Below are positions 1-64,000 of a DNA stretch of 64,000 nt, piece after piece (within the stretch, counting starts at the first letter, position 1; each line of letters begins with the position of its first letter). Source of the stretch: an uncultured Eubacteriales bacterium (GTDB lineage Bacteria; Bacillota; Clostridia; Lachnospirales; Lachnospiraceae); contig CAURSM010000023.1 of assembly GCA_963528005.1 (NCBI GenBank), positions 11,211 through 75,210 on the forward strand, in the 5' to 3' direction. The notes beneath the pieces were generated by a model. It was given only the letters and a program-made list of their open reading frames with translations, was not told where the DNA came from and did not search any database. Both the position numbers and the translations under genes were made by a program.

Positions 1-584
1 TAATTAAGACCAAGATGATCACTGGGAAGCAGTTCAAACACCTGCTTCCAAATGGAGGGCGTTGTCATTAAATTCTGTCCACCAGGCCACTGATCTTTCC
101 CAAAAAGCATGGGACAATTTTCAATGGCAATCTTTACATTCTCTTCCTCTGCCAGTTTTATAATTGGTGGCCATACCTCTTTTACCAGTTCCAGATTTTC
201 TTCGATACTCTTTTTCTGGTCCCTTCCAATGAATGTGGTCACCATTCCTACGGAGAGAATCCTGCTTGCCTTTATCATTGTCTTTAAGTGCTCTACAGCC
301 GCCTCTCCTTTCTTTTTATCTTCGTCGAGAGGATTGGGATAATAAGCCAAAGAGGAAATGGTGATTCCTTTTTTCTTTCCATAATTTTTTATATCATTGG
401 CGTAGGCAGGGTCCTTTACGACTCGTTCTACATCAATATGAGAGACTCCTGCGTAGCGTCTTTGCGCTTTCTCCTGAGGCCAACAGGCAACCTCTACACA
501 ATCAAAGCCCAGACTGGAGGCCAGATCCATCATCTCCTCAAAACTACTGCTATCCAGTATTGCGCTGACAAATCCCAGTTTCAT
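1..584 (-). CDS. sugar phosphate isomerase/epimerase (xylose-isomerase-like TIM barrel), N-terminal part; the gene runs off the left edge of the window
   Basis: Absent from the ORF track because it is truncated. Manual reverse-strand translation from the ATG at 582-584 (AGGAGG 6 nt upstream) gives MKLGFVSAILDSSSFEEMMDLASSLGFDCVEVACWPQ...KIAIENCPMLF. It starts 13 nt after the stop of the preceding gene. Confidence 0.75.
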   Translation of the reverse strand, partial: MKLGFVSAILDSSSFEEMMDLASSLGFDCVEVACWPQEKAQRRYAGVSHIDVERVVKDPAYANDIKNYGKKKGITISSLAYYPNPLDEDKKKGEAAVEHLKTMIKASRILSVGMVTTFIGRDQKKSIEENLELVKEVWPPIIKLAEEENVKIAIENCPMLFGKDQWPGGQNLMTTPSIWKQVFELLPSDHLGLN

Positions 585-597
585 ACTACCCCTCCTT

Positions 598-1563
598 TTA
601 CTCTGCAATCACCTTGTCAAAATCCTTATATTTTTGTAAATGCTCTTCCAGCCATTCTTTATTCTCTATGATTTTAGGAATGCAAACCTTTTTCATATTT
701 TCAATCTCCCAGTAATGGTCATAAAGACCTTCCATACTGGTCCTTGATATTTTCTTATCTTCCGGATTAAAATGAATCTTCATGGAACCATCACTCCACC
801 CCATGGTTCCTTTCACACCGCAGGTCACACAGTAAATGTCAGGTGCCTGATCCAGCATAAAGGATTTTCCATGGCATACCGGACAAACCCCTTCTTCTCC
901 ATACCATTCAACTTCATCGTACTCTTTTCCATAAGCCTCAGTTACTCTTTTTCCAAGCTCTCTGCACTGGCCCATAAGGTTATCATCAAACAGCGGATTG
1001 GCTCTCTGCCCCTGCCCATATGCATCCAGCTGACCAACCACCTTCATGTGGATGGAAGTGCCAAACTCAGTGATTGTAGGTAGACCTAAGGCTACCCAAT
1101 GAGGAGTATCTGCACCGCCAATCGACATATAGGCTACATACCGTTTCTTAAAATAACGAGGGTCTAAGAGTTCTTCACCGCTTTTTCCCTCTACGATTCT
1201 CTTTTTCTGAATTTCATCTAGGGCAGCGCGGTCATGGGAGGCACCAAAGCGATCAATGTAATTTTTAATCTGGCCCGTAGGTCCTACGGAAAATACAGGT
1301 GCTGCAACAATGATTCCATCTGCGTCCAGAATCTTTTCTACCAGCTTTTCATAATCATCCTTAATAATACAATGTACATTGTCTCCCTGATCCCGTTTCT
1401 GACTGCAAACTCCGCATCCCAGACATGGATCAATCCGCATCCCGATGGTGCGCACAAATTCCACCTCTGCACCTGCTTCTTTTGCTGCAAATAAAGCTTC
1501 CTTTACCATAATTTCTCCGCATTTCATGGCACGTCCGCCAAAATTAATTCCTAATACTTTCAT
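598..1563 (-). CDS. iron-sulfur flavoprotein-like / NADPH-dependent FMN reductase family protein with a C-terminal Cys4 zinc-ribbon-like extension (paralog 1)
   Basis: The flavodoxin-like N-terminus MKVLGINFGG aligns with the start of paralog 21243..22187. It has a compact Cys cluster (CLGCGVC...C) and a C-terminal CPVCH...CVTCG. I prefer the ATG at 1563 (AAGGAG 9 nt upstream) over the track start at 1584. Confidence 0.7.
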   Translation of the reverse strand: MKVLGINFGGRAMKCGEIMVKEALFAAKEAGAEVEFVRTIGMRIDPCLGCGVCSQKRDQGDNVHCIIKDDYEKLVEKILDADGIIVAAPVFSVGPTGQIKNYIDRFGASHDRAALDEIQKKRIVEGKSGEELLDPRYFKKRYVAYMSIGGADTPHWVALGLPTITEFGTSIHMKVVGQLDAYGQGQRANPLFDDNLMGQCRELGKRVTEAYGKEYDEVEWYGEEGVCPVCHGKSFMLDQAPDIYCVTCGVKGTMGWSDGSMKIHFNPEDKKISRTSMEGLYDHYWEIENMKKVCIPKIIENKEWLEEHLQKYKDFDKVIAE

Positions 1564-1587
1564 TCTCTTTTTCTCCTTTTTCATGGT

Positions 1588-2781
1588 CTAATATCGTTTG
1601 AAGCGTCCTACGTGTGTCAGACGGTCCGGAACAGAAGGAACTCTGCCTGTGGTACAAAGAATCACCTTTTCGGGGCATGCTTTCATACACCTTAGGCATT
1701 TGGTGCATTTTAATTCTTCAATCATATGGATATATCCAGGCAGTCCCTCAATGCAATCCTCAGGGCATTCTTTGATACAGCTTCCGCAGCCAATACAGCC
1801 TTGTGGAGCAATATAGATGTTAGTAAAAGCGGAACAGATTCCTTCTGCACATGTACGCTTTTTTATATGATCCACATATTCCTGTTCAAAAAGCCGGAAC
1901 GTATCCAGTACAAAGTCCGCTCCTGTATTGCCAACAGAGCATCTGGAGCTGTAAGTCATGGCTTCTACCAGTTCTTTCATGATCTCCATACTGCCCCATT
2001 CCCCATTTTTCATGGTAATTTCATGAATCCTGGTATGGAGCTGCAGTAGCCCCTCCCGGCAAAAGGTGCACTTGCCGCAGCATTCCCTGCGACCTGCGTA
2101 CAAGTTTTCTTCTGCTTCATGAAGCATACAGCACTTTTGGTCAAACACGGTTATTACACCCGTATCCTGGTTCCATATATCTGACTCAACAACTGATTGT
2201 TCCAGTTTGCCTGGTAAGTGCAGATGGGTTCCAAGCTGTATTGCTTTTATACTCTCAGGTTGCATCTCAATCAATTCGTTTAAAGGTGTGCCTGGTTTCA
2301 CCCATTTGGGATCACCATACCACTCCCCTTTTCCGCTTTTGTATTTTGTACACAGATAACATTCCGGTTCGTAAGTATCCTCTACTGTTTCGTAGAGTGC
2401 TTTTAGTATAATAAAGTTACAATAAAGGCAGGTATCAAGAATATCTGACGGAATCTTACCTAAATGCACCATTACTTCAACGTTAAATTCTGAAGCCTTT
2501 TTCTCTAATAATTCTTTAAGCTCCACCTTCTCCTCTGGAAGATAACATAAAAGTTTTACATCCTTCATAAGATAACCGGCAATTGCAAGTCCCTGCAAAA
2601 TCATCTCTGGGTTTTGCTCCATGATACGAAGAAGCATATGCTCCCTATCGTGATTATGAAGGCCGGTTACAATTGAAACGGTGTTCTTTCCAGTCGTAAT
2701 CCCAAAAGGAATTTCATTCTTTCTCACCCGTTCTATCAGGAATTCCCGTCCTGCTGCTTTCGCTTTTTGAACTGCATTCAT
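1588..2781 (-). CDS. NuoF/HydB-like iron-sulfur protein (N3-type 4Fe-4S motif plus C-terminal 2x[4Fe-4S] ferredoxin domain); FMN/NADH motifs appear degenerate
   Basis: ECCGKCTFCREG matches the NuoF ESCGKCxPCReG cluster motif. The C-terminus carries CIGCGSCIKECP and CTKCLRCMKACP. Its start overlaps the upstream gene by 4 nt. Confidence 0.7.
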   Translation of the reverse strand: MNAVQKAKAAGREFLIERVRKNEIPFGITTGKNTVSIVTGLHNHDREHMLLRIMEQNPEMILQGLAIAGYLMKDVKLLCYLPEEKVELKELLEKKASEFNVEVMVHLGKIPSDILDTCLYCNFIILKALYETVEDTYEPECYLCTKYKSGKGEWYGDPKWVKPGTPLNELIEMQPESIKAIQLGTHLHLPGKLEQSVVESDIWNQDTGVITVFDQKCCMLHEAEENLYAGRRECCGKCTFCREGLLQLHTRIHEITMKNGEWGSMEIMKELVEAMTYSSRCSVGNTGADFVLDTFRLFEQEYVDHIKKRTCAEGICSAFTNIYIAPQGCIGCGSCIKECPEDCIEGLPGYIHMIEELKCTKCLRCMKACPEKVILCTTGRVPSVPDRLTHVGRFKRY

Positions 2782-4862
2782 CGAACTTCCTCCTCCCAGT
2801 CAAAGCTGCCCCATAGTCTTGGAGGTGTGATCGTTAGCCTTAGATCGCACTGCAAGCATCTGTTTGCTTCCCCGCAGATATCCTCACTGCAGATTCCTTC
2901 ATGGTAAGGCAAAAAGCTGTTTACCCGCTTTTTATTTCCAAAGTTCTCAACTCTGCCAATGAAATCCTCCCGTTCTGTAGGTGGAGCAAGTATCTCACTA
3001 ATATCACCGTCCCCGCCTAGATACCGGTCAATGGAACCTGCGGCTTCCCGGCCAGAAGCAATTGCTTCTATTACAGATCTTGTTCCATAGACGACATCAC
3101 CAGCGGCAAAGATTCCATCAATCCCAGTTTTTAATGTTTTAGGATCTACTGTTATGTAACCACCAGGCGTAAGGGGCACTCCGCTTTCATTCTCTAGCTC
3201 AGGGCGCTGTCCCACTGCAAATATAACGGTATCGGCTTGAATGTGGTATTTCGAGTTTTCCTTTTTCGTAATAACTGGACGGCCCTCCTTATCAAAGGTA
3301 AAGGTTAAGACCTCCATGAACTCAACTCCATCTGCCTGTGATTCTCCAGTGATGCGCTCAAAGGTCAGGCCAGGATGCACTATGATTCCTTCTTCCATTG
3401 CCTGTGTGATTTCCTCTTCATCAGCCGGCATCTTTTCCCTGCTTTCCAGACAGGCCAGATGAACTTCTATCGCACCTAGACGTCTTGCTGTTCTTGCACA
3501 GTCGAAAGCCACATTGCCTCCTCCAAGAACAACCACTCTTTTTCCCATTCCAGTATCTTTATTTTCTGTGACAGCCTTTAGAAATTCGGTGTTTACCAGC
3601 ACCCCTTTCAGCTCAGCACCCTCTATGGGGAGCCGTATGCCTTTATGAGTCCCCAAGGCTAATAGCACAACCTCATATTCTTCTTTAAGAGCAAAAAGAT
3701 TTTCCACCTTTTTATTGCATTCCACCTTGATACCAATGTCCTTTATGACCTGCCATTCTTCCTCTATAATACTTACTGGAAGTCGGTATTCTGGTATTCC
3801 ATAACGAAGCATTCCCCCAGCCTTAGGGTTTGCCTCCAGTATAGTCACCTCGTGCCCTTGCTTTCTTAAATAATAAGCTGCCGTCATACCAGCCGGTCCT
3901 GCCCCTACGATACAGACCCTCTTTCCAGTATCTGGAAGCTGTTTTCCTTTTCCTCTCCAAAAGGTACCGGTATCGGCTTCTGCTGCAAACCGCTTGATTT
4001 CCCGGATGGACATGGCCTCATTGATCTCACCCCGTTTGCACTGCATTTCGCATACATGATTGCAGATGTAGCCAAGAACCTTTGGAAATGGCACTTTTTC
4101 CCGAATCACAGCCGCTGCTTCCTCAACTCTTCCCTCTCCCACCAGATAAATATAACGAGGCACATCTGTATGGGCTGGACAGGCGGCGCGGCAGGGTACA
4201 ATCATCTCTTCTCTGGTTTTCTCTGTTTCCATAAGAGAACGTTTGTCACGGATTGTCCCGGTTGGACAAACTTCCGCACATGCCTGACAAAACCGGCAGT
4301 CCTCATCCTTTAAAAGTTTATCATGAAGCGTACCAATGTAAGTCTCCATGTTTTCTTTGGAATACTTTAAAATCCCTACTCCTCTTAAATCCTTGCAGGC
4401 TCTGACACAGCGCCCGCAGAGGATACACCGGTTCATATCATGAGCTAGCAGGGGATTTTCTTCCACAGGACGAAACCCTTTTACCCTGTGCTTCATCCGT
4501 GTACTAGCTCCTCCTAGATATTGAATCAGGGTCTGCAGTTCACAGTTTCCGTATTTTGGACAGGTAGAGCAGTCTTCTGGATGACCTGCCAAAAGCAGAT
4601 CAAGGGCCAGGGAACGAAGCCTGCTTATTTTTTCGCTTTTTGTTTTGATGACCATACCGTCTCTTGGCTTTAAGGTACAGGAGGTAACCACCTGGTCCTC
4701 TCCTTCTACCTCTACAATGCATAACCGGCAGGAGCCGTGTTCTGGAAGATTGGGATGGTGGCACAAATGAGGAATGTAGATTCCTGCCTTAAGCGCCTCT
4801 TCCAACACACAAGATTCTTCCGGCACCTGAATTTTTATACCATCGATTGTTATTGCTGGCAT
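2778..4862 (-). CDS. multidomain Fe-S flavoprotein: NuoG/HydA-like N-terminal 2Fe-2S and 4Fe-4S domains fused to a GltD/NfnB-like NAD(P)H-dependent FAD oxidoreductase
   Basis: ITIDGIKIQVPE...SCRLC (2Fe-2S), HPEDCSTCPKYGNCELQ (NuoG His-Cys3 motif), CILCGRCVRAC and CRFCQACAEVCP, then VCIVGAGPAGMTAA and VVVLGGGNVAFD Rossmann motifs. The ATG at 4862 has GGAGG 5 nt upstream; the track start at 4874 overlaps the upstream stop codon. Confidence 0.8.
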   Translation of the reverse strand: MPAITIDGIKIQVPEESCVLEEALKAGIYIPHLCHHPNLPEHGSCRLCIVEVEGEDQVVTSCTLKPRDGMVIKTKSEKISRLRSLALDLLLAGHPEDCSTCPKYGNCELQTLIQYLGGASTRMKHRVKGFRPVEENPLLAHDMNRCILCGRCVRACKDLRGVGILKYSKENMETYIGTLHDKLLKDEDCRFCQACAEVCPTGTIRDKRSLMETEKTREEMIVPCRAACPAHTDVPRYIYLVGEGRVEEAAAVIREKVPFPKVLGYICNHVCEMQCKRGEINEAMSIREIKRFAAEADTGTFWRGKGKQLPDTGKRVCIVGAGPAGMTAAYYLRKQGHEVTILEANPKAGGMLRYGIPEYRLPVSIIEEEWQVIKDIGIKVECNKKVENLFALKEEYEVVLLALGTHKGIRLPIEGAELKGVLVNTEFLKAVTENKDTGMGKRVVVLGGGNVAFDCARTARRLGAIEVHLACLESREKMPADEEEITQAMEEGIIVHPGLTFERITGESQADGVEFMEVLTFTFDKEGRPVITKKENSKYHIQADTVIFAVGQRPELENESGVPLTPGGYITVDPKTLKTGIDGIFAAGDVVYGTRSVIEAIASGREAAGSIDRYLGGDGDISEILAPPTEREDFIGRVENFGNKKRVNSFLPYHEGICSEDICGEANRCLQCDLRLTITPPRLWGSFDWEEEVR

Positions 4863-4873
4863 AATCCCCTCCA

Positions 4874-6325
4874 TTATATTTTTTCTTTTATGTATTCCAC
4901 TGCACTGAGGGCTGCAATGCGTCCTGTATTAACCGCATAGCCCATGGAATTACCAGGCAGCAAAAACATGTAGCTGTCATCGTAGATGTTGCAGGAATCT
5001 GCACCTGCACAGTAAAGTCCAGGTACTGGCATATAATCGTTGTCGCAGGCCTCACAGTTTTCGTTGATTCGTATCCCTCCAACAGTTCCATATCCACCGG
5101 GGTGAATTGCTGCCGCATAATAGGGAGCCTTAAACAAAGGTCTTAAGTATTTGGGATCTTTAAAGAATTCAAGGTCTCTGCAATCACAAAAATAGTTATA
5201 ATTGTCTACAGTTTCTTTTAAATTGTCTGCATTAATCCCAGCTAATTGTGCCAGTTCCTCTATGGTATCAGCAATAAAATAATGTTTGCTTCCATTTTTC
5301 TTCAGCATCTGAATGCCTTCATAAAAGTCTGACACATCTGGATTGGGAGTTACCAGACTCGTCACGTCTACGCCATGGCTGATATAATAATTTACAATGG
5401 AACTATCTACGATTGAAAAACAGACCTTACCCCTTTGATGGTTTGCCACATTGGATAGGTAAGTGGTGTTTTGCATATAATCCTCATTCATAACTCTCTT
5501 ACCAAAAGAATTCACCAGCAGATTGGGCTGCTTCATAATATTGGTGACTCCACCTGTGGTGGGCTCCCCCCCTCCCAGATCACTGGCCATTTCAATTCTC
5601 ATCTGGGTCTGGTCCGCTCCTGCCTCCCAAGCCATTCTAAGTCCATCGCCCATTAACCCTGGGATGGCGAAGTTAAAGACATCCTTGCCATGCTCCAGCC
5701 CGGTATGCTCCTTAATCATATCCTTATTGGCTCCTGCTCCTCCGGTACAGATAATTGCAGCATTGCAGTTGACTCTAACCTCCTGCCCGTCAGGAGAAGT
5801 TCCAATCATACCAGTTACTTTTCCATGTTCCTTTATAATCTTTTTTACAGAATGCTCTAACAGGATTGTTACTCCAAGTTCCAGAGCCTTCTCATACATA
5901 GCTCGATTCATAAAAGATGCTGCCCTTGGTCCAATCCCTGTATCTGTCTTTACAATGTGCCAGGTTGCTTCTGACTGGGGGAAGTAGCGGAATGCGCCCT
6001 CAAACTCAACGCCCATATCCTCAAGCCACTGTATGGTTTCTCCAGACTGGGAAAAATACCGCTTTACTAGCCTGGCATCCACATTGTAATGGGTATAATC
6101 CATAAACATGTTAAACGCTTTTTCTACACTGATGTCTATCATCTGTCTTTTCTGATATAAGGTCCCGATTCCCAAAGGACCCATTCCCATATTGGCGGCG
6201 CCCCCAACTGTAGATGCCTTTTCAAGCACCACCACACTTGCCCCCAACTGTGCTGCCTGAACAGCAGCCGCCAGTCCGGAAGGGCCTGCCGCAATGACTC
6301 CGACCTGTGCTTCATACTCTTTCAT
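4874..6325 (-). CDS. FAD-dependent oxidoreductase of the fumarate reductase / urocanate reductase / 3-ketosteroid dehydrogenase flavoprotein family (FAD_binding_2); soluble
   Basis: N-terminal dinucleotide fold VGVIAAGPSGLAAAVQAAQLGASVVVLEK and C-terminal GLYCAGAD motif. No signal peptide or TM segment. It is the first gene of the operon, downstream of a 262-bp AT-rich region. Confidence 0.8.
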   Translation of the reverse strand: MKEYEAQVGVIAAGPSGLAAAVQAAQLGASVVVLEKASTVGGAANMGMGPLGIGTLYQKRQMIDISVEKAFNMFMDYTHYNVDARLVKRYFSQSGETIQWLEDMGVEFEGAFRYFPQSEATWHIVKTDTGIGPRAASFMNRAMYEKALELGVTILLEHSVKKIIKEHGKVTGMIGTSPDGQEVRVNCNAAIICTGGAGANKDMIKEHTGLEHGKDVFNFAIPGLMGDGLRMAWEAGADQTQMRIEMASDLGGGEPTTGGVTNIMKQPNLLVNSFGKRVMNEDYMQNTTYLSNVANHQRGKVCFSIVDSSIVNYYISHGVDVTSLVTPNPDVSDFYEGIQMLKKNGSKHYFIADTIEELAQLAGINADNLKETVDNYNYFCDCRDLEFFKDPKYLRPLFKAPYYAAAIHPGGYGTVGGIRINENCEACDNDYMPVPGLYCAGADSCNIYDDSYMFLLPGNSMGYAVNTGRIAALSAVEYIKEKI

Positions 6326-6535
6326 ATATGTAACTTCCTTTCAGAACAATTTGAATTAACAAGTATAATTATATAATTTATCTCAAATAGTTTCTCGACA
6401 CTTTCACGATTATATCAGCATTTATTCTAGTATTTTTAATCTATTTTCCATTATTAATTAATTTCAATTATTAAATATTAAATATTTCTCATATTCATTA
6501 ATATTATCCGTATGTTTGTACCTTTAAGATAGAAG

Positions 6536-6579
6536 TACCGGAAGAACCAAAGTACTAATTCTCTTTGATTCCTCCGGTA
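6536..6579 (-). terminator. long imperfect hairpin directly after the DgpC-like stop codon; possible operon boundary
   Basis: TACCGGAAGAACCAAAG...CTTTGATTCCTCCGGTA forms a stem of about 17 bp with mismatches. The minus-strand U-tract is weak, so termination efficiency is uncertain. Confidence 0.4.
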
Positions 6580-6587
6580 TTTTAATA

Positions 6588-7640
6588 TTATTCCTCTATG
6601 GCTCTTCTAAGCGCCTCCTGCTGACGCCTTACCTGTTCAATGCTGTCAACCTCCAGAGCATCATTTAGCATCCGGTTTCCTTCGTATTCGGAAGAAAGAT
6701 ATCCGTTATAACCAGCTTTTTTATAAGCTTCCACCACTTCTTTTATCGGGATGGAGGTTTCTTCATAAGCCTCATTCATATGATAAAACTTGGCATGTGT
6801 ATGATAAATATACTGGATATTATCAATAATATCTTTGGGATCGCACCAGGTATAATCAAAAGTGGAACCTGCATAGGCCAGTTCTGCCGGCGTGGCATGA
6901 ATCTTCTCCAATGTCTCCATTAGATTTGGATATCCATTGGCCTTCATATACGCTCCATGAGCCCTTCCCAGATTTAAATCGTATTTAATCTTTGTGAATC
7001 CTTGATTCACACGGTTTAAGAAAGCATCTTCTACGATTTTAATCACTTCTTCCCGGCATCCATTACGAACAGCCTGAGCGGTCAGAATATCCGGGATCTT
7101 GCGGCAGAAGATTCCAAAATCGGGCATAAAACCAAAATGCCTTGTGCCGGTCTTATGTATCATTTCCATATAGCCGTCAGCCCAGCCGGAACTAAGGGAG
7201 AAGGGAGAATGTACCTCTATACAGATTTTAATATCCTTTTCTTCTGCATATGGTATGCTGCCTTCAATCACATCCATAGGAGTAGAAACCAGGGTTCTTA
7301 AGGTCTGAAAGCCTAGCTGACTGGCATTTTCAATATCCCGCTTCATCATGGCAATCTGCTCTCGCAAGGTACAAATCCGGTTGTCATAGATTCGATTTTC
7401 CAGAAAAGCATCGTAGCAGGTTGGCTCTGTCCCATACTTTTTCATCCAGCCAAACCATTTCTCTTTAAACTCCGGTGTAATCACCGGAAAATCATCTACC
7501 ATCTGCTCTGCTAAAAGCTCAATGCCTGTGGCTCCTGTTTTCGCGGTTTCTCGTATACAGCCTTCCAGATCAAGCTTTCCTTCGTAATACTCCTGCTGGT
7601 AGCTGTATAGAGACACACTTATTTTTATTTTGTTATCCAT
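6588..7640 (-). CDS. C-glycoside deglycosidase alpha-subunit-like TIM-barrel protein (DgpC/CarB-like sugar phosphate isomerase/epimerase fold)
   Basis: Xylose-isomerase-like TIM-barrel sequence (GIELLAEQ..., ICIEVHSPF). It follows a ~128-aa partner ORF and a Gfo/Idh/MocA oxidoreductase. The ATG at 7640 has GGAGG 7 nt upstream; the track start at 7661 is a TTG overlapping the upstream stop. Confidence 0.7.
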   Translation of the reverse strand: MDNKIKISVSLYSYQQEYYEGKLDLEGCIRETAKTGATGIELLAEQMVDDFPVITPEFKEKWFGWMKKYGTEPTCYDAFLENRIYDNRICTLREQIAMMKRDIENASQLGFQTLRTLVSTPMDVIEGSIPYAEEKDIKICIEVHSPFSLSSGWADGYMEMIHKTGTRHFGFMPDFGIFCRKIPDILTAQAVRNGCREEVIKIVEDAFLNRVNQGFTKIKYDLNLGRAHGAYMKANGYPNLMETLEKIHATPAELAYAGSTFDYTWCDPKDIIDNIQYIYHTHAKFYHMNEAYEETSIPIKEVVEAYKKAGYNGYLSSEYEGNRMLNDALEVDSIEQVRRQQEALRRAIEE

Positions 7641-7657
7641 CCCATTTCCTCCCTGTC

Positions 7658-8044
7658 TCAAAGTTCAAAATCGTACTCACCTGCATGAACCAGAATATGT
7701 GGCATGTAGGAAGGTGCAATTGTCTGGGTACACTTGATGTGATGGTTACCAGGGGCCAGACCACCCTCTGCAATCACCGTAACCGTTCCATACTGGCCAA
7801 ACAGCCAGCGATTGCTGATTACAGTTTTCATCTCATCCTGTGTAAAGGTTTCCCCATTAACCGTAAACAATATGGATTCCCTGGGATATTCTACTCCATC
7901 TACATTGACTTCAATATTGCGTAAAATCGAAAGGGTGATGCCCCGATAATACTGAATCTTCATTTTAAAACAAAAACCTGTAACTCTGCCTTCTTCCTCT
8001 ATGTTTTGAAAGCCAAGAGGATGATACATCTGTTTTGGAAACAT
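7658..8044 (-). CDS. small C-glycoside deglycosidase beta-subunit-like protein (DgpB/DUF6379-like)
   Basis: 128 aa, positioned between the oxidoreductase and the TIM-barrel gene as in dgpABC-type loci. The YYRGITLSILRNIEVNVDG pattern resembles my recollection of this family. No search was possible. Confidence 0.6.
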   Translation of the reverse strand: MFPKQMYHPLGFQNIEEEGRVTGFCFKMKIQYYRGITLSILRNIEVNVDGVEYPRESILFTVNGETFTQDEMKTVISNRWLFGQYGTVTVIAEGGLAPGNHHIKCTQTIAPSYMPHILVHAGEYDFEL

Positions 8045-8073
8045 AATGATTTGGCTCCTTTTTATAATTTAAT

Positions 8074-9177
8074 TTAGAAAAAAACTTCTTTCCCGGTTTC
8101 GGCAGACTGATAGATGCCCTCCAGAATTTGAGTGACTACAAATGCCTGCTCTGGCTTCACAAGAGGATCCTCATTATTTAAGATTGCCAAAAGCCACTGC
8201 TTCTGCTCTCTGACTCCTTCAGCGGAAGCACCACCTTCAAAGAAATCCACCACTCCAGCAGGAGATATGGTTTTCTCCATGAGTGTGTTGTGCTCCACAG
8301 TATTGTAGATTAATTCATCTTTTGGATAACTGCCCCCATGATGAATCTCAGCTCCCGCTTTCGTACCGCAAAGTGTGGTGGATGCCTCCATGGATTTTAA
8401 AACATTCAGGGCCCAGGATGCCTCCAGATAAATGGTCGCTCCATTTTTCATCTTTACAAGCCCAAATGCGGAATCTTCTACCTCAAAGGTTTCTGGGTCC
8501 CATGGACCAAATACATTGCCTTCCGGTCCATCTGCCTGACGCCCCAGCTTATAATATACCTGGCCGGAAACAGATAAAGGCTCATAGTTATTCATCATCC
8601 AAAGTGTAATATCCAGAGCATGGGTTCCAATATCAATCAGGGGGCCTCCCCCCTGGAGTGACTTATCCGGGAATACTCCCCAGGTTGGTACTGCTCTTCT
8701 TCTTAATGCATGGGCCTTAGCAAAATAGATCTCTCCCAATTCATTGGCTGCACAAGAGGCATGTAGGGTCTGAGTATCTTCCCTTAGTCGGTTTTGATAG
8801 CCAACGGTGAACTTTTTCCCCGACTTCTTCCACGCATCCAGCATTTTTATTGCATCTTCCGTGGTATGTGCCATTGGCTTTTCACACATCACATGCTTTC
8901 CGGCTTCAAACGCCGCAACTGTTATGGGACAATGAGCCACATTGGGTGTGCAGACATGAACCACATCCACATCAGGATCATTCACCAGGTCATTATAATT
9001 GGAATACACCTTTGCATCTGTTGAACCGTATTCTCTGGCGGCTTTCACAGCCCTCTCTTCCACAATGTCGCAGAATGCAACAATTTCATTCAATTCTCCA
9101 TTTGCTTTTAATGATGGCATATGCTTCTGATTTGCTATTCCGCCGCAGCCGACGATACCAATTCTTAATTTTTTCAT
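8074..9177 (-). CDS. Gfo/Idh/MocA family NAD-dependent oxidoreductase (DgpA-like glycoside 3-oxidase candidate)
   Basis: N-terminal Rossmann motif MKKLRIGIVGCGGIANQKH, an EKP motif (CEKPMA), and a length typical of the family. Confidence 0.8.
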   Translation of the reverse strand: MKKLRIGIVGCGGIANQKHMPSLKANGELNEIVAFCDIVEERAVKAAREYGSTDAKVYSNYNDLVNDPDVDVVHVCTPNVAHCPITVAAFEAGKHVMCEKPMAHTTEDAIKMLDAWKKSGKKFTVGYQNRLREDTQTLHASCAANELGEIYFAKAHALRRRAVPTWGVFPDKSLQGGGPLIDIGTHALDITLWMMNNYEPLSVSGQVYYKLGRQADGPEGNVFGPWDPETFEVEDSAFGLVKMKNGATIYLEASWALNVLKSMEASTTLCGTKAGAEIHHGGSYPKDELIYNTVEHNTLMEKTISPAGVVDFFEGGASAEGVREQKQWLLAILNNEDPLVKPEQAFVVTQILEGIYQSAETGKEVFF

Positions 9178-9199
9178 ATTTGTTTTTCCTTTCTAAATC

Positions 9200-10567
9200 T
9201 TATTTCATTCGTTCCAAATCTCTTTGTTCATTTCTAATCCGAAGCTTCTCCCTGATTTCAGGCATATCGCTCTCTTTTAACTTGTAGCAAGCAATGGGAA
9301 TAAGGGAAAGTATAAAAATAATTGCAGGCATTACGTTAGTTGCAATGATAATACCTGTTTTCACGTGTTCCGTAATTTCTTGCCCAGCTACATATCCATA
9401 CCAGCCTATAATTGCAATTCCTAGAGCACCTCCAAGAGCCGTACCGATTAAACCACCTAAGCCATTTAAAGAAAATGCGGTACCATCGGTTCTTACTCCT
9501 GTTTTTAAATCTCCATCATCAACTGCATCAACAATCATACAAGATCCGCAGGGCCCAGCAATATATCCAAGACCATATACAATGTGACATAAGAAGAGAT
9601 AAGGGATATTCATATAGGGACCAAATACCATCATTAGCAGACCTAATGCCTGGACGAGACCAGAGAAATAAATGGTTTTCTTCTTCCCAAAGTGTTCCAT
9701 AACCTTAGGAGAAAATGGCATAATGAGCGCGCCTACCAGCATCTGCATCATCATAAAGATAGTGATAAAGGTAAAATTTTTCACTACATATAAATAGAAA
9801 TAAACAGCCACTCCAATACGCCCAAGCATGCCTGCCATATTTAAAATGGTATACAGCACAATCATCATTAAGTTTTTATTCTTAATAATAAGCTTTGCAG
9901 ATTCTTTTAGGGAAACCTGATCTTCTTTATGTACTTGTACCGTCTCTTTGCATCTCCACGCGCACAACCAGAAGATAGGAAGAGCAATCAATGCAAAAAC
10001 ACTGGCTGTTTTTTGATACCCAACTCCCATATCACCACCACCAAAGAGATTTACAAGGGGGAGGGTTACGAGATTTAAAAGAATCATTCCAAATACCATG
10101 CCCATCATCTGAGCCGTATTTAAGCGGTTGATTTTCTTACTGTCTGTTGTCATAACTGCCGGCAAAGCAAGATATGGTACATTGGATATGGTGTAAGACA
10201 TGCCAAGACCAATGTATGTAATATACGCATAAATAAGCTTTCCTTTACTCCCAAACCCAGGTACTGTAAAGGTTAATACGGTAAACAGAACCAGCAGAGG
10301 AGCCCCTATGACAATATAAGGCCGAAATCGTCCGAATCTGGTATGAGTACGTTCCATCAATGCGCCCATTAAAGGATCACTTACCCCACTCCAAATCTTT
10401 GCTATAAGAAAAAGAACCGCAACGGAACCGGCGCTTAATCCAAAAACATCTGTGTAAAATACTGCCAGGTAGGTGGTTACCATTGTCCAGGAAAGCTGAG
10501 AGGCAAAATTCCCCATGCCATAGGTAACGTATTCCATCGGTCCTATCTTACTGCTTTTAGTCCCCAT
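9200..10567 (-). CDS. glycoside-pentoside-hexuronide (GPH):cation symporter family transporter
   Basis: About 12 TM segments with a MelB/GPH-like N-terminus (YGMGNFASQLSWTMVTTYLAVFYTDVFG). The ATG at 10567 follows AGGAGA; the track start is at 10585. Confidence 0.75.
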   Translation of the reverse strand: MGTKSSKIGPMEYVTYGMGNFASQLSWTMVTTYLAVFYTDVFGLSAGSVAVLFLIAKIWSGVSDPLMGALMERTHTRFGRFRPYIVIGAPLLVLFTVLTFTVPGFGSKGKLIYAYITYIGLGMSYTISNVPYLALPAVMTTDSKKINRLNTAQMMGMVFGMILLNLVTLPLVNLFGGGDMGVGYQKTASVFALIALPIFWLCAWRCKETVQVHKEDQVSLKESAKLIIKNKNLMMIVLYTILNMAGMLGRIGVAVYFYLYVVKNFTFITIFMMMQMLVGALIMPFSPKVMEHFGKKKTIYFSGLVQALGLLMMVFGPYMNIPYLFLCHIVYGLGYIAGPCGSCMIVDAVDDGDLKTGVRTDGTAFSLNGLGGLIGTALGGALGIAIIGWYGYVAGQEITEHVKTGIIIATNVMPAIIFILSLIPIACYKLKESDMPEIREKLRIRNEQRDLERMK

Positions 10568-10820
10568 TTTTATTCTCCTATTCATTTTTTTGTGTCATGC
10601 GCGCATTTGAAATCCAGCTGTACCCTTATGATTTCTTGCTCTAATTATAGCAAAATGGACCATTCCTCACGTTTCTATATTCAGCTTTATTCTCTTTATT
10701 TCCGGCTTTATTTAACCTTTTATCTTTTCACTCCAACAAATAAATATATTAAAATTAAAGATTATCGAAATTAGTTAATATATATGATACAATGAAAAAA
10801 ATGGAATCTATGGAGGGGTC

Positions 10821-13265
10821 ATGAATCCAATATTTGAAATTCAATCATTTGTTCAATCAGCCAATCTTTATCTCCTAAGCAAAACAGAAGCACTTCCGGT
10901 GCCTGGACTGGATCTTATTACCATCCTTCGGGGTACTATGACAATCAAAGAGCCTCCAATCTGCTGCAGCCCAAAAGACTGCTTGATTCTTGGGCCTGGC
11001 AATGTAATCAGCGTCACATCTGACGACGAATGCCTGTTTCTTAAGGTCTCTCTCCGCCCAGAATGTATATTGGATACATTGTTTCAGGAATCCATTCTAG
11101 CAAGTCCTACAAGGCGTTTGTCCAGCTCTGAACAAATGCATTCGGTTCTTCTGGATTATGCAAAAGTATATTTAAGCGGGCAGACCTTGAATCAATACCG
11201 GTTATCAGCCCTGACCTTGCAGCTTCTTGATCTTCTCAACAAAGACTCCTCTTTGCTAGCCGGCTTACCTCACGGCTCCACAGAACAGGAATACTCGAAA
11301 CAGGAACTCTTAGTGCAACGGGTTACTGCTTATTTAGAGGAAAACTACAAGGAGAATCCTGGCCTGTCCAAAACAGCAGCCTTTTTTACTATTACACCTC
11401 AATATCTGTCCAGCCTTTTTCAGAAATATTTTAATCAGACCTTTCAAAATCATTTAAAAGGAGTGCAGTGCAGACAGGGAGCGCTCTACTATAGATATAC
11501 GGATCTGGAGTTACATGAGATATGCGAAAGAGTGGGACTGACAAGCCCGGACACTCTCAAAGACTATATTAATCTGGAAGGCATAAAAAAGCCTGTTATC
11601 TCCGGGCTGCCTTCCTCTTCTTTTATGAACCCCCTTTCCCCTGAAAGCAGTCTCCTATCGTTCAGACAGATAAAGAGCGGACAGACTCCTCCAACAGAAA
11701 AGCCGGTCCGTGTTTATGAGATTATAGAGACAACAGTCTTAAAAAGCAGGGAAATGCCAGGCTTTTGGAACCGACTCATTAATTTGGGCTATGCACAGGA
11801 TTTTTCCAATGTTAAAATATTTCACCAGTTAACATATACACAAAGGGAAATAGGATTTTCATATGGAAGAATCTGTAGACTTTTTGATCTTGTCTCCCAA
11901 TATTCCATTGGCGGAAAATCCATTTATGATTACAATCAGATTTTTCAGATTTTAGACATTATGGTAGAAAACCGGATGCTCCCCTTTCTTGAGCTCAGCA
12001 ATAAGCTCTTTCGCATCCATCTTTCTGCCAAAGAAAATATTGCAAAAAACTTAGTCGGCAGCACAGTTTCTTATTTTGATCAGCTTCTGGAGATTCTTCC
12101 CCACTTTTTGCGAGCCTGTATTAACCGCTATGGACAGGAGTCTGTCAATTCCTGGCGCTTTGAAATCAGTTATACCATTTATGACTTTATCGAGCTGTCC
12201 GAAATTTTTCCTTTGTCAAAATATATCCGGTATTTCAAACGCCTAAAAGAATTAATTAAGACATATGCCCCAGAATGCCAGGTAGGAGGCCCAGGCTTTA
12301 ATCAATGGAACAATCCGCAGCTTCTCACAAAAATATATGAGATGATGCAAGCGGCACAAGCTACACCCGATTTTTTAACAGCTTACATCTATCCCCTAAC
12401 CAGTGATGGTGCGGATGCCTCCATTTCCTCCGATGAGGATCTTGCTATTAAAAGAATCAAAGAAATCAGTGAAATAACAAAGAGCTTAAATCCAAAACAT
12501 GATCTTTGGATTACTGAATTTAACTCCAATATCTCTTCCCGCAACCTGCTCAATGATTCCAGCTTTCAATCGGAATTTCTTGCAAAGAACTTATCCCAGT
12601 CATGCGGACTTGATATTGAAGCTTTGGGTTATTACATGCTCTTTGATGTCCCTCTTCGCCATTCTGATTCCATGGACATGCTGTTTGGAGGATGGGGACT
12701 CTTTACAGACAGTGGTATCCCAAAGCCCTCTTACCACGCTTATCACATGTTTTCCATGCTAGGGAAGCATTTGTTATATGCCCATAAGAATTTTTTAATT
12801 ACGGCAGACTCCAGTTCCAGCTTCCGCTTTTTATTTTTTCATTACGAACATATTAATCCTGCCTTTACTGGCAGAAATATTCAGATTGAAGACTTTGAGA
12901 CTGATGGAGCTTTTTTTATATCAACAAGCCCGGATTACTGGGAAATCAGAGTTAATGATACCGCCGAGGGTACCTATTTGGTCAAAGAATATGTAATATC
13001 TGACAGTCGCAGTAATCTTTTATTTCTCTGGAAGCAAATGAATTTAATAACAGTTTCGCGTCCGGAAAATATATCCGTCTTAAAGCAGAATTCCTCCATG
13101 CTGCCTAAGTTAACGACTTTGGAGGTTGACCACAGTGGACAAATGAACTATCAGATCAGTCTCAGACGCCGGGAAGTCAAACTTGTCACCATTGACCTTC
13201 ACACCGCACCTGCATCCATTCGAAGGAGGCCAGCAAATGAATTGGTACCAAAATCTCCCTACTAA
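10821..13265 (+). CDS. AraC-type regulator fused to a GH39-like (clan GH-A) domain lacking the acid/base motif; the HTH region looks divergent
   Basis: The N-terminal cupin-like region is followed by an AraC-like segment (TPQYLSSLFQKYFNQTF). The C-terminal ~500 aa resemble GH39: WRFEISYTI replaces W-FE-WNEP, and the nucleophile-type ITEFN is retained. Confidence 0.6.
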   Translation: MNPIFEIQSFVQSANLYLLSKTEALPVPGLDLITILRGTMTIKEPPICCSPKDCLILGPGNVISVTSDDECLFLKVSLRPECILDTLFQESILASPTRRLSSSEQMHSVLLDYAKVYLSGQTLNQYRLSALTLQLLDLLNKDSSLLAGLPHGSTEQEYSKQELLVQRVTAYLEENYKENPGLSKTAAFFTITPQYLSSLFQKYFNQTFQNHLKGVQCRQGALYYRYTDLELHEICERVGLTSPDTLKDYINLEGIKKPVISGLPSSSFMNPLSPESSLLSFRQIKSGQTPPTEKPVRVYEIIETTVLKSREMPGFWNRLINLGYAQDFSNVKIFHQLTYTQREIGFSYGRICRLFDLVSQYSIGGKSIYDYNQIFQILDIMVENRMLPFLELSNKLFRIHLSAKENIAKNLVGSTVSYFDQLLEILPHFLRACINRYGQESVNSWRFEISYTIYDFIELSEIFPLSKYIRYFKRLKELIKTYAPECQVGGPGFNQWNNPQLLTKIYEMMQAAQATPDFLTAYIYPLTSDGADASISSDEDLAIKRIKEISEITKSLNPKHDLWITEFNSNISSRNLLNDSSFQSEFLAKNLSQSCGLDIEALGYYMLFDVPLRHSDSMDMLFGGWGLFTDSGIPKPSYHAYHMFSMLGKHLLYAHKNFLITADSSSSFRFLFFHYEHINPAFTGRNIQIEDFETDGAFFISTSPDYWEIRVNDTAEGTYLVKEYVISDSRSNLLFLWKQMNLITVSRPENISVLKQNSSMLPKLTTLEVDHSGQMNYQISLRRREVKLVTIDLHTAPASIRRRPANELVPKSPY

Positions 13266-15615
13266 TCTTCCAATTATGTTCTTTCGAAGTATGGAAATAA
13301 AAGAACCATTAACCTTTCAGCATGAATCTTATGATTTCATCTATGTGGTATCCGGTAAGCTTACAATTGGCTACCAGGAACAAGAAGCTCCGTATTTTAT
13401 CAGTGATATCTGTCTGGTCAATCCTATGAATAAGGGCACACTGACACCCAAGGAAAACTGTAGCATCTTCCACCTGGGAATTCACCCATACTTTATAGAA
13501 CAATGCCTTGGGAATTACGGAACACTGATCTGCGACTCTGTGTTGGAGCCAGGCAATAATTATACTGCATTGAAAGAGATTTTAATCAATATTGGAACAA
13601 GATATCTGGAGGGACCATCCGAGAATCATTTAAGCATCTTAAGTCTCTTGTTTGAGCTTATGGATCATTTAAAGAAAGAGAATTATTTTAAACCCGTTCT
13701 TTATGAAAGCATTACAGAAAAGCATGGGGTACGTATCAGCAAGATCATTGATTATATTGACCACCATTATAACGAGCCCTTAACTCTTACCGCACTCTCA
13801 GAGGCCCTTTATTTAACGCCTCAGTATTTGTCGAAATTCTTTCACAAGTACTTGCATCAGAACTTTAAATCTTATCTGATGGAGAAACGGTTGTTTCATG
13901 CATACCGGGATGTTTCTTATACAGATGACCCAATTACAGAAATTGCGATTCGCAACGGCTTTTCCGATGTAACATCATTTGGCAAGGCATTTCGGGCAAG
14001 CTTTCAAATGACTCCCAGCCAATTTCGGAAAAATAAAAACGTCCATATGATTGCAGAGGAATACAAGCAACTGGATCAATACAGCAACGCCATCCTGGTC
14101 TCTGAAAACAGCTACCTTTACAGCAATCAGGTGGATGTAAACATCAATGAAACCGAAGGTTTAAGGAGCAATTACTCCACGCTCCTTAATGTCAGCTCAG
14201 CCAAAAACCTGCTATCTGAAAATTACAGAAGGCTTTTATTAGAGTCAAGAAAATCCCTTGGCTTTAGTTACCTTCGAATTCAGGGAATCTTAAGCTCCTC
14301 CTTTATTCCAAGGGTATTACCAGATTATAATTACTATTTCCTTGATCTTGATGACATCATGCATTTTATGCAGGACCACAACCTGATTCCTTTCATCGAC
14401 CTTACACGGCTGAGCCATGCTTTTTATGAACCAGGGGGAACCTTTCAGGATTCCTTATCTTCCTTGAAAAACAACCGTTTCTTTGAATTACTCCAGGCTT
14501 TTTTAGTCTTTAGTTCTCAAAGTTATCCAAAGGAATGGACCTCACAGTGGACGTTTGAATTATGGAAATTACCAAGGGAGTCACCAAGCCAATATGCCAA
14601 TGATTTTAAGCTGATTCAGGAGTCGATCCAGGCGTATCTTCCTGGTGCCTCCCTTGGTGGGCCTGGCTTTGATTCCAGGGAAAGTTTAAAGGATCTTGAT
14701 GAGATCCTGAAACTGCTATTTCAAGCAGACAGGAAACCCGCCTTTATTTCTACTCATCTTTCCCTCATGAAGCAGCCAGAGTCTTCAAAGGCAATTGTCA
14801 GCATGGATCAGAATCTTCCACTGAATTTGGCACAAAAAATCAAAAAATTGATTCACAAATATGATAAGCAAATGCCTTTTTACATTACGGAATGGAATTC
14901 TATTTCACTAACCGAACTGCCGATACAGTATTCCTGTTATCAGTCGGCCTATATATGCAAGACATGTCTGGATCTAAATTCCGTTAGTGATTTAATGGGT
15001 TATTGGCTGTTTAGCGATACATCAACCCAAACAAGTCCGATAAAACAAAAAGCCTTTTATTTTTGGGGCTCCGGGCTTATTAACAAAGATAACATAGCTA
15101 TGCCTGCCTTTTATGCGTTTCAAATGCTGGAACGCCTTGGCACTGTAATTATTAAACGAGGAGAAAACTTCTGCGTCACCCGAAAAGGTCCAGACCATTA
15201 TCAGATTATGTGCTTTAATTACGCTCACCCCCGATCTTCCTGCCTCTATGAAAACGGGAAATATTCCTCATTCTCCAATGTTTATAAGCTATTCGAGGAG
15301 GTTCCTGCCGTTAATTTCCGTTTTCTTCTACACGGAATCACCCCAGGCAAGTACCGTATTTCAAGGTTTCTTTTAGATCGGTCCCATGGCAGCATTCTGG
15401 ATATCTGGATCGGTGGTTTTGTCAGAAGCAACATAAGCGAAACAGAATATCTTATGGATATTAAACTTCCCTCAGCCTCCCAGTTAAATTATCTTCTAAA
15501 AGCCTGCATTCCGGAAGAACGAAATATTTACTCTTATGCAGAGGATTATTTGGAGGTGGAAACCTCCATTCTTGCCCACAATGTTTGCGTGTGGGATATT
15601 ATAAGACAGGTCTAA
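13237..15615 (+). CDS. AraC family transcriptional regulator fused to a GH39-like pseudo-glycosidase sensor domain (paralog of 10821..13265)
   Basis: Canonical AraC HTH (LTPQYLSKFFHKYL...IAIRNGFSDVTSFGKAFRASFQMTPSQFRK). The GH39-like domain has WTFELWKLP in place of WNEP and retains ITEWN. The ATG at 13237 follows GGAGG and overlaps the upstream gene end; the track start is at 13183. Confidence 0.7.
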   Translation: MNWYQNLPTNLPIMFFRSMEIKEPLTFQHESYDFIYVVSGKLTIGYQEQEAPYFISDICLVNPMNKGTLTPKENCSIFHLGIHPYFIEQCLGNYGTLICDSVLEPGNNYTALKEILINIGTRYLEGPSENHLSILSLLFELMDHLKKENYFKPVLYESITEKHGVRISKIIDYIDHHYNEPLTLTALSEALYLTPQYLSKFFHKYLHQNFKSYLMEKRLFHAYRDVSYTDDPITEIAIRNGFSDVTSFGKAFRASFQMTPSQFRKNKNVHMIAEEYKQLDQYSNAILVSENSYLYSNQVDVNINETEGLRSNYSTLLNVSSAKNLLSENYRRLLLESRKSLGFSYLRIQGILSSSFIPRVLPDYNYYFLDLDDIMHFMQDHNLIPFIDLTRLSHAFYEPGGTFQDSLSSLKNNRFFELLQAFLVFSSQSYPKEWTSQWTFELWKLPRESPSQYANDFKLIQESIQAYLPGASLGGPGFDSRESLKDLDEILKLLFQADRKPAFISTHLSLMKQPESSKAIVSMDQNLPLNLAQKIKKLIHKYDKQMPFYITEWNSISLTELPIQYSCYQSAYICKTCLDLNSVSDLMGYWLFSDTSTQTSPIKQKAFYFWGSGLINKDNIAMPAFYAFQMLERLGTVIIKRGENFCVTRKGPDHYQIMCFNYAHPRSSCLYENGKYSSFSNVYKLFEEVPAVNFRFLLHGITPGKYRISRFLLDRSHGSILDIWIGGFVRSNISETEYLMDIKLPSASQLNYLLKACIPEERNIYSYAEDYLEVETSILAHNVCVWDIIRQV

Positions 15616-15632
15616 AATCTAGAATTTAAAAG

Positions 15633-15665
15633 GCCACCAGATACGGTAGACCCGTTTCTGGCGGC
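15633..15665 (-). terminator. hairpin between the convergent AraC-2 and MFS genes; likely terminator of the phy-like/MFS unit
   Basis: GCCACCAGA...TCTGGCGGC forms a 9-bp stem with one mismatch, followed on the minus strand by CTTTTAAATT. Confidence 0.4.
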
Positions 15666-15671
15666 AAAAAA

Positions 15672-16826
15672 TTATTGGACCTTTTTATTCTTGAATATGA
15701 CAATCACCGCAATTAGTGCTGTAATCATCATTCCTATGGAAGAAACCATATATACATTGGAAGTCGTTACTTCTCCAAAGATTGATTTTGAAACCGTATT
15801 TAAGACAGCCGGGGACAAAAGCTGCCCAAGGCAGACGGCAACGTTAAAGCAAGCGGTTGCCATGGCAGTGGCAGTTGGTGTGACTGAATTTGAAAGAATG
15901 ACCATAGCCGTAGGTACAAAAAGCCCTTGAGAAAAACCACAGAACATAGCACCAACCATTAAAAGTGCTGCCTGGGATGGGAACAGAATGAGAAATACCG
16001 CACCAATGGTAAAACTAAACATAGCTGTAGGTATGGTGTACTTATTTGTAATAAGGCCAAGAATAAGTCCAACCAGAATCTGGGCACCAGAGAACACACC
16101 AGTCAAATTACCTGAAACAGATGTACTTCCAGCCAGACTTCCACTTAAATGCATGGATAGATTGGTAGAGAATGTAATCAGGAATAAAAATTCCATAAAA
16201 CCAACCGCTGCGATTGCAGCCACCGTCTTATTCAGCTTTATGGGCTCATGCTGATTTGTTTTCTGAATACCTGTGTCTGGTAGACAGGCAGCAATTAGAA
16301 ACATGGCAATAAAACCAATGATATGAATGAAATAAGCATATTGAAATCCTTTTGTTCCAAGCAAACCGCTGGCTACTGTAATAATTACCATCCCAGCTCC
16401 CACGCTGGCCGCCTGAATTCCCATAACAACAACACGCTCTTTTTCTTTAAAAAACGCTGCAACAACAGCTACATTCAGTGTGGTAGCAATCCCAAGACCG
16501 ATTCCATAAATGGTTCTGGATAAAAACAAAAGCATAAAGCTGTCTGATACAAAGGGGATAAATCCTGTGATTCCCGTAATAAAACAGCCCACTAAAAGCA
16601 ACTTTTTTTTACTGATTCTTACAACCAAAGAGCCAACTGCAACTGACATGACCATGGATAACAGGGTGGGGGCTGTAATTAGCATCTGAATTAGACTAAT
16701 ATTTACGTCTGGATAATGGAGCTTTATCTGCCCCAGGACCGGGGATATGCTAAATTGTAATCCTTGTACGAATGAAATACCAATGATAGATAGAATTATT
16801 TTAGTTTTCTTATATTGATCCGACAA
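15672..16826 (-). CDS. MFS transporter
   Basis: 384 aa with about 12 hydrophobic segments, located 41 nt downstream of the hydrolase gene. Confidence 0.75.
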   Translation of the reverse strand: MSDQYKKTKIILSIIGISFVQGLQFSISPVLGQIKLHYPDVNISLIQMLITAPTLLSMVMSVAVGSLVVRISKKKLLLVGCFITGITGFIPFVSDSFMLLFLSRTIYGIGLGIATTLNVAVVAAFFKEKERVVVMGIQAASVGAGMVIITVASGLLGTKGFQYAYFIHIIGFIAMFLIAACLPDTGIQKTNQHEPIKLNKTVAAIAAVGFMEFLFLITFSTNLSMHLSGSLAGSTSVSGNLTGVFSGAQILVGLILGLITNKYTIPTAMFSFTIGAVFLILFPSQAALLMVGAMFCGFSQGLFVPTAMVILSNSVTPTATAMATACFNVAVCLGQLLSPAVLNTVSKSIFGEVTTSNVYMVSSIGMMITALIAVIVIFKNKKVQ

Positions 16827-16867
16827 TTTTTCAACCTTCCTTTATAAATTTCTAGTGATGATCTGCC

Positions 16868-17725
16868 TCATGTTTTCCTGTTCCAAAATTCTTTTATCAG
16901 TTTCACCTGATTGCAATATTCTGTCATACAGTGAATCATCATTAGTTTCATCTCTCTCATAGTTTTATCCCGGTCTGGCTCCGGCTTATAAATAAGCGTT
17001 CCATCTTTCTGAAAGGTCAGGCCATTCCAGTAATGAACTTTTAATTCCCGGCCTGTATCAGTTTCTCTTGTATGCTGGACCATGCACATAACTCTTTCTC
17101 TTGTTTGGATTTCATTTATCTCCTCTGCTTTCCCACCAAGTCCCATGAGAAAAATACATTGAGGATCACGCTTAGAGATATCTTCCTTATGGATTCCCAA
17201 ATGTTCAAAACAAAAGTTGTTCCAATTCATCTCCATCCGCATCATTCCCCAGCCAAAGTCCTCAATCGCACCGTCTTCAAAATGAATGAGATGGGCCCCT
17301 GGATACCACGTTTTATAAAACAGGTTACAGTTTTCGTCATTAGCAAAACCTTCCTGGTAGTTTTTAATCATCTCATCCGTAATTCCGTCCTGCACGATTT
17401 TAATTGCAGCAAAGCCGATTCCATTAGACAACACTCCATAGCCATTTTCCGGATACGTATTACTCCCATCAAGAAGTATGCTTCCGGCAAGCTCTGGCAT
17501 ATAACATTCCTCTGGTTTAAGCGGTCCATGTTCCACTGCCCTTACATGCTCCGGCTGAAGCTCTGCCAGCGGTTCATAATAATATTTTGCAAAAGCAGAT
17601 TCACTCTCTTTCTTCGTTAACCCTATTGTCATATTTCTTAAATCTTCTAAGGAAACCTCATTCATCATTCTCCCGCAGGTACGAGGTGATACCATTATTT
17701 TTCCCTTACTAAATACACAAGCCAT
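16868..17725 (-). CDS. phloretin hydrolase / 2,4-diacetylphloroglucinol hydrolase (PhlG) family protein, putative
   Basis: 285 aa, the size of Phy/PhlG. It has a C-terminal H-x3-E pair (IHCMTEY) like the second His/Glu zinc ligands reported for PhlG, plus upstream WYPGAHLIHFED. It is next to TetR/MFS genes and near a chalcone isomerase homolog. GGAGG lies 7 nt before the ATG. Confidence 0.55.
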   Translation of the reverse strand: MACVFSKGKIMVSPRTCGRMMNEVSLEDLRNMTIGLTKKESESAFAKYYYEPLAELQPEHVRAVEHGPLKPEECYMPELAGSILLDGSNTYPENGYGVLSNGIGFAAIKIVQDGITDEMIKNYQEGFANDENCNLFYKTWYPGAHLIHFEDGAIEDFGWGMMRMEMNWNNFCFEHLGIHKEDISKRDPQCIFLMGLGGKAEEINEIQTRERVMCMVQHTRETDTGRELKVHYWNGLTFQKDGTLIYKPEPDRDKTMREMKLMMIHCMTEYCNQVKLIKEFWNRKT

Positions 17726-17912
17726 GTTCTTTCCTCCGTTTCTTCCCTTTCATTCAGTTGAATAATCCTAAGATATCAGGTATAATTTTCTTTAACTATT
17801 ATCATTGATTCATCATACCGAAATAGATGCGCAAAAAGAAGAACACATTTTAGAAATATGTTCAGTTTGCTCTACGCATTTCATAGTCTATGACTAGAAA
17901 GAAAGGGGAATC

Positions 17913-18545
17913 ATGGAGGCAAAAAGTGATAAAAAGCCAGGGAAGGGGCTACTGACAAAGAAAACCATAGCTGATTCCTATCTTGCTATGATTCCTTTTA
18001 AAAAGTGGGATAAAATTACGGTTAAGGAAATTTGTGCTGAGGCAGATATTACAAGGGGTACCTTTTATCTATATTACAATGATATTTATGACTTGATGGA
18101 ACAGATAGAAGCATCACTTCTTTCAGAACTGACAAAGAGATATTCAACACTTACAGATGACGATTCCTCTGCCTCATTTTCGAGAGATCTCCTATCCTTT
18201 GATGTGACCCCTCCTGCTATGTTTTTGACCTGGTTTGATTTTTGTAAAGATTATAAACGGGAAATGATTGCTTTATTGGACCGAAAGAATGGGGATATGT
18301 ATTTTATAAGTAAATTAAAGCATTTCTTATTAATCCATATCAATAACATCATGGATCGGGACGGATTACCTAAGGATGGACTCCGAACTCATTTTTCAAA
18401 GATATTTTTGGAGCTTCATTTAATGGCAGCTCAGACCTGGTTAGAGCAGGGAGACGACCAGTTTTTATCAACAGATGAAATCGTAAATCTTTTAAATACC
18501 ATGCGGGTTGGAGCCAGATATTTGTCCTACCGTAAACTTGTCTAG
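17913..18545 (+). CDS. TetR/AcrR family transcriptional regulator
   Basis: N-terminal HTH (ITVKEICAEADITRGTFYLYYNDIYDL). It is divergent from the hydrolase gene. Confidence 0.8.
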   Translation: MEAKSDKKPGKGLLTKKTIADSYLAMIPFKKWDKITVKEICAEADITRGTFYLYYNDIYDLMEQIEASLLSELTKRYSTLTDDDSSASFSRDLLSFDVTPPAMFLTWFDFCKDYKREMIALLDRKNGDMYFISKLKHFLLIHINNIMDRDGLPKDGLRTHFSKIFLELHLMAAQTWLEQGDDQFLSTDEIVNLLNTMRVGARYLSYRKLV

Positions 18546-18604
18546 AAAGTTTGTATGATCCTAAGCGAGTTATCTGCTCTCGTCGCAAGTGCTTCTTATT
18601 GCAC

Positions 18605-18634
18605 AAAAAAGCTACAGACATTTCTGCCTGTAGC
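18605..18634 (-). terminator. Rho-independent terminator ending the long minus-strand unit
   Basis: On the minus strand, GCTACAGGCAGAAATGTCTGTAGC is followed by TTTTTTG. This is the first clear hairpin plus U-tract downstream of 28961. Confidence 0.7.
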
Positions 18635-18655
18635 CTAAATAAAAACATACTTTTT

Positions 18656-19870
18656 TTATGGATTTTTAATAAGCGCTGCAATGATAATTCCCACAACGAT
18701 AGCGCCCAGTAAGAAAAATAACGTACTAAAATAAGAACCACTAGAATCGTAGAGATAACCAGCAATGGTACTTCCAAAGGAAGCAAAAAATAAATTCATA
18801 TTTAGCACTGAAAAATTAATACTATAATTTTTTCTGCCATAAAAGGAACCTACAAAAGCTGAATTAGTCGTAGGTACGCCACCGTAGGCAAGCCCTGTTA
18901 ATATAAATCCCATAATCAGGATATAAAAGCTTCCGGTGCTTAATGATAAGATCAGAGATATAATGGCACTGCAAAACAAAACTTCATTGATGATCATTGT
19001 TTTTACACGGCCAAACCGATCAAACATTCCACCAAATATGACGCGTCCTATTCCATTAAAGATGGAGATCAATCCTACAACCGTGGCTATGGTCCCTGCA
19101 GAAGCCTCCGGCTTCACGGAAATAGCGATTGCTCCAGCCTGTGATATAACCGCAAGACCAGCAGCGCACAAAAGAATTGCCCATATGAAATAAAGCCAGA
19201 AGGAACTTCTTTTAATCATTTGTCTAAAATTCATTTCCTCAACGTTTACAATTTCACTATTATTAATTTCTTTCGTCATTCTTTCTGTTAAAGCCGCTGT
19301 CTCTTCGGCATTTGGCTTTCTAATAAACAACGCACTCAATAGCATAACGATAAAAAGAATAATTCCAAACAGTAATAAAGACCTTCGAAAGCTTTCTCCA
19401 GTTCCTGTAAAAGCCTGATATACCTTACCAATCAAGAAACTACCAAATCCAAATCCCATAAGAAGAATTCCTGAAATCAGACCCGGTTTATCCGGGAAAA
19501 ACTTTGTAACAGCGCCCATAATGGAATTATAGGCAATTCCAGATGCGGTTCCAGAAAGCACACCGTATCCAATGTAAAGGCCTATCAGTGAATTTGTTTT
19601 TGATGCGATAACAAATCCTCCTAAAAACAAAAACGCAGAAACAACCATATTTATTTTAACATTTACTTTTCCTGATAAAAGACCAGCAAAAAAACCTCCA
19701 AGACAAAAAAACATCATACAGATGGTAAAGGTCATGGAAAGCTGCGCACTGCTCCAATCAGTGAAGTATGCAGAAACCGGCCTGGAAATAACACTCCAGG
19801 CATAAATAAGTCCTGCAAATAATAACACCAGTACTCCCATTGCGGCATAAAGCCATCGCTTGTATTTCAT
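18656..19870 (-). CDS. MFS transporter (oxalate/formate antiporter-like subfamily)
   Basis: 404 aa, 12 TM segments, 15 nt downstream of the CHI homolog. Confidence 0.75.
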   Translation of the reverse strand: MKYKRWLYAAMGVLVLLFAGLIYAWSVISRPVSAYFTDWSSAQLSMTFTICMMFFCLGGFFAGLLSGKVNVKINMVVSAFLFLGGFVIASKTNSLIGLYIGYGVLSGTASGIAYNSIMGAVTKFFPDKPGLISGILLMGFGFGSFLIGKVYQAFTGTGESFRRSLLLFGIILFIVMLLSALFIRKPNAEETAALTERMTKEINNSEIVNVEEMNFRQMIKRSSFWLYFIWAILLCAAGLAVISQAGAIAISVKPEASAGTIATVVGLISIFNGIGRVIFGGMFDRFGRVKTMIINEVLFCSAIISLILSLSTGSFYILIMGFILTGLAYGGVPTTNSAFVGSFYGRKNYSINFSVLNMNLFFASFGSTIAGYLYDSSGSYFSTLFFLLGAIVVGIIIAALIKNP

Positions 19871-19885
19871 TGCTTCATTTCTCCT

Positions 19886-20722
19886 CTATCTTCTGGGCAT
19901 ATATCCACGGTACTGGCTATAAGCATCACAGGTCGGAACATCCTTGATGAAAATGCCTCTAATTTCAAATCCTGGTTTTAAATACGGAAATACATCACCT
20001 TCAGCTGCCCAGAAAGGTGCTTTAATTTTATCAGAAGTTTCTATGGCGATACGATGCCACGCCGTCGGACCTGTAAACCACATTTCAACAACTCGTCCCA
20101 TAGGGCAATTATTAATTGTTTGGTCTACTTTACTGGTAAGAATTCTTGTACAGCAGGAATTCTCAATAAAGAATGGAAATACCTCTTCAAACAACCACTT
20201 ATCACCATCTTCCTGGGATACTCCATCCGGATAGGATAAAGCAAAGTTCCAACAGTAATTAGGCCCATCTTCTAACATACGGCCAACTCCCTTAATATCT
20301 TCTTCCCACCACATAGGGCAAAATGCAAAGACAAATGGCGGGCAGCCATTGTTACCACCTGAACTGCGCCCTGCATCTCCAGTCAGCATTACTTCGCTTA
20401 CAGTCTGAGGAACAGTACCTTGCCACTTTAAGACTTCAATGGGGGTATATTCCTGAAAGGCTTTTACCTTCAAAGCTGCATCCATAATATCGACGTTCCA
20501 ATGGTGTTCGGTCAACTGCATACGCACCGTTCCAAATCGTTCTCCACCTGGAGGCACTGGAAGAGCATCAAAAAAAGCATATTTACCACAATAAGGCTCA
20601 AACTGAGCAATACTTTCTGGAATATGATGATAATACAACCAATGATGCAGTCTATGCCTATATTCTTCATCAATTACATCTACATATATAAAACTTCTCA
20701 TAGGATTGAATTCGATTGCCAT
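19886..20722 (-). CDS. chi: bacterial chalcone isomerase (Eubacterium ramulus CHI family) homolog
   Basis: It shares blocks that I recall from E. ramulus CHI: FNPMRSFIYVD, HIPES (the position of the catalytic His), QFEPYCGKYAF, RMQLTEHHW, FVFAFCPMWWEED, KWLFEE, FPYLKP and C-terminal YRGY. The length of 278 aa is similar to that enzyme. Confidence 0.8.
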   Translation of the reverse strand: MAIEFNPMRSFIYVDVIDEEYRHRLHHWLYYHHIPESIAQFEPYCGKYAFFDALPVPPGGERFGTVRMQLTEHHWNVDIMDAALKVKAFQEYTPIEVLKWQGTVPQTVSEVMLTGDAGRSSGGNNGCPPFVFAFCPMWWEEDIKGVGRMLEDGPNYCWNFALSYPDGVSQEDGDKWLFEEVFPFFIENSCCTRILTSKVDQTINNCPMGRVVEMWFTGPTAWHRIAIETSDKIKAPFWAAEGDVFPYLKPGFEIRGIFIKDVPTCDAYSQYRGYMPRR

Positions 20723-20723
20723 G

Positions 20724-21236
20724 TTAATTTCCCCTTTTTAACTTTCTCCGTAATAATATTTTTGTAAAATAATCCACCCCACACCCCACGTACCATACTC
20801 CTACAGCCATGGCGATTCCAATTTGAATCGGCAAGGTTTTTTCCGCCTGTATGTCTTTGAAAGACATCAGACTTAAACCGATGGCCCATCCGCATAACCA
20901 GGAAGGTAGAAATACAAAGTGTTCAAATATAGAAGCGATAACAACTGCCAACGCACCTAAAACTGCTAATGTAACAAACAACTCCAACGTTTCATTCCAA
21001 TTCACTACTTCCATGATTATTAAAGAAAGGACCGCCCATAAATTGCCAAGCCAAAAGCCTGCGGTAATCTTTACGCCATCCTCAATCCGGTTGCCATTTG
21101 TTGAGTACAGCCCCGCACAAATCAATGCCACGGCTCCTGTTTTAATTCCCAGGTGTGGAGCAGATACCGCCCATAAGGGCGGTAAAAGTCCAATAGCAAG
21201 AGCCAAAACTAATTGTTCTTTCTTTTTTTCATCCAT
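20724..21236 (-). CDS. small polytopic membrane protein (possibly DUF1097-like)
   Basis: 170 aa with 4-5 hydrophobic helices. It lies 1 nt upstream of chi and 6 nt downstream of the FMN reductase paralog. Confidence 0.5.
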   Translation of the reverse strand: MDEKKKEQLVLALAIGLLPPLWAVSAPHLGIKTGAVALICAGLYSTNGNRIEDGVKITAGFWLGNLWAVLSLIIMEVVNWNETLELFVTLAVLGALAVVIASIFEHFVFLPSWLCGWAIGLSLMSFKDIQAEKTLPIQIGIAMAVGVWYVGCGVDYFTKILLRRKLKRGN

Positions 21237-21242
21237 TTTTTA

Positions 21243-22187
21243 TTACACACGCTCACATAAAAAAGAAGAGGCAATGGAATCCATATAGCGTTTTTTACGA
21301 AGTTTAAATTCTTCTGTCTGGCGTACTTTTGCAAATGCACCTTCCATACGCTGAATATCATCTCCATGAATAAACTTTCCTGGGATTGTGTCATGAGCGT
21401 GTTCTAATTGTTCTACTGGGAAAACAAATTTTGTCTTTCCATCTTCAATCACAACATCTCCCACCATTCCGCATAAGCCACAGATAGCATTTGTAGATTC
21501 GTTATCCAGATAAAAGAGCTTATTATGACAATGAGGACATAATCCTTCTTCTCCCTGATAAGCAGCATTCTCTACATCTTTTGCGGCATTTGCTAATTTC
21601 ACACCAATTTTATGTACTTCAGCCAAACGTACGTCATCCATAATGAGCTCTTTCGCCCATGGATACCAGGTATTATCAATAATCTTCCACATTGGGGTGA
21701 GAGCCTGCATCGCATGTTCGCATTGAACTCTGGTTCCCCAGTCAGAACCTCCTACTCCCATGTAAGAAATCACTTTATCCTTTAGAATCCTTGGATCGAT
21801 TGCCTTTCCACCATTCTCCTCTGCTATCTTGGAACCAATGATGTTGTTTCCACGATCCATTCTAGGTCCGAAACGATCCATAATAGTATGGAATAGGCCA
21901 GAAGCCCCTTCCTCAAAGATAGGATCAGATATAATAATTCCATCTGCATCAAGCATTTTGTCTAAAAGCCAGTCAAAGTCATCCTTTATGACACACATAT
22001 TTCCTTTTCCACCTAATAGTGTCTTTACACAAGCACAACAACCGGTGCAATGCTTGATATCCAGTGATGACATTCTAATAAACTCTACCTCAGCACCTGT
22101 TTCCTTCGCTCCCATTAACGCTTCCATACAGATAGAATCATTTGTTCCGTTCTTTGTTCCAAAAGAAATACCTAAAACCTTCATCAT
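21243..22187 (-). CDS. iron-sulfur flavoprotein-like / NADPH-dependent FMN reductase family protein with C-terminal Cys4 extension (paralog 2; candidate flavone-reductase-type ene-reductase)
   Basis: MMKVLGISFG flavodoxin-like start, CTGCCAC...C cluster and CPHCH...CGLCG. It is colinear with 598..1563 over its full length. Confidence 0.7.
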   Translation of the reverse strand: MMKVLGISFGTKNGTNDSICMEALMGAKETGAEVEFIRMSSLDIKHCTGCCACVKTLLGGKGNMCVIKDDFDWLLDKMLDADGIIISDPIFEEGASGLFHTIMDRFGPRMDRGNNIIGSKIAEENGGKAIDPRILKDKVISYMGVGGSDWGTRVQCEHAMQALTPMWKIIDNTWYPWAKELIMDDVRLAEVHKIGVKLANAAKDVENAAYQGEEGLCPHCHNKLFYLDNESTNAICGLCGMVGDVVIEDGKTKFVFPVEQLEHAHDTIPGKFIHGDDIQRMEGAFAKVRQTEEFKLRKKRYMDSIASSFLCERV

Positions 22188-22209
22188 AATCTCCTTTTTC
22201 GTGTAAATA

Positions 22210-23598
22210 TTAATTTTCTTTCATTTTTAAAATATAAAATCCATCATCAAGGGCATCAATGATGATATAACCTCTATCATCTACCACAATATCCTCTGTT
22301 ACCGCCATACGAGGCCCCGGAAAACCTGGGAAAAATGATTCCTCTGGTTTTTTATTGGGATTTGGTGGAATAAAGTAAGCAATTTCCTTGATATAATATG
22401 GATCTGATACATCATAAACCCTAAGTCCTGCATGGAAATAACAGCAGTACACACGGTCTCCCCTCTGCTCCAGCCATGGTTTCTTATCCATAGGTTCATG
22501 TAGGTTATGAGGACCAAATGGGCCTGCCACTCCAAGTCCAGCTACATTAAAGTTTGGATATGGGAAGTCCTTTGGAACTTCCGGATATGGAAACTCAGCA
22601 ATCAAAGTAGGCTGTTTGGGGTCACTGACATCGATCATGTGTATGTTGTTTAATGCCTGAGCTCTTTTTATCCTATCTGGTGTAAAGAACTGGAAACGTT
22701 CTCCTTCGTTTTGACATACGACCAGATCACGCCCTGGCAGCGGGACTGCTGTATGGGTTCTTGCCCCTGATAACTCACTGGAGAATGCAGGCATCAGCGA
22801 TAATTCTCCCAGGCATTTCGGTCTTTCTACGTCCTGAACATCAAGAACTACCAGTCCTGCTCCGCCATAGCCGCAGTAAGCGATTCCATCACGAACAAAT
22901 GGCGGTCCGTGAAGCCAGCCTTTATCCATAAAGGAAGGAACGTGAGCGGCACCTGGATCAAAGTTTCGATCTGGATATCCGTCTGCATACTGATCTGGTC
23001 TCCACCAGCGTCCTGCTTCCACTGGACTCGTGGGGTCTTCAATATCAATAATGCGGTAAATCATTCCTTCAAAGCCTACGCAGTCACTGGATAAATGAAC
23101 ATATCTTCCACCGTTATACTGAAAACGGTGCACTCCAAGTACATGCTTTAATCCACAATCCCAATAGCCCAAAAATTCCGGATTCTCTGGGTCATTTTTC
23201 AGACTGTAAATTCGAATTCCTGCCTCACATTTTATATCAGCAAGTTTTGCCTGATCCACAAGGGCTCCTGGTCCGCTGCCGCAACTCATAGCTACAATCA
23301 TCAGATCGTCGGCAATCTGAATCTTGGGAGATGTAGTTGTTGGATACTCCTTCGGATTAACGAGTTCAAAGTGCTTCACAAATTTGGGATCATAAGGATC
23401 TGTTACATCACTAATCATGACCCCGTTCTTTGTTCCGCCAAAGCAGCAGCCATACAAATAATACTTACCTGCTGATGTTTTATAAAGGGCCATCTGGAAC
23501 ATCCCGCAGGTTCCATCTAAATCACTAAAAGAGCAAACTTCCAAATTTTTAATAAAACCGTTGTTTCCCTCTCCCTTAGCATAAAAATTATCTTTCAT
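22210..23598 (-). CDS. cytoplasmic LVIVD-repeat beta-propeller protein, function unknown
   Basis: 462 aa with repeated hydrophobic-strand plus D motifs (LMIVAM, RIIDIEDP, LVVLDVQD, IHMIDVSDP, LRVYDVSDP, YIIIDALDDG). No signal peptide. The start is 12 nt after the buk stop, with AGAGG as SD. Confidence 0.6.
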   Translation of the reverse strand: MKDNFYAKGEGNNGFIKNLEVCSFSDLDGTCGMFQMALYKTSAGKYYLYGCCFGGTKNGVMISDVTDPYDPKFVKHFELVNPKEYPTTTSPKIQIADDLMIVAMSCGSGPGALVDQAKLADIKCEAGIRIYSLKNDPENPEFLGYWDCGLKHVLGVHRFQYNGGRYVHLSSDCVGFEGMIYRIIDIEDPTSPVEAGRWWRPDQYADGYPDRNFDPGAAHVPSFMDKGWLHGPPFVRDGIAYCGYGGAGLVVLDVQDVERPKCLGELSLMPAFSSELSGARTHTAVPLPGRDLVVCQNEGERFQFFTPDRIKRAQALNNIHMIDVSDPKQPTLIAEFPYPEVPKDFPYPNFNVAGLGVAGPFGPHNLHEPMDKKPWLEQRGDRVYCCYFHAGLRVYDVSDPYYIKEIAYFIPPNPNKKPEESFFPGFPGPRMAVTEDIVVDDRGYIIIDALDDGFYILKMKEN

Positions 23599-23610
23599 AT
23601 TATTACCTCT

Positions 23611-24693
23611 CTACTGATTTTTCCTGCTATCTATGTAAGGCTCAGCTTCTTCCTCTCCCTTTAAAATACGAAGGGCACCTGCAGTTAAAGCTTCCAATTC
23701 ATTCTCGCCTGGCATAACCATGATCGGAGCCAGCTTGCTTACATATTCTTTAATCCACTGTGTCAACATTTGGGAATGAGCCACTCCGCCTGTTAAAATG
23801 ATAGCATCAACTTCTCCCTTTAAAACGGGAATGAGTTCACCAATTCCTTTTGCAATCTGGTACGCTTGCGCCTGGAATATTTTCTTCGCCAACTCGTTGC
23901 CATCCTGAATCATCTTCTCCACTTCAATACAGCTGGAAGTGCCAAGATAGGCTTTCATACCGCCCATACCGGAAACTTTTTTCTTCATATCCCTTTTACT
24001 GTAAGTTCCGCTGTAACACATGTCGATTACGTAATTTAATGGTATGCTTCCTGATCTTTCTGGAGAAAAAGGACCTCCATCGGCTGGAATTGCATCTACT
24101 ATTTTACCCTTTTCATGAGCACTGACTGAGATTCCACCACCTAAATGGGCAACAATAAAGTTCATTTCCTGATATGTTTTTCCCAATTCAGATGCTGCTT
24201 TTCTTGCCATTGCCTTGGAGTTTAATACATGACAAAAACTTTGTCTTACTACCTCTGGCATTCCGGTTACTTTTGCAATCTCTGCCATTTCATCAGAACC
24301 TACCGCATCATAGATATAGGCAGGTATGCCCAGAGGCGCTGCAATGGCATCTGAAATCAAAGCACCCAGGTTCGATGCGTGTTCAATGGTAGAAGGATCT
24401 GTTAGCTTTTTTCTCATATCCTCTGTCACCAGATAACCACCTGCATGGATATTTACCAGCTGGCCGCCTCTTCCCACAACTGCAGATAATTCCTTCACAT
24501 CTACGCCATGTTTATCTAGTGCATTTAGAATATTTTCCTTACGCATGTCAAATTCATCTACCACTCTGTCATACTTTTTTAACTCTTCATCAGAATGTGT
24601 AACGCTTTCTGTAAATAACTCTTTCTCGCCTTCGTAAACTCCGATTTTTGTGGAGGTAGAGCCAGGGTTAACTGCTAAAATTTTATAACTCAT
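23611..24693 (-). CDS. buk: butyrate (short/branched-chain acyl) kinase
   Basis: The N-terminus ILAVNPGSTSTKIGVY and the overall ASKHA-fold sequence are typical of Buk. Confidence 0.9.
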   Translation of the reverse strand: MSYKILAVNPGSTSTKIGVYEGEKELFTESVTHSDEELKKYDRVVDEFDMRKENILNALDKHGVDVKELSAVVGRGGQLVNIHAGGYLVTEDMRKKLTDPSTIEHASNLGALISDAIAAPLGIPAYIYDAVGSDEMAEIAKVTGMPEVVRQSFCHVLNSKAMARKAASELGKTYQEMNFIVAHLGGGISVSAHEKGKIVDAIPADGGPFSPERSGSIPLNYVIDMCYSGTYSKRDMKKKVSGMGGMKAYLGTSSCIEVEKMIQDGNELAKKIFQAQAYQIAKGIGELIPVLKGEVDAIILTGGVAHSQMLTQWIKEYVSKLAPIMVMPGENELEALTAGALRILKGEEEAEPYIDSRKNQ

Positions 24694-24708
24694 TGTACTT
24701 CTCCTTCT

Positions 24709-25614
24709 TTAATCTACTGCCGCTGCTGAAACTGCAATGGATAAGAATTTTTCCTCTGCAGACGATCCTCTGGAAGTTAATACAATCGGACATTTTGCTC
24801 CAACTACAAACCCTGCCATCTTCGCCTTACAAGTACAGGTCAGCATCTTACCCATGATATTTCCTGCATGGATGTTAGGAGCCACCAGCACATCAACATC
24901 ACCAGCAATTTGGCTTTCATAGTTTTTGAGCTTGGCAATCTCTGCATCAATGGCACAATCATAGGAAATAGGGCCTTCTATGATACAGTTCTTGATTTCG
25001 CCTTCCTGATTCATACGGGCAAGCTCTGCCGCTTCCACTGTTTCCGGCATTTTAGGGTTCACTTTTTCTACGCAGGTTAAAACTCCCACTTTCGGACAGT
25101 CGTAGCCCATGGATCTTAAGGTTTCCACCGTATTTTCAATGATGGATTTCTTTTGTTCCAAAGTCGGATAGGCAACCATGCCTCCGTCTACAGGTACTAA
25201 TATTTTATGGTAGGAAGGAACATCAAACATAGAAAAATGGGACATAACACCGCCTTTTCCCAAGCCTTTCTCTTTGTCAACCACCGCCTTTAAAAGTATA
25301 GCCGTATCCAAATATCCCTTCATTAAAAAATCTGCTTTTCCTTCTCGAATCAAAGAGACCGAAAATTCGGCAGCCTCTTTGTTATCAGTGGCTAAATAGA
25401 TGTCCTCTTCTGGAACCTCTTCTCCAAGCTTTTTTAATATTCCAAGAATTACTTCTTTATCACCCACTAATATAGGTCCGGCGATTCCTTCTTTTCTGGC
25501 ATGCAGAGCAGCTTCAAGAGTATGTTCCTCTCCTGCCGCAGCGATTACCATTCGTTTCATGGAAGGAAATTTTTTTACTTTATCAATTAATTCATCAAAA
25601 CTTCTATAGATCAT
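24709..25614 (-). CDS. ptb: phosphate butyryltransferase (phosphotransacylase)
   Basis: 301 aa of Pta/Ptb family sequence, immediately upstream of buk. Confidence 0.85.
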   Translation of the reverse strand: MIYRSFDELIDKVKKFPSMKRMVIAAAGEEHTLEAALHARKEGIAGPILVGDKEVILGILKKLGEEVPEEDIYLATDNKEAAEFSVSLIREGKADFLMKGYLDTAILLKAVVDKEKGLGKGGVMSHFSMFDVPSYHKILVPVDGGMVAYPTLEQKKSIIENTVETLRSMGYDCPKVGVLTCVEKVNPKMPETVEAAELARMNQEGEIKNCIIEGPISYDCAIDAEIAKLKNYESQIAGDVDVLVAPNIHAGNIMGKMLTCTCKAKMAGFVVGAKCPIVLTSRGSSAEEKFLSIAVSAAAVD

Positions 25615-25626
25615 CTGGCTCTCTCC

Positions 25627-26172
25627 TTATCTTTGTGACTGACCAATTGAAAGACCTCTTTCAAAAGCTAGTTTATTAAGAGGAAGGAGCTTTGGTTTGC
25701 TTTTCAGTTTATGCTCAATGGTTGACCATACAATTTCCGGATCAATAACATTTGTAAATCCTACATATACACCAAGCATAATCACATTTAGTACCTTTGC
25801 ATTTCCAAGTTCCAAGGCAAGCTCCGTAACAGGTGCTTTCACTATTTTAACGTCGCTTCTTTCTATCTCATCCGTAACAATGGAACTGTTAATAAAAAGC
25901 GTTCCTCCCTGTTTTAACGTGGGCAAAAACTTTTGTAAGGATGGTCCGTTCATGATAACCAAATCGTCCATCACATCACCAAGAGGAGCTCCAATGGTTT
26001 CATCGGAAATTACAACAAAACAATTGGCGGTACCACCTCTTTGCTCCGCTCCGTAAGAAGGGAAAAACGTAACATTTTTATTTGTAGAATCACAGGTTGC
26101 CGAAGCCAGGAATTTTCCAAGGGTCATAACACCCTGTCCGCCAAAACCGGCCACACACAAATTTGTCTCCAT
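25627..26172 (-). CDS. 2-oxoacid:ferredoxin oxidoreductase gamma subunit
   Basis: 181 aa with GFGGQGV near the N-terminus, typical of POR/VOR/KOR gamma subunits. Confidence 0.85.
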   Translation of the reverse strand: METNLCVAGFGGQGVMTLGKFLASATCDSTNKNVTFFPSYGAEQRGGTANCFVVISDETIGAPLGDVMDDLVIMNGPSLQKFLPTLKQGGTLFINSSIVTDEIERSDVKIVKAPVTELALELGNAKVLNVIMLGVYVGFTNVIDPEIVWSTIEHKLKSKPKLLPLNKLAFERGLSIGQSQR

Positions 26173-26185
26173 TCAATTTTCCTCC

Positions 26186-26923
26186 TTATCGATCTCTGAT
26201 TACACCCAGAGGAAATTCCGGGAGCATCTTCTCTTCTATAAAATCAAGAGATTTCATTGCATCAAGCCCCCAGTTTGTCGGACAGCTGGTGACTATTTCT
26301 ACCATGGAAAATCCTTTGCCCTCAAGCTGGTTTTGAAATGCCTTTTGAATTGCTTTCTTTGTTTTCATTACATTGACTGGGGTATTGCAGCTAGTCCGTT
26401 CTAAATAAGCCGGAGCCGTCAGTTGGTCTAATATCTCACACATGTGCATGGGATAACCATGTTCCTTAGGATCACGACCCTTGGGAGCGGTGCTCGCCTT
26501 CATGCCTACTAAGGTGGTAGGAGCCAATTGTCCGCCAGTCATACCGTAAATACCATTGTTAATGAAAATAACTGTGATATTCTCTCCTCGATTGGCTGCT
26601 GACATGGATTCCCCCAAACCGATGGAAGCAAAATCTCCATCTCCCTGATATGTAAATACAAGACTGTCAGGACTTGCCTTTTTCATTCCAGTCGCCACTG
26701 CACAGGCACGACCATGAGGCGCTGTCGTATTGTCATAGGCCATATAGTCCATCTGAAGACCACAGCAGCCGATTCCAAGGACGCAAGCCGCCTTGTCCAC
26801 CAAATTCATCTCATCTAATACTTCTCCGATCAGCTTCATTACAGTGCCATGCATGCATCCAGGACAAAAGCCAGAAACTTTATCCTCCTGAATGGTTTTT
26901 GTTCTTGCATAAATCTGCTTCAT
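26186..26923 (-). CDS. 2-oxoacid:ferredoxin oxidoreductase beta subunit (TPP-binding)
   Basis: FCPGCMHG and the GDGD TPP/Mg motif (YQGDGDFASIG). Confidence 0.85.
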   Translation of the reverse strand: MKQIYARTKTIQEDKVSGFCPGCMHGTVMKLIGEVLDEMNLVDKAACVLGIGCCGLQMDYMAYDNTTAPHGRACAVATGMKKASPDSLVFTYQGDGDFASIGLGESMSAANRGENITVIFINNGIYGMTGGQLAPTTLVGMKASTAPKGRDPKEHGYPMHMCEILDQLTAPAYLERTSCNTPVNVMKTKKAIQKAFQNQLEGKGFSMVEIVTSCPTNWGLDAMKSLDFIEEKMLPEFPLGVIRDR

Positions 26924-26933
26924 CTTTTCCCTC

Positions 26934-28019
26934 CTATTTTGAAACCATTTTTCTTACTGCTTCCATTACTGCCTCACGGCTTATAATGTTGCCACCTGAG
27001 CAAAGGCAGGTTTCAATGGGGCAGCGCCCTTTCACACCAGTTTCCACATCCGTTACAAACTGGGCAGGAATAGACATCTCAACATCAAGAACTGCTTTTA
27101 CCTTGCTATAATCGATGTGGTCAAATGCGCTGTAAGGAAATGGCTGAACGGTTATGGCACGAAGAAGCCCTACCTTTATGCCCTCTTTCCGCAATAAATC
27201 CACAGCCGCTTTTGCGATACGGGCTGATATTCCATAGGCCGTAATCACTACCTCTGCATCTTCGATCAGATATTCTTCCGCCAGGGCCTCTTTCTCCCAG
27301 CTTTTATAAAGAGCTGCTGCTTCTTCGTTAGCCACCTGCATATCGCTGGTTTTCCAATGTCCTGGCTGAATCCAGGAACGGTTTGCAAGGTCTAGTGGAT
27401 GTCCAATACAGGACCAGGATTTCTTTGACTCTTTGATGGACGCAATCTCTTCATCCGGTTTCATTTCCGGAAGTACGACAGGCTCCATCATTGTTCCAAT
27501 AACTCCATCTGCTAAAATAAGCACCGGATTTCGATCGCGGTCTGCATAATCAAATGCCTGATACGTCATATCTACAGCTTCCTGTACCGATGCTGGTGCA
27601 AACACAAGCATTTGAAATCCACCGTTACCGGATGCCTTGGTCGCCTGATAGTAATCCATCTGCGCCGGTTGAATGGAACCAACTCCAGGGCCACCTCTAG
27701 AAACATTGACATAGACCATGGGGATTCTGGCTGATGCACAGTAAGAGATTCCCTCGCTCTTTAGCGCAATTCCAGGACTTGATGAAGATGTCATGGATCT
27801 GACACCCGCACTGGCAGCTCCATACACCATGTTTACGGAAGCTACTTCTGATTCTCCCTGTACAAAATTACCGTTTACTTCCGGCATTCTTCTTGCAAAA
27901 TATTCCGGTATTTCATTCTGAGGAGTAATTGGATAACCAGCAAAAAATCGACAACCGGCTCTAACTGCTGCTTCTGCTATTGCTTCGCAGCCTTTCATAA
28001 ACACTCTAGACATTTTCAA
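26934..28019 (-). CDS. 2-oxoacid:ferredoxin oxidoreductase alpha subunit
   Basis: KGCEAIAEAAVRAGCRFFAGYPITPQNEI is the canonical alpha-subunit N-terminus. Confidence 0.85.
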   Translation of the reverse strand: MKMSRVFMKGCEAIAEAAVRAGCRFFAGYPITPQNEIPEYFARRMPEVNGNFVQGESEVASVNMVYGAASAGVRSMTSSSSPGIALKSEGISYCASARIPMVYVNVSRGGPGVGSIQPAQMDYYQATKASGNGGFQMLVFAPASVQEAVDMTYQAFDYADRDRNPVLILADGVIGTMMEPVVLPEMKPDEEIASIKESKKSWSCIGHPLDLANRSWIQPGHWKTSDMQVANEEAAALYKSWEKEALAEEYLIEDAEVVITAYGISARIAKAAVDLLRKEGIKVGLLRAITVQPFPYSAFDHIDYSKVKAVLDVEMSIPAQFVTDVETGVKGRCPIETCLCSGGNIISREAVMEAVRKMVSK

Positions 28020-28030
28020 TAACCTCCTGA

Positions 28031-28234
28031 TTACTTATAAACTTCTATGGCACCATCGGGACAAATTTTTCCGCAAATGCAACAACCAATACAAGCTTCC
28101 ATATTTGACGGAATCACATATTCATAACCCTTTGAATTCACTTTTGTTCCAACTGTCAAAACGCTTTTGGGGCAGAACTTTATGCAGTAACCACAACCTT
28201 TGCAGCGTTCCGCAACCACTTTTATTTCAGCCAT
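28031..28234 (-). CDS. 2-oxoacid:ferredoxin oxidoreductase delta subunit (2x[4Fe-4S] ferredoxin)
   Basis: CKGCGYCIKFCP and CIGCCICGKICP. I prefer the internal ATG at 28234 (MAEIKVV); the track start at 28276 would overlap the upstream gene. Confidence 0.75.
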   Translation of the reverse strand: MAEIKVVAERCKGCGYCIKFCPKSVLTVGTKVNSKGYEYVIPSNMEACIGCCICGKICPDGAIEVYK

Positions 28235-28253
28235 ATCCTTCATTTCCTCCTTC

Positions 28254-28961
28254 TTATACAGACTCCATAGATACAACCCAGGGATAGGTAAGATAAAGAT
28301 GCAAGGGCATTACAGGAATATTTAGCTTATACTTCACCTTATCAAAAAGTTCTTCTCTCACACAGACAAAATCCAGTTCCTTATAAGTCATGATTAGTTC
28401 TGTAAGTTTTTTATTCCCCTCCAGAACTTCTATTTCATTGGTATGACACCCTATATTAGGATTACTAATTAAGTGAAGCTTACCGATATCTATATGTGAT
28501 ACGCTCAAGATTTCACTTAGCACTTTATCAATGCGTTCCAGATCATAAGACCATGGCCGATAAGGATTGATTACGTAATAAACCATAGTATCGCCTCGGT
28601 TAATCAAGGGCGCAAAACCACCTATGGATCTGGCCCCAATATAATCTCCACCTACATCCATAACAACATAAGTTTCCTCATCCTTTAGGAATCTACTTAC
28701 GCCGCCTACCAGAGTTGGCGCATCCATAAACTGTTCTTCATAATGAAAATCAATTCCCAACTCTGTAAAGCTCCGGCTAAGATCCCTGGAACGGAACAAC
28801 GGTTTTGTCATGTCCATATCAAAGAAATGTACCTTCTTATTTCCTGAATCCACAAGCTGCTTTGCAATATTAACTGCGATTTCACTTTTCCCGCAGCCTG
28901 CTTCACCAATAAATAAGAAATTATTATATTTCTCATCTATTATTGGAACTTCCTTGTTCAT
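28254..28961 (-). CDS. P-loop NTPase of unknown function (SIMIBI/MinD-Mrp-like)
   Basis: Walker A GEAGCGKSE and Walker-B-like VVMDVGGD. It is the first gene of the long minus-strand unit. Confidence 0.55.
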   Translation of the reverse strand: MNKEVPIIDEKYNNFLFIGEAGCGKSEIAVNIAKQLVDSGNKKVHFFDMDMTKPLFRSRDLSRSFTELGIDFHYEEQFMDAPTLVGGVSRFLKDEETYVVMDVGGDYIGARSIGGFAPLINRGDTMVYYVINPYRPWSYDLERIDKVLSEILSVSHIDIGKLHLISNPNIGCHTNEIEVLEGNKKLTELIMTYKELDFVCVREELFDKVKYKLNIPVMPLHLYLTYPWVVSMESV

Positions 28962-29221
28962 CTTATCTCTCCCTTCCGATAAAAGTTACCTATTTAATCT
29001 CTTATCTATCCCCTATCATAATGATTTATTTTATTGAAATCCAATACTTTATTTGGTGATTCTCATAAGTTAAACTTATTTATTTAGTAATACATTCACA
29101 TTACACAATATATTTTTGTGCACTTTGTACAAATGTTTTAAAAAATAGTTTTCAAATCTTTTTTTGTGGTTTATAATAATTTTTAGTTATATATATCGTA
29201 TCGTTTATAGGGAGTACTTTT

Positions 29222-30118
29222 ATGAATTTAAGACAATTAGAATATTTTGTTTCCGTAGCAGAAACATTAAGTTTTACAAAGACAGCAGAAAAGTTTTTTA
29301 TTTCTCAGACGGCTGTCACGCAGCAAATCAAAGCATTAGAAGAACAGATAGAAGTGAAACTATTAAGACGAACCAAGCGGCATGTGGAGCTGACTCCGGC
29401 AGGAAGTATATTCTTAACCGAATCGAAAGCCATACTTAGCCGGACTGAAAATGCAATTCAAAAAACAAAAAAAGCCGCAACCGGCTTTACTGGAAATATA
29501 AATCTCGGTATTATAGAAGGGTATGATAACCCCGATCTTCCTGGCATTCTCCGTTCCTTTCGTACCGGATATCCCAACATTTCCATTTCCATTCAGGAAG
29601 GGGGAGCAGGTCCTTTATATTTGCAGCTATTGAACCAGACTCTTGATGTGGTTATCAATGCCCGCTTTTCCTATAGCAAGCTGGAAGATAAAAAGATTTC
29701 CTATAAGATAATGAAAAAGTACAAATTAATTGTTATGCTTCCTACCACGCATCCTCTGGCTTACCGAAGTATTTTGAATCTTTACGACTTAAAAAATGAT
29801 TCTTTTATTTTCACTTCCTTTGGTGATGCGGAAGACAGCTTTGGTCATTTTGAGAGCACCATAGCTCATTTTATACGGTCTGGCTTTACCCCTCATATCG
29901 TGCAACATTCCGTAAATTTTAACACAACCGCACTTATGGTGGCCGCTAATATGGGGGTGGCGGTATTGCCCTCTTATGCTCTTTCTTCCAGTAGAAACAT
30001 TGAAAATCTGGTAACAATTCCTCTTGATGAGGAAGCTGATAAGTTTGAAATTGTGGCCGCCCGTTTTAACGAAAACATGAACCCTACAATTGATAAATTC
30101 TTGTCCTATATAAAATAA
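29222..30118 (+). CDS. LysR family transcriptional regulator
   Basis: The N-terminal HTH is MNLRQLEYFVSVAETLSFTKTAEKFFISQTAVTQQIKALE. It is divergent from the 12-gene unit across a 260-bp AT-rich region. Confidence 0.9.
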   Translation: MNLRQLEYFVSVAETLSFTKTAEKFFISQTAVTQQIKALEEQIEVKLLRRTKRHVELTPAGSIFLTESKAILSRTENAIQKTKKAATGFTGNINLGIIEGYDNPDLPGILRSFRTGYPNISISIQEGGAGPLYLQLLNQTLDVVINARFSYSKLEDKKISYKIMKKYKLIVMLPTTHPLAYRSILNLYDLKNDSFIFTSFGDAEDSFGHFESTIAHFIRSGFTPHIVQHSVNFNTTALMVAANMGVAVLPSYALSSSRNIENLVTIPLDEEADKFEIVAARFNENMNPTIDKFLSYIK

Positions 30119-30143
30119 AAAGAATATTCAGTTCTTATATCAT

Positions 30144-30196
30144 AGCCCAACAAAAAGACCGCAAGCATTTAATGCCTGCGGCCTTTCTGTTGGGCT
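30144..30196. terminator. long hairpin between the convergent LysR and AI-2E transporter genes (bidirectional terminator candidate)
   Basis: AGCCCAACAAAAAGACCGCAAGC...GCCTGCGGCCTTTCTGTTGGGCT. Confidence 0.6.
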
Positions 30197-30214
30197 GATT
30201 TACAGCGTTCAAAT

Positions 30215-31381
30215 CTATCGTTTATTCCCTTCATTTGACGAAGTTTCTATCATTGTTACTGATTTGAGATATTTTTCTCTTGCCACAATAATATCATCCG
30301 TAATCTGTTTTAGTATGTTTACGATGGGAATTGCTAATATCATCCCCCATACTCCTGCTACAGCTCCACCAATCGAGATCCCTATTACAATCAATGCAGG
30401 ACTAAGAGAAAAGGAATTTCCCATAAGTTTTGGCTGAATTACATTTCCATCTATTTGTTGAGTAATAAGTAAAACTACGGCAGTAATCAGACCGGTTCCA
30501 ATGCCATTTGTGCTGGCTACAACAATAACTGCGATAATGGAACCAAAAATAGAACCAAAGTAAGGAATAATGTTAAGAAATGCAAGCATCACACCTAAAG
30601 CCACAGCGTGCCTCGATCCCAGAACAGAAAATTCAATGGTCGTTATAATACCAAGGATACAAGAATCCAATAGCTGGCAGGCAATAAATTTCTTAAAGCT
30701 CTCACTTATAATATTGCCATACCTATAAATGACACCTCTTGTCTTTTGGGAAAGAAATAGCTCTGAAACATGATTGACATAATTTTTGAAATTATGTGTT
30801 TCAACCAATAAATATATGGAAGTAATAATAGCAATGATCCCATTAAAAATGACCGAGGTGAAACCAAACACAACATTAAGAGAGGATAAAATATTCGTCA
30901 GTCCTATGCTTTCCAAGAGTACTTTTAAGCTGATTTTATTCATCAATGTTTCTAAAATAGCATCAAGCTCTTCTGTATTTGCAATTGGCAATTGTTGAAT
31001 GGCTATTACAGCATTGTTATAATACGTATTAAAATTTACGATAAAATCGGTTACATTTCTTTGTAGGGATGGAATAATTGTGTTGATTGTAATTACAATG
31101 ATCACAATCAATAAGACATACACCATAAAAATACTAATGGTTCTTGACTTTCTAACTATAATATTTGATTTGGACTTTTTAAAGTTGTGCTCCAGCGCTG
31201 AGCATGGAATATTCAGCAAAAAAGCTATGATAAAACCATAAAAGAAGGGCGTTAATATCTTAATTACAGCTTTTAACCAGATCATAACTCCTGTAAAATT
31301 CATAATCATCTTGTAAAAAATAATGATGAAAATTGCTAACAGCAACCTGGATAAAAAGCGTTTTGTTGATGTTTTATTCAT
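30215..31381 (-). CDS. AI-2E family transporter (PerM/UPF0118)
   Basis: It is polytopic and has the conserved C-terminal region (LNIIPYFGSIFGSI...QQIDGNVIQPKLMG). The start is uncertain: ATG at 31381 versus TTG at 31438. Confidence 0.75.
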   Translation of the reverse strand: MNKTSTKRFLSRLLLAIFIIIFYKMIMNFTGVMIWLKAVIKILTPFFYGFIIAFLLNIPCSALEHNFKKSKSNIIVRKSRTISIFMVYVLLIVIIVITINTIIPSLQRNVTDFIVNFNTYYNNAVIAIQQLPIANTEELDAILETLMNKISLKVLLESIGLTNILSSLNVVFGFTSVIFNGIIAIITSIYLLVETHNFKNYVNHVSELFLSQKTRGVIYRYGNIISESFKKFIACQLLDSCILGIITTIEFSVLGSRHAVALGVMLAFLNIIPYFGSIFGSIIAVIVVASTNGIGTGLITAVVLLITQQIDGNVIQPKLMGNSFSLSPALIVIGISIGGAVAGVWGMILAIPIVNILKQITDDIIVAREKYLKSVTMIETSSNEGNKR

Positions 31382-31471
31382 GAAATCTAAGATAACAAAC
31401 CTCCTGACTAATGATATACGTAATATAGATAAACTCAAAGTATCTTTATTAAAATAATGGAATCACAGATA

Positions 31472-32623
31472 TTATGGCCCAAAGAAGGTAATGAAAATAC
31501 CTGCAATCAACGCCGAACCAATGGTACTGGAAACGATGGGTCCCATGGCATGCATTAAGAGATGATTGTGGGGATTGTATTCCTGGCCAAGCTTCTGAGA
31601 CACACGGGCTGCCATTGGCATGGCAGATACTCCGGAATTTCCAATCAGCGGGTTAACCTTACCACCTGTCATTTTACAAAGCAGCTTTGCAATTAACACG
31701 CCACCTACGGTACCAAAGGAAAATGCAAATAATCCAAGGCATATAATTAAGAATGTCTGTGGATTTAAGATTCTGTCCGCCGTGGCTGTGGCACCAACAG
31801 AAATGCCAATCAGCAGCGTCAAAACATTCAATAAATCATTTTGCAGCGTCCTCACATAACGTTCCGTCACACCGCTTTCCCTAATAATATTACCAAGCAT
31901 CAGCATTGCAATCAATGTTCCTGCTGCGGGTACAATTAATAAAGTCGCAAAGGTAACACCAAAGGAAAAAATTAATTTCTGACGGCGTGTGACTCTTTTG
32001 GATTCCGGCATTACGATCATACGCTCTTTCTCTGTGGTGAGAAGACGCATGATCGGGGGTTGAATCAGTGGTACCAATGCCATATAGGAATATGCCGCAA
32101 TGGTAATGACAGGCAAAAGCTTAGGGGCCAGTATCTCAGCCGTATAAATGGAAGTTGGTCCATCTGAGCTTCCGATAATACCAATGGCTGCTGCCTCCTG
32201 CAAACTAAATCCATCAAATCCAGGAACTACATTTGCTAAAAGATTTCCTATAAGCAAAGCACCTCCTAGTGCTGCAAAAATACCAAGCTGTCCTCCTAAC
32301 CCAATTAAAACACTGCGGGGTGATGATATTAAAGGCGTAAAATCTGTCATGGCCCCTATGCATAAAAAGATCAGAGGTGGATAGATCCCAAGAGAAATCC
32401 CCTGGTATAAATAATAAAGCAGTCCCCCAGGCTCATAGGCTGAAAGTCCTGATAAGGGAATGTTTGCAATAGCCATACCAAATGCCAGAGGAAGCAGCAA
32501 TAATGGTTCGTATTTCTTCTCAATTGCCAGATATGCTAAGAGTAATGAAAGTAATACCATAACAAGCTGAGGTACGGTAAGATGCATAAAACTAAGACTA
32601 GAAAGAAATTTACTTAAGAACAT
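31472..32623 (-). CDS. sodium ion-translocating decarboxylase beta subunit (OadB/GcdB/MmdB family)
   Basis: YLAIEKKYEPLLLLPLAFG, IIGSSDGPTSIY and GVSAMPMAARV are family hallmarks. No alpha, gamma or biotin-carrier genes are in the window. Confidence 0.85.
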   Translation of the reverse strand: MFLSKFLSSLSFMHLTVPQLVMVLLSLLLAYLAIEKKYEPLLLLPLAFGMAIANIPLSGLSAYEPGGLLYYLYQGISLGIYPPLIFLCIGAMTDFTPLISSPRSVLIGLGGQLGIFAALGGALLIGNLLANVVPGFDGFSLQEAAAIGIIGSSDGPTSIYTAEILAPKLLPVITIAAYSYMALVPLIQPPIMRLLTTEKERMIVMPESKRVTRRQKLIFSFGVTFATLLIVPAAGTLIAMLMLGNIIRESGVTERYVRTLQNDLLNVLTLLIGISVGATATADRILNPQTFLIICLGLFAFSFGTVGGVLIAKLLCKMTGGKVNPLIGNSGVSAMPMAARVSQKLGQEYNPHNHLLMHAMGPIVSSTIGSALIAGIFITFFGP

Positions 32624-32644
32624 TAATATAATCAACTCCTACTT

Positions 32645-33286
32645 TTAGATATTTGTGTAACCTTCACTGTTTATCACTGCCTCTAACTTATATCCCTCCT
32701 TGCACATGGTGCATTCATCTGGATTGCATACCTGATATCCAGGTATGTCTTCGCTTGTAAACATGGAATGGATCTCTTGTTCTGTTTCTGTAGGAAATGC
32801 GTTAAACAAAGCAGAAATCCCAACCAATACGCCTCCATAATAAGCAATACATTCTTGGGCACGGCGAATCGTTGTTCCGCTGGAAATGGATGCAACCAAC
32901 AAGACGATCTCCTTGTCTTTTATATATTGCTGCCGATTGCATTGAAAAATCAACTTGCCATTTACACTGCTAAGTGGTTTTAAAACCCGAATCTCTTTTC
33001 CACTGTTTATTACGTTGACACCTTCCTGCAAAAGCTCTTCTGCCATATAAGCTCCAATTACTTCTGTACCTTCCATGCAAACAATGGTATCCACTGATAC
33101 ATTGGCCAGATATGGTATGGACAACTCCCTTGCAACGTCCTTTGCTGCAATTGCATTGGTCTTTAGTTCATTGACATCAAGATAATGACTGATATGAAAG
33201 TGACTGGTTGCAAAATGTCCCTGCATTACCTTCATGGATATGAGGGGATTTTTTGTTAACGATACGGTATAAGCCCTGTCTTCCAT
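32645..33286 (-). CDS. phosphoribosyltransferase-fold protein with a degenerate PRPP-binding loop
   Basis: The PRT-type loop reads EIVLLVASISSGTT, so the usual acidic pair is replaced by Ala-Ser. There is a C-terminal CNPDECTMC. Its stop lies 21 nt upstream of the OadB-like start (ATG at 32623). Confidence 0.55.
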   Translation of the reverse strand: MEDRAYTVSLTKNPLISMKVMQGHFATSHFHISHYLDVNELKTNAIAAKDVARELSIPYLANVSVDTIVCMEGTEVIGAYMAEELLQEGVNVINSGKEIRVLKPLSSVNGKLIFQCNRQQYIKDKEIVLLVASISSGTTIRRAQECIAYYGGVLVGISALFNAFPTETEQEIHSMFTSEDIPGYQVCNPDECTMCKEGYKLEAVINSEGYTNI

Positions 33287-33547
33287 TTTTTCTCCTTTAC
33301 CTATGAATTTGGTATCAATACAAAAAACATTGAAACCTTGTACTCAAAAAAATGCATCCACTTTAATAGTAACATATAATGACAGATAAGAGCAAGGCTT
33401 CTCCCCGATAAGTACTACAAAATCAAGGTTTCTAGCAAATACTGTGTATATAAACAATAGTAATGACAGTTATATTGGTTGTTTTGGTTATTATTTTTTA
33501 CGAATTGTACTAAATTTAAAATTATGTATAAAAATACAACTTATTGA

Positions 33548-33576
33548 TTGATAAATTCACTTTAGTGTGGTATAGT
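33548..33576 (+). promoter_or_regulatory. near-consensus sigma-A promoter with no downstream plus-strand CDS
   Basis: TTGATA (33548-33553), a 17-nt spacer, then TATAGT (33571-33576) preceded by TGG (extended -10 type). Confidence 0.55.
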
Positions 33577-33582
33577 GTTAAC

Positions 33583-33655
33583 GAATGTTTAGCCACATTC
33601 GTACAATGCTTAACAGAGCCATACTGATTCAGTTGGCTCTGTTCTTTGTTTTTAT
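33583..33655 (+). ncRNA. candidate ~70-nt small RNA (5' hairpin plus intrinsic terminator)
   Basis: Hairpin 1 is ACGAATGT-TTAGCC-ACATTCGT. The terminator stem is AACAGAGCCA...TGGCTCTGTT (33612-33643), followed by CTTTGTTTTT. It is bounded by the promoter above and the convergent TetR stop at 33660. Confidence 0.4.
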
Positions 33656-33659
33656 AGGA

Positions 33660-34244
33660 TTAATTTTTGCATTTTAATAGCAGTATGAAATTATCGGCTA
33701 GATGATTTAATTTTTCCTTATTCACAGAAGTTCTGGCATATACCCGGACACCGAGTAATGTACCATGTAATATATCTGCCAATGCATCCGCGCTGAGGCT
33801 GCTGGTGAATTCACCGGATTTTTGACCTTTTAAAACCAGTTTCTTGATCAGTCCCTCAGTTTGTCTAAATACTGCTTCTGTTTTTTCCTCAACCTCTTGA
33901 TCCCGCAAGGCAAGTTCAGTGGCTGCATTCACAATAAAGCACCCCCAGGGACATTCCTTACTTCCATGGATCATGATGTCAAAGATAGCCTTTACGCCTT
34001 CGCTAGCTGTCTTAGTATCTGCTAATACACGGTTCAACCTCTGTGAAGTATTCTCACGATAGTGATCTATGGCCTTAAGATATAACGAATGTTTATCTCC
34101 AAAAGTATCATATAAGCTCTTACGATGAATTCCCATATGCTCTACCAAATCGCTCATTGATGTCTTTTCATATCCCTGCTCCCAAAACAACTCCATGGCT
34201 TTTTGAAGAACGGCCTCTTCATCAAACTCCTTGGTTCGCCCCAT
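33660..34244 (-). CDS. TetR/AcrR family transcriptional regulator
   Basis: The HTH is KTSMSDLVEHMGIHRKSLYDTFGDKHSLY. Confidence 0.85.
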   Translation of the reverse strand: MGRTKEFDEEAVLQKAMELFWEQGYEKTSMSDLVEHMGIHRKSLYDTFGDKHSLYLKAIDHYRENTSQRLNRVLADTKTASEGVKAIFDIMIHGSKECPWGCFIVNAATELALRDQEVEEKTEAVFRQTEGLIKKLVLKGQKSGEFTSSLSADALADILHGTLLGVRVYARTSVNKEKLNHLADNFILLLKCKN

Positions 34245-34294
34245 TGTCTCACCTCCGATCTTATCTTTAAATCATTCATAGAAGGCATCAATAT

Positions 34295-35101
34295 TTATTC
34301 ATTATAAAATGCAGCGGATAATGGCTCTCTCTCTGTAAATCGTTTGAAGCTATGCTTTGGATATCCTACCATAACACAAGCAGTAATAATCTTTTCGTCT
34401 GAAATGTTTAATAACTTATGTATCGGAGAATCTTCGCTGCGGGCACATATTTCTAATATTCCAGCCCAACATGATCCCAAACCAAGAGATGGAGCAAATA
34501 ATTCAAGATATGTCAGTGAAAAAATTGAGTTTTCTCTGGCATTTCTAAAATCCTTATTTGCTAGTGATAAGACAATGCTTGGAGCATCTCTTAAAATTCT
34601 ATCCGCATTATTTTCTCTATATTCCTTTATCAAACCACCTAATAATTTATGAAAAACTGGATGATTTTCAAACCAAATTACACATTCCTCTACCATTGCC
34701 TCAATTGTTTTTTTATCATCTATAATCAGATAAGAAATCCCTTGTGTATTGCTTCCAGTTGGCGCTAAATTAGCAACCTCTACAAGCTGTAGCAGCTTTT
34801 CTCTTTCTACCGCTTTGGCCTTATAAGAACGAATGGAACGACGGGAACGCATAAAATTCTTCGCTTGTTTTGCATCTAACTTAGGCAGATCTCCAATCTC
34901 ATGCTGCATTGCAAGGGGCGACTTTTCATTGTCTATGGCTTCCTTTGGGCAGACTGCCACACAATGACCACAGGCAATACATGAATTCCCGTTGATCTCG
35001 ATTGGACCAGTTGATTCTAATTTTAATACTCGTGTTGGACACTCTTCCACGCATAACCCGCATTTAATACAACTTTCTTGATCCACTGTGATTAAACTCA
35101 T
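34295..35101 (-). CDS. nitroreductase family protein with an N-terminal 2x[4Fe-4S] ferredoxin domain
   Basis: CIKCGLCVEECP and CIACGHCVAVCP, followed by the nitroreductase motif RRSIRSY. The ATG at 35101 has AAGGAGAG upstream. Confidence 0.8.
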   Translation of the reverse strand: MSLITVDQESCIKCGLCVEECPTRVLKLESTGPIEINGNSCIACGHCVAVCPKEAIDNEKSPLAMQHEIGDLPKLDAKQAKNFMRSRRSIRSYKAKAVEREKLLQLVEVANLAPTGSNTQGISYLIIDDKKTIEAMVEECVIWFENHPVFHKLLGGLIKEYRENNADRILRDAPSIVLSLANKDFRNARENSIFSLTYLELFAPSLGLGSCWAGILEICARSEDSPIHKLLNISDEKIITACVMVGYPKHSFKRFTEREPLSAAFYNE

Positions 35102-35223
35102 TTTGATTCTCTCCTTGTTTTGACCTCTTTGATTCCAAATTGCCGACACTGATTCACTGGCTATAAATTGTAGAATGATCATTCTTTAATTTATAGCCAG
35201 TATATCTATTTTAGAACGAATAG

Positions 35224-36171
35224 TCAAGTATTTTTTAAATCCTCATCCACCGTTTCACTTACTTTGGTATATTTACGCTTCTTCCCACAATACTCTTCAA
35301 TGGGAATCGGCCCCCTGACTACGGTACGAAGAATTTGAAGACCACCATTTTCATCGGCTGCGATTCTCCAGTCAACCATTAAGATTTCACCATTTAAAAT
35401 CTCAATTCCTGATATTCCTCGAGTACGGGTACAGCATCCGGTATTAAAATATGGCAGGTCATCTGCCTTTGGAAATTTGGGTCTGTGGGTATGTCCACAA
35501 ATTAGCATGACTTTACGTCTTCTAATCCATTCATCGTAGATTCTTTCCACCTTGTGCCTTTTAAATAGATTGCGGGCTGGGCTTGTAGGGTTATCAAACC
35601 CCACCAGATGAAGATATCTCCAAAAATAGCGAAGTAATAACATGGATAAAAACCAGAGCTGGTCATTAATAATATCACCCTGGTGCCCATGAAGAACAAA
35701 AATCTTTTGCCCGCTGTTTTTATATTCAAGAACCAAAGCCTCCTTTGGTTTTAGCCCCCGAAACAAATCCACCTTCTTTTGATTATACTCATCATAATAT
35801 TCAAAATAATTTGTTTTTACAAAATGTTTGGATTTTAAATATATATTATGATTTCCATATAACATGATGAAGCGGCCGGCATCATAAAACTTCTTTATTA
35901 CAGTAAAAACATCCGTATGAGCAAGGCGAATGACACTGAAATTCTTATATTCCCATAACTCATCTCCATCTCCTACTTCTATATAAGTATAATCTTCTTT
36001 ATAGTAATAGTTTAATGCATGCAAAAAGATGTTCTGGTTTCTAATAAACTCGTCCGATACACTGTCATCTCCTCGATGACAATCACTAAAAAATATATAT
36101 TTGGAATTTTTATCAAATGATATTCTCGTTGCATTTTTATATGCCTTGGTCAGTCTTTTATTGGCTCTCAT
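35224..36171 (-). CDS. metallophosphoesterase (calcineurin-like)
   Basis: Motifs SDCHRGD, GDGDELWE, GNHN, HGHQGD and GHTH. Confidence 0.8.
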   Translation of the reverse strand: MRANKRLTKAYKNATRISFDKNSKYIFFSDCHRGDDSVSDEFIRNQNIFLHALNYYYKEDYTYIEVGDGDELWEYKNFSVIRLAHTDVFTVIKKFYDAGRFIMLYGNHNIYLKSKHFVKTNYFEYYDEYNQKKVDLFRGLKPKEALVLEYKNSGQKIFVLHGHQGDIINDQLWFLSMLLLRYFWRYLHLVGFDNPTSPARNLFKRHKVERIYDEWIRRRKVMLICGHTHRPKFPKADDLPYFNTGCCTRTRGISGIEILNGEILMVDWRIAADENGGLQILRTVVRGPIPIEEYCGKKRKYTKVSETVDEDLKNT

Positions 36172-36192
36172 ATTTGCTCCAGTGTCCTTTTT

Positions 36193-37266
36193 TTATATAG
36201 TATAAAACTTATCTTCTGTTTTATACGGATAAAAAAGGGAAAACAACCGAAGGATTTTGTCATCTCCAGGATTTGGAAGCCCTCTTCCATCCCTATTGCT
36301 GGTGCTAAGGTAGATAGAACCGTCCATGGCTTCATAGACATCTCTTAGACGTCCGTACTCATTTTCCAACAATCGTTCCACTTGAACCACCTGGGTCCCT
36401 GTTTCATCAAAAGTGATTGCCAGTAACACATTTCCACGTAGGGTGGCTACAAGAAGCTGCCCCTTTCTGGGACCATCTGTTACAAAGGTGATTCCTGTTG
36501 GAGCCCAGGTAGCATCACCACTTTGTATTACAGGCTTAATAAAATCATTTTCCCGGGTTTCCTCATCACCTGTTACCAAAGGCCAGCCATAGTTGCCCCC
36601 TGGCAAAATGATATTAATTTCATCATGAGCACTTTCTCCATGATCGGAGGCATATAACACATTGTTTTCATCCCACGCCAATCCTTGGGGATTTCTAAGC
36701 CCCAGGGCATATACGGCTGAACCTGGAAACGGATTGTCCGTTGGAATGCTTCCGTCAGTTCCAATTCGCAGAATTTTGCCTGCCAGACTGTTTCTATCCT
36801 GGGAAAGATTACGGTCCCCGGCATCTCCGGTAGTAATATACAAATAACCATCTGGACCAATTTTTAACCGACCTCCGTTATGGATCAGACCGGCTGGAAT
36901 TCGATCCAAAAGAATTTCCTCTTGAGACGCAGCATTCCCCTCCACTCGCATGCGCACCACACGGTGAAAGAGCGCTCCATCTTCCTCATAAGTATACATA
37001 AGGTAAATAAATCCGTTGGAAAGAAAATCCGGGTCAAGCGCAAGCCCCATAAGCCCGCCCTCTCCGCGGCTCACAAAAGGAGTGCCAAATGCATGCACCG
37101 GCACGGGATTTAATATCCCATATTCTACAACGCGAAGATTCCCGTTTCGCTCCGTAAAAAACAGCCTGCCATCCTTACTAGCATCTATGGCCCACGGGAC
37201 AAAAAGATCCTCTGCAACAACTGGAGTCTGAAAAGAAGAAATTCGAAAGATTTGTTTGTTCATCAT
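36193..37266 (-). CDS. PQQ-dependent sugar dehydrogenase-like (soluble glucose/sorbosone dehydrogenase family) beta-propeller
   Basis: PWAIDASKDGRLFFTERNGNLRVV, GGLMGLALDPDF, HNGGRLKIGPDGYLYITTGD and GLRNPQGLAWD. No signal peptide. Confidence 0.7.
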   Translation of the reverse strand: MMNKQIFRISSFQTPVVAEDLFVPWAIDASKDGRLFFTERNGNLRVVEYGILNPVPVHAFGTPFVSRGEGGLMGLALDPDFLSNGFIYLMYTYEEDGALFHRVVRMRVEGNAASQEEILLDRIPAGLIHNGGRLKIGPDGYLYITTGDAGDRNLSQDRNSLAGKILRIGTDGSIPTDNPFPGSAVYALGLRNPQGLAWDENNVLYASDHGESAHDEINIILPGGNYGWPLVTGDEETRENDFIKPVIQSGDATWAPTGITFVTDGPRKGQLLVATLRGNVLLAITFDETGTQVVQVERLLENEYGRLRDVYEAMDGSIYLSTSNRDGRGLPNPGDDKILRLFSLFYPYKTEDKFYTI

Positions 37267-37432
37267 GGCGTCACCTTAATTACTCTTGGTATTGCCTACC
37301 ACGTTCTTCCTAGCATTATATGGAAAGAAAAAGATTTATGTGAGAAGTTCTTTCGTACTTGCCTAAAGATAATGATAAGTCAGTGATAAATGTGGTATAC
37401 TCAATGTAACAGGAATTTAAAGGAGGATGCTT

Positions 37433-39100
37433 ATGAAATCAAACTATAAAAGAGTGCTATTTTTTTCTGCACTGCTTACCATGCTGTTGGTATTTACTAC
37501 AACTCCAATATTTGCAGCGGAAGATGCCATACCATCCATTCGTGTGGATGTCTCCCTTCAGGAGAATGGTTCTGCCGTCATAACGGAGACTTGGGATATA
37601 CGTGGGGTTTCTAGTGGCACGGAATATTACAAAGCTATCAATAACGCAGATGGAATGAACGTCCACTCTCTTCTTGTATGGGACGAAACCGGAACTAGGT
37701 TTAAAACGTTAGACAGCTGGGATACCAAGCTCTCAAGAGCAGAAAAGGCACATACCAGCGGTATCTTAAAAACCTCAAAAGGATATGAACTCTGTTGGGG
37801 AATCGGAACCTATGGAGACCATCAATATACCATTCAATATACACTTGATGGATTGGTAAAGGATTACGGGGACTATGCCGGATTTTATCACCAATTTATA
37901 TCAGAGCTCTCGAGTGCTCCCCAGTCCGCTTCTATTAAGATCTGGATGCCAGATACTCCCTTCCATGGAAACAATGCCCGAATCTCGGCTTATGGTTTCA
38001 AAGGAGAAGTTGGAAACGGCAGTGATGGAAGCCTTACGGTTCTTTCTTCCAAAGCCTTAGGAAACAACGATTATGTGAATGTCCTTTGCCGCTTTGACAG
38101 AGGATTGTTTCCCACCGCCCCCACAGCCAATATGACGTTTGAAAAGCTTCAAAAATCCGCGGATAATGCAAATTCAAATTTAGGTTTGTATATCACCTTA
38201 GGCATTTTGGGGGCAACCCTTGCAATCATCATATCTCTCATCACCTTCTTCTACTCCAGATTTAAGCTGGCAGATGGAACAACCGTGCGATTACCTGGAA
38301 AGCATAAAATAGACGCCAACTGGTGGGCCCCTTTTGAAGGTAACATTCCTGCTGTTTGTTCTATGATGAAGCTGCTTCGTATGAGTATTTCACAAGAAAA
38401 GCTTATGGGAGCTTATTTGATACGTTGGCAGGAGGCAGGATACATCCGCATGGAAGAACGTGCAAATGAGGGGAATTCTAAGAAACCAAAGAAAGAAGAA
38501 GCCATTCTTTTTAATCCGGACAAAATACCTGATCAGGGAGTGGAGCAAACGCTGTATAGAATCTTAACCGACATTACAGATGGGAACCATATTCTTTGGA
38601 CCTCTGACATCGAGAAACATGCAAAAGAACTTGAGAAAAAGCTCACAGTATGGGCAGAAGAAGTGAAACAAAACGGTGAAAAAGAATTAATGCGTTTAGG
38701 TGCTGCTGCAACCAACCAAAAAGGTATTATCTCACTTACTTCTTTTGGCTTTGAGCAGGCAGTTAAGATAATTGGCTTCCAGAAATATCTGATGGATATG
38801 AGTAAACCAAGGGATGACAAGGCGGCTCCAAGAGAACTTTGGGGGGATTATCTTGTATTCGCCACCTTGTTTGGCATCGGAGAACAGGTTTTAAAGAGTA
38901 TGAAGGCCCTTGATCCTACTCATTTTGATTCCTTTGCAGGCATGTATGGCTGCAACTCTTATAGCATGATCTACCTATTGACTATGACAAACCATATTTC
39001 CGGCGCCACATCACCGAGTACAGGCATGAATAGTGCCGGAGGTGTCAGTTCTGTTGGTGGTGGAGGTTTCTCCGGAGGCGGAGGTGGAGGCAGCCGATAA
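37433..39100 (+). CDS. DUF2207 domain-containing membrane protein
   Basis: It has a signal/TM N-terminus, a central TM segment and a Gly-rich tail (GGGGFSGGGGGGSR) typical of DUF2207. The second ATG (37433) is 6 nt after AGGAGG. Confidence 0.65.
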   Translation: MKSNYKRVLFFSALLTMLLVFTTTPIFAAEDAIPSIRVDVSLQENGSAVITETWDIRGVSSGTEYYKAINNADGMNVHSLLVWDETGTRFKTLDSWDTKLSRAEKAHTSGILKTSKGYELCWGIGTYGDHQYTIQYTLDGLVKDYGDYAGFYHQFISELSSAPQSASIKIWMPDTPFHGNNARISAYGFKGEVGNGSDGSLTVLSSKALGNNDYVNVLCRFDRGLFPTAPTANMTFEKLQKSADNANSNLGLYITLGILGATLAIIISLITFFYSRFKLADGTTVRLPGKHKIDANWWAPFEGNIPAVCSMMKLLRMSISQEKLMGAYLIRWQEAGYIRMEERANEGNSKKPKKEEAILFNPDKIPDQGVEQTLYRILTDITDGNHILWTSDIEKHAKELEKKLTVWAEEVKQNGEKELMRLGAAATNQKGIISLTSFGFEQAVKIIGFQKYLMDMSKPRDDKAAPRELWGDYLVFATLFGIGEQVLKSMKALDPTHFDSFAGMYGCNSYSMIYLLTMTNHISGATSPSTGMNSAGGVSSVGGGGFSGGGGGGSR

Positions 39101-39122
39101 TCGGCTTGCCCCCACCTTTTTT
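39083..39122 (+). terminator. Rho-independent terminator of the DUF2207 gene
   Basis: GGTGGAGGCAGCCGA-TAA-TCGGCTTGCCCCCACC followed by TTTTTT. Confidence 0.65.
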
Positions 39123-39152
39123 ATTCAGTCCTATTCCATTGTAGCTGTATAA

Positions 39153-40718
39153 TTAAGAGATTAACTTATGCTCTTTTAAAAAATCAAGGGCAACCTTAGA
39201 TGGAGCTTCCTGCAACTCATCCACCCTATAATTTAAATCTCTCATGACATCATCAGTTAACAGAGGTCCTAATTCTTCTAAAATCCCTGAGATTTCGGGA
39301 TACGTTTCGAGGGCCTCTCCTCGAATGATTGGCATTGCAAAATACGGTGGAAAGAATTTCTGATCATCCACAAGAGATTTTAATCCAAACTTCTTTAAAA
39401 GCCCGTCTGTTGCATAAGCATCTATGACATCAACGGTCCCATTTTGAAGGGCAGCATAGCGAGGTGCATTGTCTAAAGTGATGTTTTTTCCTAACTGAAA
39501 ATGATACGTCTTTTGCAGACCGCTAAGACCGTCGTCCCGGTTTGTAAATTCAAAAGTAAGACCAGAGGTCAATCCACCAGCTTCCTTTGCTAAATCACTG
39601 ACGGTTTCAAATCCATACTTTTTTGCAGTCTCCTGGGTTACCGCAAGTACATAAGTGTTGTTAAAGTTCATTTGTTTTAATACGTTAATATCATACTTCT
39701 CTTTTAACTCCGTCTTCACCGTCTCATATACCTGATCCATATCGTTGATGGGCGGGTGTTTTAGCGTATCTGTATAAGCAGTACCGCTGTATTCAATGTA
39801 GAGATCAATATCCCCATTTTTCAGTGCTTCAAAACAAACCTGGGTTCCCCCAAGATTCAACCTTCTGTTTACAGCAATATCCGTACGATCCTCAATAAGA
39901 TCCGCCATCATGTTTCCAATGATCTCTTGTTCTGTAAAGTCTTTGGACCCGATGGAGATAGATCTGGCACTCTCCGCCCGACCTCCTGCGGAGGTGAAAG
40001 CAAAGATTACGGCCAAAAGAAGTGCAGCCACACTGAGTCCTGCTTTCTGTGTGGTACGCCTTTTCTTCTTCAACGCCCCATCTCCCTTTTGAAGGTTTAT
40101 GGGCGTTACCAGCTTCTCAACCAGCCCGATCAAATAATCCACCACAAGTGCCAGTAAACAAGCGGGTATGGCTCCAGCCAGAATCTGGCTGTTATTCACG
40201 GTTCTTATACCGGAAAAAACAAGATAACCAAGACCTCCGGCACCGATAAATGCCGCCATGGTCATCAGCCCTACCGCTGTTACGGAAGCGATACGAACTC
40301 CAGCCATAATCACTGGAAGAGCCAAAGGGATCTGTATCTTAGTCAGTACTTGAAACGGAGTTAATCCAATTCCCTTAGCGGCTTCCAGTGTCTGGGGATT
40401 GATATTTTCAATTCCCGTATACGTATTCTTAATAATAGGAAGCAGGGAATAAAGCACTACCGCAACAATTGCCGGAATGGTGCCGATTCCAAACAGAGGA
40501 ATCATAAATCCTAACAGTGCCATACTTGGGATTGCCTGAATTACATTGGCGACGGATAAAATAGCTTTTTCTACTTTCGACGTGTAGGAAACGAAGATAC
40601 CAAGAGGGACTCCAATTACGATAGCCAAACCGACTGAAATGGCGGTTAGTTTTAAATGTTCTATTAATAATGATAGGATCTGCGGATAATTACTTCCTAT
40701 ATAATTGAAAAAACTCAT
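39153..40718 (-). CDS. osmoprotectant (glycine betaine/choline/carnitine) ABC transporter, fused permease and substrate-binding protein
   Basis: The N-terminal half is an OpuCB/BusAB-type permease. The C-terminal half is an OpuAC-type binding domain (GSKDFTEQEI...YIEYSGTAY). Confidence 0.85.
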   Translation of the reverse strand: MSFFNYIGSNYPQILSLLIEHLKLTAISVGLAIVIGVPLGIFVSYTSKVEKAILSVANVIQAIPSMALLGFMIPLFGIGTIPAIVAVVLYSLLPIIKNTYTGIENINPQTLEAAKGIGLTPFQVLTKIQIPLALPVIMAGVRIASVTAVGLMTMAAFIGAGGLGYLVFSGIRTVNNSQILAGAIPACLLALVVDYLIGLVEKLVTPINLQKGDGALKKKRRTTQKAGLSVAALLLAVIFAFTSAGGRAESARSISIGSKDFTEQEIIGNMMADLIEDRTDIAVNRRLNLGGTQVCFEALKNGDIDLYIEYSGTAYTDTLKHPPINDMDQVYETVKTELKEKYDINVLKQMNFNNTYVLAVTQETAKKYGFETVSDLAKEAGGLTSGLTFEFTNRDDGLSGLQKTYHFQLGKNITLDNAPRYAALQNGTVDVIDAYATDGLLKKFGLKSLVDDQKFFPPYFAMPIIRGEALETYPEISGILEELGPLLTDDVMRDLNYRVDELQEAPSKVALDFLKEHKLIS

Positions 40719-41851
40719 TACAGCTCTCCTCCTTCATAATCAAAGTACTGTTGACTTAAAGTCGTTACCAAGCTGCTTCGTGTAATTAAACCCATAAGAC
40801 GCTTTTGCTCATCCACCACAGGAACCGTGGATACATGGTTCTCCGTTACTATTTTTAGTGCATCCAGGATGCTTTGCTCTGGTAACAGAGATGGAAAATC
40901 CTCATACATGTATTCTTCTGCCGGCCTGGACCGATCCTCCACACCGCGTAGTCTGCCAGCTTTTACGATTCCTGCCAATTGCCTGGTTCCTCGTTCTACG
41001 ATCAAAAGACTGTCTACCTTGTTCTGGCGCATCTTATCAATACATTTTAACACAGTAAGATCTCGAAACGCAGTGACTGGATTTTCAATCATAATATCAG
41101 ACACCTTTATATATTCTGGTGATGACCAGATTCTGTTTCTTCCAACGAAGCTGGATACAAAATCATCACTTGGATTATTTAAAATATTTTCGGGGGTATC
41201 GTATTGAAGAATGTCGCCATCCTTCATAATGCATATCATATCTGCGATTTTAATGGCTTCATCCATATCATGGGTCACGAAAACAATGGTCTTTTTTAAT
41301 TTAGAATGCAACTGTACCAGCTCATCTTGAAGGTCAGATCTTGTCATGGGATCCAAGGCAGAGAAAGGTTCATCCATAAGGATAATGTCTGGGTCCGTAG
41401 CAAAGGCTCTGGCGACCCCCACTCTCTGCTGCTGTCCACCACTAAGTTCGGTTGGATAACGATGTAAGAACTCTTTTCCATCAAGTCCTACCATTTGCAT
41501 TAATTCTTCTGTATTTCTTTCAATCTCCTGAACAGGCTTCTTTTCAAGCTTTGATATCAGTTCAATGTTTTCCTTCACTGTCATGTGAGGAAACAATCCT
41601 GTCTGCTGGATTACATAACCAATACTTCTCCGTAAGGTCACTTCATCCATACTGCTGATGCTCTTATCATCAATGTAAATCATACCAGATGTTGGTTTAA
41701 TCAAACGATTAATCATTTTAAGGAGCGTTGTTTTTCCACAACCACTCTCACCAATCACCGCCACCAGGCTGCCACTTTCAATCGTAAAAGTAACTTCATT
41801 TAGAACTTGTTTTGTTTTGTACCGTTTTGAAATTCCTTCAAAATGGATCAT
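40718..41851 (-). CDS. osmoprotectant ABC transporter ATP-binding protein with tandem CBS domains
   Basis: Walker A GESGCGKTT, signature LSGGQQQRV, and a C-terminal CBS pair. Confidence 0.9.
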   Translation of the reverse strand: MIHFEGISKRYKTKQVLNEVTFTIESGSLVAVIGESGCGKTTLLKMINRLIKPTSGMIYIDDKSISSMDEVTLRRSIGYVIQQTGLFPHMTVKENIELISKLEKKPVQEIERNTEELMQMVGLDGKEFLHRYPTELSGGQQQRVGVARAFATDPDIILMDEPFSALDPMTRSDLQDELVQLHSKLKKTIVFVTHDMDEAIKIADMICIMKDGDILQYDTPENILNNPSDDFVSSFVGRNRIWSSPEYIKVSDIMIENPVTAFRDLTVLKCIDKMRQNKVDSLLIVERGTRQLAGIVKAGRLRGVEDRSRPAEEYMYEDFPSLLPEQSILDALKIVTENHVSTVPVVDEQKRLMGLITRSSLVTTLSQQYFDYEGGEL

Positions 41852-41885
41852 ATTTATGCCTCCTTCTCAACAAAGTAACAACTTA

Positions 41886-41923
41886 ATTATATTTGAAAGT
41901 TGTCACTTTGTCAAATCGTGACA
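41886..41923 (-). promoter_or_regulatory. consensus sigma-A promoter of the opu operon, with an inverted repeat flanking the -35 box (candidate BusR operator)
   Basis: On the minus strand: TTGACA (41909-41914), a 17-nt spacer, then TATAAT (41886-41891). TGTCAC/GTGACA half-sites sit at 41901-41906 and 41918-41923. Confidence 0.6.
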
Positions 41924-41926
41924 TGA

Positions 41927-41958
41927 AAAAAGCCTGAAGCAAAACTGCTCCAGGCCTT
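41927..41958 (-). terminator. Rho-independent terminator after the busR-like gene
   Basis: On the minus strand, GCCTGGAGC-AGTTTT-GCTTCAGGC is followed by TTTTTTC. Confidence 0.65.
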
Positions 41959-41969
41959 ATAGTTAGGGC

Positions 41970-42632
41970 TTATTTGGGGGGATATAAAAAATCTTTCACC
42001 CTGTCCAAAGTATCATCTTGGGTCACAAAATATATGGTGTCATTTTCCGAAAGAGCAACGTATGGCCCTGGGGATTTCATAAGTGTATTGTTCCTGCTAA
42101 CCCCTATGACAGTTGCACCGGTGCGCTGCCAAAATTGTATTTCTGTCACTGTCTTATTAAGATACGCGCATTCTGGGGTAATTCTAATTTCAAATGGCAT
42201 AAACGGATTCATAGACCGAAAGTGTACCGAAGCCTCAATAAGATCCTTCAAACAATCATTTAAAGTCTCCATTTCCTGTTTTTGGCGGCTTACACTTTTT
42301 AAGAGATTCTCTTTGATGGTGTCAATGGTCTGCCGCTTGCCATTTTGCTGAATGTACTCCGATGCCTTTTTCTGAGATTTAATAATAATCCCATTGCCCT
42401 TTTCGGAAGTCACGATTCCAAGATCGCTAAGAATGCAAATCGCCCTTCTGGCAGTCTCCGGGGATACGCTATATTGACTGGCAAGAGAGGAACGGGCATA
42501 AATCTTCTCTCCCTCCATATATTCTCCATTGGCAATACGGGCTGCCACTTCCACAGCTATCTGCTGATAGCGGGGAATCGCTGTTTTAGTTTTTATCTCT
42601 TCGGCCATGCGATTTTCATTTCCTTTACTCAT
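41970..42632 (-). CDS. busR: GntR-family regulator with a C-terminal TrkA-C/RCK_C domain (BusR-like repressor)
   Basis: It has a GntR wHTH (IPRYQQIAVEVAARIANGEY...SSLASQYSVSPETARRAICILSDLGIV) and a C-terminal RCK_C-like domain. It lies directly upstream of the opu genes. An alternative start is at 42608. Confidence 0.7.
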   Translation of the reverse strand: MSKGNENRMAEEIKTKTAIPRYQQIAVEVAARIANGEYMEGEKIYARSSLASQYSVSPETARRAICILSDLGIVTSEKGNGIIIKSQKKASEYIQQNGKRQTIDTIKENLLKSVSRQKQEMETLNDCLKDLIEASVHFRSMNPFMPFEIRITPECAYLNKTVTEIQFWQRTGATVIGVSRNNTLMKSPGPYVALSENDTIYFVTQDDTLDRVKDFLYPPK

Positions 42633-42783
42633 TTGATGATGTTATGTCAAAATCAGTATAGCCTAAAACAATATATAAGGCAAGGTGGACAATATATCCA
42701 TAGCAGAAGAAAGAAAAAATAGCCGCCCATTTACATTATGTTTTTCGTAAACATAGGTAAATAAGCGGCCATCTCTGTTATTC

Positions 42784-44694
42784 TTACAATCCCATTTTTT
42801 GTCTCTTCTTCATAATGTGGCTTTCTATATCGTTTGCCACCTGTACCGGATCATCTCCCAGAGCAATTTTTCCACCAGTAAGTCCTTCCACATCCTCTGT
42901 GAGAAGCTTAACAAGTTTTGGTGCACCTGTAATAAAAGGGGTAGGGGAAAGATGAGTGTAGGCTCCGTATGCTACAGCAAATACACCATCTATGGTTGCT
43001 TTTTGCTCCATCCATTCTGGTGCAGTTACTGCGATAGGAAGATCTGGTATATCCACATTAAGATGATCTGCCAGAGCTGTTACAAGCATGGAAACTCGTC
43101 CGGTGTCTGTACAGGTGCCAAAGCTTAATACGGGAGGGATTCCAAGAGCCTTGCAAATTCCTTTAAGCCCTTCTCCAGCCTGTTCTGCTGCTTCCATATT
43201 GCACATTCCTGCAACTTCCAGTCCATGATTTCCACAGCCACCTGCAACGACTAGTATATCTTTTTTAATCAATTGTTTTGTTAAATTGACTGTATTCCAG
43301 TCCTGAGGACCATTTCTTAAAGTAGAGCAGTTAGCCAGCGCTACAATTCCTTTTAACTGTCCTTTTGCTATTACATCAACTAAAGCATTTAAGTCGTTCC
43401 CAACTGCATTTAAAACTGCCTCAGTGGAAAATCCTGCAATTGCTTTTTGTTTGTGATGTGGTACCATTGGTTTGATTTTATTATGTCTTTTCTTAAAGTT
43501 TTCAATGGCTACATGAATGCATTTTACCGCCATTTCCTCTGCCTTCTGGGGATAATAAGGCATCTCATGTTCCACTCCTGGAACTCCGATGATGGTGCTG
43601 ACGCTTACAAGGGCAACCTGATATTTTTCCGCATATTGATCAATGGCTGGGGGAGAACAGTTCTCTTCCATAACAAAGGCATCTACGGTACCTGTAGCTA
43701 GAAATGGCTCAATGGCTAACCAGTTCCCCATAAGACCGATGAAAACATCATCTACTTCAAATCTCTGAAGCATCTCCTGTCCGGTCTCAATGGAACCCAC
43801 AATATGAATTCCTTTGGCTCCTGCTTCTCTTGCAAGTTTCTGAAATTCCTCTGTTTTGGCTAACTGTAAGGTAGCAACCCCGATCCATGGCTGATGTCCA
43901 TTAAATGCTATATTTACATAATCAGGATCCATGATACCCAGATCAACATCCACCTCATGAGGTTTCGGTGTTCCAAACAATATATCCTGTGTCATTTCAA
44001 GGCCAATCTGGGCGGTGTATATGGTAGATAAGCCCAATCGCAACGCCTTTTTTGCCAGAGACACATAATCTCCGTCTACGTTGGTCAAACAGCTTGCAAT
44101 GGAGTTTTGCACCTCGTGTTCAATTCCTGATGGATAGATATTAAGCTCCTTCCATACCTTCAAACGTTTTTTAGGGGCAAACGCTTCTACCATAACGCTA
44201 TTATGATCCGGATTTATCTTCATTTCCCGGTCTAGTAACTCTGCCAAGCAGGTAGCCATCTGGTTTACGTTTTGATTGGTATCGATACCAGTTTTTTCAC
44301 ACATCCATTTTAATTTATCCACGTCTGTAATCTGAAATGTAGTATTGCCTTTTCCTGTCTCTTTTAAGGTTCGAAATGCTTCATACGCATGATGTGCATA
44401 AGTAGCTGCTCCCATGATATTTCTCATGAGTAGATTTCTCATTGCCATGGCATCTGGCCCGATTCCACAAACACCTTTTTCCGGGCCTTTCTGCTCATTG
44501 ATTCTACAAGGACCGTTGGTGCACAACTGACAACTTAACCCCTGCAGGCAGAACTTGCATCGGATTTTTTCCTGTTCATCGTATCTGGAAAATACACTGG
44601 ATAATCCATCATCTCGTATTCTGATTAGCATCTCTTCTACAGAATCATGATAACTTACCCGACCCTCTGTCTTCTCTAAAATTGCTTCCGTCAT
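42784..44694 (-). CDS. cooS: anaerobic carbon-monoxide dehydrogenase catalytic subunit
   Basis: The N-terminal Cys motifs are CKFCLQGLSCQLCTNGPCRI and GVCGIGPD, and the ~636-aa length fits the CooS/Hcp superfamily. The ATG at 44694 is 5 nt after GGAGG. Confidence 0.8.
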   Translation of the reverse strand: MTEAILEKTEGRVSYHDSVEEMLIRIRDDGLSSVFSRYDEQEKIRCKFCLQGLSCQLCTNGPCRINEQKGPEKGVCGIGPDAMAMRNLLMRNIMGAATYAHHAYEAFRTLKETGKGNTTFQITDVDKLKWMCEKTGIDTNQNVNQMATCLAELLDREMKINPDHNSVMVEAFAPKKRLKVWKELNIYPSGIEHEVQNSIASCLTNVDGDYVSLAKKALRLGLSTIYTAQIGLEMTQDILFGTPKPHEVDVDLGIMDPDYVNIAFNGHQPWIGVATLQLAKTEEFQKLAREAGAKGIHIVGSIETGQEMLQRFEVDDVFIGLMGNWLAIEPFLATGTVDAFVMEENCSPPAIDQYAEKYQVALVSVSTIIGVPGVEHEMPYYPQKAEEMAVKCIHVAIENFKKRHNKIKPMVPHHKQKAIAGFSTEAVLNAVGNDLNALVDVIAKGQLKGIVALANCSTLRNGPQDWNTVNLTKQLIKKDILVVAGGCGNHGLEVAGMCNMEAAEQAGEGLKGICKALGIPPVLSFGTCTDTGRVSMLVTALADHLNVDIPDLPIAVTAPEWMEQKATIDGVFAVAYGAYTHLSPTPFITGAPKLVKLLTEDVEGLTGGKIALGDDPVQVANDIESHIMKKRQKMGL

Positions 44695-44807
44695 AATAAC
44701 CTCCATTTATAAAGATTAAAATTAGTATGCCAAATTTTAGGAATTCGATTCTATTAATTATCAGAATTGGGTCCTTTTCCTTTCGCTTGGTGTATGCCAA
44801 TCAACAG

Positions 44808-44860
44808 TAATAAAAAATAACGAATCAGCCGCCCCAAATATGACGACTAATTCGTTATTT
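44808..44860 (-). terminator. Rho-independent terminator after the PTS EIIA gene
   Basis: The 10-bp stem AATAACGAAT/ATTCGTTATT is followed on the minus strand by TTTTTTATT. The loop is large (~24 nt). Confidence 0.55.
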
Positions 44861-44938
44861 ATTCATTATACGATTACATATAATTATCATTCACTTGCCA
44901 AACCTTTGGCTCCTAAATGTCTACTCCCTCAAAAGCAG

Positions 44939-45478
44939 CTACTGAAACTTAAATAATGGATCCAGAGCTTCAACCACGCCGAGATGAGGCAAACTCATTG
45001 TGCCCAGTATAGCAGCATTAGGTACCAGAACCATAGTGGTTGTCTTATAACCTTTTTCTATAATCTTCCCACAATCAAATTCTACCAGCAGCTCCCCTGC
45101 CTTTACATGATCTCCCTGCTTAACTAAAGCCTGGAAACCATCACCTTCCATTTGTACGGTATCAATACCTATATGGAGTAAGACCTCCATCCCCTCCTCT
45201 GTTTTCATGCCAATTGCATGTCCAGTAGGAAATACGGATATAATTTCTCCGTCAACGGGAGCATATAACTTTCCCTCTTTGGGTTCAATGCCAACACCTG
45301 GTCCCATCACTTCTTCTGCAAACACCGGATCACTCACCTGGGAAAGTGGAACTACAGTTCCCTTTAACGGGCTGTACATTGTTTTCGGCTCACAAATGAT
45401 GTTCTTAACTACCGGATTGTGTGATTCTTTTTTTTCTTTACTATGAAATATATTATCTAAAAATCCCATTATATTCAT
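44939..45478 (-). CDS. PTS glucose-family EIIA component
   Basis: GHAIGMKTEEGMEVLLHIGIDTVQMEG contains the two conserved EIIA-Glc histidines. Confidence 0.85.
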   Translation of the reverse strand: MNIMGFLDNIFHSKEKKESHNPVVKNIICEPKTMYSPLKGTVVPLSQVSDPVFAEEVMGPGVGIEPKEGKLYAPVDGEIISVFPTGHAIGMKTEEGMEVLLHIGIDTVQMEGDGFQALVKQGDHVKAGELLVEFDCGKIIEKGYKTTTMVLVPNAAILGTMSLPHLGVVEALDPLFKFQ

Positions 45479-45490
45479 TCCTTTATATGC

Positions 45491-47293
45491 TTAGTCCATG
45501 GATTCCCAACGGTTTTTCAATACAAAAGCAGCACTCTTTGGCTGTCTTGCCCGGTCGAAAATCCCCTTTTTGTTTCCATTTACACGCATGATACCTTCTG
45601 TTGTTTGAAAATCAGCAAAGTTCCATACCAGCTCGCCTTGTATAAAGTCAAACTGGTCAAATATTTCAAAATTCATATCCAGATATTCATTCTGGTACTC
45701 CTGGCTCCACATGATACTTGGGAGTTTATGCTCTGCTGGCATTGTGTCAGTACCAAACTCTGTGAATACGAACGGAATATCCAGGTTTTTATCTTTCCAC
45801 TTGTTCATCTCAACTAAGAATGCTTCCTTCGCATCAACAAGCTCCGGACCTCCCTTGATATACCAGCCGTAATACCGGTTCAAACAGATAAAATCGCAAA
45901 GCTGATAACACTTACAAAGTTCCGGCTGACTGTTCTTTTCAAAGGCACCTGTCATAGGGCGCTTTTGAGGGTCCAAAGCTCTAGCCGCATCAAAAATCGT
46001 TGTAAAATAATCCTTAGACTCCTCACTGGTGGTTTCCGGCTCATTAAACAAACTCCAGGCTATCACAGAAGGGTGGTTCTTATCTCTGACAATCATCTCT
46101 TCCACTGCTTGAAGATGGGCTTTCAACAGGTTAGGCACAGTTGGTGTTTCAAAAAATCTGGTAAATTTACCTGTACCTGCATCTGCAAAGTTTCTTGTAG
46201 ATCTCATCATTCCAACTGCAGGAACCTCATCAATGATTAAGAAACCTTCTTCATCTGCAAACTGATACCACTCTTCCGCATAAGGATAATGACTGGTTCG
46301 AAAGCAATTGGCACCAATCCACTTCATGCATTCAAAGTCTCTCTTTAAAACACCCCAGTTAAAGCCCCTACCAATTACTTCAAAATCTTCATGTTTACCA
46401 AAGCCCTTTAAATAAACTGCTTTGCCGTTGATTTGAATTTCTTTTCCTACTATCTTTACAGTGCGGATACCGATTTTTGATGAATACTCATCAATTAACG
46501 TTTCTCCGTCCCAGATACGCATGACCGCTTGATAAAGATAAGCGTTCCCTACGTTCCAAAGATGAGCCTTAGGAACAATTACACTTCCCTCACTACCTGT
46601 ACTTTTTGCAACCGGCTGCTTATCTTCATCATATAATTCAAACGAAACTTCATGTGTTCCATTGGTTACAATCTGATAATTAACAACAGCATCTTCTCCA
46701 TTTAATTCATATTCTACGCTAAAATCTCCAATGGATTCCTTTGGTTTTGATACAAGCCATACGCTTCTTTGGATACCAGAATAATTGAAGAAGTCAAAAT
46801 AAGGCTTGGCCAGTTTTCTTCCATCACTCAGCACCATCGTTGCACCACATGGAAGGCTCTCTTCGTTTAATTCATTGTTGGCTTTTATGACAAAGGTATT
46901 GACTTCGCCAAATTTCACATAGTTTGTCACGTTGGCGACCACTGGTAAAAATCCGCCTTCATGGGTTGCTGTCAGACTTCCATTGCAATAAACACTTGCG
47001 CGGTGGGTAATGCTACCGAAACGGATTTCCAACTCCTGTTTCTCCCATTCTCGTGGTACAAATACTTCTGTCTCATACCAGAAATCTCCGCAGAAATCCC
47101 GTTCTTCCTTTGTGGTAAAAAAATCAGAAAAACTTGCGGGAACTGGCATGGAGATGGGGTGTGGCAGCTTATGCTGCCAGCCCTCCTGCAGTCCTTTTTC
47201 CTCCGGATCAAACCGGAATTTCCACATACCATCTAACAGCTGGGCCATTCTTGCCTGATTGCTGCATGGGTATAATTCTGAAAAATTCAGCAT
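45491..47293 (-). CDS. uidA: beta-glucuronidase (GH2)
   Basis: It appears colinear with E. coli GUS as recalled (LDGMWKFRFD, GDFWYETEVFVP, RFGSITHRASVYCNG). It has acid/base NEP (LFNEPET), nucleophile TEFG, and the glucuronide-specific N-x-K motif (VNGNKKGIFDRARQPK). Confidence 0.9.
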   Translation of the reverse strand: MLNFSELYPCSNQARMAQLLDGMWKFRFDPEEKGLQEGWQHKLPHPISMPVPASFSDFFTTKEERDFCGDFWYETEVFVPREWEKQELEIRFGSITHRASVYCNGSLTATHEGGFLPVVANVTNYVKFGEVNTFVIKANNELNEESLPCGATMVLSDGRKLAKPYFDFFNYSGIQRSVWLVSKPKESIGDFSVEYELNGEDAVVNYQIVTNGTHEVSFELYDEDKQPVAKSTGSEGSVIVPKAHLWNVGNAYLYQAVMRIWDGETLIDEYSSKIGIRTVKIVGKEIQINGKAVYLKGFGKHEDFEVIGRGFNWGVLKRDFECMKWIGANCFRTSHYPYAEEWYQFADEEGFLIIDEVPAVGMMRSTRNFADAGTGKFTRFFETPTVPNLLKAHLQAVEEMIVRDKNHPSVIAWSLFNEPETTSEESKDYFTTIFDAARALDPQKRPMTGAFEKNSQPELCKCYQLCDFICLNRYYGWYIKGGPELVDAKEAFLVEMNKWKDKNLDIPFVFTEFGTDTMPAEHKLPSIMWSQEYQNEYLDMNFEIFDQFDFIQGELVWNFADFQTTEGIMRVNGNKKGIFDRARQPKSAAFVLKNRWESMD

Positions 47294-47343
47294 CTTTCAC
47301 TCTCCTGTTATCTTTTTATGCTGTCAAAATTCACCATTCTTTA

Positions 47344-48729
<1,386 letters not shown>

Positions 48730-48744
48730 CTATTGTTTTCTATC

Positions 48745-48815
48745 AAAAAAGCCTGGTTATCCCCTACCATCAGAGAATAACCAGGCTTTGCTGAACTTAA
48801 TCATAACACTGCCAA
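48745..48815 (-). promoter_or_regulatory. RAT-like element overlapping an intrinsic terminator (LicT/BglG antitermination leader of the PTS-GUS operon)
   Basis: On the minus strand, GTGTTATGATTAAGTTCAGCAAAGCC resembles the RAT consensus TTGTTACTG...GCAGGCAAAACC. It overlaps the terminator AAAGCCTGGTTAT...ATAACCAGGCTTTTTTG. Confidence 0.7.
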
Positions 48816-48816
48816 A

Positions 48817-49656
48817 CTAACTATTTTTCAATTGTGACAAATGAACTGCAAGATAAATCAATTCATCATGACCTGCCTTGTAATGATACTTATCTTCAAT
48901 GTATTTACATACCTTCTGACTACAACGATATTCATCAGGGTAATTTCTAAGCAGTTCCTCTAACATACGTGCCCCACCATGCTCTTTATAATAATACTTT
49001 GTCATGACACGCTGTGCAAAAAATTTCAAATGAGTCATATATCGGTAATAGGGCAACGAATCTTCTTTTACCTGAAAATTCAACTCAGATAGAATCAAAT
49101 CGTTTAGCTCACTTACCATGACAATCATCTTTTTTGCGTTTCCGCTTATTTGATTATGCCGTGCCGTTACAAAATGCATGGCCACAAATCCTGCTTCATC
49201 ATTGGATAACCGGTAATCAAATTTTGCCTCGATTAAATCAAGCATCTTCAAACCAACCTTATATTCATCCGGATAAAATCGTATGATATCATGAAGAATC
49301 GAATTCGGTACAACAAACCCCTGCTTGAAATTTTCAACCGCATGGTAAATATGATCCACCAAGGAGATATGAATGGTTTCATTCAGGGTCATATCATAGA
49401 CCTGAACTGCATAATCAATTACATCCTCCGCCACCATAATATATTCCTGTGGTACGGTATCTAAAATTTCTCGAAACTGACTTTTATGGTTTTTATCTTT
49501 TAAAATAAACTGTTTCTCAACCCGCTCCTGATCGATGACATCTCCGTTACGGCTTTTAAAACCAAGTCCGCTTCCAAGAAGCAAAACATCTTGTCCATTT
49601 TCATCATTCGATATCACTGCATTTGTATTTAATATCTGCTTAATAACCATTTTCAT
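48817..49656 (-). CDS. licT: BglG/LicT family transcription antiterminator (CAT domain plus two PRDs)
   Basis: The N-terminal CAT domain is VIKQILNTNAVISNDENGQDVLLLGSGLGF. Two PRD repeats carry conserved His residues (HISLVDHIYHAV, GFVAMHFV, YLAVHL). Confidence 0.85.
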   Translation of the reverse strand: MKMVIKQILNTNAVISNDENGQDVLLLGSGLGFKSRNGDVIDQERVEKQFILKDKNHKSQFREILDTVPQEYIMVAEDVIDYAVQVYDMTLNETIHISLVDHIYHAVENFKQGFVVPNSILHDIIRFYPDEYKVGLKMLDLIEAKFDYRLSNDEAGFVAMHFVTARHNQISGNAKKMIVMVSELNDLILSELNFQVKEDSLPYYRYMTHLKFFAQRVMTKYYYKEHGGARMLEELLRNYPDEYRCSQKVCKYIEDKYHYKAGHDELIYLAVHLSQLKNS

Positions 49657-49718
49657 AAAAGTATCCTCAATCCCACTGTTTCAATGAATTATAAACGTTA
49701 CAGATATATTTTAAAAAC

Positions 49719-49782
49719 AAAAAAACAAGCATGCACCAAAAAAACAGATGCAGACTTGCCTAATTTAATAGTAACACTCCTG
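49719..49782 (-). promoter_or_regulatory. second RAT-like element plus terminator, upstream of licT itself
   Basis: On the minus strand, GAGTGTTACTATTAAATTAGGCAAGTCT closely matches the RAT consensus GATTGTTACTGATAAAGCAGGCAAGACCT. It overlaps the imperfect stem CAAGTCTGCA/TGCATGCTTG, which is followed by TTTTTTT. Confidence 0.65.
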
Positions 49783-49814
49783 TAAACTATCTCAATCTTA
49801 GCACAGGAGTGTTA

Positions 49815-49849
49815 GAAAAACAACCGGAATTTTAACCAATAATATTCCG
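49815..49849 (-). terminator. weak terminator after the GH1 gene
   Basis: On the minus strand, the 6-bp stem CGGAAT...ATTCCG has a 13-nt loop and is followed by GTTGTTTTT. Confidence 0.35.
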
Positions 49850-49865
49850 TGCAATTTGTACACTT

Positions 49866-51290
<1,425 letters not shown>

Positions 51291-51315
51291 TTAGTTATAA
51301 ATACAGATGACGACT

Positions 51316-51344
51316 ATATTATCAGATTTTTACCAAATAGACAA
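51316..51344 (-). promoter_or_regulatory. putative sigma-A promoter of the GH1 gene
   Basis: On the minus strand: TTGTCT, a 17-nt spacer, then TAATAT. AAGGAGG lies before the ATG. Confidence 0.4.
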
Positions 51345-51379
51345 GCCAAAGAGCGATTTGTTCACGAAATCACTTACAT

Positions 51380-52894
51380 CTACTCAAAAATTCTCCAGGC
51401 TACGATAAAATTACTTTTCCACCAGTTGGATCGTTTGCGGTGAACTACCTTTCCATTTCCGGAAGAAGCATCAATCACCATTCCTCCTTCTGCTGCAATT
51501 CCCATATGGCCGTTTTCTACTACAATATCTCCAGGTTTTATATCCCCATAGCTTGAGATACGTTTATATTTACCCATGTTTTTCCAGCCACTGGAAGTGA
51601 GATAACTTTGTCTTACCCCAATCTGATTCAAACACCAATAGACAAATCCGGAACAATCAAAGGAATTCGGTCCTTTGGAACCCCATACATACTTAGATCC
51701 CACTTTAGAAGCGGCAATATCAATGAGTGCCTTTACATTTCCTTTGGCTGCACTGCCTCCGTTACTGCCGCCTGTGCTTGGTTTGCCGTTTCCTTTGACA
51801 TTCTTATCTCCAGATAGATAGGAAAGTGTCTGCACGCCTACTGATCCATCTGCCGTGAGGCCATTATCCTTTTGAAATTTTTTCACTGCCTGTTCTGTGA
51901 TTTCTCCAAAATATCCGGTAGCATTACCAGAGGATAAATATCCGTATTGATTCAAAAGCTCCTGAACTCTTTTTACACTCTCTCCTTGTTCCCCTAAGAC
52001 CAGACCGTTTGGTCTTGCATCACCCTTTTCAAGGATTATTCTTGTGGAAGGCCCCAGGTATCCATCAACTACCAAATCATTTCTTGCCTGAAACTGTTTT
52101 ACAGCCATCACCGTATCCTTGCCATAATTCCCATCTGGGGTGGTGGTAAGGTATCCCAATCCCTTTAACCTCTTTTGAGCAGAAAGAACCACATCATTAT
52201 TTTCTCCATAAGTTAGAAAATTAGGTTTGATTTCTTCGCTATAAAGCAGGTTCATTGTCTGTCTGCCTACTTTTCCGTCTATGGACAACTGGTTTAGTTC
52301 CTGCAATTTAATCACTGCTTTTTTAGTAATCTTATCAAACGACCCATTAACCTCCTCTTTATTCATGAGATACCCTAACTCATAGAGTCTGTTTTGGATT
52401 CGTTTCACGTCATCTCCTGATATTCCCAAGGAAACAGCATAATATTTTGCTTCGTCTGAAAGCAGAATTGCCAAGGTCTCTGGTCCCACCACTCCGTCCT
52501 GAACCAGATTATTTTGTCTTTGGTATATCTTTATGGCGCTAGCAGTTACCGGGCCAAAAAAAGAAGTTGGTTCATCATTTTCCATAAAGCCAAGTTCCAT
52601 CAGTCGTTCCTGTAAGGTTGCTACAAAAGGATGCTCTGTGCCCTCTTTTAAATATTCAGGAGCTGGTGGGGTTTCCGGTTTCTCCTCCTCTTCTGCTACC
52701 GATGGAGTTGCTTTGTTTTCTGTTTTCAAATTTATGTCTGGTTTTTTTGCCTGTGGGGAAAGCACCTCTTTTCCCTGTTTCGCCAAAGAACCGTTTTTTT
52801 GATTGTATGTAGAGATACCGTAAATTCCTGCGATCAGTGCGGCAACAGCCACAAATATAATAGCTTTTTTATGTTGTTTTATCATTTTTAGCAT
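51380..52894 (-). CDS. cell-wall hydrolase: N-terminal TM anchor, four PG_binding_1 repeats and a C-terminal NlpC/P60 domain
   Basis: The repeats are LQERLMELGF, IQNRLYELGY, AQKRLKGLGY and VQELLNQYGY. The catalytic Cys context is FDCSGFVYW. Confidence 0.85.
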   Translation of the reverse strand: MLKMIKQHKKAIIFVAVAALIAGIYGISTYNQKNGSLAKQGKEVLSPQAKKPDINLKTENKATPSVAEEEEKPETPPAPEYLKEGTEHPFVATLQERLMELGFMENDEPTSFFGPVTASAIKIYQRQNNLVQDGVVGPETLAILLSDEAKYYAVSLGISGDDVKRIQNRLYELGYLMNKEEVNGSFDKITKKAVIKLQELNQLSIDGKVGRQTMNLLYSEEIKPNFLTYGENNDVVLSAQKRLKGLGYLTTTPDGNYGKDTVMAVKQFQARNDLVVDGYLGPSTRIILEKGDARPNGLVLGEQGESVKRVQELLNQYGYLSSGNATGYFGEITEQAVKKFQKDNGLTADGSVGVQTLSYLSGDKNVKGNGKPSTGGSNGGSAAKGNVKALIDIAASKVGSKYVWGSKGPNSFDCSGFVYWCLNQIGVRQSYLTSSGWKNMGKYKRISSYGDIKPGDIVVENGHMGIAAEGGMVIDASSGNGKVVHRKRSNWWKSNFIVAWRIFE

Positions 52895-52925
52895 TGTAGT
52901 ATTTTGGTTCCTTTCTGATGTATGC

Positions 52926-54557
52926 CTAAACCCCGGGACCTAAGGGTTGCTCCCTGCCCTCTGGTGCTTTTGTTGCCTCTGTTTCTTCAGGACCCTTAAC
53001 AGACTCGACTTCTTGATCCACGATTGTTGGTTTTTCTGCGATGCTTTCAGACTCCTGGATCGTTTGCGCCTTTGTCGTTTCCGATATGGCTTTTTTTGTT
53101 TCTTTCGGTATTACAACACCAGTCGTGTTTCTTTTTACCAGACCTGGTTTTCCCTTGTAATTACTGGAATGAAAATACACTTCTTTTAATACGACTCCAT
53201 CTTTTGATGTGATTAAATAAGTCTTCCAGGTTGACCCTTTTACTCCTGGTGTAACTACCACCTCTTGATCCAGCTGCAAGGTTTGATCTTCTTCATATTT
53301 AGGCTGTGGTGGGTCATACTCTTTTACTTTTTCAGAACGCATGGATATGGTCATTCCCTTCTCCAGTATTGGCATTGCAATAATGGAAATGGTCATCTTT
53401 TTATCCTTAAACACAGCGCGTATAGCAATGGAGGTTTTCGTATTATTGACAAAACGAAGATCAGGCCCACTGTAACCATCATAGCTTACCATTGCGTCTT
53501 CTCCTGGTATTACATAAGATGGTTCAAAACTGTGTGGATGTCGTTCTGTTGTTGCAATTCCAGAGAGTATAATTGCATTATATAAGGTGGACGAAACCTG
53601 ACAAACTCCTCCACCTGGTTCCTCTACAAATTCGCCATTGCGATAGGCTCCGGCTGGTTTATATCCACGTTCAATGGTTCGGTTTCCAGTGGTCTCATTA
53701 AAGGAAAAAGCTTCTCCTGGAAATATCACCAGACCATCTAGTGCATTTATGGCAAGGTTAATATTGTTATTTCTATTTTCATTATTTGTTGCCACGGTTT
53801 CAAATGTACCAATGATCTGATACTTCTCTTTTGCCTGGGCAGCGGTTAGGTCTGGCGCCTGTTTGAGTGCCTCGGCATCCACTTCAGCCTTGAAGTTCTT
53901 TTGTTGAATAAGACTCATGATTTTTTCAATCGTCTTTTCTTCATCAATCTGGATTCCGCTCTCTCCCTCGGAATAAATCCATTTGTTATTTTCCGCATCC
54001 CGCCTGGTCAACTGAGCATTTACTGGTTTTTGATTCCATTTGGAGGCCGCATCTTTCACCTGAAGTTTTATATTTTCCCGTACATCTGCCAAGTTCAGAT
54101 GATACTCTCCGCCTTCCTTTTGTAAATTGATCTCCTCTAGCAGTTGATCAATGATACCTGGAAGAGGATTATTTAACGCAATTGACTGTTCTTTATACTT
54201 AAGTTTTAAATCCCAAGGAAAGGAATCCAGTAATGTTTCTTTTGCTTCTTTTTTGTTTCGCCCAGTAAGGGAAATACCATCCACGTTCACTTCTTTTAAC
54301 GTAACGTTATCTGTCTCCGATTCTATTATAGTTTCCGTAGTCTCAATGGTATCTGTGGTCTCATTGGCTTGAGGATTCTGCTCCTTACTCTTTGAAACAG
54401 AGGTCAGCAAAAACACAGCTAAACCGATTAATATTACCAAAAAGATGACAGCTTGTATGGCAAATCTTCTTCTGGTCCCAGACCTTTGCTTTCCCATCTT
54501 ATCCTGTTTTGTACGGTTTCTTCTTTCTCTATCACCTTGTTGGCGCATAGTTAACAC
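52926..54557 (-). CDS. VanW family protein (membrane-anchored)
   Basis: It has an N-terminal TM segment and a VanW core (GGGVCQVSSTLYNA...ERHPHS). Confidence 0.75.
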   Translation of the reverse strand: MLTMRQQGDRERRNRTKQDKMGKQRSGTRRRFAIQAVIFLVILIGLAVFLLTSVSKSKEQNPQANETTDTIETTETIIESETDNVTLKEVNVDGISLTGRNKKEAKETLLDSFPWDLKLKYKEQSIALNNPLPGIIDQLLEEINLQKEGGEYHLNLADVRENIKLQVKDAASKWNQKPVNAQLTRRDAENNKWIYSEGESGIQIDEEKTIEKIMSLIQQKNFKAEVDAEALKQAPDLTAAQAKEKYQIIGTFETVATNNENRNNNINLAINALDGLVIFPGEAFSFNETTGNRTIERGYKPAGAYRNGEFVEEPGGGVCQVSSTLYNAIILSGIATTERHPHSFEPSYVIPGEDAMVSYDGYSGPDLRFVNNTKTSIAIRAVFKDKKMTISIIAMPILEKGMTISMRSEKVKEYDPPQPKYEEDQTLQLDQEVVVTPGVKGSTWKTYLITSKDGVVLKEVYFHSSNYKGKPGLVKRNTTGVVIPKETKKAISETTKAQTIQESESIAEKPTIVDQEVESVKGPEETEATKAPEGREQPLGPGV

Positions 54558-54633
54558 TCTCCCTTTTTTAACATTGGCAATATGCAGACACTTATTTAAT
54601 CTATCATATAAATATGGGGATTTTATGGGGATG

Positions 54634-54675
54634 AAAAGGCAGCACCGTCATTGACTCATGACGATGCTGCTTTTT
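54634..54675 (-). terminator. bidirectional-type terminator after the histidine kinase gene
   Basis: GCAGCACCGTCAT...ATGACGATGCTGC is flanked by an A-run and a T-run. Confidence 0.6.
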
Positions 54676-54703
54676 CCTATCACAATTTTAACTTCATTAC
54701 AAT

Positions 54704-56098
54704 TTATTGCAGTGGTAATATTATGGTGAAAATCGCCCCTTTTTCCTGGACATTTTCTGCATAGATTTTCCCTTGGTGATTTTCTACGATTGCCTTTGTA
54801 ATGGACAGACCGATGCCCATTCCTCCAGTTTTCTTACTTCTTGATTTATCAACACGGTAAAACCGATCAAACAGGTAGGGTAGATCTTCATTTGGAAAGC
54901 CGATCCCATTATCCGATACAATAATATAAATTTGCTTTCCTTCATTCCGATATTCTACAGTAATTGTTCCGCCTCCTGGCGTGTAGGCCAGTGCATTGGA
55001 TAAAAGATTAACCATGCACTGCTTTAAACGATAATAATCGGCATAAACCGGTGATTTGTCTGGCACAATTAAGAGCAGATTGATGTCCTTATCCTTTGCC
55101 TTGATCTCGAAATCACGGAAAATAGCTTGACTCATTTCTTTAAATTCAAATAAAGTTTTATCCAGGACCTGTTTTCGATTTTCCAGATCATATAATTCTT
55201 TCAGCTGATCTACAATCCTTACCAGACGTAAAATCTCACTATGGCAACTTTCCAGCCTGCTCCCTGTTGCTTCCCATACACCATCTATCATGGCCTCCAT
55301 ATGACTTTGCAGATTGGTTAGTGGGGTGCGTAGTTCATGGGCCACATCGGAAGTGATCTGCCGTTTCTGCTTTTCTTCCATCTCCAATGCCTTTGACATA
55401 TCATTAATGGATTGAACTAATTTATTGGTTTCTACCACAGGGGAATGGGTGATTGCCTGAGCGCCATATTCTCCCCCAGCAATCCTTTGAGCCAGATGAA
55501 TTACGCTAGTAATGGGTTTTGTCACAATCCATGCAATTAAAAATCCTAATACGATTACAAGAAAAATAGCGGCACCACCAATCATCAAAAGGGAACTGTT
55601 TAGATCCTTCATTAATCCAATCTCTTGATCATTTAATGAATACGGTCCATAATACCCTATCTTTAGTGTTCCCGTAACTGCGCCTTCGTTTTTTAATGTA
55701 TAGGTTTCTTCTAAATAACTGCCATTGAAATTCGGATATTTTCTATGCATAACATTATCCGCATGCTGAAGTAACATATTACATTCTTCTGCCCGGTGGC
55801 CTTTCGCATCCCAGTCAACTTCTTTGTTGGTTGACTGAACATGGATAATCAAGCCATTTTGTAAGGCAGCGTAGCCAATGATTTCAATCCCCTTTTTATC
55901 ATACATTCCGGTTTCAGAATTATACAACTGATCAATCTCAGCCATAACCTGTTGTATTTGATTCCTTTGTTGTTTCCTTGCGTATTGCTCAAAGATATCA
56001 TCCGCCGTTATATTCAGTATAAAGCTAAGGCCCAAAACCAGGAGCAATGCAATGGCAGAATAGGATACAATTAAGGTATTTTTTAGTGTTAATTTCAT
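54704..56098 (-). CDS. sensor histidine kinase (two TM segments, HAMP, HisKA, HATPase_c)
   Basis: H-box SDVAHELRTPLT and G-box GGMGIGLSI. Confidence 0.9.
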   Translation of the reverse strand: MKLTLKNTLIVSYSAIALLLVLGLSFILNITADDIFEQYARKQQRNQIQQVMAEIDQLYNSETGMYDKKGIEIIGYAALQNGLIIHVQSTNKEVDWDAKGHRAEECNMLLQHADNVMHRKYPNFNGSYLEETYTLKNEGAVTGTLKIGYYGPYSLNDQEIGLMKDLNSSLLMIGGAAIFLVIVLGFLIAWIVTKPITSVIHLAQRIAGGEYGAQAITHSPVVETNKLVQSINDMSKALEMEEKQKRQITSDVAHELRTPLTNLQSHMEAMIDGVWEATGSRLESCHSEILRLVRIVDQLKELYDLENRKQVLDKTLFEFKEMSQAIFRDFEIKAKDKDINLLLIVPDKSPVYADYYRLKQCMVNLLSNALAYTPGGGTITVEYRNEGKQIYIIVSDNGIGFPNEDLPYLFDRFYRVDKSRSKKTGGMGIGLSITKAIVENHQGKIYAENVQEKGAIFTIILPLQ

Positions 56099-56796
56099 AC
56101 TTCTGCTCCTGCAAATTTATACCCCATACCGTGAACGGTAATAATATATACTGGTTTCTTCCGGTTGTCCTCAATCTTTGTTCGTATGCTTTTAATATAA
56201 GTATCAATACTTCTGTCATAACCGTCAAAATTATCATCCAGTGCAAAGGTGATTAACTGCTCTCTGGTAAAGGTCCGATTGGGGGCCTTGGCCAGGGTAA
56301 TGAAAATTTTATACTCCGTAGGGGTAAGCCCCGCTTCTCTTCCTCTGATCTTTACATTTCGGTTCTCAAAATCAATTACCAGCTCTCCCTGGCCAAAGAA
56401 AACAGGAACGCCTGTTAGCTGGTCACTTTCCACTCTTCTTAAGACAGCTTCAATCTTTGCAACTACCGTTCTTGGGCTGAATGGCTTAAATATATAATCG
56501 TCTGCCCCTACTTTAAGCCCTTTTATCAAATCCTGCTCTTCTGTCTTTGCAGACACCATGATAATTGGCACACGAGAATGCATACGAATCATCTGACAAA
56601 TCTGCTCTCCCATCATATCCGGAAGCATCAGATCTAAAATAATCAGAGATATCTCATTATTGCGAAACAGGTTCATTGCATTTGCACCATCATAAGCATA
56701 GAGAATATCATACCCCGCCTTTTCTAAATATGCCTGTAGCACTTCCACTATTTTTTCTTCATCATCCACAATAAGGATTGTCCTACTCTTCTTCAT
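56095..56796 (-). CDS. OmpR-family response regulator
   Basis: Receiver domain (ILIVDDEE, IILDLMLPD) plus a winged-helix output domain. It overlaps the kinase gene by 4 nt. Confidence 0.9.
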   Translation of the reverse strand: MKKSRTILIVDDEEKIVEVLQAYLEKAGYDILYAYDGANAMNLFRNNEISLIILDLMLPDMMGEQICQMIRMHSRVPIIMVSAKTEEQDLIKGLKVGADDYIFKPFSPRTVVAKIEAVLRRVESDQLTGVPVFFGQGELVIDFENRNVKIRGREAGLTPTEYKIFITLAKAPNRTFTREQLITFALDDNFDGYDRSIDTYIKSIRTKIEDNRKKPVYIITVHGMGYKFAGAEV

Positions 56797-57096
56797 ATCG
56801 AATTCCTCATTTTATATTTATTATTCCTTAATTCCATTCTCAGGAAAGATTTACTGAAACCAACTGTGATTTCTTACATCATAAAATAATTTATAGAAAA
56901 TTGCTACTTAATACTTATTATTATGATTAAGCATTTCCTTTCATTGTATCATATCCTTTTTCTCTTCTAAAAAACAGTGCTTACCCTTAAAGCAAAGATA
57001 GCCTGTTCTTTATTGAGTTTTATAAAAGTAATTTTATCAGAAATATATGGGAATAATATGAGGATTCTAATAGAAATAAAAACAAAAAAATTACGC

Positions 57097-57149
57097 TTGA
57101 CAATTGAGTGTTCATTCAACTATAATAAACATATGAACAGTTGCTCAAT
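57097..57149 (+). promoter_or_regulatory. promoter of the metal-efflux operon with an overlapping inverted repeat (candidate ArsR/SmtB operator)
   Basis: TTGACA (57097-57102), an 18-nt spacer, then TATAAT (57121-57126). The inverted repeat ATTGAGTGTTCAT (57103-57115) / ATGAACAGTTGCTCAAT (57133-57149) brackets the -10 box. Confidence 0.55.
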
Positions 57150-57211
57150 CGTTCAGTTAGCAATCTGGACACTTGACACTATAAAATTTAAAAATAATAG
57201 GAGGATTCACT

Positions 57212-57439
57212 ATGAAACAGACATTTATACTAGAAGGACTTGACTGTGCAAACTGCGCAGCAAAAATTGAACGGGCGGTAGGTTCCTTAGATGGAGTTAC
57301 ATCAGCTTCTGTTAATTTCATGACAACAAAGATGACCCTTGAACTAAACGATGATGATACAGAGAAAACATTACAATCAGTTAAAAAAACTGTCAAAAAA
57401 ATAGAACCTGATGTCTCAATGAAATTGCACAGCAGGTAA
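57212..57439 (+). CDS. stand-alone heavy-metal-associated (HMA) domain protein
   Basis: GLDCANCAAKIE metal-binding motif and a ferredoxin-like size of 75 aa. Confidence 0.8.
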   Translation: MKQTFILEGLDCANCAAKIERAVGSLDGVTSASVNFMTTKMTLELNDDDTEKTLQSVKKTVKKIEPDVSMKLHSR

Positions 57440-57462
57440 CTTGGTAAAGGAGATGTCCTAAC

Positions 57463-59316
57463 ATGAAAAAGAGATTGATACGCATTATAATAGGCAGCAT
57501 AATTTACTTGATGGCCTTTTTAATCAAACCAGAGATTAGCTGGTTTTCCCCTGCTATGTTTACCATTAGCTATATTATCATAGGCGGGGATATTGTATGG
57601 AAAGCCATACGTAATATTCTTCGAGGCAAGGTTTTCGATGAAAACTTTCTAATGACCGTTGCCACTGTCGGGGCCTTTTGCATACGAGAATTTCCCGAAG
57701 CCGTAGCTGTTATGCTCTTTTATCAGGTGGGGGAATTATTTCAAAGTTATGCCGTATCTCAGTCCAGACGATCGATCTCAGAATTAATGGATATCCGTCC
57801 TGATTATGCCAATCTGGTGATTGAATCAGGAGATACTACCCGTGTGGACCCTGATGATGTAAAAATTGGTGACACAATACTGGTTGCTGCGGGTGAGAAG
57901 ATTCCTTTGGACGGTACGGTAATCGATGGCACTTCCATGATTGACACTTCCGCATTAACTGGTGAATCCGTTCCTAGAGAAGCCGGAGTAGGAAGTGATG
58001 TATTAAGTGGCTGTGTGAATATAAACGGTATTTTAAGAATTAAGGTGACAAAAGAATACGGGGAATCTACCGTAAGTAAGATATTAGATCTGGTTGAAAA
58101 TGCCAGCAGTAAAAAATCAAATTCTGAAAACTTCATTACTAAATTTGCGGCTGTGTATACACCGATTGTTGTAATATCTGCGTTATTGCTTGCAGTAATT
58201 CCACCTCTCGTGATACCAGGAGCCTCTTTTGAACAATGGTTATACCGTGCACTGACATTCCTGGTTGTCTCCTGTCCCTGTGCTTTGGTTATCTCCGTTC
58301 CCCTTAGTTTCTTTGGTGGTATCGGTGGTGCATCAAAAGCTGGCATTCTTGTTAAGGGAAGCAATTACCTAGAGGCACTTGCCCAGACTGAATTAGTCGT
58401 ATTTGATAAAACAGGAACCTTAACCCAAGGAGTCTTTGATGTTCAAGAGATTTATGCTAAGGATATTACAAAAGAAGAATTATTAGCCCTAACAGCTTAT
58501 GCGGAGAGCTACTCCAATCATCCAATCTCTCTTTCTTTAAAAAGAGCTTACGGAAAAGAGATTGACAAAAACCGTCTCAGTAATGTAGAAGAAATCTCTG
58601 GTCACGGTATCATTGCTTCTGTTGACGGGAAAGTAGTGGCTGCTGGAAACAGTAAGCTTATGACAAGGCTTAATATCTCCTACTCAGAAGATGTTGCAAT
58701 CGGAACCGTAGTTCATGTAGCCGTTGATAACAGTTATGCCGGATATATCGTAATCTCAGATAAAGTTAAACCAGATGCGGCTTTGGCAATCAAGACTTTA
58801 AAGGCAGCTCACGTAAAGCAGACAGTGATGCTCACTGGTGATTCTAAGACTGTTGGAGAAAAAGTTGCAAAAGAGCTACAGATGGATCAAGTTTATACCG
58901 AGTTACTACCAGGAGATAAAGTAGATAAGCTAGAAGAATTGTTTACTCATAAATCTGCAAAAGGAAAACTTGCATTTGTAGGTGATGGGATTAACGATGC
59001 TCCTGTTTTAGCTAGAGCTGACATTGGGATTGCCATGGGTGGTTTAGGATCCGATGCTGCGATTGAAGCCGCTGACGTGGTAATTATGACAGACGAACCA
59101 TCAAAACTTGGAACTGCTATTAAAATATCGAAAAAGACACTTGGTATTGTACGGCAAAATATAATCTTTGCCCTGGCTATTAAAATCGGAGTCCTGATTT
59201 TAAGCGCATTTGGATTGGCAACCATGTGGGAAGCTGTCTTCTCAGATGTAGGTGTTTCCGTAATCGCCATCTTAAATGCACTCCGGGCACTGAATGTAAC
59301 AAAACTTAATTCCTAA
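57463..59316 (+). CDS. cadA: heavy-metal (Cd/Zn/Co-type) translocating P1B-type ATPase
   Basis: CPC motif (SCPCAL), DKTGTLT and GDGINDAP. It has no fused N-terminal HMA domain. Confidence 0.85.
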   Translation: MKKRLIRIIIGSIIYLMAFLIKPEISWFSPAMFTISYIIIGGDIVWKAIRNILRGKVFDENFLMTVATVGAFCIREFPEAVAVMLFYQVGELFQSYAVSQSRRSISELMDIRPDYANLVIESGDTTRVDPDDVKIGDTILVAAGEKIPLDGTVIDGTSMIDTSALTGESVPREAGVGSDVLSGCVNINGILRIKVTKEYGESTVSKILDLVENASSKKSNSENFITKFAAVYTPIVVISALLLAVIPPLVIPGASFEQWLYRALTFLVVSCPCALVISVPLSFFGGIGGASKAGILVKGSNYLEALAQTELVVFDKTGTLTQGVFDVQEIYAKDITKEELLALTAYAESYSNHPISLSLKRAYGKEIDKNRLSNVEEISGHGIIASVDGKVVAAGNSKLMTRLNISYSEDVAIGTVVHVAVDNSYAGYIVISDKVKPDAALAIKTLKAAHVKQTVMLTGDSKTVGEKVAKELQMDQVYTELLPGDKVDKLEELFTHKSAKGKLAFVGDGINDAPVLARADIGIAMGGLGSDAAIEAADVVIMTDEPSKLGTAIKISKKTLGIVRQNIIFALAIKIGVLILSAFGLATMWEAVFSDVGVSVIAILNALRALNVTKLNS

Positions 59317-59319
59317 TGG

Positions 59320-59356
59320 AAACAGCGCCTGTGCTTTCGCAGCAGGCGCTGTTTTT
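59320..59356. terminator. bidirectional terminator between the ATPase and ArsR genes
   Basis: AAACAGCGCCTG-TGCTTTCGCAG-CAGGCGCTGTTTTT. Confidence 0.7.
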
Positions 59357-59720
59357 ACTTTTTCTGGTGCTTTACATGAATCAAAGCATTCTCTATTATC
59401 TCAAAAACATGTTCATCGTCTAATGTATAGTATACAAATTTCCCGTCTTTCCTTGATTTCACCTGACCAGACATCTTGAGCAATTTTAATTGATGAGAAA
59501 TTGCAGATTTGGTCATATTTAAAATCACTGCCAAGTCATTTACACACAACTCACTTTTTGACAATGCGTACATGATTTTAATTCTGGTATCATCACCAAT
59601 TAATTTAAAGAATGACGAAAGAAGTGAAATACAGTTGTCATCTTCCATCTCCGCTTTCACCTTGTCTGCTAATTCCTCATTAATTGCCTGACAATCACAC
59701 TTATTGATTGAATCTCCCAT
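59355..59720 (-). CDS. ArsR/SmtB family metalloregulator
   Basis: The wHTH contains ELCVNDLAVILNMTKSAISHQLKLL, and the N-terminus has a Cys pair (CDC). Confidence 0.85.
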   Translation of the reverse strand: MGDSINKCDCQAINEELADKVKAEMEDDNCISLLSSFFKLIGDDTRIKIMYALSKSELCVNDLAVILNMTKSAISHQLKLLKMSGQVKSRKDGKFVYYTLDDEHVFEIIENALIHVKHQKK

Positions 59721-59842
59721 GCTGCACCTTCTCTTTACACCTTCTAAGTTTAATAGTTTTAATTATACTTAGCCACAAGCCAGAACGTCAAGCCTGTTTT
59801 CATAAAATAAGCAATCTATACAACCAGAACACTGTGAGCTTC

Positions 59843-60418
59843 TTAAAAATCTTCACTTAAGAGGTAGACTGCACCGGTAACTTCAGTCTGTGTATCATAA
59901 TTAACGGATATAAAACCAGTTTTATATTTGAAATGCATGTCGCCATTTTTATCGCTGATTGGTTCTCCAAACGCAGTCTTAAATTTTTCTATCTTATCAC
60001 CGATTTTTGCACCATTGAAATCAATGTCTTTTGAATCAAAGAAAATCTGACTGACGGCACCAGTATCCGCATGAAGCCACACTCGAATCCCTGCCTTTTC
60101 AAATTCCATACCACCTTCGTCAATTGTATTAGGCTCCTCGTTCATGGTCTTAATAAAATCCTCTTTACCAGTACCTAGTAAAGTAAAATATGTTTTAAAA
60201 GAAGAGGCTTCTGTATCTGAAGAAGGCTTTGAGTCAGAAGTAGATGATTCTGATTCGGTTTCAACAACAAGAGGAGACTGAGTCGTGGACTCCTTGCTGC
60301 TGCTCATTGAACTGCTTTGGTCAGGACCTGAGGAACTTGAGCAACCTGTTATTAAAATAAGGCTTAACATCGTAACTACGGCTAATTTAACTTTTTTATT
60401 ATTATATTGTCTTTTCAT
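59843..60418 (-). CDS. lipoprotein of unknown function
   Basis: It has a signal peptide with the lipobox LITGC, followed by a Ser-rich linker. Confidence 0.65.
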   Translation of the reverse strand: MKRQYNNKKVKLAVVTMLSLILITGCSSSSGPDQSSSMSSSKESTTQSPLVVETESESSTSDSKPSSDTEASSFKTYFTLLGTGKEDFIKTMNEEPNTIDEGGMEFEKAGIRVWLHADTGAVSQIFFDSKDIDFNGAKIGDKIEKFKTAFGEPISDKNGDMHFKYKTGFISVNYDTQTEVTGAVYLLSEDF

Positions 60419-60435
60419 AATAATTCTCCTTCATT

Positions 60436-60981
60436 CTATTCTTTTGTATTTGGACTAAAACGTTTTATACCAATAAAAACCAATGCTCCTATGAAAGAAC
60501 CTATGATAGCTGCCCCTAGAACATCGCTGGGAAAATGAACAAATAAATATAGCCTTGAAAAGGCAATCAGGCAAGCCAATGGGATTGCAATATATCCAAA
60601 CTTCTTATTGCTCATGGTAAGAATTGTTGCAGCAATGGCAGATGCAAGGGTATGGCCTGACGGAAATGAAAAATCCGTTGGATTTGCTATTAAAAGTGTA
60701 ATCGTTTGTTCAATCCAGTTAGGCCTGGAGCGTTCTATTAGATTTTTAAGAAACAAATTTCCAACAAGAGCTCCTGCTAAAAGTCCTACAAATAGCGTAA
60801 TTCCATACTTTCTATATCGTTTTATACACAGAAAAACGAATGCTGTCAGGATCCAAATAAACCCTTTATCTCCAAGTGATGTGATCTTAGGCATGATATA
60901 ATCCAATGCGGGACAATGAAACGTGTCACGAATCCAATATAAAACTGCCCAATCCATATTTTTAATAAATTCCACCATCAA
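60436..60981 (-). CDS. PAP2 family phosphatase (undecaprenyl-diphosphatase/BcrC-like)
   Basis: Motifs PSGHT and SRLYLFVHFPSDV in a polytopic protein. Confidence 0.8.
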   Translation of the reverse strand: MMVEFIKNMDWAVLYWIRDTFHCPALDYIMPKITSLGDKGFIWILTAFVFLCIKRYRKYGITLFVGLLAGALVGNLFLKNLIERSRPNWIEQTITLLIANPTDFSFPSGHTLASAIAATILTMSNKKFGYIAIPLACLIAFSRLYLFVHFPSDVLGAAIIGSFIGALVFIGIKRFSPNTKE

Positions 60982-61054
60982 TTATGCCTCTACCATCGTA
61001 ATATTTCAAATCTCTAAAAAATATTTTCCTTTCACTCAAGCGGTTATCAATACC

Positions 61055-62362
61055 CTAACGTTCTTTTAATCTCCCGGAAAACAGACGAATGGGTTCAAAC
61101 TCTCTTTTCAACCTTTTGACCATATCATTCTTGGATGAATTTTCAATTAGAATATCACATTGCTCAGGGATACTTCCCAAAATCACACTTTTCTCCATAT
61201 CCAGCATCGCTTTCAACCGTTTTAGCATGTATTCCCGATTTGCATCCTTATGATATATTTTCATATAAGAAAATCCGGGATAATCATGAGACTCATAGGT
61301 GCGTATTTTCAGTTCTCCCGACCAATCCTGTTTCATTAGGTTTTCATATGCCGTCTTGATCTGTCTTGTAGTATCAATCACCATGAGATAAACTACCTTC
61401 TCATACTTGGGAAGCTTTCTATTTACGTAATTGCGTAGAGGATTCTTTCTGAGTTTCTGGTAAATACCCTGTTCCGCCAGATTATCCAGCTTTTCATAAT
61501 AAATGATAAGTGAATCATCAATTACTACATTGGCAAAGTAATTAAGATTATTTTCATTTAACAAATCGATTATTTTTTCAGCCTGATTGTAAGATAAGTC
61601 ATACGTCAAAAGATAGGAATTATCATTGGTATCGTAAAGTGCGGCTCCATCCATAACAATCACCGGTAATTTTAGATTGATTCCGCGGACTGATTCCATC
61701 AAAGTTGCCGGTGTTCTGCCAGTAGAAAGGGTAAATTTCATCCCATTATCAAGGAGCCGGTTTAATTCCACCTTACTATAAGGGGTTAATGTTTCTTCCC
61801 TGGTAAGCAAAGTATCATCTACCCCCGAAACATATAACACATCCAACTGCTTTTTTCTGGGTAAGTGTGCGAAGTTTACAACAATTGCCATGAACACGCC
61901 TATCAAAGTATCTGCCACACGATTCATAACAAATATAAACGGACTGCTGTCCCCCATATGCATCACTGTAATGCTTAAAAATACCACACAGGAAAAATAA
62001 GAGGTATCTTTTTTATTCAACAAAACAGTTGTATACAGAACCACTCCGGTGAACAGGGAAATCATTAGGTAGCTGAATGCACTTTCCTTAAAAATTCCTC
62101 CTCCCCAGTCAAAGATAAGAAGCAAAAGAAGTCCCCATGCAGCACCAATAAACGTACCGAAACACCTTTGCTTTGCCATCTGGGTGCTGCTTTCCTTATA
62201 TGGCTGAATACACTGTAGTACTGCAAGGGCAGAATAAAAGGGAATCCCTTCTTTTCCACGAATATAATAAATAGCAAAACATAAACAAACTCCAAAGACA
62301 GAGCGGTAAATTCTCTGTCCCACTGCCGGCAGCTTCACAGATTTTATGGCCATTTCTTTCAT
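61055..62362 (-). CDS. fusion protein: N-terminal FUSC/aromatic-acid-exporter-like membrane domain plus C-terminal Cof-type HAD phosphatase domain
   Basis: About 170 aa with 5-6 TM helices, then YVSGVDDTLL (HAD motif I-like) and a Cof-like cap region. Confidence 0.55.
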   Translation of the reverse strand: MKEMAIKSVKLPAVGQRIYRSVFGVCLCFAIYYIRGKEGIPFYSALAVLQCIQPYKESSTQMAKQRCFGTFIGAAWGLLLLLIFDWGGGIFKESAFSYLMISLFTGVVLYTTVLLNKKDTSYFSCVVFLSITVMHMGDSSPFIFVMNRVADTLIGVFMAIVVNFAHLPRKKQLDVLYVSGVDDTLLTREETLTPYSKVELNRLLDNGMKFTLSTGRTPATLMESVRGINLKLPVIVMDGAALYDTNDNSYLLTYDLSYNQAEKIIDLLNENNLNYFANVVIDDSLIIYYEKLDNLAEQGIYQKLRKNPLRNYVNRKLPKYEKVVYLMVIDTTRQIKTAYENLMKQDWSGELKIRTYESHDYPGFSYMKIYHKDANREYMLKRLKAMLDMEKSVILGSIPEQCDILIENSSKNDMVKRLKREFEPIRLFSGRLKER

Positions 62363-62580
62363 AATCTATTCCTCCGTCTAAAAGTAGGAAAAAACATTTA
62401 TTTAGCGTACTATATCAGATTTCGGAGAAATTGTCCAATTCTCTTTTGCTATAACCGTAAATGGAGATTTTACGCATAAAATAATCCCTCCAAAGTAGTA
62501 GTACTTTTTACTTATGTACTATCTACCTTAAAGGGATCCTATCAAACGAAATATAGTCATTATACAGTAAATTTCTCTTT

Positions 62581-63180
62581 TTAGTATGCTCCACCATTTA
62601 AAAATTCAATCATCTGCTCTTTTAAAACACCGACTCCGTATACAGCATTCAATTGCGCTTGTCCTAACTTATACGATGGTACTGTATCCAGGTGATTTTC
62701 TTCCCAAGCGTACTTGCTTAATGCCAACTGCCGTTCCTTATAGGTTTCTGAAACCAATGCCTGCCGGAATGCATTTACTTCACCTCCAGCATAAGAAGCA
62801 CAGTCACTCAGGACATCCAGATTTTCAATGTCTTTTCCATCGCGAAATACCGCATTATATACCGCATCATTATAACGTCTGATATCCGCCCCTTGTTCCT
62901 CCAGACATAATAAGCCCTGTATTGCCAAATAGGTATAATTGCCAGTGGGGTACGGGGGATTAATGGTTAATCCGGCACTTTCCAGGCGAGGTTTTAATTC
63001 AAGAAGCCACGGAGCAGATTCCTCCCAGTCATAAAACCGGGGCTCCGGCTGAGGATTGAGTTCACAAGGACTCCATGTTACTGAAAGTTCAGGATAATTT
63101 GGTAACAATTGATTCAATTCATGAAGAGCTAAATAGCAGTATGGACACGTATAATCAAAAAACACTTCCAGTTTCATCAT
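62581..63180 (-). CDS. DsbA-family thioredoxin-fold protein (cytoplasmic)
   Basis: FFDYTCPYCY CxxC motif. No signal peptide. Confidence 0.7.
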   Translation of the reverse strand: MMKLEVFFDYTCPYCYLALHELNQLLPNYPELSVTWSPCELNPQPEPRFYDWEESAPWLLELKPRLESAGLTINPPYPTGNYTYLAIQGLLCLEEQGADIRRYNDAVYNAVFRDGKDIENLDVLSDCASYAGGEVNAFRQALVSETYKERQLALSKYAWEENHLDTVPSYKLGQAQLNAVYGVGVLKEQMIEFLNGGAY

Positions 63181-63310
63181 TTATTCCCTCCTGTTATAGG
63201 CTTTTCTCAATCATAACATAAGCATACAATTAATCAAGTAGGCACATTCAAGTAATATACTTACCAAAGGGTAAGTTTTATGGGATTATTGATTGTGAAA
63301 CTTGCTGAGG

Positions 63311-64000
63311 TCAGGGGTTATCCTTCCCCTCTAACTCATTTTTACAGCTTAATATGGAATATTCCACCATATCACTCACCGCTTCTTCGGTATAAAAAGC
63401 AGTGTGGGGAGTGATGATTACATTGGGCATAGACTGTAATATAGCAAGCTGGCGATTGGATATTACTTTATGTTTCAAATCTTTATAGAAAATTTTCCTT
63501 TCATTCTCTAAAACATCCAAAGCGGCTGCGCCAATTTTCCCAGATTCAAGTCCTTCAATTAAGGACAGAGTATCAATAAGGGTACCGCGGGCGGCATTAA
63601 TGAGAACGACACCTTCCTTCATCTTCTCAATTTCCTTCTGCCCTATCAGGTGTTCTGTCTCTGATAATGCAGGGGCATGAAGTGAAATAACGTCACTTTT
63701 CTGCAGGAGTTCGTCAAAAGATACATAGGTAACAAAGGGTGCAAGTTCTTCTTTCGGATGCAATGTATGCACCAGAATTTTACACCCAAATCCATGGAGC
63801 CGTTCTATTACAGCCGCTCCGATTCTTCCTGCTCCTATGATACCCACGGTACAAGTACGAAGCTCCCGTCCCCGCACATTGGTGAGTGAGAAATCCTGCC
63901 CCAGTCCTCGGATCATAATCGTCTTTACTTTGCGCAGCGCCATTAAAATGAGCATTATCGTATATTCCGCCACACTTGCTGGAGTATAATTGACTGAGGA
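63311..64000 (-). CDS. D-isomer-specific 2-hydroxyacid dehydrogenase (D-lactate dehydrogenase-like), C-terminal part; the 5' end lies beyond the window
   Basis: NAD-binding motif VGIIGAGRIGAAV and a conserved C-terminus (VIITPHTAFYTEEA). The reading frame stays open upstream of the track's internal Met at 63973. Confidence 0.8.
   Translation of the reverse strand, partial: SSVNYTPASVAEYTIMLILMALRKVKTIMIRGLGQDFSLTNVRGRELRTCTVGIIGAGRIGAAVIERLHGFGCKILVHTLHPKEELAPFVTYVSFDELLQKSDVISLHAPALSETEHLIGQKEIEKMKEGVVLINAARGTLIDTLSLIEGLESGKIGAAALDVLENERKIFYKDLKHKVISNRQLAILQSMPNVIITPHTAFYTEEAVSDMVEYSILSCKNELEGKDNP

Follow-up and report, generated by a model that had tools for sequence, protein, structure and literature searches.

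The window (the whole 64,000-nucleotide stretch of DNA analysed) carries a conserved unit of three genes, encoding an FAD_binding_2 flavoprotein (FADb2), an NfnA-like protein (NuoG_GltD) and a NuoF-like protein, and this triad recurs in many gut Clostridia. We give about even weight to the reading that the three proteins form a reductase in which an NADH-fed iron-sulfur wire delivers electrons to a C=C bond of a released polyphenol aglycone. The triad is part of a tightly packed run of five genes at 1-6325, all on the minus strand, with the domain content that the preliminary description of this DNA had given (Pfam). The genes for MFS_2, DgpA, DgpB and DgpC stand upstream of this run.

1..584 (cut at the window edge), minus strand: TIM-barrel protein, xylose-isomerase-like (AP_endonuc_2, E=7e-21)
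598..1563 (alternative ATG 1584), minus strand: paralogue of flavone reductase FLR (FMN_red fold with C-terminal extension)
1588..2781, minus strand: NuoF-like protein, putative iron-sulfur connector (NuoF/HydB/NfnB fold)
2778..4862 (alternative ATG 4874), minus strand: NuoG_GltD, putative electron-input subunit (Pfam)
4874..6325, minus strand: FADb2, putative catalytic subunit (483 aa; Pfam FAD_binding_2, E=2e-46)
6326..6587, no strand: spacer between dgpC and the reductase genes (262 nt, AT-rich)
7661 or 7640..6588, minus strand: DgpC (Pfam; gene calls in contig L001)
8044..7658, minus strand: DgpB (CGDB, E=9e-40)
9177..8074, minus strand: DgpA (PDB 7xr9, E=5e-172)
10585..9200, minus strand: MFS_2 transporter (Pfam)
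10821..15615, plus strand: two divergently oriented AraC-HTH/GH39-like hybrid proteins (Pfam)
16868..22187, minus strand: flavonoid-aglycone cluster (Pfam)
17725..16868, minus strand: Phy-like DAPG_hydrolase, phloretin-hydrolase-like (Pfam)
17913..18545, plus strand: TetR-like gene (Pfam)
20722..19886, minus strand: chalcone isomerase, CHI (Pfam)
22187..21243, minus strand: true FLR orthologue (PDB 7D38, E=1e-136)

The gene limits described earlier are largely borne out. The 4-nt overlap at 2778-2781 is present (ATGA). The overlap at 4874 exists if NuoG_GltD begins at ATG 4874 but not if it begins at ATG 4862, which leaves an 11-nt gap. ATG 4862 is probably the start because a GGAGGGG Shine-Dalgarno sits between the two ATGs, the alignment of homologues begins at residue 5 and the metagenome gene call is 694 aa. 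For the FMN_red gene the probable start is 1563 (MKVLGI..., 321 aa, AAGGAG upstream); this start yields the 24-nt gap of the preliminary description, and the first ATG, 1584, yields its 3-nt gap. A further 13 nt separate this gene from the TIM-barrel gene. The sequence left of the window, where the end of the operon had been expected, was recovered from the same contig (L001). There the TIM-barrel protein is complete at 306 aa and is followed by a 348-aa GFO/IDH/MocA gene, after which the gene run ends. The 262-nt spacer may contain an internal promoter; the promoter-like signals in it are consensus matches only, at a frequency not above that of shuffled sequence, and a search of 6326..6587 for a terminator-like hairpin found none.

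The five-gene arrangement is not a chance one, since other species and metagenomes supply more than 30 independent loci with the core gene set. However, the five genes do not make up one complex, and only the triad is a conserved unit. FADb2, NuoG_GltD and the NuoF-like protein occur together in 20 of the 24 species-level genome loci (in the remaining four the contig ends beside the module) and in nine metagenome loci. FADb2 stands without adjoining partner genes in L082 and L088. In Eubacterium ramulus and others the three genes form an operon that stands alone, beside a divergent PucR regulator, and in-frame NuoF-like::FADb2 fusions with a linker of ~55 aa are found in four loci (L012, L017, L024, L096). 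For the homologous pairs NfnA/NfnB, StnC/StnB and HydA/HydB, structures of the complexes have been solved. The co-occurrence, the stand-alone operons, the fusions and these homologous pairs argue that the three proteins would form one soluble heterotrimeric reductase.

Where would electrons enter such a complex? NuoG_GltD has the Pfam domains Fer2_4, NADH-G_4Fe-4S_3, Fer4_Nqo3, Fer4_20 and Pyr_redox_2. Its N-terminal part holds a NuoG-type [2Fe-2S] motif and three [4Fe-4S] motifs, and its C-terminal part is an intact GltD/NfnA-type module with 2x[4Fe-4S], FAD and a NAD(P)H site. The protein matches Csac NfnA (9bov_A) at E=3e-122 in three aligned stretches. The 2'-phosphate motif YRR of NfnA is CLE across the whole NuoG_GltD family, and therefore NADH is predicted as the cofactor. 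The NuoF-like protein has NADH_4Fe-4S and 2x[4Fe-4S] domains in Pfam, with a sub-threshold match to Complex1_51K (17.6 bits against a cut-off of 31.2). In a MAFFT alignment with true HydB/NuoF its FMN/NADH pocket is degenerate: the GGxGF loop and the DEGDPG motif are missing, and a deletion of ~45 aa spans GAFVCGEETAL...NNVET. It retains the N3/B1-type [4Fe-4S] motif, the CPAGxC pair and the C-terminal 2x[4Fe-4S] ferredoxin domain, and it ends in a family-specific tail (TGRVPxxPDRLTxVGRFKRY). Its AF2 model has a pLDDT of 89 and Foldseek TMq values of 0.69-0.75 to HydB/NfnB/StnB. The N-terminal half matched only 29 representative clusters among 1.84 billion. The loss of the FMN/NADH motifs, the intact GltD module and the Leu-Glu in place of Arg-Arg together place the likely point of electron entry at the GltD-type module. 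NADH would be oxidised at the FAD of this module and single electrons would pass through its two [4Fe-4S] clusters to the NuoG-type clusters, then to the [4Fe-4S] cluster of the FMN-less NuoF-like subunit and its ferredoxin domain, and finally to the FAD of FADb2.

The same complex, acting on the same kind of substrate, could conserve energy. In this rather improbable variant the GltD-type FAD bifurcates as in NfnSL, so that NADH oxidation drives exergonic C=C reduction and simultaneous endergonic ferredoxin reduction, a form of 'flavonoid respiration'. Both iron-sulfur subunits derive from bifurcating Bfu/Nfn enzymes, NfnL is a further relative of the GltD module (E=1e-59 to 1e-63), and the clusters far outnumber the need of a simple NADH-dependent reductase. 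With NADH as donor, the reduction of an enone C=C is strongly exergonic, likewise in the bifurcating Bcd-Etf and CarCDE systems, and this too favours bifurcation. However, the Bfu bifurcation site (B1-FMN-C1) cannot form, as the FMN motifs are lost and the NuoE-like subunit is absent; an NfnS-like partner is also absent, and the operon has no ferredoxin gene. Moreover, the GltD module is nearest to those of Bfu-type NfnA proteins, where it serves only for NADPH entry and is not the bifurcating flavin. The module had been described as resembling Nfn/Stn/HydABC without being one, and as unlike any characterised complex. Its best PDB relatives are indeed Csac NfnA/NfnB, Stn and HydB, the FMN/NADH motifs of its NuoF-like subunit are gone, a NuoE-like gene is absent, and no description of the combination was found in the literature searched.

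FADb2 is soluble and VprA-like; signal peptide, FMN_bind domain and haem domain are all absent. A profile search for its closest characterised reductase gave vinyl phenol reductase (VprA) as the nearest named family: the best NCBIfam match is NF053717 (E=5.6e-83, full length), with a score of 279 bits that falls far short of the equivalog cut-off of 600. At an identity of 69% or more, FADb2 matches over 120 clusters. The preliminary description had left room for an ordinary fumarate or urocanate reductase, for which the dgp neighbourhood would be fortuitous. In the PDB the sequence of FADb2 comes closest to flavocytochrome c3 fumarate reductases (E=1e-33) and urocanate reductase (E=1e-20), but this reading is extremely unlikely: all four fumarate-binding/catalytic residues are replaced (His365, Arg402, His504 and Arg545 by Ser, Gln, Tyr and Leu), these positions are invariant columns in the alignment of FADb2 orthologues, and the linkage to dgp and FLR-type genes is kept across genera. 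FADb2 also has an invariant motif, Y412-G-T-V-G416, a Tyr-x3-Gly arrangement that may resemble that of KstD. The structural model is mediocre (pLDDT 71), so this reading of the active site comes from the alignment alone; in a fold search the top TM-scores were 0.53-0.58, to 3-ketosteroid dehydrogenases and cyclohexanone dehydrogenase. The replaced residues, the Tyr-Gly motif and the kinship with vinyl phenol reductase suggest that FADb2 would transfer hydride to a C=C bond in conjugation with a phenol and/or ketone.

The fourth gene of the run, previously called an Isf-like FMN reductase, encodes a paralogue of FLR (PDB 7D38, E=1e-41, residues 8-295). Equivalents of FLR D103, G106, W149, H271 and I275 are retained, and identity to the true FLR orthologue in the window is 34%. 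Eight cysteines are invariant in 19 of 19 FLR-family sequences (CX2CX2CX11-12C and CX2C...CX2C) and would fit a [4Fe-4S] centre together with a rubredoxin- or zinc-ribbon-like one. The paralogue is read as a separate ene-reductase and may take electrons from the same iron-sulfur module. It is even conceivable, though unlikely, that the NfnA-like/NuoF-like pair is the physiological donor of this Isf-type paralogue and serves both it and FADb2, or mainly the paralogue. The fit of the cysteines to metal centres would suit such a role, as would the NuoG-type arm of NuoG_GltD, to which no catalytic domain is joined. About 12 of the 24 genome loci have the paralogue; it directly follows the NuoF-like gene in the window, L016, L020 and L086, and directly flanks the triad in L012, L022 and L087. 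Against this, its position differs between loci, it is missing from the stand-alone triads and L083-85, and no fusion of FLR to any module subunit was seen. No such module lies near the true FLR gene in the window or near those of C. butyricum and C. ljungdahlii, and the FLR crystal-structure paper does not report a metal centre.

The fifth gene is likewise outside the reductase unit, and belongs with the gene beyond the window edge to a sugar/glycoside branch. This sixth gene is, by its match to PDB 9m37 ('DgpA2 + isoorientin', E=1e-123), a DgpA2-type oxidoreductase. The TIM-barrel protein, with weak PDB matches (2zds, 9e-15; 8ro4 'hydratase', 4e-4), is a candidate 2-hydroxy-3-keto-glucal hydratase. 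The two would serve enone hydration and C-glycoside 3''-oxidation. It had been suggested that FADb2 instead reduces the sugar enone, 2-hydroxy-3-keto-glucal, released by DgpBC; it would then work with the TIM-barrel and GFO enzymes. DgpB/DgpC accompany FADb2 orthologues more regularly than any aglycone enzyme does. In L083-85, the commonest human-gut version (224 blocks of the collection list its FAD subunit), the triad is interspersed with glucokinase, MFS and SnoaL genes, and no FLR, CHI or Phy genes lie within 10 kb. This gene mix ties the triad to deglycosylation at least as tightly as to aglycone breakdown. In L107 the NuoG_GltD/NuoF-like pair stands beside GFO, TIM-barrel and OYE-type genes and has no FADb2 within 10 kb, and the structural relatives of FADb2, cyclohexanone and 3-ketosteroid dehydrogenases, act on cyclic enones. 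Nevertheless, sugar-enone reduction is doubtful, and less likely than reduction of a polyphenol C=C. No net redox change occurs over the deglycosylation cycle, and in strain PUE glucose has been reported as the end product. Since related loci have genes for DgpA, DgpBC, the TIM-barrel protein and a conserved ROK glucokinase, the sugar branch is already complete without any reductase. Reduction would yield 1,5-anhydro sugars, which to our knowledge are not substrates of glycolysis. Neither L087 nor the stand-alone triads have dgp, GFO or TIM-barrel genes in their neighbourhood, and the nearest named family of FADb2 acts on vinyl phenols.

For polyphenol reduction, the substrate would be the aglycone that the adjacent DgpA/DgpA2-DgpBC C-glycoside lyase system releases. 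First among the candidate steps is chalcone/flavanone to dihydrochalcone, catalysed elsewhere by the OYE-type enoate reductase Fcr, and the runner-up bond is C2=C3 of a flavone or isoflavone. Evidence for this class of substrate includes the presence in the window of FLR, CHI and a Phy-like gene, in a cluster that also has MFS and DUF1097 genes, without an Oxidored_FMN protein. None was found among window ORFs of at least 330 aa (a scan that left out the 457-aa ORF 47344-48717, already assigned to PTS EIIC/EIIB) or the five proteins of the run, in agreement with the absence noted before. In C. butyricum the canonical order is FLR-Fcr-Phy (PMC11868195). L087, which is free of dgp genes within 10 kb, has the order AraC/GH39 - FLR paralogue - triad, and L024 the order fused triad - DUF1097 - DAPG_hydrolase (phloretin-hydrolase family, E=3e-72) - AraC, and thus the triad takes the Fcr position in two independent layouts. 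The AraC-HTH/GH39-like hybrids are presumed regulators; their homologues adjoin most related loci (L006, L010, L013, L019, L039, L047, L082, L083, L086-L089, L095, L099), including the dgp-free L087. Of the two roles first suggested, the putative replacement of Fcr is the better supported, by the gene content of the window, these gene orders and the kinship with vinyl phenol reductase. It does not hold as a general rule, because E. ramulus has both the triad and an OYE-type Fcr, and a Catenibacillus-like 6.6-Mb contig carries FADb2, Fcr being known from the literature in both Eubacterium ramulus and Catenibacillus.

The module was compared with the Bfu-type and Stn complexes of Caldicellulosiruptor saccharolyticus (NfnABC, 9BOV/9BP5), Thermococcus sibiricus (9N5U) and Sporomusa ovata (Stn, 8OH5). 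Like NfnA, NuoG_GltD has an N-terminal [2Fe-2S], NuoG-type clusters and a GltD-type FAD/NAD(P)H module; however, this module is C-terminal, whereas in NfnA it follows the [2Fe-2S] domain, the MopB-like domain is missing, and Leu-Glu stands where NfnA has the NADPH motif Arg-Arg. The NuoF-like protein shares its fold, [4Fe-4S] motif and C-terminal 2x[4Fe-4S] domain with NfnB/StnB/HydB but, unlike NfnB, lacks the FMN and NAD(H) motifs and the N-terminal [2Fe-2S] domain. There is no NfnC/NuoE-like subunit as in NfnABC, and unlike Nfn and Stn the module bears an FAD_binding_2 reductase. FADb2 shares the FAD_binding_2 fold with 3-ketosteroid dehydrogenases (4AT0, 4C3X, 7P18) and cyclohexanone dehydrogenase (8AM3), at 18-24% identity; these enzymes also act on carboxylate-free ketones or enones, but they desaturate them with other electron acceptors. 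The fourth gene product shares key residues and the eight cysteines with Flavonifractor plautii FLR (7D38-7D3B) but is a paralogue genetically tied to the iron-sulfur module. Like VprA of Lactiplantibacillus plantarum (lp_3125, NF053717), FADb2 is a soluble FAD_binding_2 protein of ~481 aa, and its alignment with the family runs end to end (6-477 against 7-480 of 481). The substrate of VprA is not a carboxylate: the C=C bond that it reduces is conjugated to a 4-hydroxyphenyl ring (PMC10295242). Only a LysR regulator is drawn beside the vprA gene, whereas FADb2 is linked, and sometimes fused, to iron-sulfur partners. With Fcr (ERED, EnoR) of Eubacterium ramulus and F. plautii the triad would share the NADH-dependent conversion of flavanone/chalcone to dihydrochalcone, and it shares the place in gene order between FLR and Phy (PMC11868195), with a fold and cofactors unrelated to those of the OYE-type enzyme.

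A single run of minus-strand genes occupies positions 1-10585 of the window. It consists of an MFS_2 transporter, the C-glycoside deglycosylation genes for DgpA, DgpB and DgpC, a 262-nt AT-rich spacer, and five genes that encode an FAD_binding_2 protein (FADb2), a protein with NuoG-N and GltD domains (the input subunit), a NuoF-like protein (the connector), an FMN_red protein and a TIM-barrel protein. DgpA matches DgpA of strain PUE (PDB 7xr9, E=5e-172) and DgpB is a CGDB domain protein (E=9e-40). The preliminary description called for the sequence to the left of the window, and the end of the operon is supplied by L001, a 715 kb metagenome contig that contains the window. The full TIM-barrel protein has 306 aa; it is followed by a gene for a 348-aa GFO/IDH/MocA protein, and the gene run stops there. 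Residues 4-345 of the GFO protein, which is encoded outside the window, match the DgpA2-isoorientin complex (PDB 9m37/9m39, E=1e-123). This close relationship is confirmed, and by sequence the gene is assigned to the DgpA2 type, which has been solved with a flavone 6-C-glucoside bound. Since the GFO gene matches 9m37, the operon encodes two C-glycoside 3''-oxidoreductases. The TIM-barrel protein matches the hydratase 8RO4 over 90 residues only (E=4e-4) and the uncharacterised 2ZDS matches better; the protein may be distantly related to the solved 2-hydroxy-3-keto-glucal hydratase. Of the gene junctions first proposed, the ATGA overlap at 2778-2781 stands, but the second gene probably begins at 4862 rather than 4874 and the fourth at 1563 rather than 1584, judging by Shine-Dalgarno sequences and by alignment with homologues. 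Promoter and terminator scans gave the same match counts as shuffled sequence and were uninformative on the boundaries of transcription units.

The preliminary description suggested examining four redox proteins as one complex. The conserved unit across 24 genome loci and the metagenome loci is smaller and consists of three genes only. The 397-aa connector defines a small family of about 113 clusters at 90% identity, all of whose members have about 400 aa and are clearly apart from true HydB/NuoF (about 600 aa). A scan with one genome per species gave 24 loci with full-length members, and their ORFs were mapped against the window proteins. All three of FADb2, the input subunit and the connector are present in 20 of these loci, and in the remaining four the contigs end beside the module. 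Nine further complete sets were found in a metagenome scan. The FMN_red gene lies beside this triad in about half of the loci, at no fixed position, and the genes for the TIM-barrel and GFO proteins are linked to the dgp genes. A five-subunit complex is thus rejected, as only three genes travel together. In other species further genes lie between those for FADb2 and the input subunit. Their products, namely a SnoaL-like protein, an MFS transporter and a ROK glucokinase, were considered as extra redox subunits and rejected.

Gene fusions and stand-alone operons also define the triad. The connector and FADb2 form one polypeptide in four loci (L012, L017, L024 and L096), joined by a Lys/Ala/Pro-rich linker of about 55 residues immediately after the family-specific tail of the connector. 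These fusions are Rosetta-stone evidence that the two proteins function in contact. In a distant subgroup, with 46-52% identity in FADb2, the triad is a stand-alone three-gene operon with a divergent PucR-type regulator. This subgroup takes in Eubacterium ramulus, whose input subunit appears in 195 blocks of the sequence collection. Because such three-gene operons exist, the triad is regarded as a self-sufficient enzyme. The proposals made here on the complex, on the direction of electron flow, on the nucleotide used and on the substrate are derived from sequence, synteny and fusions.

The input subunit matches NfnA of the Bfu-type NfnABC from C. saccharolyticus (9bov_A) in three pieces (E=3e-122).

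Pieces of the input subunit aligned with NfnA (9bov_A)
Input residues 8-103, 9bov_A residues 6-101: [2Fe-2S] domain
Input residues 102-213, 9bov_A residues 566-676: His/Cys-ligated [4Fe-4S] and 2x[4Fe-4S]
Input residues 227-677, 9bov_A residues 103-567: GltD-type FAD/NAD(P)H module and two [4Fe-4S]

The GltD module is inserted in NfnA, whereas the input subunit has the same modules with GltD at the C-terminus and is missing the 500-residue MopB-like domain of NfnA. The Pfam domains Fer2_4, NADH-G_4Fe-4S_3 and Fer4_Nqo3 were found in the input subunit, and its GltD module matches NfnL with E=1e-59 to 1e-63. Where the second strand of the dinucleotide fold ends, Y-R-R of NfnA is replaced by C-L-E in the window protein and in 23 orthologues. 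By the usual Rossmann-fold rule, this replacement predicts that NADH rather than NADPH would be used.

The AF2 model of the connector (pLDDT 89) superposes as a whole on HydB, NfnB and StnB, with TMq values of 0.69-0.75. A MAFFT alignment with true HydB/NuoF shows that the N-terminal [2Fe-2S] domain, the GGxGF(P/A)TG loop and the (N/G)DEGDPG motif are gone and that about 45 residues spanning GAFVCGEETAL...NNVET are deleted. The CGKCxFCREG...C [4Fe-4S] motif, the CPAGxC pair and both CxxCxxCxxxC motifs are retained, and the first and last of these are invariant in the family alignment. The Complex1_51K domain scores 17.6 bits (cut-off 31.2). The degenerate N-terminal half matches 29 representative clusters among 1.84 billion proteins, and no canonical NuoF is found in these 29. 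Median identity to the window proteins in L002-L047 is 35% for the connector, 62% for the input subunit, 68% for FADb2 and 82% for DgpA. The fast divergence of the connector fits a scaffold or connector role. In one locus (L100:1774-4818) a type III glutamine synthetase and the C-terminal two thirds of a NuoF-like protein share a single ORF of 1014 aa, which is probably an artefact of assembly or ORF calling.

FADb2 has no signal peptide, FMN_bind domain or haem domain. An iron-sulfur cluster in FADb2 is unlikely, as it has only four scattered invariant cysteines and no motif. Its nearest PDB sequences are flavocytochrome c3 fumarate reductases. In a residue-level alignment, however, FADb2 has Ser, Gln, Tyr412 and Leu where fumarate reductase has His365, Arg402, His504 and Arg545. 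The replacing Gln285 does not vary in 22 orthologues, and neither does the Y412-G-T-V-G416 motif. FADb2 is therefore not a fumarate reductase, because the catalytic and binding residues are replaced. Urocanate reductase UrdA (6T85) matches with an overall E=1e-20; the Arg402 equivalent in FADb2 is Gln, and the proton donor that UrdA has at this position is absent. On these active-site residues an ordinary fumarate reductase was rejected, and an ordinary urocanate reductase is very unlikely. A profile search for the closest characterised FAD_binding_2 reductase, which had been suggested earlier, identified VprA (NF053717) as the nearest NCBIfam family. The match runs end to end (E=5.6e-83) and scores 279 bits against an equivalog cut-off of 600, which makes FADb2 a relative and not an orthologue. 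VprA reduces the vinyl group of 4-vinylphenols (PMC10295242). The top fold neighbours of FADb2 by TM-score are 3-ketosteroid and cyclohexanone dehydrogenases; the AF2 model is moderate (pLDDT 71) and the fold search confirmed the superfamily only. Together, the lost fumarate residues, the kinship with VprA and the fold neighbours suggest a substrate whose C=C bond is in conjugation with a phenol and/or a ketone and not with a carboxylate.

The simplest electron path would be linear. NADH would reduce the FAD of the GltD module, from which electrons would pass along the iron-sulfur chain to the ferredoxin domain of the connector and then to the FAD of FADb2. The fusions put FADb2 right at the end of the connector's ferredoxin domain. 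Operation of this kind would resemble a modular NADH:acceptor reductase.

The fourth gene had been described as an Isf-like FMN reductase. The FMN reductase fold was correct, but its kinship is with 7D38 (E=1e-41), the flavone reductase FLR of Flavonifractor plautii (PMC7862272), of which it is a paralogue. Residues D103, G106, W149, H271 and I275, which matter for FLR by mutagenesis (PMC7862272), all have equivalents in the fourth protein, and the tail beyond residue 276 is unaligned. The protein thus belongs to the FLR family, with a flavodoxin-like FMN domain and a C-terminal extension. A true FLR orthologue is encoded at 22187..21243 on the minus strand (7D38, E=1e-136) and is 34% identical to the operon copy.

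Eight cysteines are invariant among 19 FLR-family sequences (28-79% identity), the crystallised enzyme included. One group, CX2CX2CX11-12C, lies in the flavodoxin-like domain and the other, CX2C...CX2C, in the C-terminal subdomain. Isf binds its [4Fe-4S] cluster with a compact CX2CX2CX4-7C motif in the flavodoxin-like domain. The first FLR group resembles this motif but has a longer spacing before the last cysteine. The FLR paper mentions neither cysteine, metal nor iron-sulfur cluster (PMC7862272). FLR-type reductases cannot use NAD(P)H, and the paper leaves electron delivery to them as an open question (PMC7862272). The eight invariant cysteines make an iron-sulfur or ferredoxin-type donor plausible, on circumstantial grounds, and the adjacent iron-sulfur module is a circumstantial candidate for it. 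FLR enzymes may be oxygen-labile iron-sulfur flavoproteins. A broader proposal is that an NADH-oxidising iron-sulfur plug, NfnA-like plus an FMN-less NfnB-like subunit, feeds two terminal ene-reductases of flavonoid catabolism, the VprA-like FAD subunit and an Isf-type FLR paralogue that would contain an iron-sulfur centre, and may conserve energy through the co-reduction of ferredoxin. This is considered improbable as a whole. If true, it would supply the electron-transfer chain left open by the discoverers of FLR, and evolution would have re-tooled a bifurcating transhydrogenase for polyphenol "respiration", in a module found widely in the human gut.

The substrate question is tied to the genes for flavonoid aglycones elsewhere in the window.

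16868-22187, minus strand: flavonoid-aglycone cluster with a DAPG_hydrolase like phloretin hydrolase (Phy), an MFS transporter, a bacterial chalcone isomerase (CHI; Chalcone_N E=3e-49), DUF1097 and FLR

No gene for the OYE-type flavanone/chalcone reductase (Fcr) lies between members of this cluster. The preliminary description had stated that an OYE-type enoate reductase is missing from the window, and this agrees with the absence of Oxidored_FMN (OYE-type Fcr/ERED) from all five proteins and from the scanned large ORFs of the window. A 210-aa protein of weak TetR_N type is encoded inside the cluster (17913-18545, plus strand), and Mediterraneibacter-type loci encode a homologue with 53% identity a short way downstream of the NuoF-like gene (L011:11727-12401; L083:18148-18822). 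Directly downstream of the FLR/LVIVD genes, positions 23611-28019 of the minus strand encode a butyrate/acetate-kinase-like protein, a phosphate butyryl/acetyl-transferase and the three subunits of a 2-oxoacid:ferredoxin oxidoreductase. These enzymes may supply reduced ferredoxin locally.

The canonical order in C. butyricum is FLR-Fcr-Phy (PMC11868195). In L087, whose FAD subunit is listed in 60 blocks, the order is AraC/GH39, FLR paralogue, FADb2, input subunit and connector, and no dgp gene lies within 10 kb of the module. L024, from a Scybalocola/Catenibacillus MAG, has the input subunit, a connector::FADb2 fusion, DUF1097, DAPG_hydrolase (E=3e-72) and AraC. Compared with FLR-Fcr-Phy, these orders put the triad in the Fcr position in two independent layouts. 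A chalcone is a 4-hydroxystyrene and an enone at once, which fits the kinship with VprA. Several loci count against a general Fcr role. The commonest human-gut version (L083-85; FAD subunit listed in 224 blocks) has the order TIM2-DgpA-DgpB-DgpC-DgpA2-FADb2-SnoaL-MFS-ROK glucokinase-input-connector, and no FLR, CHI or Phy within 10 kb. E. ramulus has an OYE-type Fcr (PMC11868195) and also the stand-alone triad, which argues against a general replacement of Fcr. An Fcr-like chalcone/flavanone step is the leading but tentative assignment of the substrate class, with clearly less than an even chance. Reduction of another aglycone C=C bond, such as C2=C3 of flavones and isoflavones or another bond of the vinyl-phenol type, is rated only slightly lower.

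A third reading is that the reductase acts on the sugar enone, and this is judged unlikely. The deglycosylation cycle is redox-neutral, as 3-oxo-glucose serves to re-oxidise DgpA, and glucose is the product of strain PUE. The glucokinase gene is conserved in related loci. Given these points and the weakly hydratase-like TIM-barrel protein, the sugar branch needs no reductase, and the dgp-free loci also speak against sugar-enone reduction. The remaining weight falls on substrate classes beyond these three.

Further arrangements of the genes also count against a general Fcr role. In L082 and L088 (10001-11446 in both), FADb2 orthologues with 71% identity lie among three or four DgpB/DgpC pairs and adjoin a Peptidase_S15/CocE-like hydrolase, and no iron-sulfur partner genes are found within 10 kb. 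In L107 (7692-15269) the genes after the input subunit and connector encode a TIM-barrel protein (AP_endonuc_2), a GFO oxidoreductase and an OYE/BaiCD-like Fe-S flavoenzyme of 671 aa, with no FADb2 within 10 kb; upstream are genes for a xylulokinase-like protein, an aldo/keto reductase and a pair made up of a thiolase and DUF35. A 113-aa SnoaL/NTF2-like protein is encoded beside FADb2 or the FLR paralogue (e.g. L011:5175-5516) in L006, L010, L011, L047, L082-L089, L093, L095 and L101, with 63-100% identity between loci. It may be a pathway isomerase. It was not found in the window by tblastn, where a canonical CHI is present instead. Two tandem proteins of about 810 aa, each with an AraC-type HTH and a GH39-like domain, are encoded at 10821-15615 on the plus strand. 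Most related loci, the dgp-free L087 among them, have homologues of these proteins at their flanks, and the two proteins look like sensor-regulators of the system.

The conversion of flavone and isoflavone C-glycosides (orientin, vitexin, puerarin) and their aglycones in the gut sets which bioactive phenolics reach the host. The gene set bears on how aglycones are reduced in Lachnospiraceae that have dgp clusters without an OYE-type Fcr nearby, on electron delivery to FLR-type reductases, and on the reuse of Bfu/Nfn modules after loss of the bifurcating flavin. For the FAD subunit and for the input subunit, individual clusters at 90% identity are each listed in about 200 blocks of the sequence collection, and E. 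ramulus, with its stand-alone triad, is a model flavonoid degrader. In the databases examined the proteins carry no other names than "FAD-dependent oxidoreductase", "fumarate reductase flavoprotein", "glutamate synthase small chain" or "NuoF", and such names mislead metagenome-based prediction of flavonoid metabolism.

Among the closest known systems is Bfu. Its bifurcation site is the flavobicluster B1-FMN-C1, in which BfuB binds FMN and NAD(H) (PMC11829005). The triad has in common with Bfu the NuoG N-terminal iron-sulfur domains of BfuA, the B1 [4Fe-4S] cluster of BfuB and the C-terminal ferredoxin domain. However, the connector lacks the FMN/NAD(H) site of BfuB, and no 2Fe-2S_thioredx gene for BfuC, the NuoE-like subunit that carries the [2Fe-2S] cluster C1, was found in the operon or within 10 kb on the same contig. 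Membership of Bfu was rejected on both counts, and Bfu-type bifurcation is excluded because FMN cannot bind and the C subunit is absent. Of NfnSL, solely the NfnL-like GltD module is present; the operon has no gene for NfnS, which is FNR-like with FAD and [2Fe-2S]. The set falls outside the definitions of Bfu, NfnSL, fumarate reductase, the VprA equivalog and OYE-type Fcr. The earlier remark that this subunit combination was not recognised as any characterised complex is borne out by the literature on dgp clusters, DgpA1/A2 and FLR electron donors, in which no description of the combination was found. The parts are already known: NfnA-like and NfnB-like iron-sulfur flavoproteins, a VprA-like FAD_binding_2 reductase and an FLR-family reductase. 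What appears to be new is that a soluble FAD_binding_2 reductase is wired to a Bfu-derived module that has lost the bifurcating flavin and the C subunit and that would take its electrons from NADH through GltD.

Follow-up and report, generated by a model that had tools for sequence, protein, structure and literature searches.

Fcr/EnoR enzymes carry out the step from chalcone or flavanone to dihydrochalcone, and E. ramulus degrades quercetin via alphitonin. CHI and FLR are adjacent in E. ramulus, and in Clostridium sp. CF012, CHI, Phy, OYE and FLR lie inside 7 kb. The genes flr, fcr and phy are consecutive in C. butyricum (PMC11868195). A sequence-only reading of the DNA studied here had described such genes as mostly dispersed in the studied organisms, which is only partly true. 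The conversion of quercetin through taxifolin and alphitonin to 3,4-dihydroxyphenylacetate is known chemistry, for which the open-access literature gives no enzymes, and 3,4-dihydroxyphenylpyruvate is a "hypothetical intermediate" only (PMC11170127). The electron chain of FLR "remains to be explored" (PMC7862272).

In the window, the whole 64 kb stretch of DNA analysed, genes for flavonoid stripping and breakdown span about 30 kb of a gut-type Clostridia genome. All the co-localised flavonoid genes named earlier were confirmed at their positions. The island is larger than the 23 kb or so first described: it begins beyond the left edge of the window, where it continues with AP_endonuc_2 and GFO genes, and ends at about 30.1 kb. 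The same arrangement recurs in the Lacrimispora MAG L005 (protein identity 79-98%), so the co-localisation is not due to chance. Family memberships, gene order and gene-set conservation were observed directly, as was the absence of an OYE-type gene. We believe that the region may be a polyphenol-catabolic island of mosaic build, in a Lacrimispora-like Clostridia genome, with three separately regulated units, namely a flavonol operon, a Phy cassette and a dgp unit with an FAD reductase. This explanation as a whole stands evenly between right and wrong, and the earlier interpretation is partly supported.

The first unit is a LysR-linked 12-gene operon on the minus strand, running from 28961 down to 18656, which would serve flavonols. 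It opens with a 235-aa P-loop NTPase (28254..28961; Walker A GEAGCGKS; weak CbiA/MinD/ParA-type match), followed by a four-subunit 2-oxoacid:ferredoxin oxidoreductase (25627..28276; Pfam POR, TPP_enzyme_C and POR_N). The oxidoreductase comprises the delta ferredoxin (28031-28276, two CxxCxxCxxxCP motifs, with 28243 or 28234 as the probable true start), alpha (26934-28019, VorB subfamily match of 426.8 bits, over the cut-off of 399), beta (26186-26923) and gamma (25627-26172) subunits. Next come a phosphate butyryltransferase-family phosphotransacylase, Ptb (24709..25614; Pfam PTA_PTB 152 bits; NCBIfam 324 bits, under the equivalog cut-off of 399), a butyrate-kinase-family acyl kinase, Buk (23611..24693; NCBIfam butyrate kinase subfamily, 474 bits), and a 462-aa cytoplasmic beta-propeller of the "LVIVD" family (22210..23598; AF2 pLDDT 87, pTM 0.91). 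The flavone/flavonol C2=C3 ene-reductase FLR (21243..22187; PDB 7d38, 1e-136) shares 64% identity with the crystallised enzyme. After it come a DUF1097 membrane protein (20724..21236; Pfam 74 bits), the bacterial chalcone isomerase CHI (19886..20722) and an MFS_1 transporter (18656..19870; Pfam 96 bits) that is conserved in L004, L005, L009-11 and L052. CHI, which converts flavanone to chalcone and flavanonol to auronol, was upheld by Chalcone_N (166 bits) and PDB 3zph/4d06 (3e-87), and its His33 is invariant. No intergenic gap exceeds 23 bp, and the last gene is followed by a strong terminator-like hairpin with a 12-bp stem and a T-run (18609..18636, minus strand). The divergent LysR regulator (29222..30118, plus strand; Pfam HTH_1 and LysR_substrate) had been placed within the first 23,598 bases and lies outside them. 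CHI had been taken as embedded in a flavone/chalcone module; this was revised, as it sits with the oxidoreductase, Ptb, Buk and the conserved propeller.

This gene set, LysR included, recurs in rearranged order in several bacterial families, in loci of Lacrimispora, Clostridium drakei, C. muellerianum, Intestinibacter, Lachnospiraceae, Limivicinus and Faecousia. A LysR gene accompanies the LVIVD-FLR-CHI module elsewhere as well: it is adjacent and divergent in C. difficile and L004-L010, and L154 and L155 have it ahead of the module on the same strand. IOR-type 2-oxoacid:ferredoxin oxidoreductases are the arylpyruvate-specific kind. Within 10 kb, 21 of 80 CHI-anchored loci carry a 2-oxoacid:ferredoxin oxidoreductase (12 VOR-type, 9 IOR-type), and the P-loop NTPase accompanies the VOR-type genes in 12 of 12. 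L046 has the order Ptb-IorA-IorB-Buk-CHI, with IorA at 691 bits, over the equivalog cut-off. Of 21 Ptb genes, 18 lie with such an oxidoreductase. A control set of 65 loci with Phy-family anchors (643 kb) contained none of these genes. LVIVD homologs adjoin CHI in 25 of the 80 loci and in each of four homolog contexts that were chosen independently, C. difficile included, and occur together with OYE-type genes in only one of the CHI loci. DUF1097, a conserved module member with a possible permease role, occurs in 15 of the 80 as well as in C. difficile, L154 and L155.

Beyond the family functions of FLR, CHI and DgpABC, we infer every substrate and reaction. In the proposed route, FLR would reduce flavonol to flavanonol, CHI would contract flavanonol to an auronol of the alphitonin type, and the propeller would hydrolyse the ring-opened 1,2-diketone form of the auronol to phloroglucinol and arylpyruvate. 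The oxidoreductase, Ptb and Buk would then convert arylpyruvate to arylacetate, CO2, ATP and reduced ferredoxin, and the reduced ferredoxin could in turn be the so far missing physiological electron donor for FLR. The propeller is a candidate metal-dependent auronol (alphitonin) C-C hydrolase; the one strong match, in structure and profile searches alike, is the binuclear-metal propeller hydrolase Sb-PTE (5hrm, best PDB fold match 6e-18, profile match 6e-6). Two observations count against this role: E. ramulus has no propeller within the available flanks, and the IOR-type CHI loci also lack it, so CHI and the oxidoreductase can occur with a different enzyme, perhaps Phy. The name of the VOR type refers to branched-chain substrates, which counts against an arylpyruvate role. 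We infer that this flavonol route would not require Fcr/EnoR.

The dgp unit, on the minus strand, would remove C-linked glucose. It opens with an MFS_2 glycoside-type transporter (9200..10585; Pfam MFS_2, 296 bits), which has an equal position in the Dgp clusters L150 and L152. The DgpA/B/C assignments at 6588-9177 were upheld by PDB and Pfam matches: an ortholog of the C-glycoside 3''-oxidoreductase DgpA (8074..9177; GFO/IDH/MocA; PDB 7xr9 DgpA 4.9e-172, 9m3d DgpA1 1.4e-143), a DgpB-like beta subunit (7658..8044; Pfam CGDB PF19906, 135 bits, 9e-40) and a DgpC-like alpha subunit of C-glycoside deglycosidase (6588..7661; AP_endonuc_2), the latter two genes overlapping by 4 bases. The DgpC-like protein matched PDB 8qvc (9e-72), 7bvs (2e-46) and 7bvr/7exz (2e-41), of which 8qvc and 7bvr/7exz are C-glycoside deglycosidase alpha subunits. 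Regulation is probably of AraC/GH39 type. On the plus strand lie two paralogs, an 814-aa GH39-like protein (10821..13265; Glyco_hydro_39 114 bits) and a putative AraC-HTH/GH39-like sensor-regulator (13183..15615; Glyco_hydro_39 91 bits); such regulators recur beside Dgp clusters, with homologs in L150 and L152. Both had been called AraC regulators, and only the second has a solid helix-turn-helix (HTH_18, 69 bits against 21 bits, under the cut-off, in the first). Downstream of the dgp genes, the unit would continue with a VprA-like FAD reductase and two proteins that make up an NAD(P)H/Fe-S electron-input module, then a second FLR-type enzyme and finally a pair for sugar salvage. The candidate salvage pair consists of a xylose-isomerase-like TIM barrel protein (AP_endonuc_2, 3..584, minus strand, 75.5 bits), truncated by the window edge and 306 aa at full length, and a GFO/IDH/MocA oxidoreductase beyond the edge (continuation in L001).

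The Phy cassette would be TetR-controlled and consists of a divergent Phy/PhlG-family C-C hydrolase (16868..17725, minus strand) and a downstream MFS_1 transporter (15672..16826, minus strand; Pfam 119 bits), of which L089 and L094 carry 53-61% orthologs within their OYE-reductase operon. The TetR-like regulator (17913..18545, plus strand), divergent from the Phy-like gene, has a marginal HTH (TetR_N 23.5 bits, cut-off 24); in L089-96, orthologs at 50-54% identity likewise lie divergently to Phy-like genes. The Phy/PhlG assignment held at family level (DAPG_hydrolase Pfam 47.8 bits, cut-off 22.7), although the protein is divergent, as a canonical Phy, that of L018, reaches 254 bits with this model. 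Profile matches include M. abscessus phloretin hydrolase (5xey, 1.4e-8) and PhlG (3hwp, 1.4e-5), and H145, H265 and E269 are invariant. The protein is presumed to be an acylphloroglucinol (dihydrochalcone) hydrolase.

By profile search, none of the ORFs in the 64 kb window encodes an Oxidored_FMN (PF00724) protein. E. coli FadH and a true OYE-type reductase taken from a sister locus, used as tblastn queries, revealed no OYE-type remnant, and no OYE-type Fcr/EnoR occurs in the 5 kb left of the window edge. The reported lack of such a gene in the island is therefore confirmed. An uncharacterised island gene had been suggested as its substitute. Because the CHI operon fits an Fcr-free flavonol-auronol route, part of this missing-enzyme puzzle is removed; for the rest, credible candidates are present. 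The best of them is a soluble 483-aa FAD_binding_2 reductase (4874..6325, minus strand). Vinylphenol reductase VprA is its best curated family in 6/6 variants tested (NCBIfam NF053717, 279 bits, cut-off 600), and the fumarate-reductase residues H365/R381/R402/H504/R545 are replaced by S/K/Q/Y/L. Adjoining it on the same strand is a 698-aa fusion (2778..4874) of a NuoG/HydA-type N-terminus with [2Fe-2S] and [4Fe-4S] sites and a GltD-like FAD/NAD(P)H domain (Pfam Fer2_4, NADH-G_4Fe-4S_3, Fer4_20 and Pyr_redox_2; NCBIfam PRK12771 NAD(P)-binding, 431 bits), which is proposed as the NAD(P)H electron-input subunit. The 397-aa electron-transfer subunit (1588..2781, minus strand) joins a NuoF C-terminal [4Fe-4S] region to a 2x[4Fe-4S] ferredoxin domain (Pfam NADH_4Fe-4S, 59 bits, and Fer4 families), and its pairing with the 700-aa protein gene is conserved in L097, L150 and L152. 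The second FLR-type enzyme of the unit, FLR2 (598..1584, minus strand; 328 aa; PDB 7d38, 1e-41), has a flavodoxin-like FMN domain and a C-terminal CxxC...CxxC extension; it is 34% identical to the island FLR over the full length, with invariant Cys motifs common to both. The two FMN reductase paralogs reported earlier are thus both full-length FLR-family proteins, but their flavone C2=C3 step had been merged with the distinct Fcr/EnoR step.

On comparative sequence grounds, we propose the FAD reductase and its Fe-S/NAD(P)H partners as the best non-OYE candidate for converting chalcone or flavanone to dihydrochalcone. The complex would replace OYE-type Fcr and so supply the Phy-like hydrolase with substrate, by the same electron logic (NAD(P)H, flavin, Fe-S, catalytic flavin), though assembled from separate, unrelated parts. 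The operons of L085/86 (AraC|FAD-reductase-ferredoxin-Phy-FLR), L087/88 (FAD-reductase-ferredoxin-Phy, adjoining DgpBC) and L097 (DgpC-GFO-FAD-reductase-...-708aa-399aa-Phy) mirror flr-fcr-phy of C. butyricum, except that the FAD enzyme takes the place of the OYE one. Phy-like loci carry an FAD reductase or an OYE-type enzyme, never both, in the flanks seen. Counting against this reading, the Phy-adjoining FAD reductases of L085-88 share only 26-31% identity with the window enzyme, and the window FAD reductase lies 10.5 kb from the Phy-like gene in a different transcription unit. Orthologous FAD-reductase/Fe-S modules (at least 70% identity) are found mainly inside Dgp clusters of Lachnospiraceae CAG:215 without Phy, FLR or CHI genes in the surrounding 10 kb, and therefore the substrate could instead belong specifically to C-glycoside metabolism. 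Another part of this genome may carry a canonical OYE-type Fcr, since in the sister MAG L004 a 641-aa Oxidored_FMN+Pyr_redox_2 gene lies 1.4 kb from the same operon.

With the FAD reductase complex as the proposed Fcr substitute and the CHI operon as the proposed flavonol route, genome comparison points to particular uncharacterised enzymes both for the Fcr-type reduction and for the conversion of flavonols to phenylacetic acids, a route so far unsolved.

All ORFs of at least 80-100 aa over the 64 kb were translated and scanned against Pfam, and key ORFs were also compared with NCBIfam and the PDB sequence set. At 90% identity, the proteins cluster with those of Lacrimispora sp., L. aerotolerans and Clostridium sp. 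12(A). The results showed that the co-localised flavonoid genes described in the sequence-only reading are real and not a chance grouping, and that its assignments of DgpA/B/C (C-glycoside deglycosylation proteins), CHI and Phy hold on profile and PDB searches. It had drawn the island too narrowly, at about 23 kb; the island extends beyond both of those ends, and the LysR gene that was placed inside them lies outside, at 29222-30118, divergent from the 12-gene operon A. Two AraC regulators and a TetR had been listed; the HTH of one of the AraC-type proteins is weak, and so is that of the TetR. Its statement that there is no OYE-type Fcr/EnoR (chalcone/flavanone to dihydrochalcone reductase) here stands: the 64 kb window and the 5 kb to its left contain no Oxidored_FMN (PF00724) protein, with or without a fused Pyr_redox_2 domain, and no remnant of one. 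Its interpretation of the locus was partly right, and part of the puzzle of the missing Fcr is removed, since the flavonol route that we propose for operon A would need no Fcr. A degraded Fcr pseudogene was rejected: when E. coli FadH and an OYE-type protein from the sister locus L004 were run against the whole window in tblastn, the GltD-like protein was the sole match, at the level of a Rossmann fold.

The locus is a known kind of flavonoid catabolic cluster in a new form; past the family level, we infer the reactions of all its units. The farthest-reaching reading, which we hold to be possible but less than probable, is the following. Operon A would encode a complete, self-powered flavonol fermentation, in which a new family of propeller metallohydrolases cleaves auronols and which yields arylacetates, ATP and the ferredoxin donor of FLR; and a VprA-like FAD reductase with its NAD(P)H/Fe-S module would be a non-orthologous replacement of the OYE-type enzyme in C-glycoside-degrading Lachnospiraceae.

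Outside the island, positions 44939-51278 hold a PTS cluster of beta-glucoside type (EIIA, a GH2 enzyme, EIIBC, a BglG-type antiterminator and a GH1 enzyme), which could act on O-glycosides and has no obvious link to the island. Positions 33660-37266 and 42784-44706 hold a TetR with a ferredoxin-nitroreductase fusion, a metallophosphoesterase and a soluble glucose/sorbosone dehydrogenase-like protein, then a prismane/CO-dehydrogenase-family protein.

The dgp unit has the order MFS_2-DgpA-DgpB-DgpC, followed by a 483-aa FAD_binding_2 protein (the FAD reductase, 4874-6325), a 698-aa NuoG/HydA-N plus GltD-like protein (2778-4874), a 397-aa NuoF-C/ferredoxin protein (1588-2781), an FLR paralog (598-1584), and AP_endonuc_2 and GFO genes. 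DgpA (8074-9177), by orthology the GFO/IDH/MocA 3''-oxidoreductase of the system, finds the solved strain PUE protein (7xr9) at 4.9e-172, and the next non-Dgp GFO member only at 1e-29. DgpB (7658-8044) matches CGDB (PF19906) with 135 bits, and DgpC (6588-7661), a xylose-isomerase-like TIM barrel, matches the solved deglycosidase alpha subunits 8qvc, 7bvs, 7bvr and 9m3b. The DgpB and DgpC genes are adjacent with a 4-base overlap, and the pair has the features of a C-glycoside deglycosidase. The unit resembles the dgp cluster of Dorea sp. strain PUE in its DgpA ortholog, in the adjoining, overlapping DgpB (CGDB) and DgpC and in the MFS glycoside transporter upstream. However, it adds the VprA-like FAD reductase, two Fe-S electron-transfer proteins and the FLR paralog, which are outside the described DgpABC mechanism, and it has aglycone-degrading genes within the same 30 kb. 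Left of window base 1 (L001, 15742-17719), the dgp unit ends with AP_endonuc_2 (306 aa) and a second GFO/IDH/MocA protein (348 aa), and GH62 and GH127 are next. This pair may recycle the sugar released by DgpBC.

The best NCBIfam family of the FAD reductase is VprA (NF053717), with 279 bits against an equivalog cut-off of 600, which makes VprA the closest family and the enzyme not a member. Five relatives from other loci had the same top match. VprA of Lactiplantibacillus plantarum, also a FAD_binding_2 protein, was the best-scoring curated family for the FAD reductase and all relatives examined, but the scores (188-337 bits) were far under 600, and the island enzyme differs in having dedicated Fe-S/NAD(P)H partners. 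In the alignment with flavocytochrome c3 (1d4d), H365, R381, R402, H504 and R545 are replaced by S, K, Q, Y and L. We take His365, Arg402, His504 and Arg545 to be the substrate-binding and catalytic residues of the soluble fumarate reductase of Shewanella. These changes at key Arg/His positions, together with VprA as the best curated family, led us to reject a fumarate or urocanate reductase.

In other genomes, relatives of the FAD reductase stand beside Phy-family genes. In L085/86, an AraC gene is divergent from FAD reductase-ferredoxin-Phy-FLR-like; in L087/88, FAD reductase-ferredoxin-Phy adjoins DgpBC; in L097, DgpC-GFO is followed by a FAD reductase 71% identical to that of the window and, further on, by 708-aa, 399-aa and Phy genes. 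In L089-96, a TetR gene is divergent from MFS-Phy, and an OYE-type reductase operon, which holds an ortholog of the window's Phy-adjacent MFS, is 7-8 kb away. The two reductase types did not occur together in any of these Phy-like loci. The chalcone has the same 4-hydroxystyryl C=C bond as VprA reduces. Because of the Phy-linked contexts and this VprA-type bond, the FAD reductase complex is ranked the best candidate for the Fcr role, with dihydrochalcone formation as its proposed reaction. An flr-fcr-phy operon was reported in C. butyricum (PMC11868195), and the L085 operon is its counterpart, with the FAD enzyme and a ferredoxin replacing Fcr. The complex shares with OYE-type Fcr/EnoR the proposed role and the electron logic of NAD(P)H-flavin, Fe-S and catalytic flavin. 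It differs in its unrelated fold (FAD_binding_2, not the OYE TIM barrel) and in being split over three polypeptides, and its role is predicted from genes.

A C-glycoside-specific substrate for the FAD reductase is a serious rival. It is possible, though we doubt it, that a canonical OYE-type Fcr elsewhere in the genome performs the Fcr step and that the complex serves C-glycoside metabolism, for example by reducing the DgpBC sugar enone (2-hydroxy-3-keto-glucal), or C-glycosyl flavones or chalcones before deglycosylation. The most consistent neighbours of the orthologous module are Dgp clusters, including some that have no Phy, FLR or CHI nearby, and the FAD reductases next to Phy in L085-88 share only 26-31% identity with that of the window. 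In Lachnospiraceae CAG:215 and Anaerobium acetethylicum, orthologs of the FAD reductase and of its 700-aa and 400-aa partners come right after DgpC/GFO within the Dgp cluster, where a ROK glucokinase and a SnoaL-like protein are also present. An Oxidored_FMN plus Pyr_redox_2 gene lies 1.4 kb from the FLR-CHI operon in L004, and the 69 kb covered belong to a genome whose contig alone is 715 kb; the window's genome may encode Fcr elsewhere. On the other hand, a preprint describes DgpA chemistry as redox-neutral when 3-oxo-glucose is recycled (bioRxiv 10.1101/816074), with no need of a further reductase for the sugar, and a hydratase/reductase-type pair (AP_endonuc_2 and GFO) is already there. 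Phy-like genes are also found in the operon of the FAD reductase module (L097) and in its ferredoxin-linked versions (L085-88), and the closest curated family acts on C=C bonds of 4-hydroxystyrene type, not on sugars.

A SnoaL-like (NTF2-fold) protein stands beside the FAD reductase in other Dgp clusters (L097, 3635-4593; L150, 11597-11941; L152, 1-171) and is absent from the window. It could be an isomerase standing in for CHI. A nitroreductase-family protein is also present in L097.

CHI (19886-20722) matches PF18232 (Chalcone_N) with 166 bits and 3zph/4d06 at 3e-87 over residues 4-277. It is 46% identical to the CHI of E. ramulus and belongs to the bacterial (E. ramulus) type. Its H33, which we take to be the catalytic residue of bacterial CHI, is invariant in our alignment A1. 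FLR (21243-22187) matches the crystallised FLR 7d38 at 1e-136 over residues 2-305 with 64% identity, and the FLR paralog matches it at 1e-41 over 8-295 with 32-34% identity. Both show the full-length similarity of the FLR family, including the C-terminal extension required for activity (Yang et al. 2021). By family assignment, FLR is a predicted flavone/flavonol C2=C3 reductase. The paralog (34%) should not be presumed active, because a second FLR paralog of F. plautii was reported to be inactive on apigenin (PMC8398226). All nine aligned FLR-family proteins keep the cysteine set C47-x2-C50-x2(3)-C53...C65 in the flavodoxin-like domain and the set C217-x2-C220...C236-x2-C239 in the C-terminal domain. 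Both sets resemble Fe-S and Zn/Fe sites; metals and cysteines go unmentioned in the paper on the FLR structure (PMC7862272). According to the same paper, FLR does not depend on NAD(P)H; a flavin reductase was supplied in the assays, and of the electron chain the authors say that it 'remains to be explored' (PMC7862272).

FLR and CHI belong to operon A, which consists of 12 minus-strand genes from 28961 to 18656 with intergenic gaps of at most 23 bp, closed by a terminator with a 12-bp stem. The order is P-loop NTPase; oxidoreductase delta, alpha, beta and gamma; Ptb; Buk; LVIVD propeller; FLR; DUF1097; CHI; MFS. The oxidoreductase alpha subunit matches the VorB subfamily with 426.8 bits against a cut-off of 399 and is of the VOR type; the beta, gamma and delta subunits were recognised with scores under their equivalog cut-offs. 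Promoter scans were uninformative, with fewer matches than in shuffled sequence. The P-loop NTPase (28254-28961) has the Walker motif GEAGCGKS and a weak MinD/ParA/CbiA match, and it is present in 12 of 12 VOR-type loci. It may be a maturation or cluster-insertion factor.

Species-representative genomes were scanned with CHI as the anchor, which gave 80 loci whose contents were compared by tblastn. FLR-family genes accompanied CHI in 56 loci, the propeller in 25, the VOR-type oxidoreductase with the P-loop gene in 12, and an oxidoreductase of the IOR type, the arylpyruvate-specific kind, in nine. Of the 21 loci with Ptb, 18 also had an oxidoreductase. In L046, ordered Ptb-IorA-IorB-Buk-CHI, the IOR scores exceed the equivalog cut-offs. 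OYE-type reductases occurred in 8/80 CHI loci, and together with the propeller in one only. The large VOR-type loci also had the propeller in 10 of 11 cases; none was found in the IOR-type CHI loci, or in E. ramulus within the available flanks. The gene set of operon A recurs in rearranged order in Lacrimispora, C. drakei, C. muellerianum, Intestinibacter, Lachnospiraceae, Limivicinus and Faecousia, and the accompanying genes were absent from 643 kb of control sequence, made up of 65 loci with the Phy family as anchor. In the reverse check, CHI adjoined all four propeller homologs (three chosen independently and that of C. difficile). Three of them (C. difficile, L154 and L155) have the LysR/FLR/CHI/DUF1097/propeller module; the fourth, L153, has CHI adjoining without FLR, DUF1097 or LysR beside it.

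The AlphaFold model of the 462-aa propeller (22210-23598) has a pLDDT of 87 and a pTM of 0.91. Its only strong structural match in Foldseek was 5hrm (6e-18, TM 0.64/0.60), with generic WD40 propellers at about 1e-9, and its only significant profile match was Sb-PTE (6e-6); the fold is seven-bladed as in Sb-PTE. Sb-PTE is the phosphotriesterase of Sphingobium sp. TCM1, a seven-bladed propeller with a binuclear Mn centre, and this likeness points to a metal-dependent hydrolase. However, the identity is about 15-16%, and the context is flavonoid catabolism, not organophosphate hydrolysis. Many His, Glu, Asp and Asn residues are invariant and could include metal ligands of the central cavity, among them H157, E177, H230, H282, E298, E300, H320, D323, H364, H367 and E368. 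The protein has no signal peptide. More than 2,000 homologs were found, with the C. difficile copy conserved. In the open-access literature, no account was found of LVIVD, of alphitonin-cleaving enzymes or of FAD-dependent chalcone reductases of gut bacteria.

In Clostridia, the oxidative branch of aromatic amino-acid fermentation uses arylpyruvate:ferredoxin oxidoreductase, and the acyl-CoA is then converted through acyl-phosphate to arylacetate and ATP. Operon A resembles this branch in its VOR/POR- or IOR-type oxidoreductase, phosphotransacylase, acyl kinase and arylacetate product class (PMC11170127). Its genes, in contrast, are co-operonic with FLR and CHI, and the arylpyruvate is proposed to come from cleavage of the flavonol C-ring, not from transamination. 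Whole cells convert quercetin through taxifolin and alphitonin to 3,4-dihydroxyphenylacetate and phloroglucinol; Goris and Braune merely postulated 3,4-dihydroxyphenylpyruvate as the product of alphitonin cleavage (PMC11170127), and a 2026 review lists no enzyme for this cleavage (PMC13515148). We propose that FLR and CHI would perform the first two steps, from flavonol to flavanonol to auronol, and that the propeller would hydrolyse the ring-opened 1,2-diketone form of the auronol to phloroglucinol and arylpyruvate. The propeller was chosen because it is the conserved, unassigned enzyme of the module, has an Sb-PTE-like fold and profile match, and lacks a signal peptide. The ferredoxin-dependent 2-oxoacid oxidoreductase would convert the arylpyruvate to arylacetyl-CoA, and Ptb and Buk would convert this to arylacetate and ATP; the loss of one carbon in the decarboxylation would agree with the known C6-C2 products. 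The reduced ferredoxin of the co-operonic oxidoreductase would be the obvious candidate donor for FLR, possibly via the invariant cysteine motifs. Ptb and Buk as the end of a phloroglucinol pathway were rejected: the window has no phloroglucinol reductase, cyclohydrolase or triacetate-lyase-type genes, and a 2-oxoacid oxidoreductase has no place in that pathway (PMC10470551).

We consider it unlikely that oxidoreductase-Ptb-Buk is a general fermentation module for branched-chain or aromatic 2-oxoacids which merely shares the promoter, with the propeller acting as a chalcone hydrolase (giving phloroglucinol and hydroxycinnamate), a flavanone/flavanonol epimerase or a binding protein. Such a module would suit the match of the alpha subunit to VorB, a 3-methyl-2-oxobutanoate subfamily, and the many LVIVD-FLR-CHI modules without an oxidoreductase nearby (C. 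difficile, L154, L155, L007, L008); the IOR-type loci also have no propeller, and the metal ligands are only putative. However, two non-homologous oxidoreductases, VOR- and IOR-type, fill the Ptb/Buk/CHI context in 21/80 CHI loci and 0/65 controls, which is unlike a coincidental neighbour, and the propeller keeps company with the large VOR-type loci in all but one of 11. Flavonols are known to end as phenylacetic acids, one carbon being lost on the way, as would be expected if an arylpyruvate were oxidatively decarboxylated (PMC11170127).

In the C. difficile chromosomes L002/L003, at about 8.8-14.0 kb of the locus, LysR is divergent from propeller-FLR-(74 aa)-DUF1097-CHI, with no Fcr, Phy or dedicated oxidoreductase adjoining. 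The propeller cluster that includes C. difficile covers more than 1000 contigs. Identity between the window and C. difficile is 84% for the propeller, 73% for FLR, 63% for DUF1097, 50% for CHI and 40% for LysR. The propeller is thus far more conserved than its operon neighbours (L002, L052 and L054), and the gradient is similar in L052 and L054. In Clostridium sp. CF012 (L018, 271-18724), a more complete, 'canonical' cluster holds Ptb-IorA-IorB-(223 aa)-Buk, two sigma-54 activators, DUF1097, CHI and a 251-aa LysR-like ORF, and continues with a canonical Phy, an OYE-type reductase, DUF1097, an FLR-like gene and a conserved 224-aa protein of unknown function. This indicates that the link of IOR/Ptb/Buk to CHI also occurs where Fcr is present.

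The Phy-like hydrolase (16868-17725) matches DAPG_hydrolase with 47.8 bits against a cut-off of 22.7, and its family profile reaches the M. abscessus phloretin hydrolase 5xey (1.4e-8) and PhlG 3hwp (1.4e-5), which places it in the Phy/PhlG family; direct sequence search against the PDB gave no match. Among residues that might form a Zn-binding His/Glu set, H145 lines up with M. abscessus H123, and H265-x3-E269 does not vary within the family. It is a divergent member, as the canonical Phy of L018 scores 254 bits on the same model, and the homology search returned 41 relatives, none named Phy and without the Phy of E. ramulus. With the MFS gene it forms a TetR-linked cassette whose arrangement is kept in other genomes. 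The site downstream of the operon A MFS differs between close relatives: TetR-Phy follows directly in the window; in the sister genome L004 (12158-16879; proteins 80-98% identical to those of the window), MFS, a 641-aa Oxidored_FMN/Pyr_redox_2 protein and PucR come right after the operon; in L005 (12130-15478), MFS and an alpha-L-rhamnosidase are inserted ahead of TetR-Phy. These differences indicate that the site is a variable cassette region. The island shares FLR, CHI and a Phy-family hydrolase with the FLR-CHI-EnoR/Fcr-PHY pathway of Flavonifractor plautii, Eubacterium ramulus and Clostridium butyricum, and partial clustering of such genes has been reported (PMC7862272, PMC11868195, PMC10470551). 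It differs in having no OYE-type Fcr/EnoR, a divergent Phy-family member, a CHI wired to oxidoreductase, Ptb, Buk and propeller, and a second FLR paralog with the FAD_binding_2 complex. A loose accretion of independent polyphenol cassettes giving only partial conversions (C-deglycosylation, flavone reduction) and no integrated pathway is improbable. In its favour, three or more units have regulators of their own (LysR, TetR, AraC-type), cassette content differs at the same site (MFS, OYE and PucR in L004; inserted MFS and alpha-L-rhamnosidase in L005) and the Phy-like enzyme is divergent; against it, the cassettes are chemically consecutive, from C-glycoside to aglycone to reduced or opened ring to hydrolysis, and the same combinations recur in unrelated lineages (Dgp, FAD reductase and Phy in L087 and L097; FLR, CHI, propeller and oxidoreductase in many loci).

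Quercetin and other flavonols rank high among the polyphenols that people consume, and dihydroxy- and hydroxyphenylacetic acids are gut products recovered in humans; the enzymes between alphitonin and the phenylacetic acids, and the natural reductant of FLR, are gaps (PMC11170127, PMC7862272, PMC13515148). Together with its relatives, the locus offers a short list of candidates that can be cloned to fill these gaps, namely the propeller, the VprA-like reductase complex, and Ptb and Buk with the oxidoreductase of VOR or IOR type. The candidates address three questions, namely auronol cleavage and phenylacetate formation, the electron donor of FLR, and a non-OYE route to dihydrochalcones. Present screens use FLR, Fcr, CHI and Phy only, so organisms like this would be scored as incomplete; sequence markers from the locus would improve metagenomic prediction of flavonoid-degrading capacity. 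That C. difficile also has the propeller-FLR-CHI module gives another lead. If the proposal is true, a dedicated ferredoxin oxidoreductase, phosphotransacylase and kinase would make the phenylacetic acids seen in human urine.

Follow-up and report, generated by a model that had tools for sequence, protein, structure and literature searches.

Two overlapping genes, ORF1 and ORF2, within the 64-kb stretch of DNA analyzed here (the window) encode long AraC-type regulators that each end in a GH39-like domain. On balance, we think that they probably function as a two-protein glycoside-sensing activator of the divergently transcribed transporter-dgpABC operon, a reading in which we infer the ligand, the heteromer, the targets, and the direction of regulation. 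Both genes are functional and evolve under purifying selection (dN/dS 0.06-0.11). What is new in this analysis is the co-evolving pair; the initial annotation had missed that the two genes form an old, co-diverging unit.

Results

ORF1, the upstream partner (10821..13265, plus strand), encodes an 814-aa protein that consists of a beta-rich N-terminal domain, an AraC-type domain with an eroded second helix-turn-helix (HTH) motif, and a GH39-like domain. ORF2, the downstream partner (13237..15615, plus strand), encodes a 792-aa protein with a beta-rich N-terminal domain, a canonical AraC double HTH, and a GH39-like domain. The list of open reading frames starts ORF2 at a TTG at position 13183, but we preferred the ATG at 13237, which has GGAGG 8 nt ahead of it, a ribosome-binding site that sits within the 3' end of ORF1. 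The genes overlap by 29 nt, and BLASTP aligned their products over the full length with 22% identity (E 9e-43), which bears out the initial description of two overlapping paralogues of about 800 aa. The best explanation of this arrangement, which we infer as part of the reading, is that ORF1 and ORF2 would be co-transcribed and translationally coupled one-component regulators. The pair analyzed here belongs to a plant-associated Lacrimispora; Lacrimispora aerotolerans DSM 5434, a type strain that can be cultured, contains an orthologous locus with 82-88% protein identity.

Among 30 related loci of other Clostridia, 27 contain a tandem pair of ~800-aa genes that either overlap or lie no more than ~100 nt apart. 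One branch (support 100) separated the upstream from the downstream partners, and the subtrees on either side mirrored each other, which indicates one old duplication followed by co-divergence. ORF1 falls in the upstream (U) clade and ORF2 in the downstream (D) clade, and the two genes are adjacent, on one strand, about 800 aa long, and alike in architecture, as expected of a co-diverging pair. Matches to both HTH Pfam families were present in 27/27 downstream partners; among upstream partners, HTH_18 was detected in 25/27 and HTH_AraC in 15/27. The upstream partner evolved faster in 313 of 351 comparisons and is conserved as an intact frame in the 27 loci, down to ~22% identity. Relative to the orthologues in loci L002 and L003, dN/dS was 0.10-0.11 for ORF1; for ORF2, it was 0.06-0.07. 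Every domain of both genes showed values below 0.25, including the eroded HTH of ORF1, whose AraC-type region as a whole gave 0.08-0.11. The GH39-like domains gave 0.06-0.08, with that of ORF1 (0.07-0.08) the lowest among its domains, and this purifying selection is consistent with a retained, non-catalytic role.

The AraC DNA-binding domain of ORF2 (13702..14040, plus strand; aa 156-268) has two canonical HTH motifs. It scored above the Pfam cut-offs for HTH_18 (69.1 bits, E 4e-19; cut-off 33.6) and HTH_AraC (30.0 bits, E 6e-7; cut-off 26.6) and matched chains of SoxS, RamA, MarA, and Rob, which places ORF2 in the AraC/XylS family as defined by a ~100-aa domain with two HTH motifs above the Pfam gathering score. 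The corresponding region of ORF1 (11295..11606, plus strand; aa 159-262) reached only 21.1 bits for HTH_18, below the same cut-off. Alignment with 26 upstream partners revealed that the first HTH is retained as TPQYLSSLF and that the second motif, IA..GF....F...F....P..YR, is gone, which agrees with the initial annotation of a canonical HTH in the second protein and an eroded one in the first. Helices were still predicted across this region of ORF1 (pLDDT ~86-90), a fold that may be carried by the alignment. Toward the N-terminus, the AlphaFold2 models of both proteins place a beta domain of eight strands ahead of helices. The cupin-like N-terminus proposed initially is only partly supported: AraC_binding or Cupin_2 was detected in a few homologues, but neither Pfam family was detected in ORF1 or ORF2 themselves. 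The AraC regulator module ahead of the GH39-like domain spans ~290 residues.

The C-terminal ~500 residues of both proteins have the whole GH39 fold, as had been suspected from resemblance alone. Both matched Glyco_hydro_39 (PF01229; cut-off 26), ORF1 with 114 bits (E 9e-33) and ORF2 with 91 bits (E 1e-25). The models had a mean pLDDT of 83.1 for ORF2 and 83.8 for ORF1, and their best PDB matches in Foldseek were GH39 beta-xylosidases, with target-normalised TM-scores of 0.80 and 0.83, E values against GH39 structures of 1e-30 to 1e-35, and both the (beta/alpha)8 barrel and the beta-sandwich present. The acid/base Glu of GH39 enzymes lies in an N-E-P motif at the end of strand 4. In ORF2, W443-K444-L445-P446 (14563..14574, plus strand) aligned by phmmer with W158-N159-E160-P161 of XynB (1px8), which puts a Leu at the acid/base position. 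In ORF1, S450-Y451-T452-I453 (12168..12179, plus strand) occupies this site in family alignments and in the phmmer alignment to 8i0j, where WRFEISYTI falls on WYFEVWNEP with nothing acidic at or beside the Glu position. Sequence alignment, by phmmer and within the family, thus confirmed the proposed loss of the canonical acid/base residue, as the aligned column holds neither Glu nor Asp in either protein.

The nucleophile Glu, which lies in a T-E motif at the end of strand 7, is intact in both proteins, as the initial annotation had stated. In the Y-I-T-E-W-N motif of ORF2 (14881..14898, plus strand), T551-E552 aligned with T276-E277 of XynB (1px8), and in the W-I-T-E-F-N motif of ORF1 (12507..12524, plus strand), Glu566 is retained at the same position according to phmmer alignment to 8i0j and family alignments. 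The neighbouring barrel residues R347, W438, F440, E441, and T551 (ORF2 numbering), together with the nucleophile-position Glu, are invariant in 27/27 downstream partners. However, the ORF2 pocket is altered at several positions (H54Q, N159K, E160L, and Y230S in 1px8 numbering), of which H54, N159, and Y230 contact the sugar in XynB. The domain could have a ligand other than a sugar, or none at all. An acidic residue three positions past the lost Glu is conserved (E448 in ORF2; consensus P-x-E-S), and from the alignment a relocated acid/base, for example at E448, may be present.

The AraC-GH39-like family comprises 781 clusters at 50% identity, and we counted residues in 140 sampled full-length representatives. 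N-E-P is retained in only 2 of the 140, and these two branch first when the tree is rooted with the canonical GH39 enzyme of the same genome, a separate protein of 503 aa (L001:562-2073). The acid/base column lacks Glu and Asp in 101/140 representatives. We rejected the stronger statement that no member has a carboxylate in this column, as 13/140 have a Glu without the Asn and 24/140 an Asp. The nucleophile Glu is retained in 120/140 (86%). The family illustrates clearly how an enzyme fold can be taken over for regulation: hundreds of lineages have lost one catalytic residue and retained the other, and one sub-lineage has turned into a co-evolving two-gene unit.

The initial annotation called regulators of this architecture uncharacterised, which is correct only in part. 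The architecture is not rare, and databases already catalogue it: a JGI annotation of one orthologue reads 'beta-xylosidase/AraC-like DNA-binding protein', and some GH39 sequences have been noted to possess an AraC-like domain at the N-terminus (PMC8543862). AryK of Staphylococcus aureus is a distant full-length relative. A literature search that covered few subscription journals yielded no study of these AraC-GH39 regulators. In Catenibacillus scindens, 23 of the 24 GH39 matches are AraC fusions, which would explain why this species was described with an 'unusually high' GH39 count and missing xylosidase activity (PMC11170127); CAZyme surveys tally these regulators as GH39 enzymes. Most of the C. 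scindens members are single genes, which indicates that pairing is not required for the family to work.

Within the window, the pair is divergent from an operon whose first gene encodes an MFS_2 transporter of the glycoside-pentoside-hexuronide type (9200..10585, minus strand; Pfam MFS_2, E 4e-88). The genes that follow were assigned by Pfam and encode a DgpA-like Gfo/Idh/MocA oxidoreductase (8074..9177, minus strand), a DgpB-like C-glycoside deglycosidase beta subunit (7658..8044, minus strand; CGDB PF19906, E 9e-40), and a DgpC-like xylose-isomerase-type TIM-barrel subunit (6588..7661, minus strand; AP_endonuc_2), which lies beside the DgpB-like gene as in other loci. DgpA-type enzymes conduct the 3''-oxidation step of C-deglycosylation (bioRxiv 10.1101/816074). 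An MFS_2 gene also adjoins the pair in L002, L003, L005, L011, and L015. DgpB/C-like genes occur within 10 kb of the pair in ~15 of the 27 loci, and DgpA-like, FMN_red-type, or FAD_binding_2-type genes occur within 10 kb in most of the remainder, which extends the initial observation of adjacent glycoside genes to a usual association with glycoside (C-glycoside) catabolism across the related loci. The same island encodes other regulators, a TetR-like protein (17913-18545) and a LysR protein (29222-30118). Based on their paired inheritance and their usual place beside flavonoid C-glycoside genes, ORF1 and ORF2 are the best candidates for the switch of this pathway.

ORF1 (plus strand) and the divergent MFS_2-dgpABC operon (minus strand) are separated by the candidate control region, an intergenic stretch (10586..10820) whose column identity to its counterparts in L002 and L003 is 91%. 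Within it, positions 10765-10793 resemble a promoter for ORF1 (TCGAAA-17-TACAAT with TG ahead, by consensus match only). For the transporter-dgpABC operon, we read from the sequence a candidate extended -10 box, TGCTATAAT (10644..10652, minus strand), inside a short palindrome and with no good -35 hexamer upstream; it is invariant in L002 and L003, and L005 has TGCTATGAT at the equivalent place. Upstream of this candidate promoter is a direct repeat, GCTTTATT-N13-GCTTTATT, in 21-bp register (10684..10712, plus strand), a tentative AraC-type operator. The pattern GCTTTWTT-N13-GCTTTWTT has its single exact match in the window here, and allowing up to two mismatches gave five matches against 0.64 expected by chance; in L003, GCTTTTTT is repeated at 22 bp. 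The operator reading is weak, however, since T is abundant in this region and the other island promoters lack the motif. A search for a shared operator motif across 10586-10820, 6326-6587, 16827-16867, 17726-17912, 28020-28253, and 28962-29221 returned only AT-rich matches at chance level.

Discussion

We propose that ORF2, with its intact double HTH, would be the DNA-binding activator and that ORF1, which has kept its fold under purifying selection with its second HTH eroded, most likely acts through ORF2 in a heteromer joined at least via the AraC-like N-terminal domains. An imported plant glycoside, of which a flavonoid C-glycoside or the 3-oxo intermediate derived from it is the most plausible, would act as the inducer and be bound without hydrolysis in the remodelled pocket of the GH39-like domain, in the beta domain at the N-terminus, or in both. 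The pair would then activate the divergent operon that encodes the MFS_2 transporter and DgpA/B/C (9200-10585 and downstream, minus strand) and probably its own promoter. A prediction of the complex between the N-terminal domains scored 0.51 against 0.00 for the best control, with at least 59% of contacts shared between runs and a partner pLDDT of at least 75. The mark applied was reached by 58/80 solved complexes and 2/110 mismatched pairs, yet scores of 0.60 or lower included only 7/80 of the solved complexes and both of the mismatches that passed, and the method does not distinguish hetero- from homodimers. Dimers of AraC N-terminal domains are already among solved structures, so the score may reflect likeness to them.

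The tandem, co-transcribed layout and the old duplication suit a cascade equally well. In E. coli, RhaR and RhaS are tandem AraC paralogues in one operon that each form a homodimer, and ORF1 and ORF2 could likewise be independent or sequential homodimers, one to switch on the regulator operon and the other the genes for catabolism and transport, with the two possibly responding to different glycosides. The recognizable double HTH in the upstream partner of most clades, the several candidate target operons around the pair, and the weak complex score, which leaves homodimers unseparated, are consistent with such an arrangement. However, the upstream partner of the window's own clade lacks the second HTH motif and is still under purifying selection, which is difficult to reconcile with DNA binding on its own, and the strict mirror phylogeny together with the tight translational coupling from an internal ribosome-binding site suggests that matched amounts of both proteins are needed; we regard a cascade as somewhat unlikely. 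Even less of a case can be made for ORF1 as a functionless, decaying duplicate of ORF2. Its sub-threshold HTH_18 match, eroded second HTH, and faster evolution would be expected from decay, but the frame is intact across the 27 loci, constraint extends into the eroded HTH region, and the model is confident. On dN/dS and conservation, we rejected this pseudogene explanation as extremely improbable.

The role of the GH39-like domains is a separate question. AraC-family regulators usually bind their effector in the N-terminal beta domain, and by analogy this domain could be the sole sensor here, with the GH39-like domains as oligomerisation or scaffold modules. Such a classical AraC arrangement draws on the beta domain and helices in both models, the AraC_binding or Cupin_2 matches among some homologues, the replacement in ORF2 of several positions that contact the sugar in XynB, and the oligomeric state of GH39 beta-xylosidases. 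Yet the nucleophile Glu and five further residues are invariant in the downstream partners, the GH39-like domain has the lowest dN/dS within ORF1, and retention of the nucleophile across most of the family despite loss of the acid/base points to selection on the pocket itself, which makes a purely structural role unlikely. The domains might instead perform unusual chemistry, such as a single reaction with aryl glycosides that leaves a long-lived glycosyl-enzyme as the signal, or slow turnover with an outside base, as in myrosinase. Flavonoid aglycones are phenolic leaving groups. The nucleophile Glu is present in both proteins and in most of the family, and the PDB title of the XynB1 acid/base mutant (2bfg) describes xylose bound covalently. 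Nevertheless, the genes consistently associated with the pair act on C-glycosides, which provide no leaving group for such a reaction, and ORF2 also carries substitutions at Asn159 and other substrate-positioning residues, so this chemistry is very unlikely.

A more specific version of the glycoside-sensing activator is an obligate heteromeric sensor-regulator, in which an ORF2-type DNA binder is joined to an ORF1-type partner that is losing contact with DNA and two pseudo-glycosidase pockets recognize a specific flavonoid C-glycoside or 3-oxo intermediate. We hold this version to be speculative and doubtful in its full form. If true, it would supply the missing specificity switch behind substrate-induced C-deglycosylation in Lachnospiraceae, and the diversification of the family (23 copies in C. 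scindens) would be how these bacteria distinguish plant glycosides. Gut and plant-associated Clostridia convert dietary flavonoid C-glycosides to bioactive aglycones, and this locus represents a concrete sensor candidate.

Among known systems, GH39 beta-xylosidases (T. saccharolyticum XynB, 1px8/1uhv; G. stearothermophilus XynB1, 1w91/2bs9/2bfg; JB13GH39P28, 8i0j) have in common with ORF1 and ORF2 the whole ~500-residue fold, significant sequence similarity (E down to 3e-25), and the W-x-F-E strand-4 and I-T-E nucleophile motifs. They differ in having N-E-P, where ORF2 has K-L-P and ORF1 Y-T-I, and in the H54, N159, and Y230 positions replaced in ORF2; furthermore, the domain of ORF1 and ORF2 is fused behind an AraC regulator module. 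As regulators, RhaS/RhaR, GadX/GadW, and HilD/HilC/RtsA of Salmonella are side-by-side AraC paralogues that serve one regulon and provide precedents both for a cascade (E. coli RhaS/RhaR) and for AraC heterodimers (the latter two). These proteins are ~250-310 aa and have no enzyme-derived domain, whereas ORF1 and ORF2 each add a ~500-aa pseudo-glycosidase. The pair also differs from systems of the RhaS/RhaR type in the eroded second HTH of one partner in the window's clade and in its strict co-divergence over 27 loci.

AryK, and more loosely Rsp and Rbf, are long AraC/XylS regulators with the HTH first and a long C-terminal region, as in ORF1 and ORF2. The AryK model (NF047455) matched each protein in two stretches, ORF2 with E 7e-53 (best stretch 29-383) and ORF1 with E 1e-25 (best stretch 543-790), with 180 and 90 bits, respectively, against a cut-off of 850, which indicates distant relatives rather than orthologues. 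Rsp was matched over the HTH only; its signal recognition and multimerisation have been assigned to a 'divergent C-terminal region' (PMC7241556). AryK, which has been studied genetically, is a single gene with a modulating effect on toxins and central metabolism (PMC3922988), in contrast to the pair beside glycoside genes described here, and neither report (PMC3922988, PMC7241556) describes its C-terminal region as GH39-like. Finally, the neighbours of the pair in the window match DgpA, DgpB (PF19906), and DgpC (a xylose-isomerase-like barrel) of the DgpABC operon from strain PUE and Dorea sp. MRG-IFC3. In the Dorea strain, the substrate, puerarin, induces the Dgp-type system (PMC11239406). 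Its regulator is named in neither PMC11239406 nor 10.1101/816074, a role for which the locus in the window offers a candidate.

ORF1 and ORF2 are overlapping AraC-GH39 paralogues that lack the acid/base motif

The upstream gene, ORF1 (10821-13265, plus strand), encodes 814 aa, and the downstream gene, ORF2 (13237-15615, plus strand; alternative listed start 13183), encodes 792 aa. The ATG of ORF2 at 13237 is preceded at 8 nt by GGAGG within the 3' end of ORF1, which supports a 792-aa product and a 29-nt overlap between the genes; GGAGG also precedes the ORF1 ATG. The two proteins are 22% identical across their full length (BLASTP, E 9e-43), and each matches Pfam Glyco_hydro_39 (E 9e-33 for ORF1 and 1e-25 for ORF2). 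The Pfam HTH_18 match is strong in ORF2 (69 bits) but reaches only 21 bits in ORF1, under the cut-off of 33.6. AlphaFold2 models built with family alignments were confident (mean pLDDT 83.1 and 83.8) and feature, in order, a beta-rich N-terminal domain, helices, a helical AraC domain and a barrel. The best PDB matches of both models are GH39 beta-xylosidases (target-normalised TM 0.80 and 0.83). These results bear out the initial annotation, which described overlapping paralogues of about 800 aa with an AraC HTH that is canonical in ORF2 and eroded in ORF1, and with a GH39-like C-terminal domain in both.

The same annotation had noted that the catalytic acid/base residue is lost and the nucleophile kept, which phmmer alignments to solved GH39 chains confirm for both proteins: the acid/base N-E-P is replaced by K-L-P in ORF2 and Y-T-I in ORF1, and the nucleophile-type T-E is present in each. 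In ORF2, W443-K444-L445-P446 falls on W158-N159-E160-P161 of XynB, the GH39 beta-xylosidase of T. saccharolyticum (1px8), and T551-E552 falls on T276-E277 (residues counted along the printed alignment). A conserved acidic residue, E448, lies three positions past the lost Glu and could be a displaced acid/base. XynB residues H54, N159 and Y230 become Q, K and S in ORF2, and H228 and W315 are unchanged; such positions are sugar contacts in XynB structures. The ORF1 segment WRFEISYTI aligns with WYFEVWNEP of JB13GH39P28 (8i0j), which leaves the Glu position and its neighbours without an acidic residue, and ORF1 WITEFN aligns with the nucleophile motif.

Loss of the acid/base residue is a family trait

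With ORF2 as query, 1.84 billion cluster representatives yielded 781 proteins at E <= 1e-30, and the best 150 of these are nearly all about 800 aa long. Among 140 full-length representatives surveyed at the two catalytic positions, W-N-E-P is retained in only 2; the acid/base column holds Glu without Asn in 13, Asp in 24 and neither in 101, and the nucleophile Glu is retained in 120. The genome carrying the window has three GH39 matches, namely ORF1, ORF2 and a canonical enzyme of 503 aa that has WNEP as well as ITEFN. When a FastTree phylogeny (local support only) was rooted on this enzyme, the two N-E-P keepers were the first branches. Together, the survey and the rooted tree indicate that acid/base loss with nucleophile retention characterises the family and is not a peculiarity of this locus. 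Two AraC-fused members, P0175 and P0209, retain W-N-E-P as well as the nucleophile motif and branch beside the true enzyme; they might still be active glycosidases, joined to a regulator as in the family's ancestral state.

The tandem pair has diverged jointly

The closest genome loci belong to a Lacrimispora MAG (ORF2 identity 95%) and [Clostridium] aerotolerans DSM 5434 (88%), which places the window in a Lacrimispora species. Of 30 related loci in other Clostridia, 27 carry a tandem same-strand pair of roughly 800-aa genes with this architecture, whose partners overlap or lie up to about 100 nt apart (mostly <30 nt). When all upstream and downstream partners (27 of each) were placed in one tree, a single branch with support 100 separated the two sets, and both subtrees show the same sub-groupings, which indicates one old duplication followed by joint inheritance and divergence. 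In 313 of 351 comparisons, it is the upstream partner that has diverged further. Both HTH Pfam matches occur in every downstream partner (27/27), whereas upstream partners match HTH_18 in 25 of 27 cases and HTH_AraC in only 15. In the clade comprising the window and loci L002-L005 and L011, only the first HTH motif (TPQYLS) survives in the upstream partner, the second having been lost. Compared with two Lacrimispora orthologues, dN/dS is 0.10-0.11 for ORF1 overall, 0.08-0.11 within its eroded HTH and 0.06-0.07 for ORF2. These selection values and the conservation data contradict the reading of ORF1 as a decaying duplicate. What is new here is a pair that co-diverges while one partner erodes, the architecture itself being known to databases.

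The predicted complex of the ORF1 and ORF2 N-terminal domains scored 0.51 (best control 0.00) and lends weak support to an interaction between the partners. Of 80 solved complexes 58 attained this mark, as did 2 of 110 mismatched pairs; those that attained it with scores <= 0.60 comprise only 7 of the 80 solved complexes plus both passing mismatches. Contact agreement among runs was at least 59%, and partner pLDDT was at least 75. Dimers of AraC N-terminal domains have been solved structurally, and the modelled pass may reflect likeness to them, with heterodimer and homodimer indistinguishable in the prediction.

The pair lies in a flavonoid island

Divergent from ORF1 are genes for an MFS_2 transporter, a DgpA-like Gfo/Idh/MocA oxidoreductase, DgpB (PF19906, E 9e-40) and a DgpC-like barrel, the Dgp proteins being those of C-glycoside deglycosylation, with FAD_binding_2, Fe-S and FMN_red oxidoreductases beyond them. 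Downstream of ORF2 are genes for an MFS transporter, a phloretin-hydrolase-like DAPG hydrolase, a weakly TetR-like protein, chalcone isomerase and others; the surroundings form a flavonoid island. With window proteins as tblastn queries, DgpB/C-like genes were found <= 10 kb from the pair in about 15 of the 27 loci, and most other loci have DgpA-like, FMN_red-type or FAD_binding_2-type genes within that distance. L005, a distant orthologous locus, shares the divergent transporter-dgpABC arrangement. Its regulators are only 36-38% identical to those of the window as against 82% for DgpA, which indicates that the regulators diverge much faster than the neighbouring enzymes. In Dorea sp. MRG-IFC3, Dgp-type activity appears only following growth with puerarin (PMC11239406), and no regulator of the Dgp system is named in that paper or in the dgp-operon preprint (10.1101/816074).

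The FAD_binding_2, Fe-S/NADH-type and two FMN_red-type oxidoreductases at 598-6325 and 21243-22187 (both minus strand) adjoin the dgp genes and are candidate flavonoid or ene reductases; in many loci, homologues of them also neighbour the regulator pair. A long minus-strand run at 18656-28019 includes chalcone isomerase (19886-20722), DUF1097, FMN_red and an LVIVD-repeat protein, together with acetate/butyrate-kinase-like, phosphotransacylase-like and 2-oxoacid:ferredoxin oxidoreductase genes, a content suggestive of a route leading from cleavage of the flavonoid ring to acyl-CoA and ATP. At 3-608 (minus strand), a second TIM-barrel gene resembling xylose isomerase (AP_endonuc_2, E 8e-21) is truncated by the window start and may encode another DgpC-type or sugar-isomerase subunit. 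The 210-aa protein of 17913-18545 (plus strand; TetR_N 23.5 bits, cut-off 24), encoded divergently from the phloretin-hydrolase-like gene (16868-17725), has homologues of 55-57% identity near DgpB/C-like genes in three loci (L017, L021 and L022) and may be a second regulator of the island.

Candidate control elements lie between the divergent genes

The 235-bp intergenic region at 10586-10820 is 91% conserved across three Lacrimispora loci. It contains a candidate promoter-like site for ORF1 (10765-10793) and, on the minus strand, a candidate -10 box, TGCTATAAT (10644-10652), that lacks a good -35 hexamer, as is expected of an activator-dependent promoter. Further upstream of this -10 candidate is a direct repeat, GCTTTATT-N13-GCTTTATT (10684-10712), which is a candidate operator only. 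It is the only exact match to its pattern within the window, where allowing <= 2 mismatches gives 5 matches versus 0.64 expected by chance. The repeat is T-rich, is only loosely retained in L003 (Lacrimispora) and L005, and was absent from the window's other flavonoid-island promoters. Just downstream of the minus-strand -10 candidate, 10596-10640 holds CATGCGCGCATT, a GC palindrome, together with the inverted repeat GATTTC...GAAATC, which recurs with changed spacing in the L005 region; this element might form a hairpin in the 5' UTR or serve as an additional operator.

A proposed two-protein regulator of C-glycoside genes

In the best-supported reading, ORF1 and ORF2 would together control the divergent transporter-dgpABC operon as a two-protein regulator. 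DNA would be bound by ORF2, ORF1 would work together with ORF2 or upstream of it, and the sensing of an imported glycoside would fall to the pseudo-glycosidase domains, to the N-terminal beta domains or to both. As rivals, the two proteins could form a RhaR/RhaS-like cascade without a heteromer, the GH39-like domains could be purely structural, or the retained nucleophile could be used for covalent or slow chemistry. The earlier proposal, that glycosidase folds unable to hydrolyse act as ligand sensors for adjacent glycoside genes, is partly supported. As a two-protein regulator, the locus would offer a direct handle on plant C-glycoside recognition by Lachnospiraceae.

Comparison with known systems

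The genome of Catenibacillus scindens DSM 106146 has 24 Pfam GH39 matches, of which 23 lie in open frames of about 500-980 aa (most about 800) with HTH_18 just upstream in frame, which makes nearly all of its "GH39 enzymes" AraC fusions. This would explain why C. scindens has an unusually high GH39 count and lacks xylosidase activity (PMC11170127), and recognising such fusions corrects inflated GH39 counts. The initial annotation regarded the architecture as uncharacterised. That holds insofar as we found no dedicated study of AraC-GH39 regulators in the literature searchable here, but the architecture is catalogued in databases: an ORF1 orthologue is labelled "beta-xylosidase/AraC-like DNA-binding protein" by JGI, and some GH39 sequences with an AraC-like N-terminal domain are mentioned in PMC8543862. 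The papers on AryK and Rsp regard a long C-terminal region as undefined (PMC3922988, PMC7241556). The NCBIfam model of AryK (S. aureus) matches ORF1 and ORF2 in two stretches each, the best being residues 29-383 of ORF2 and 543-790 of ORF1, with scores far under its cut-off.
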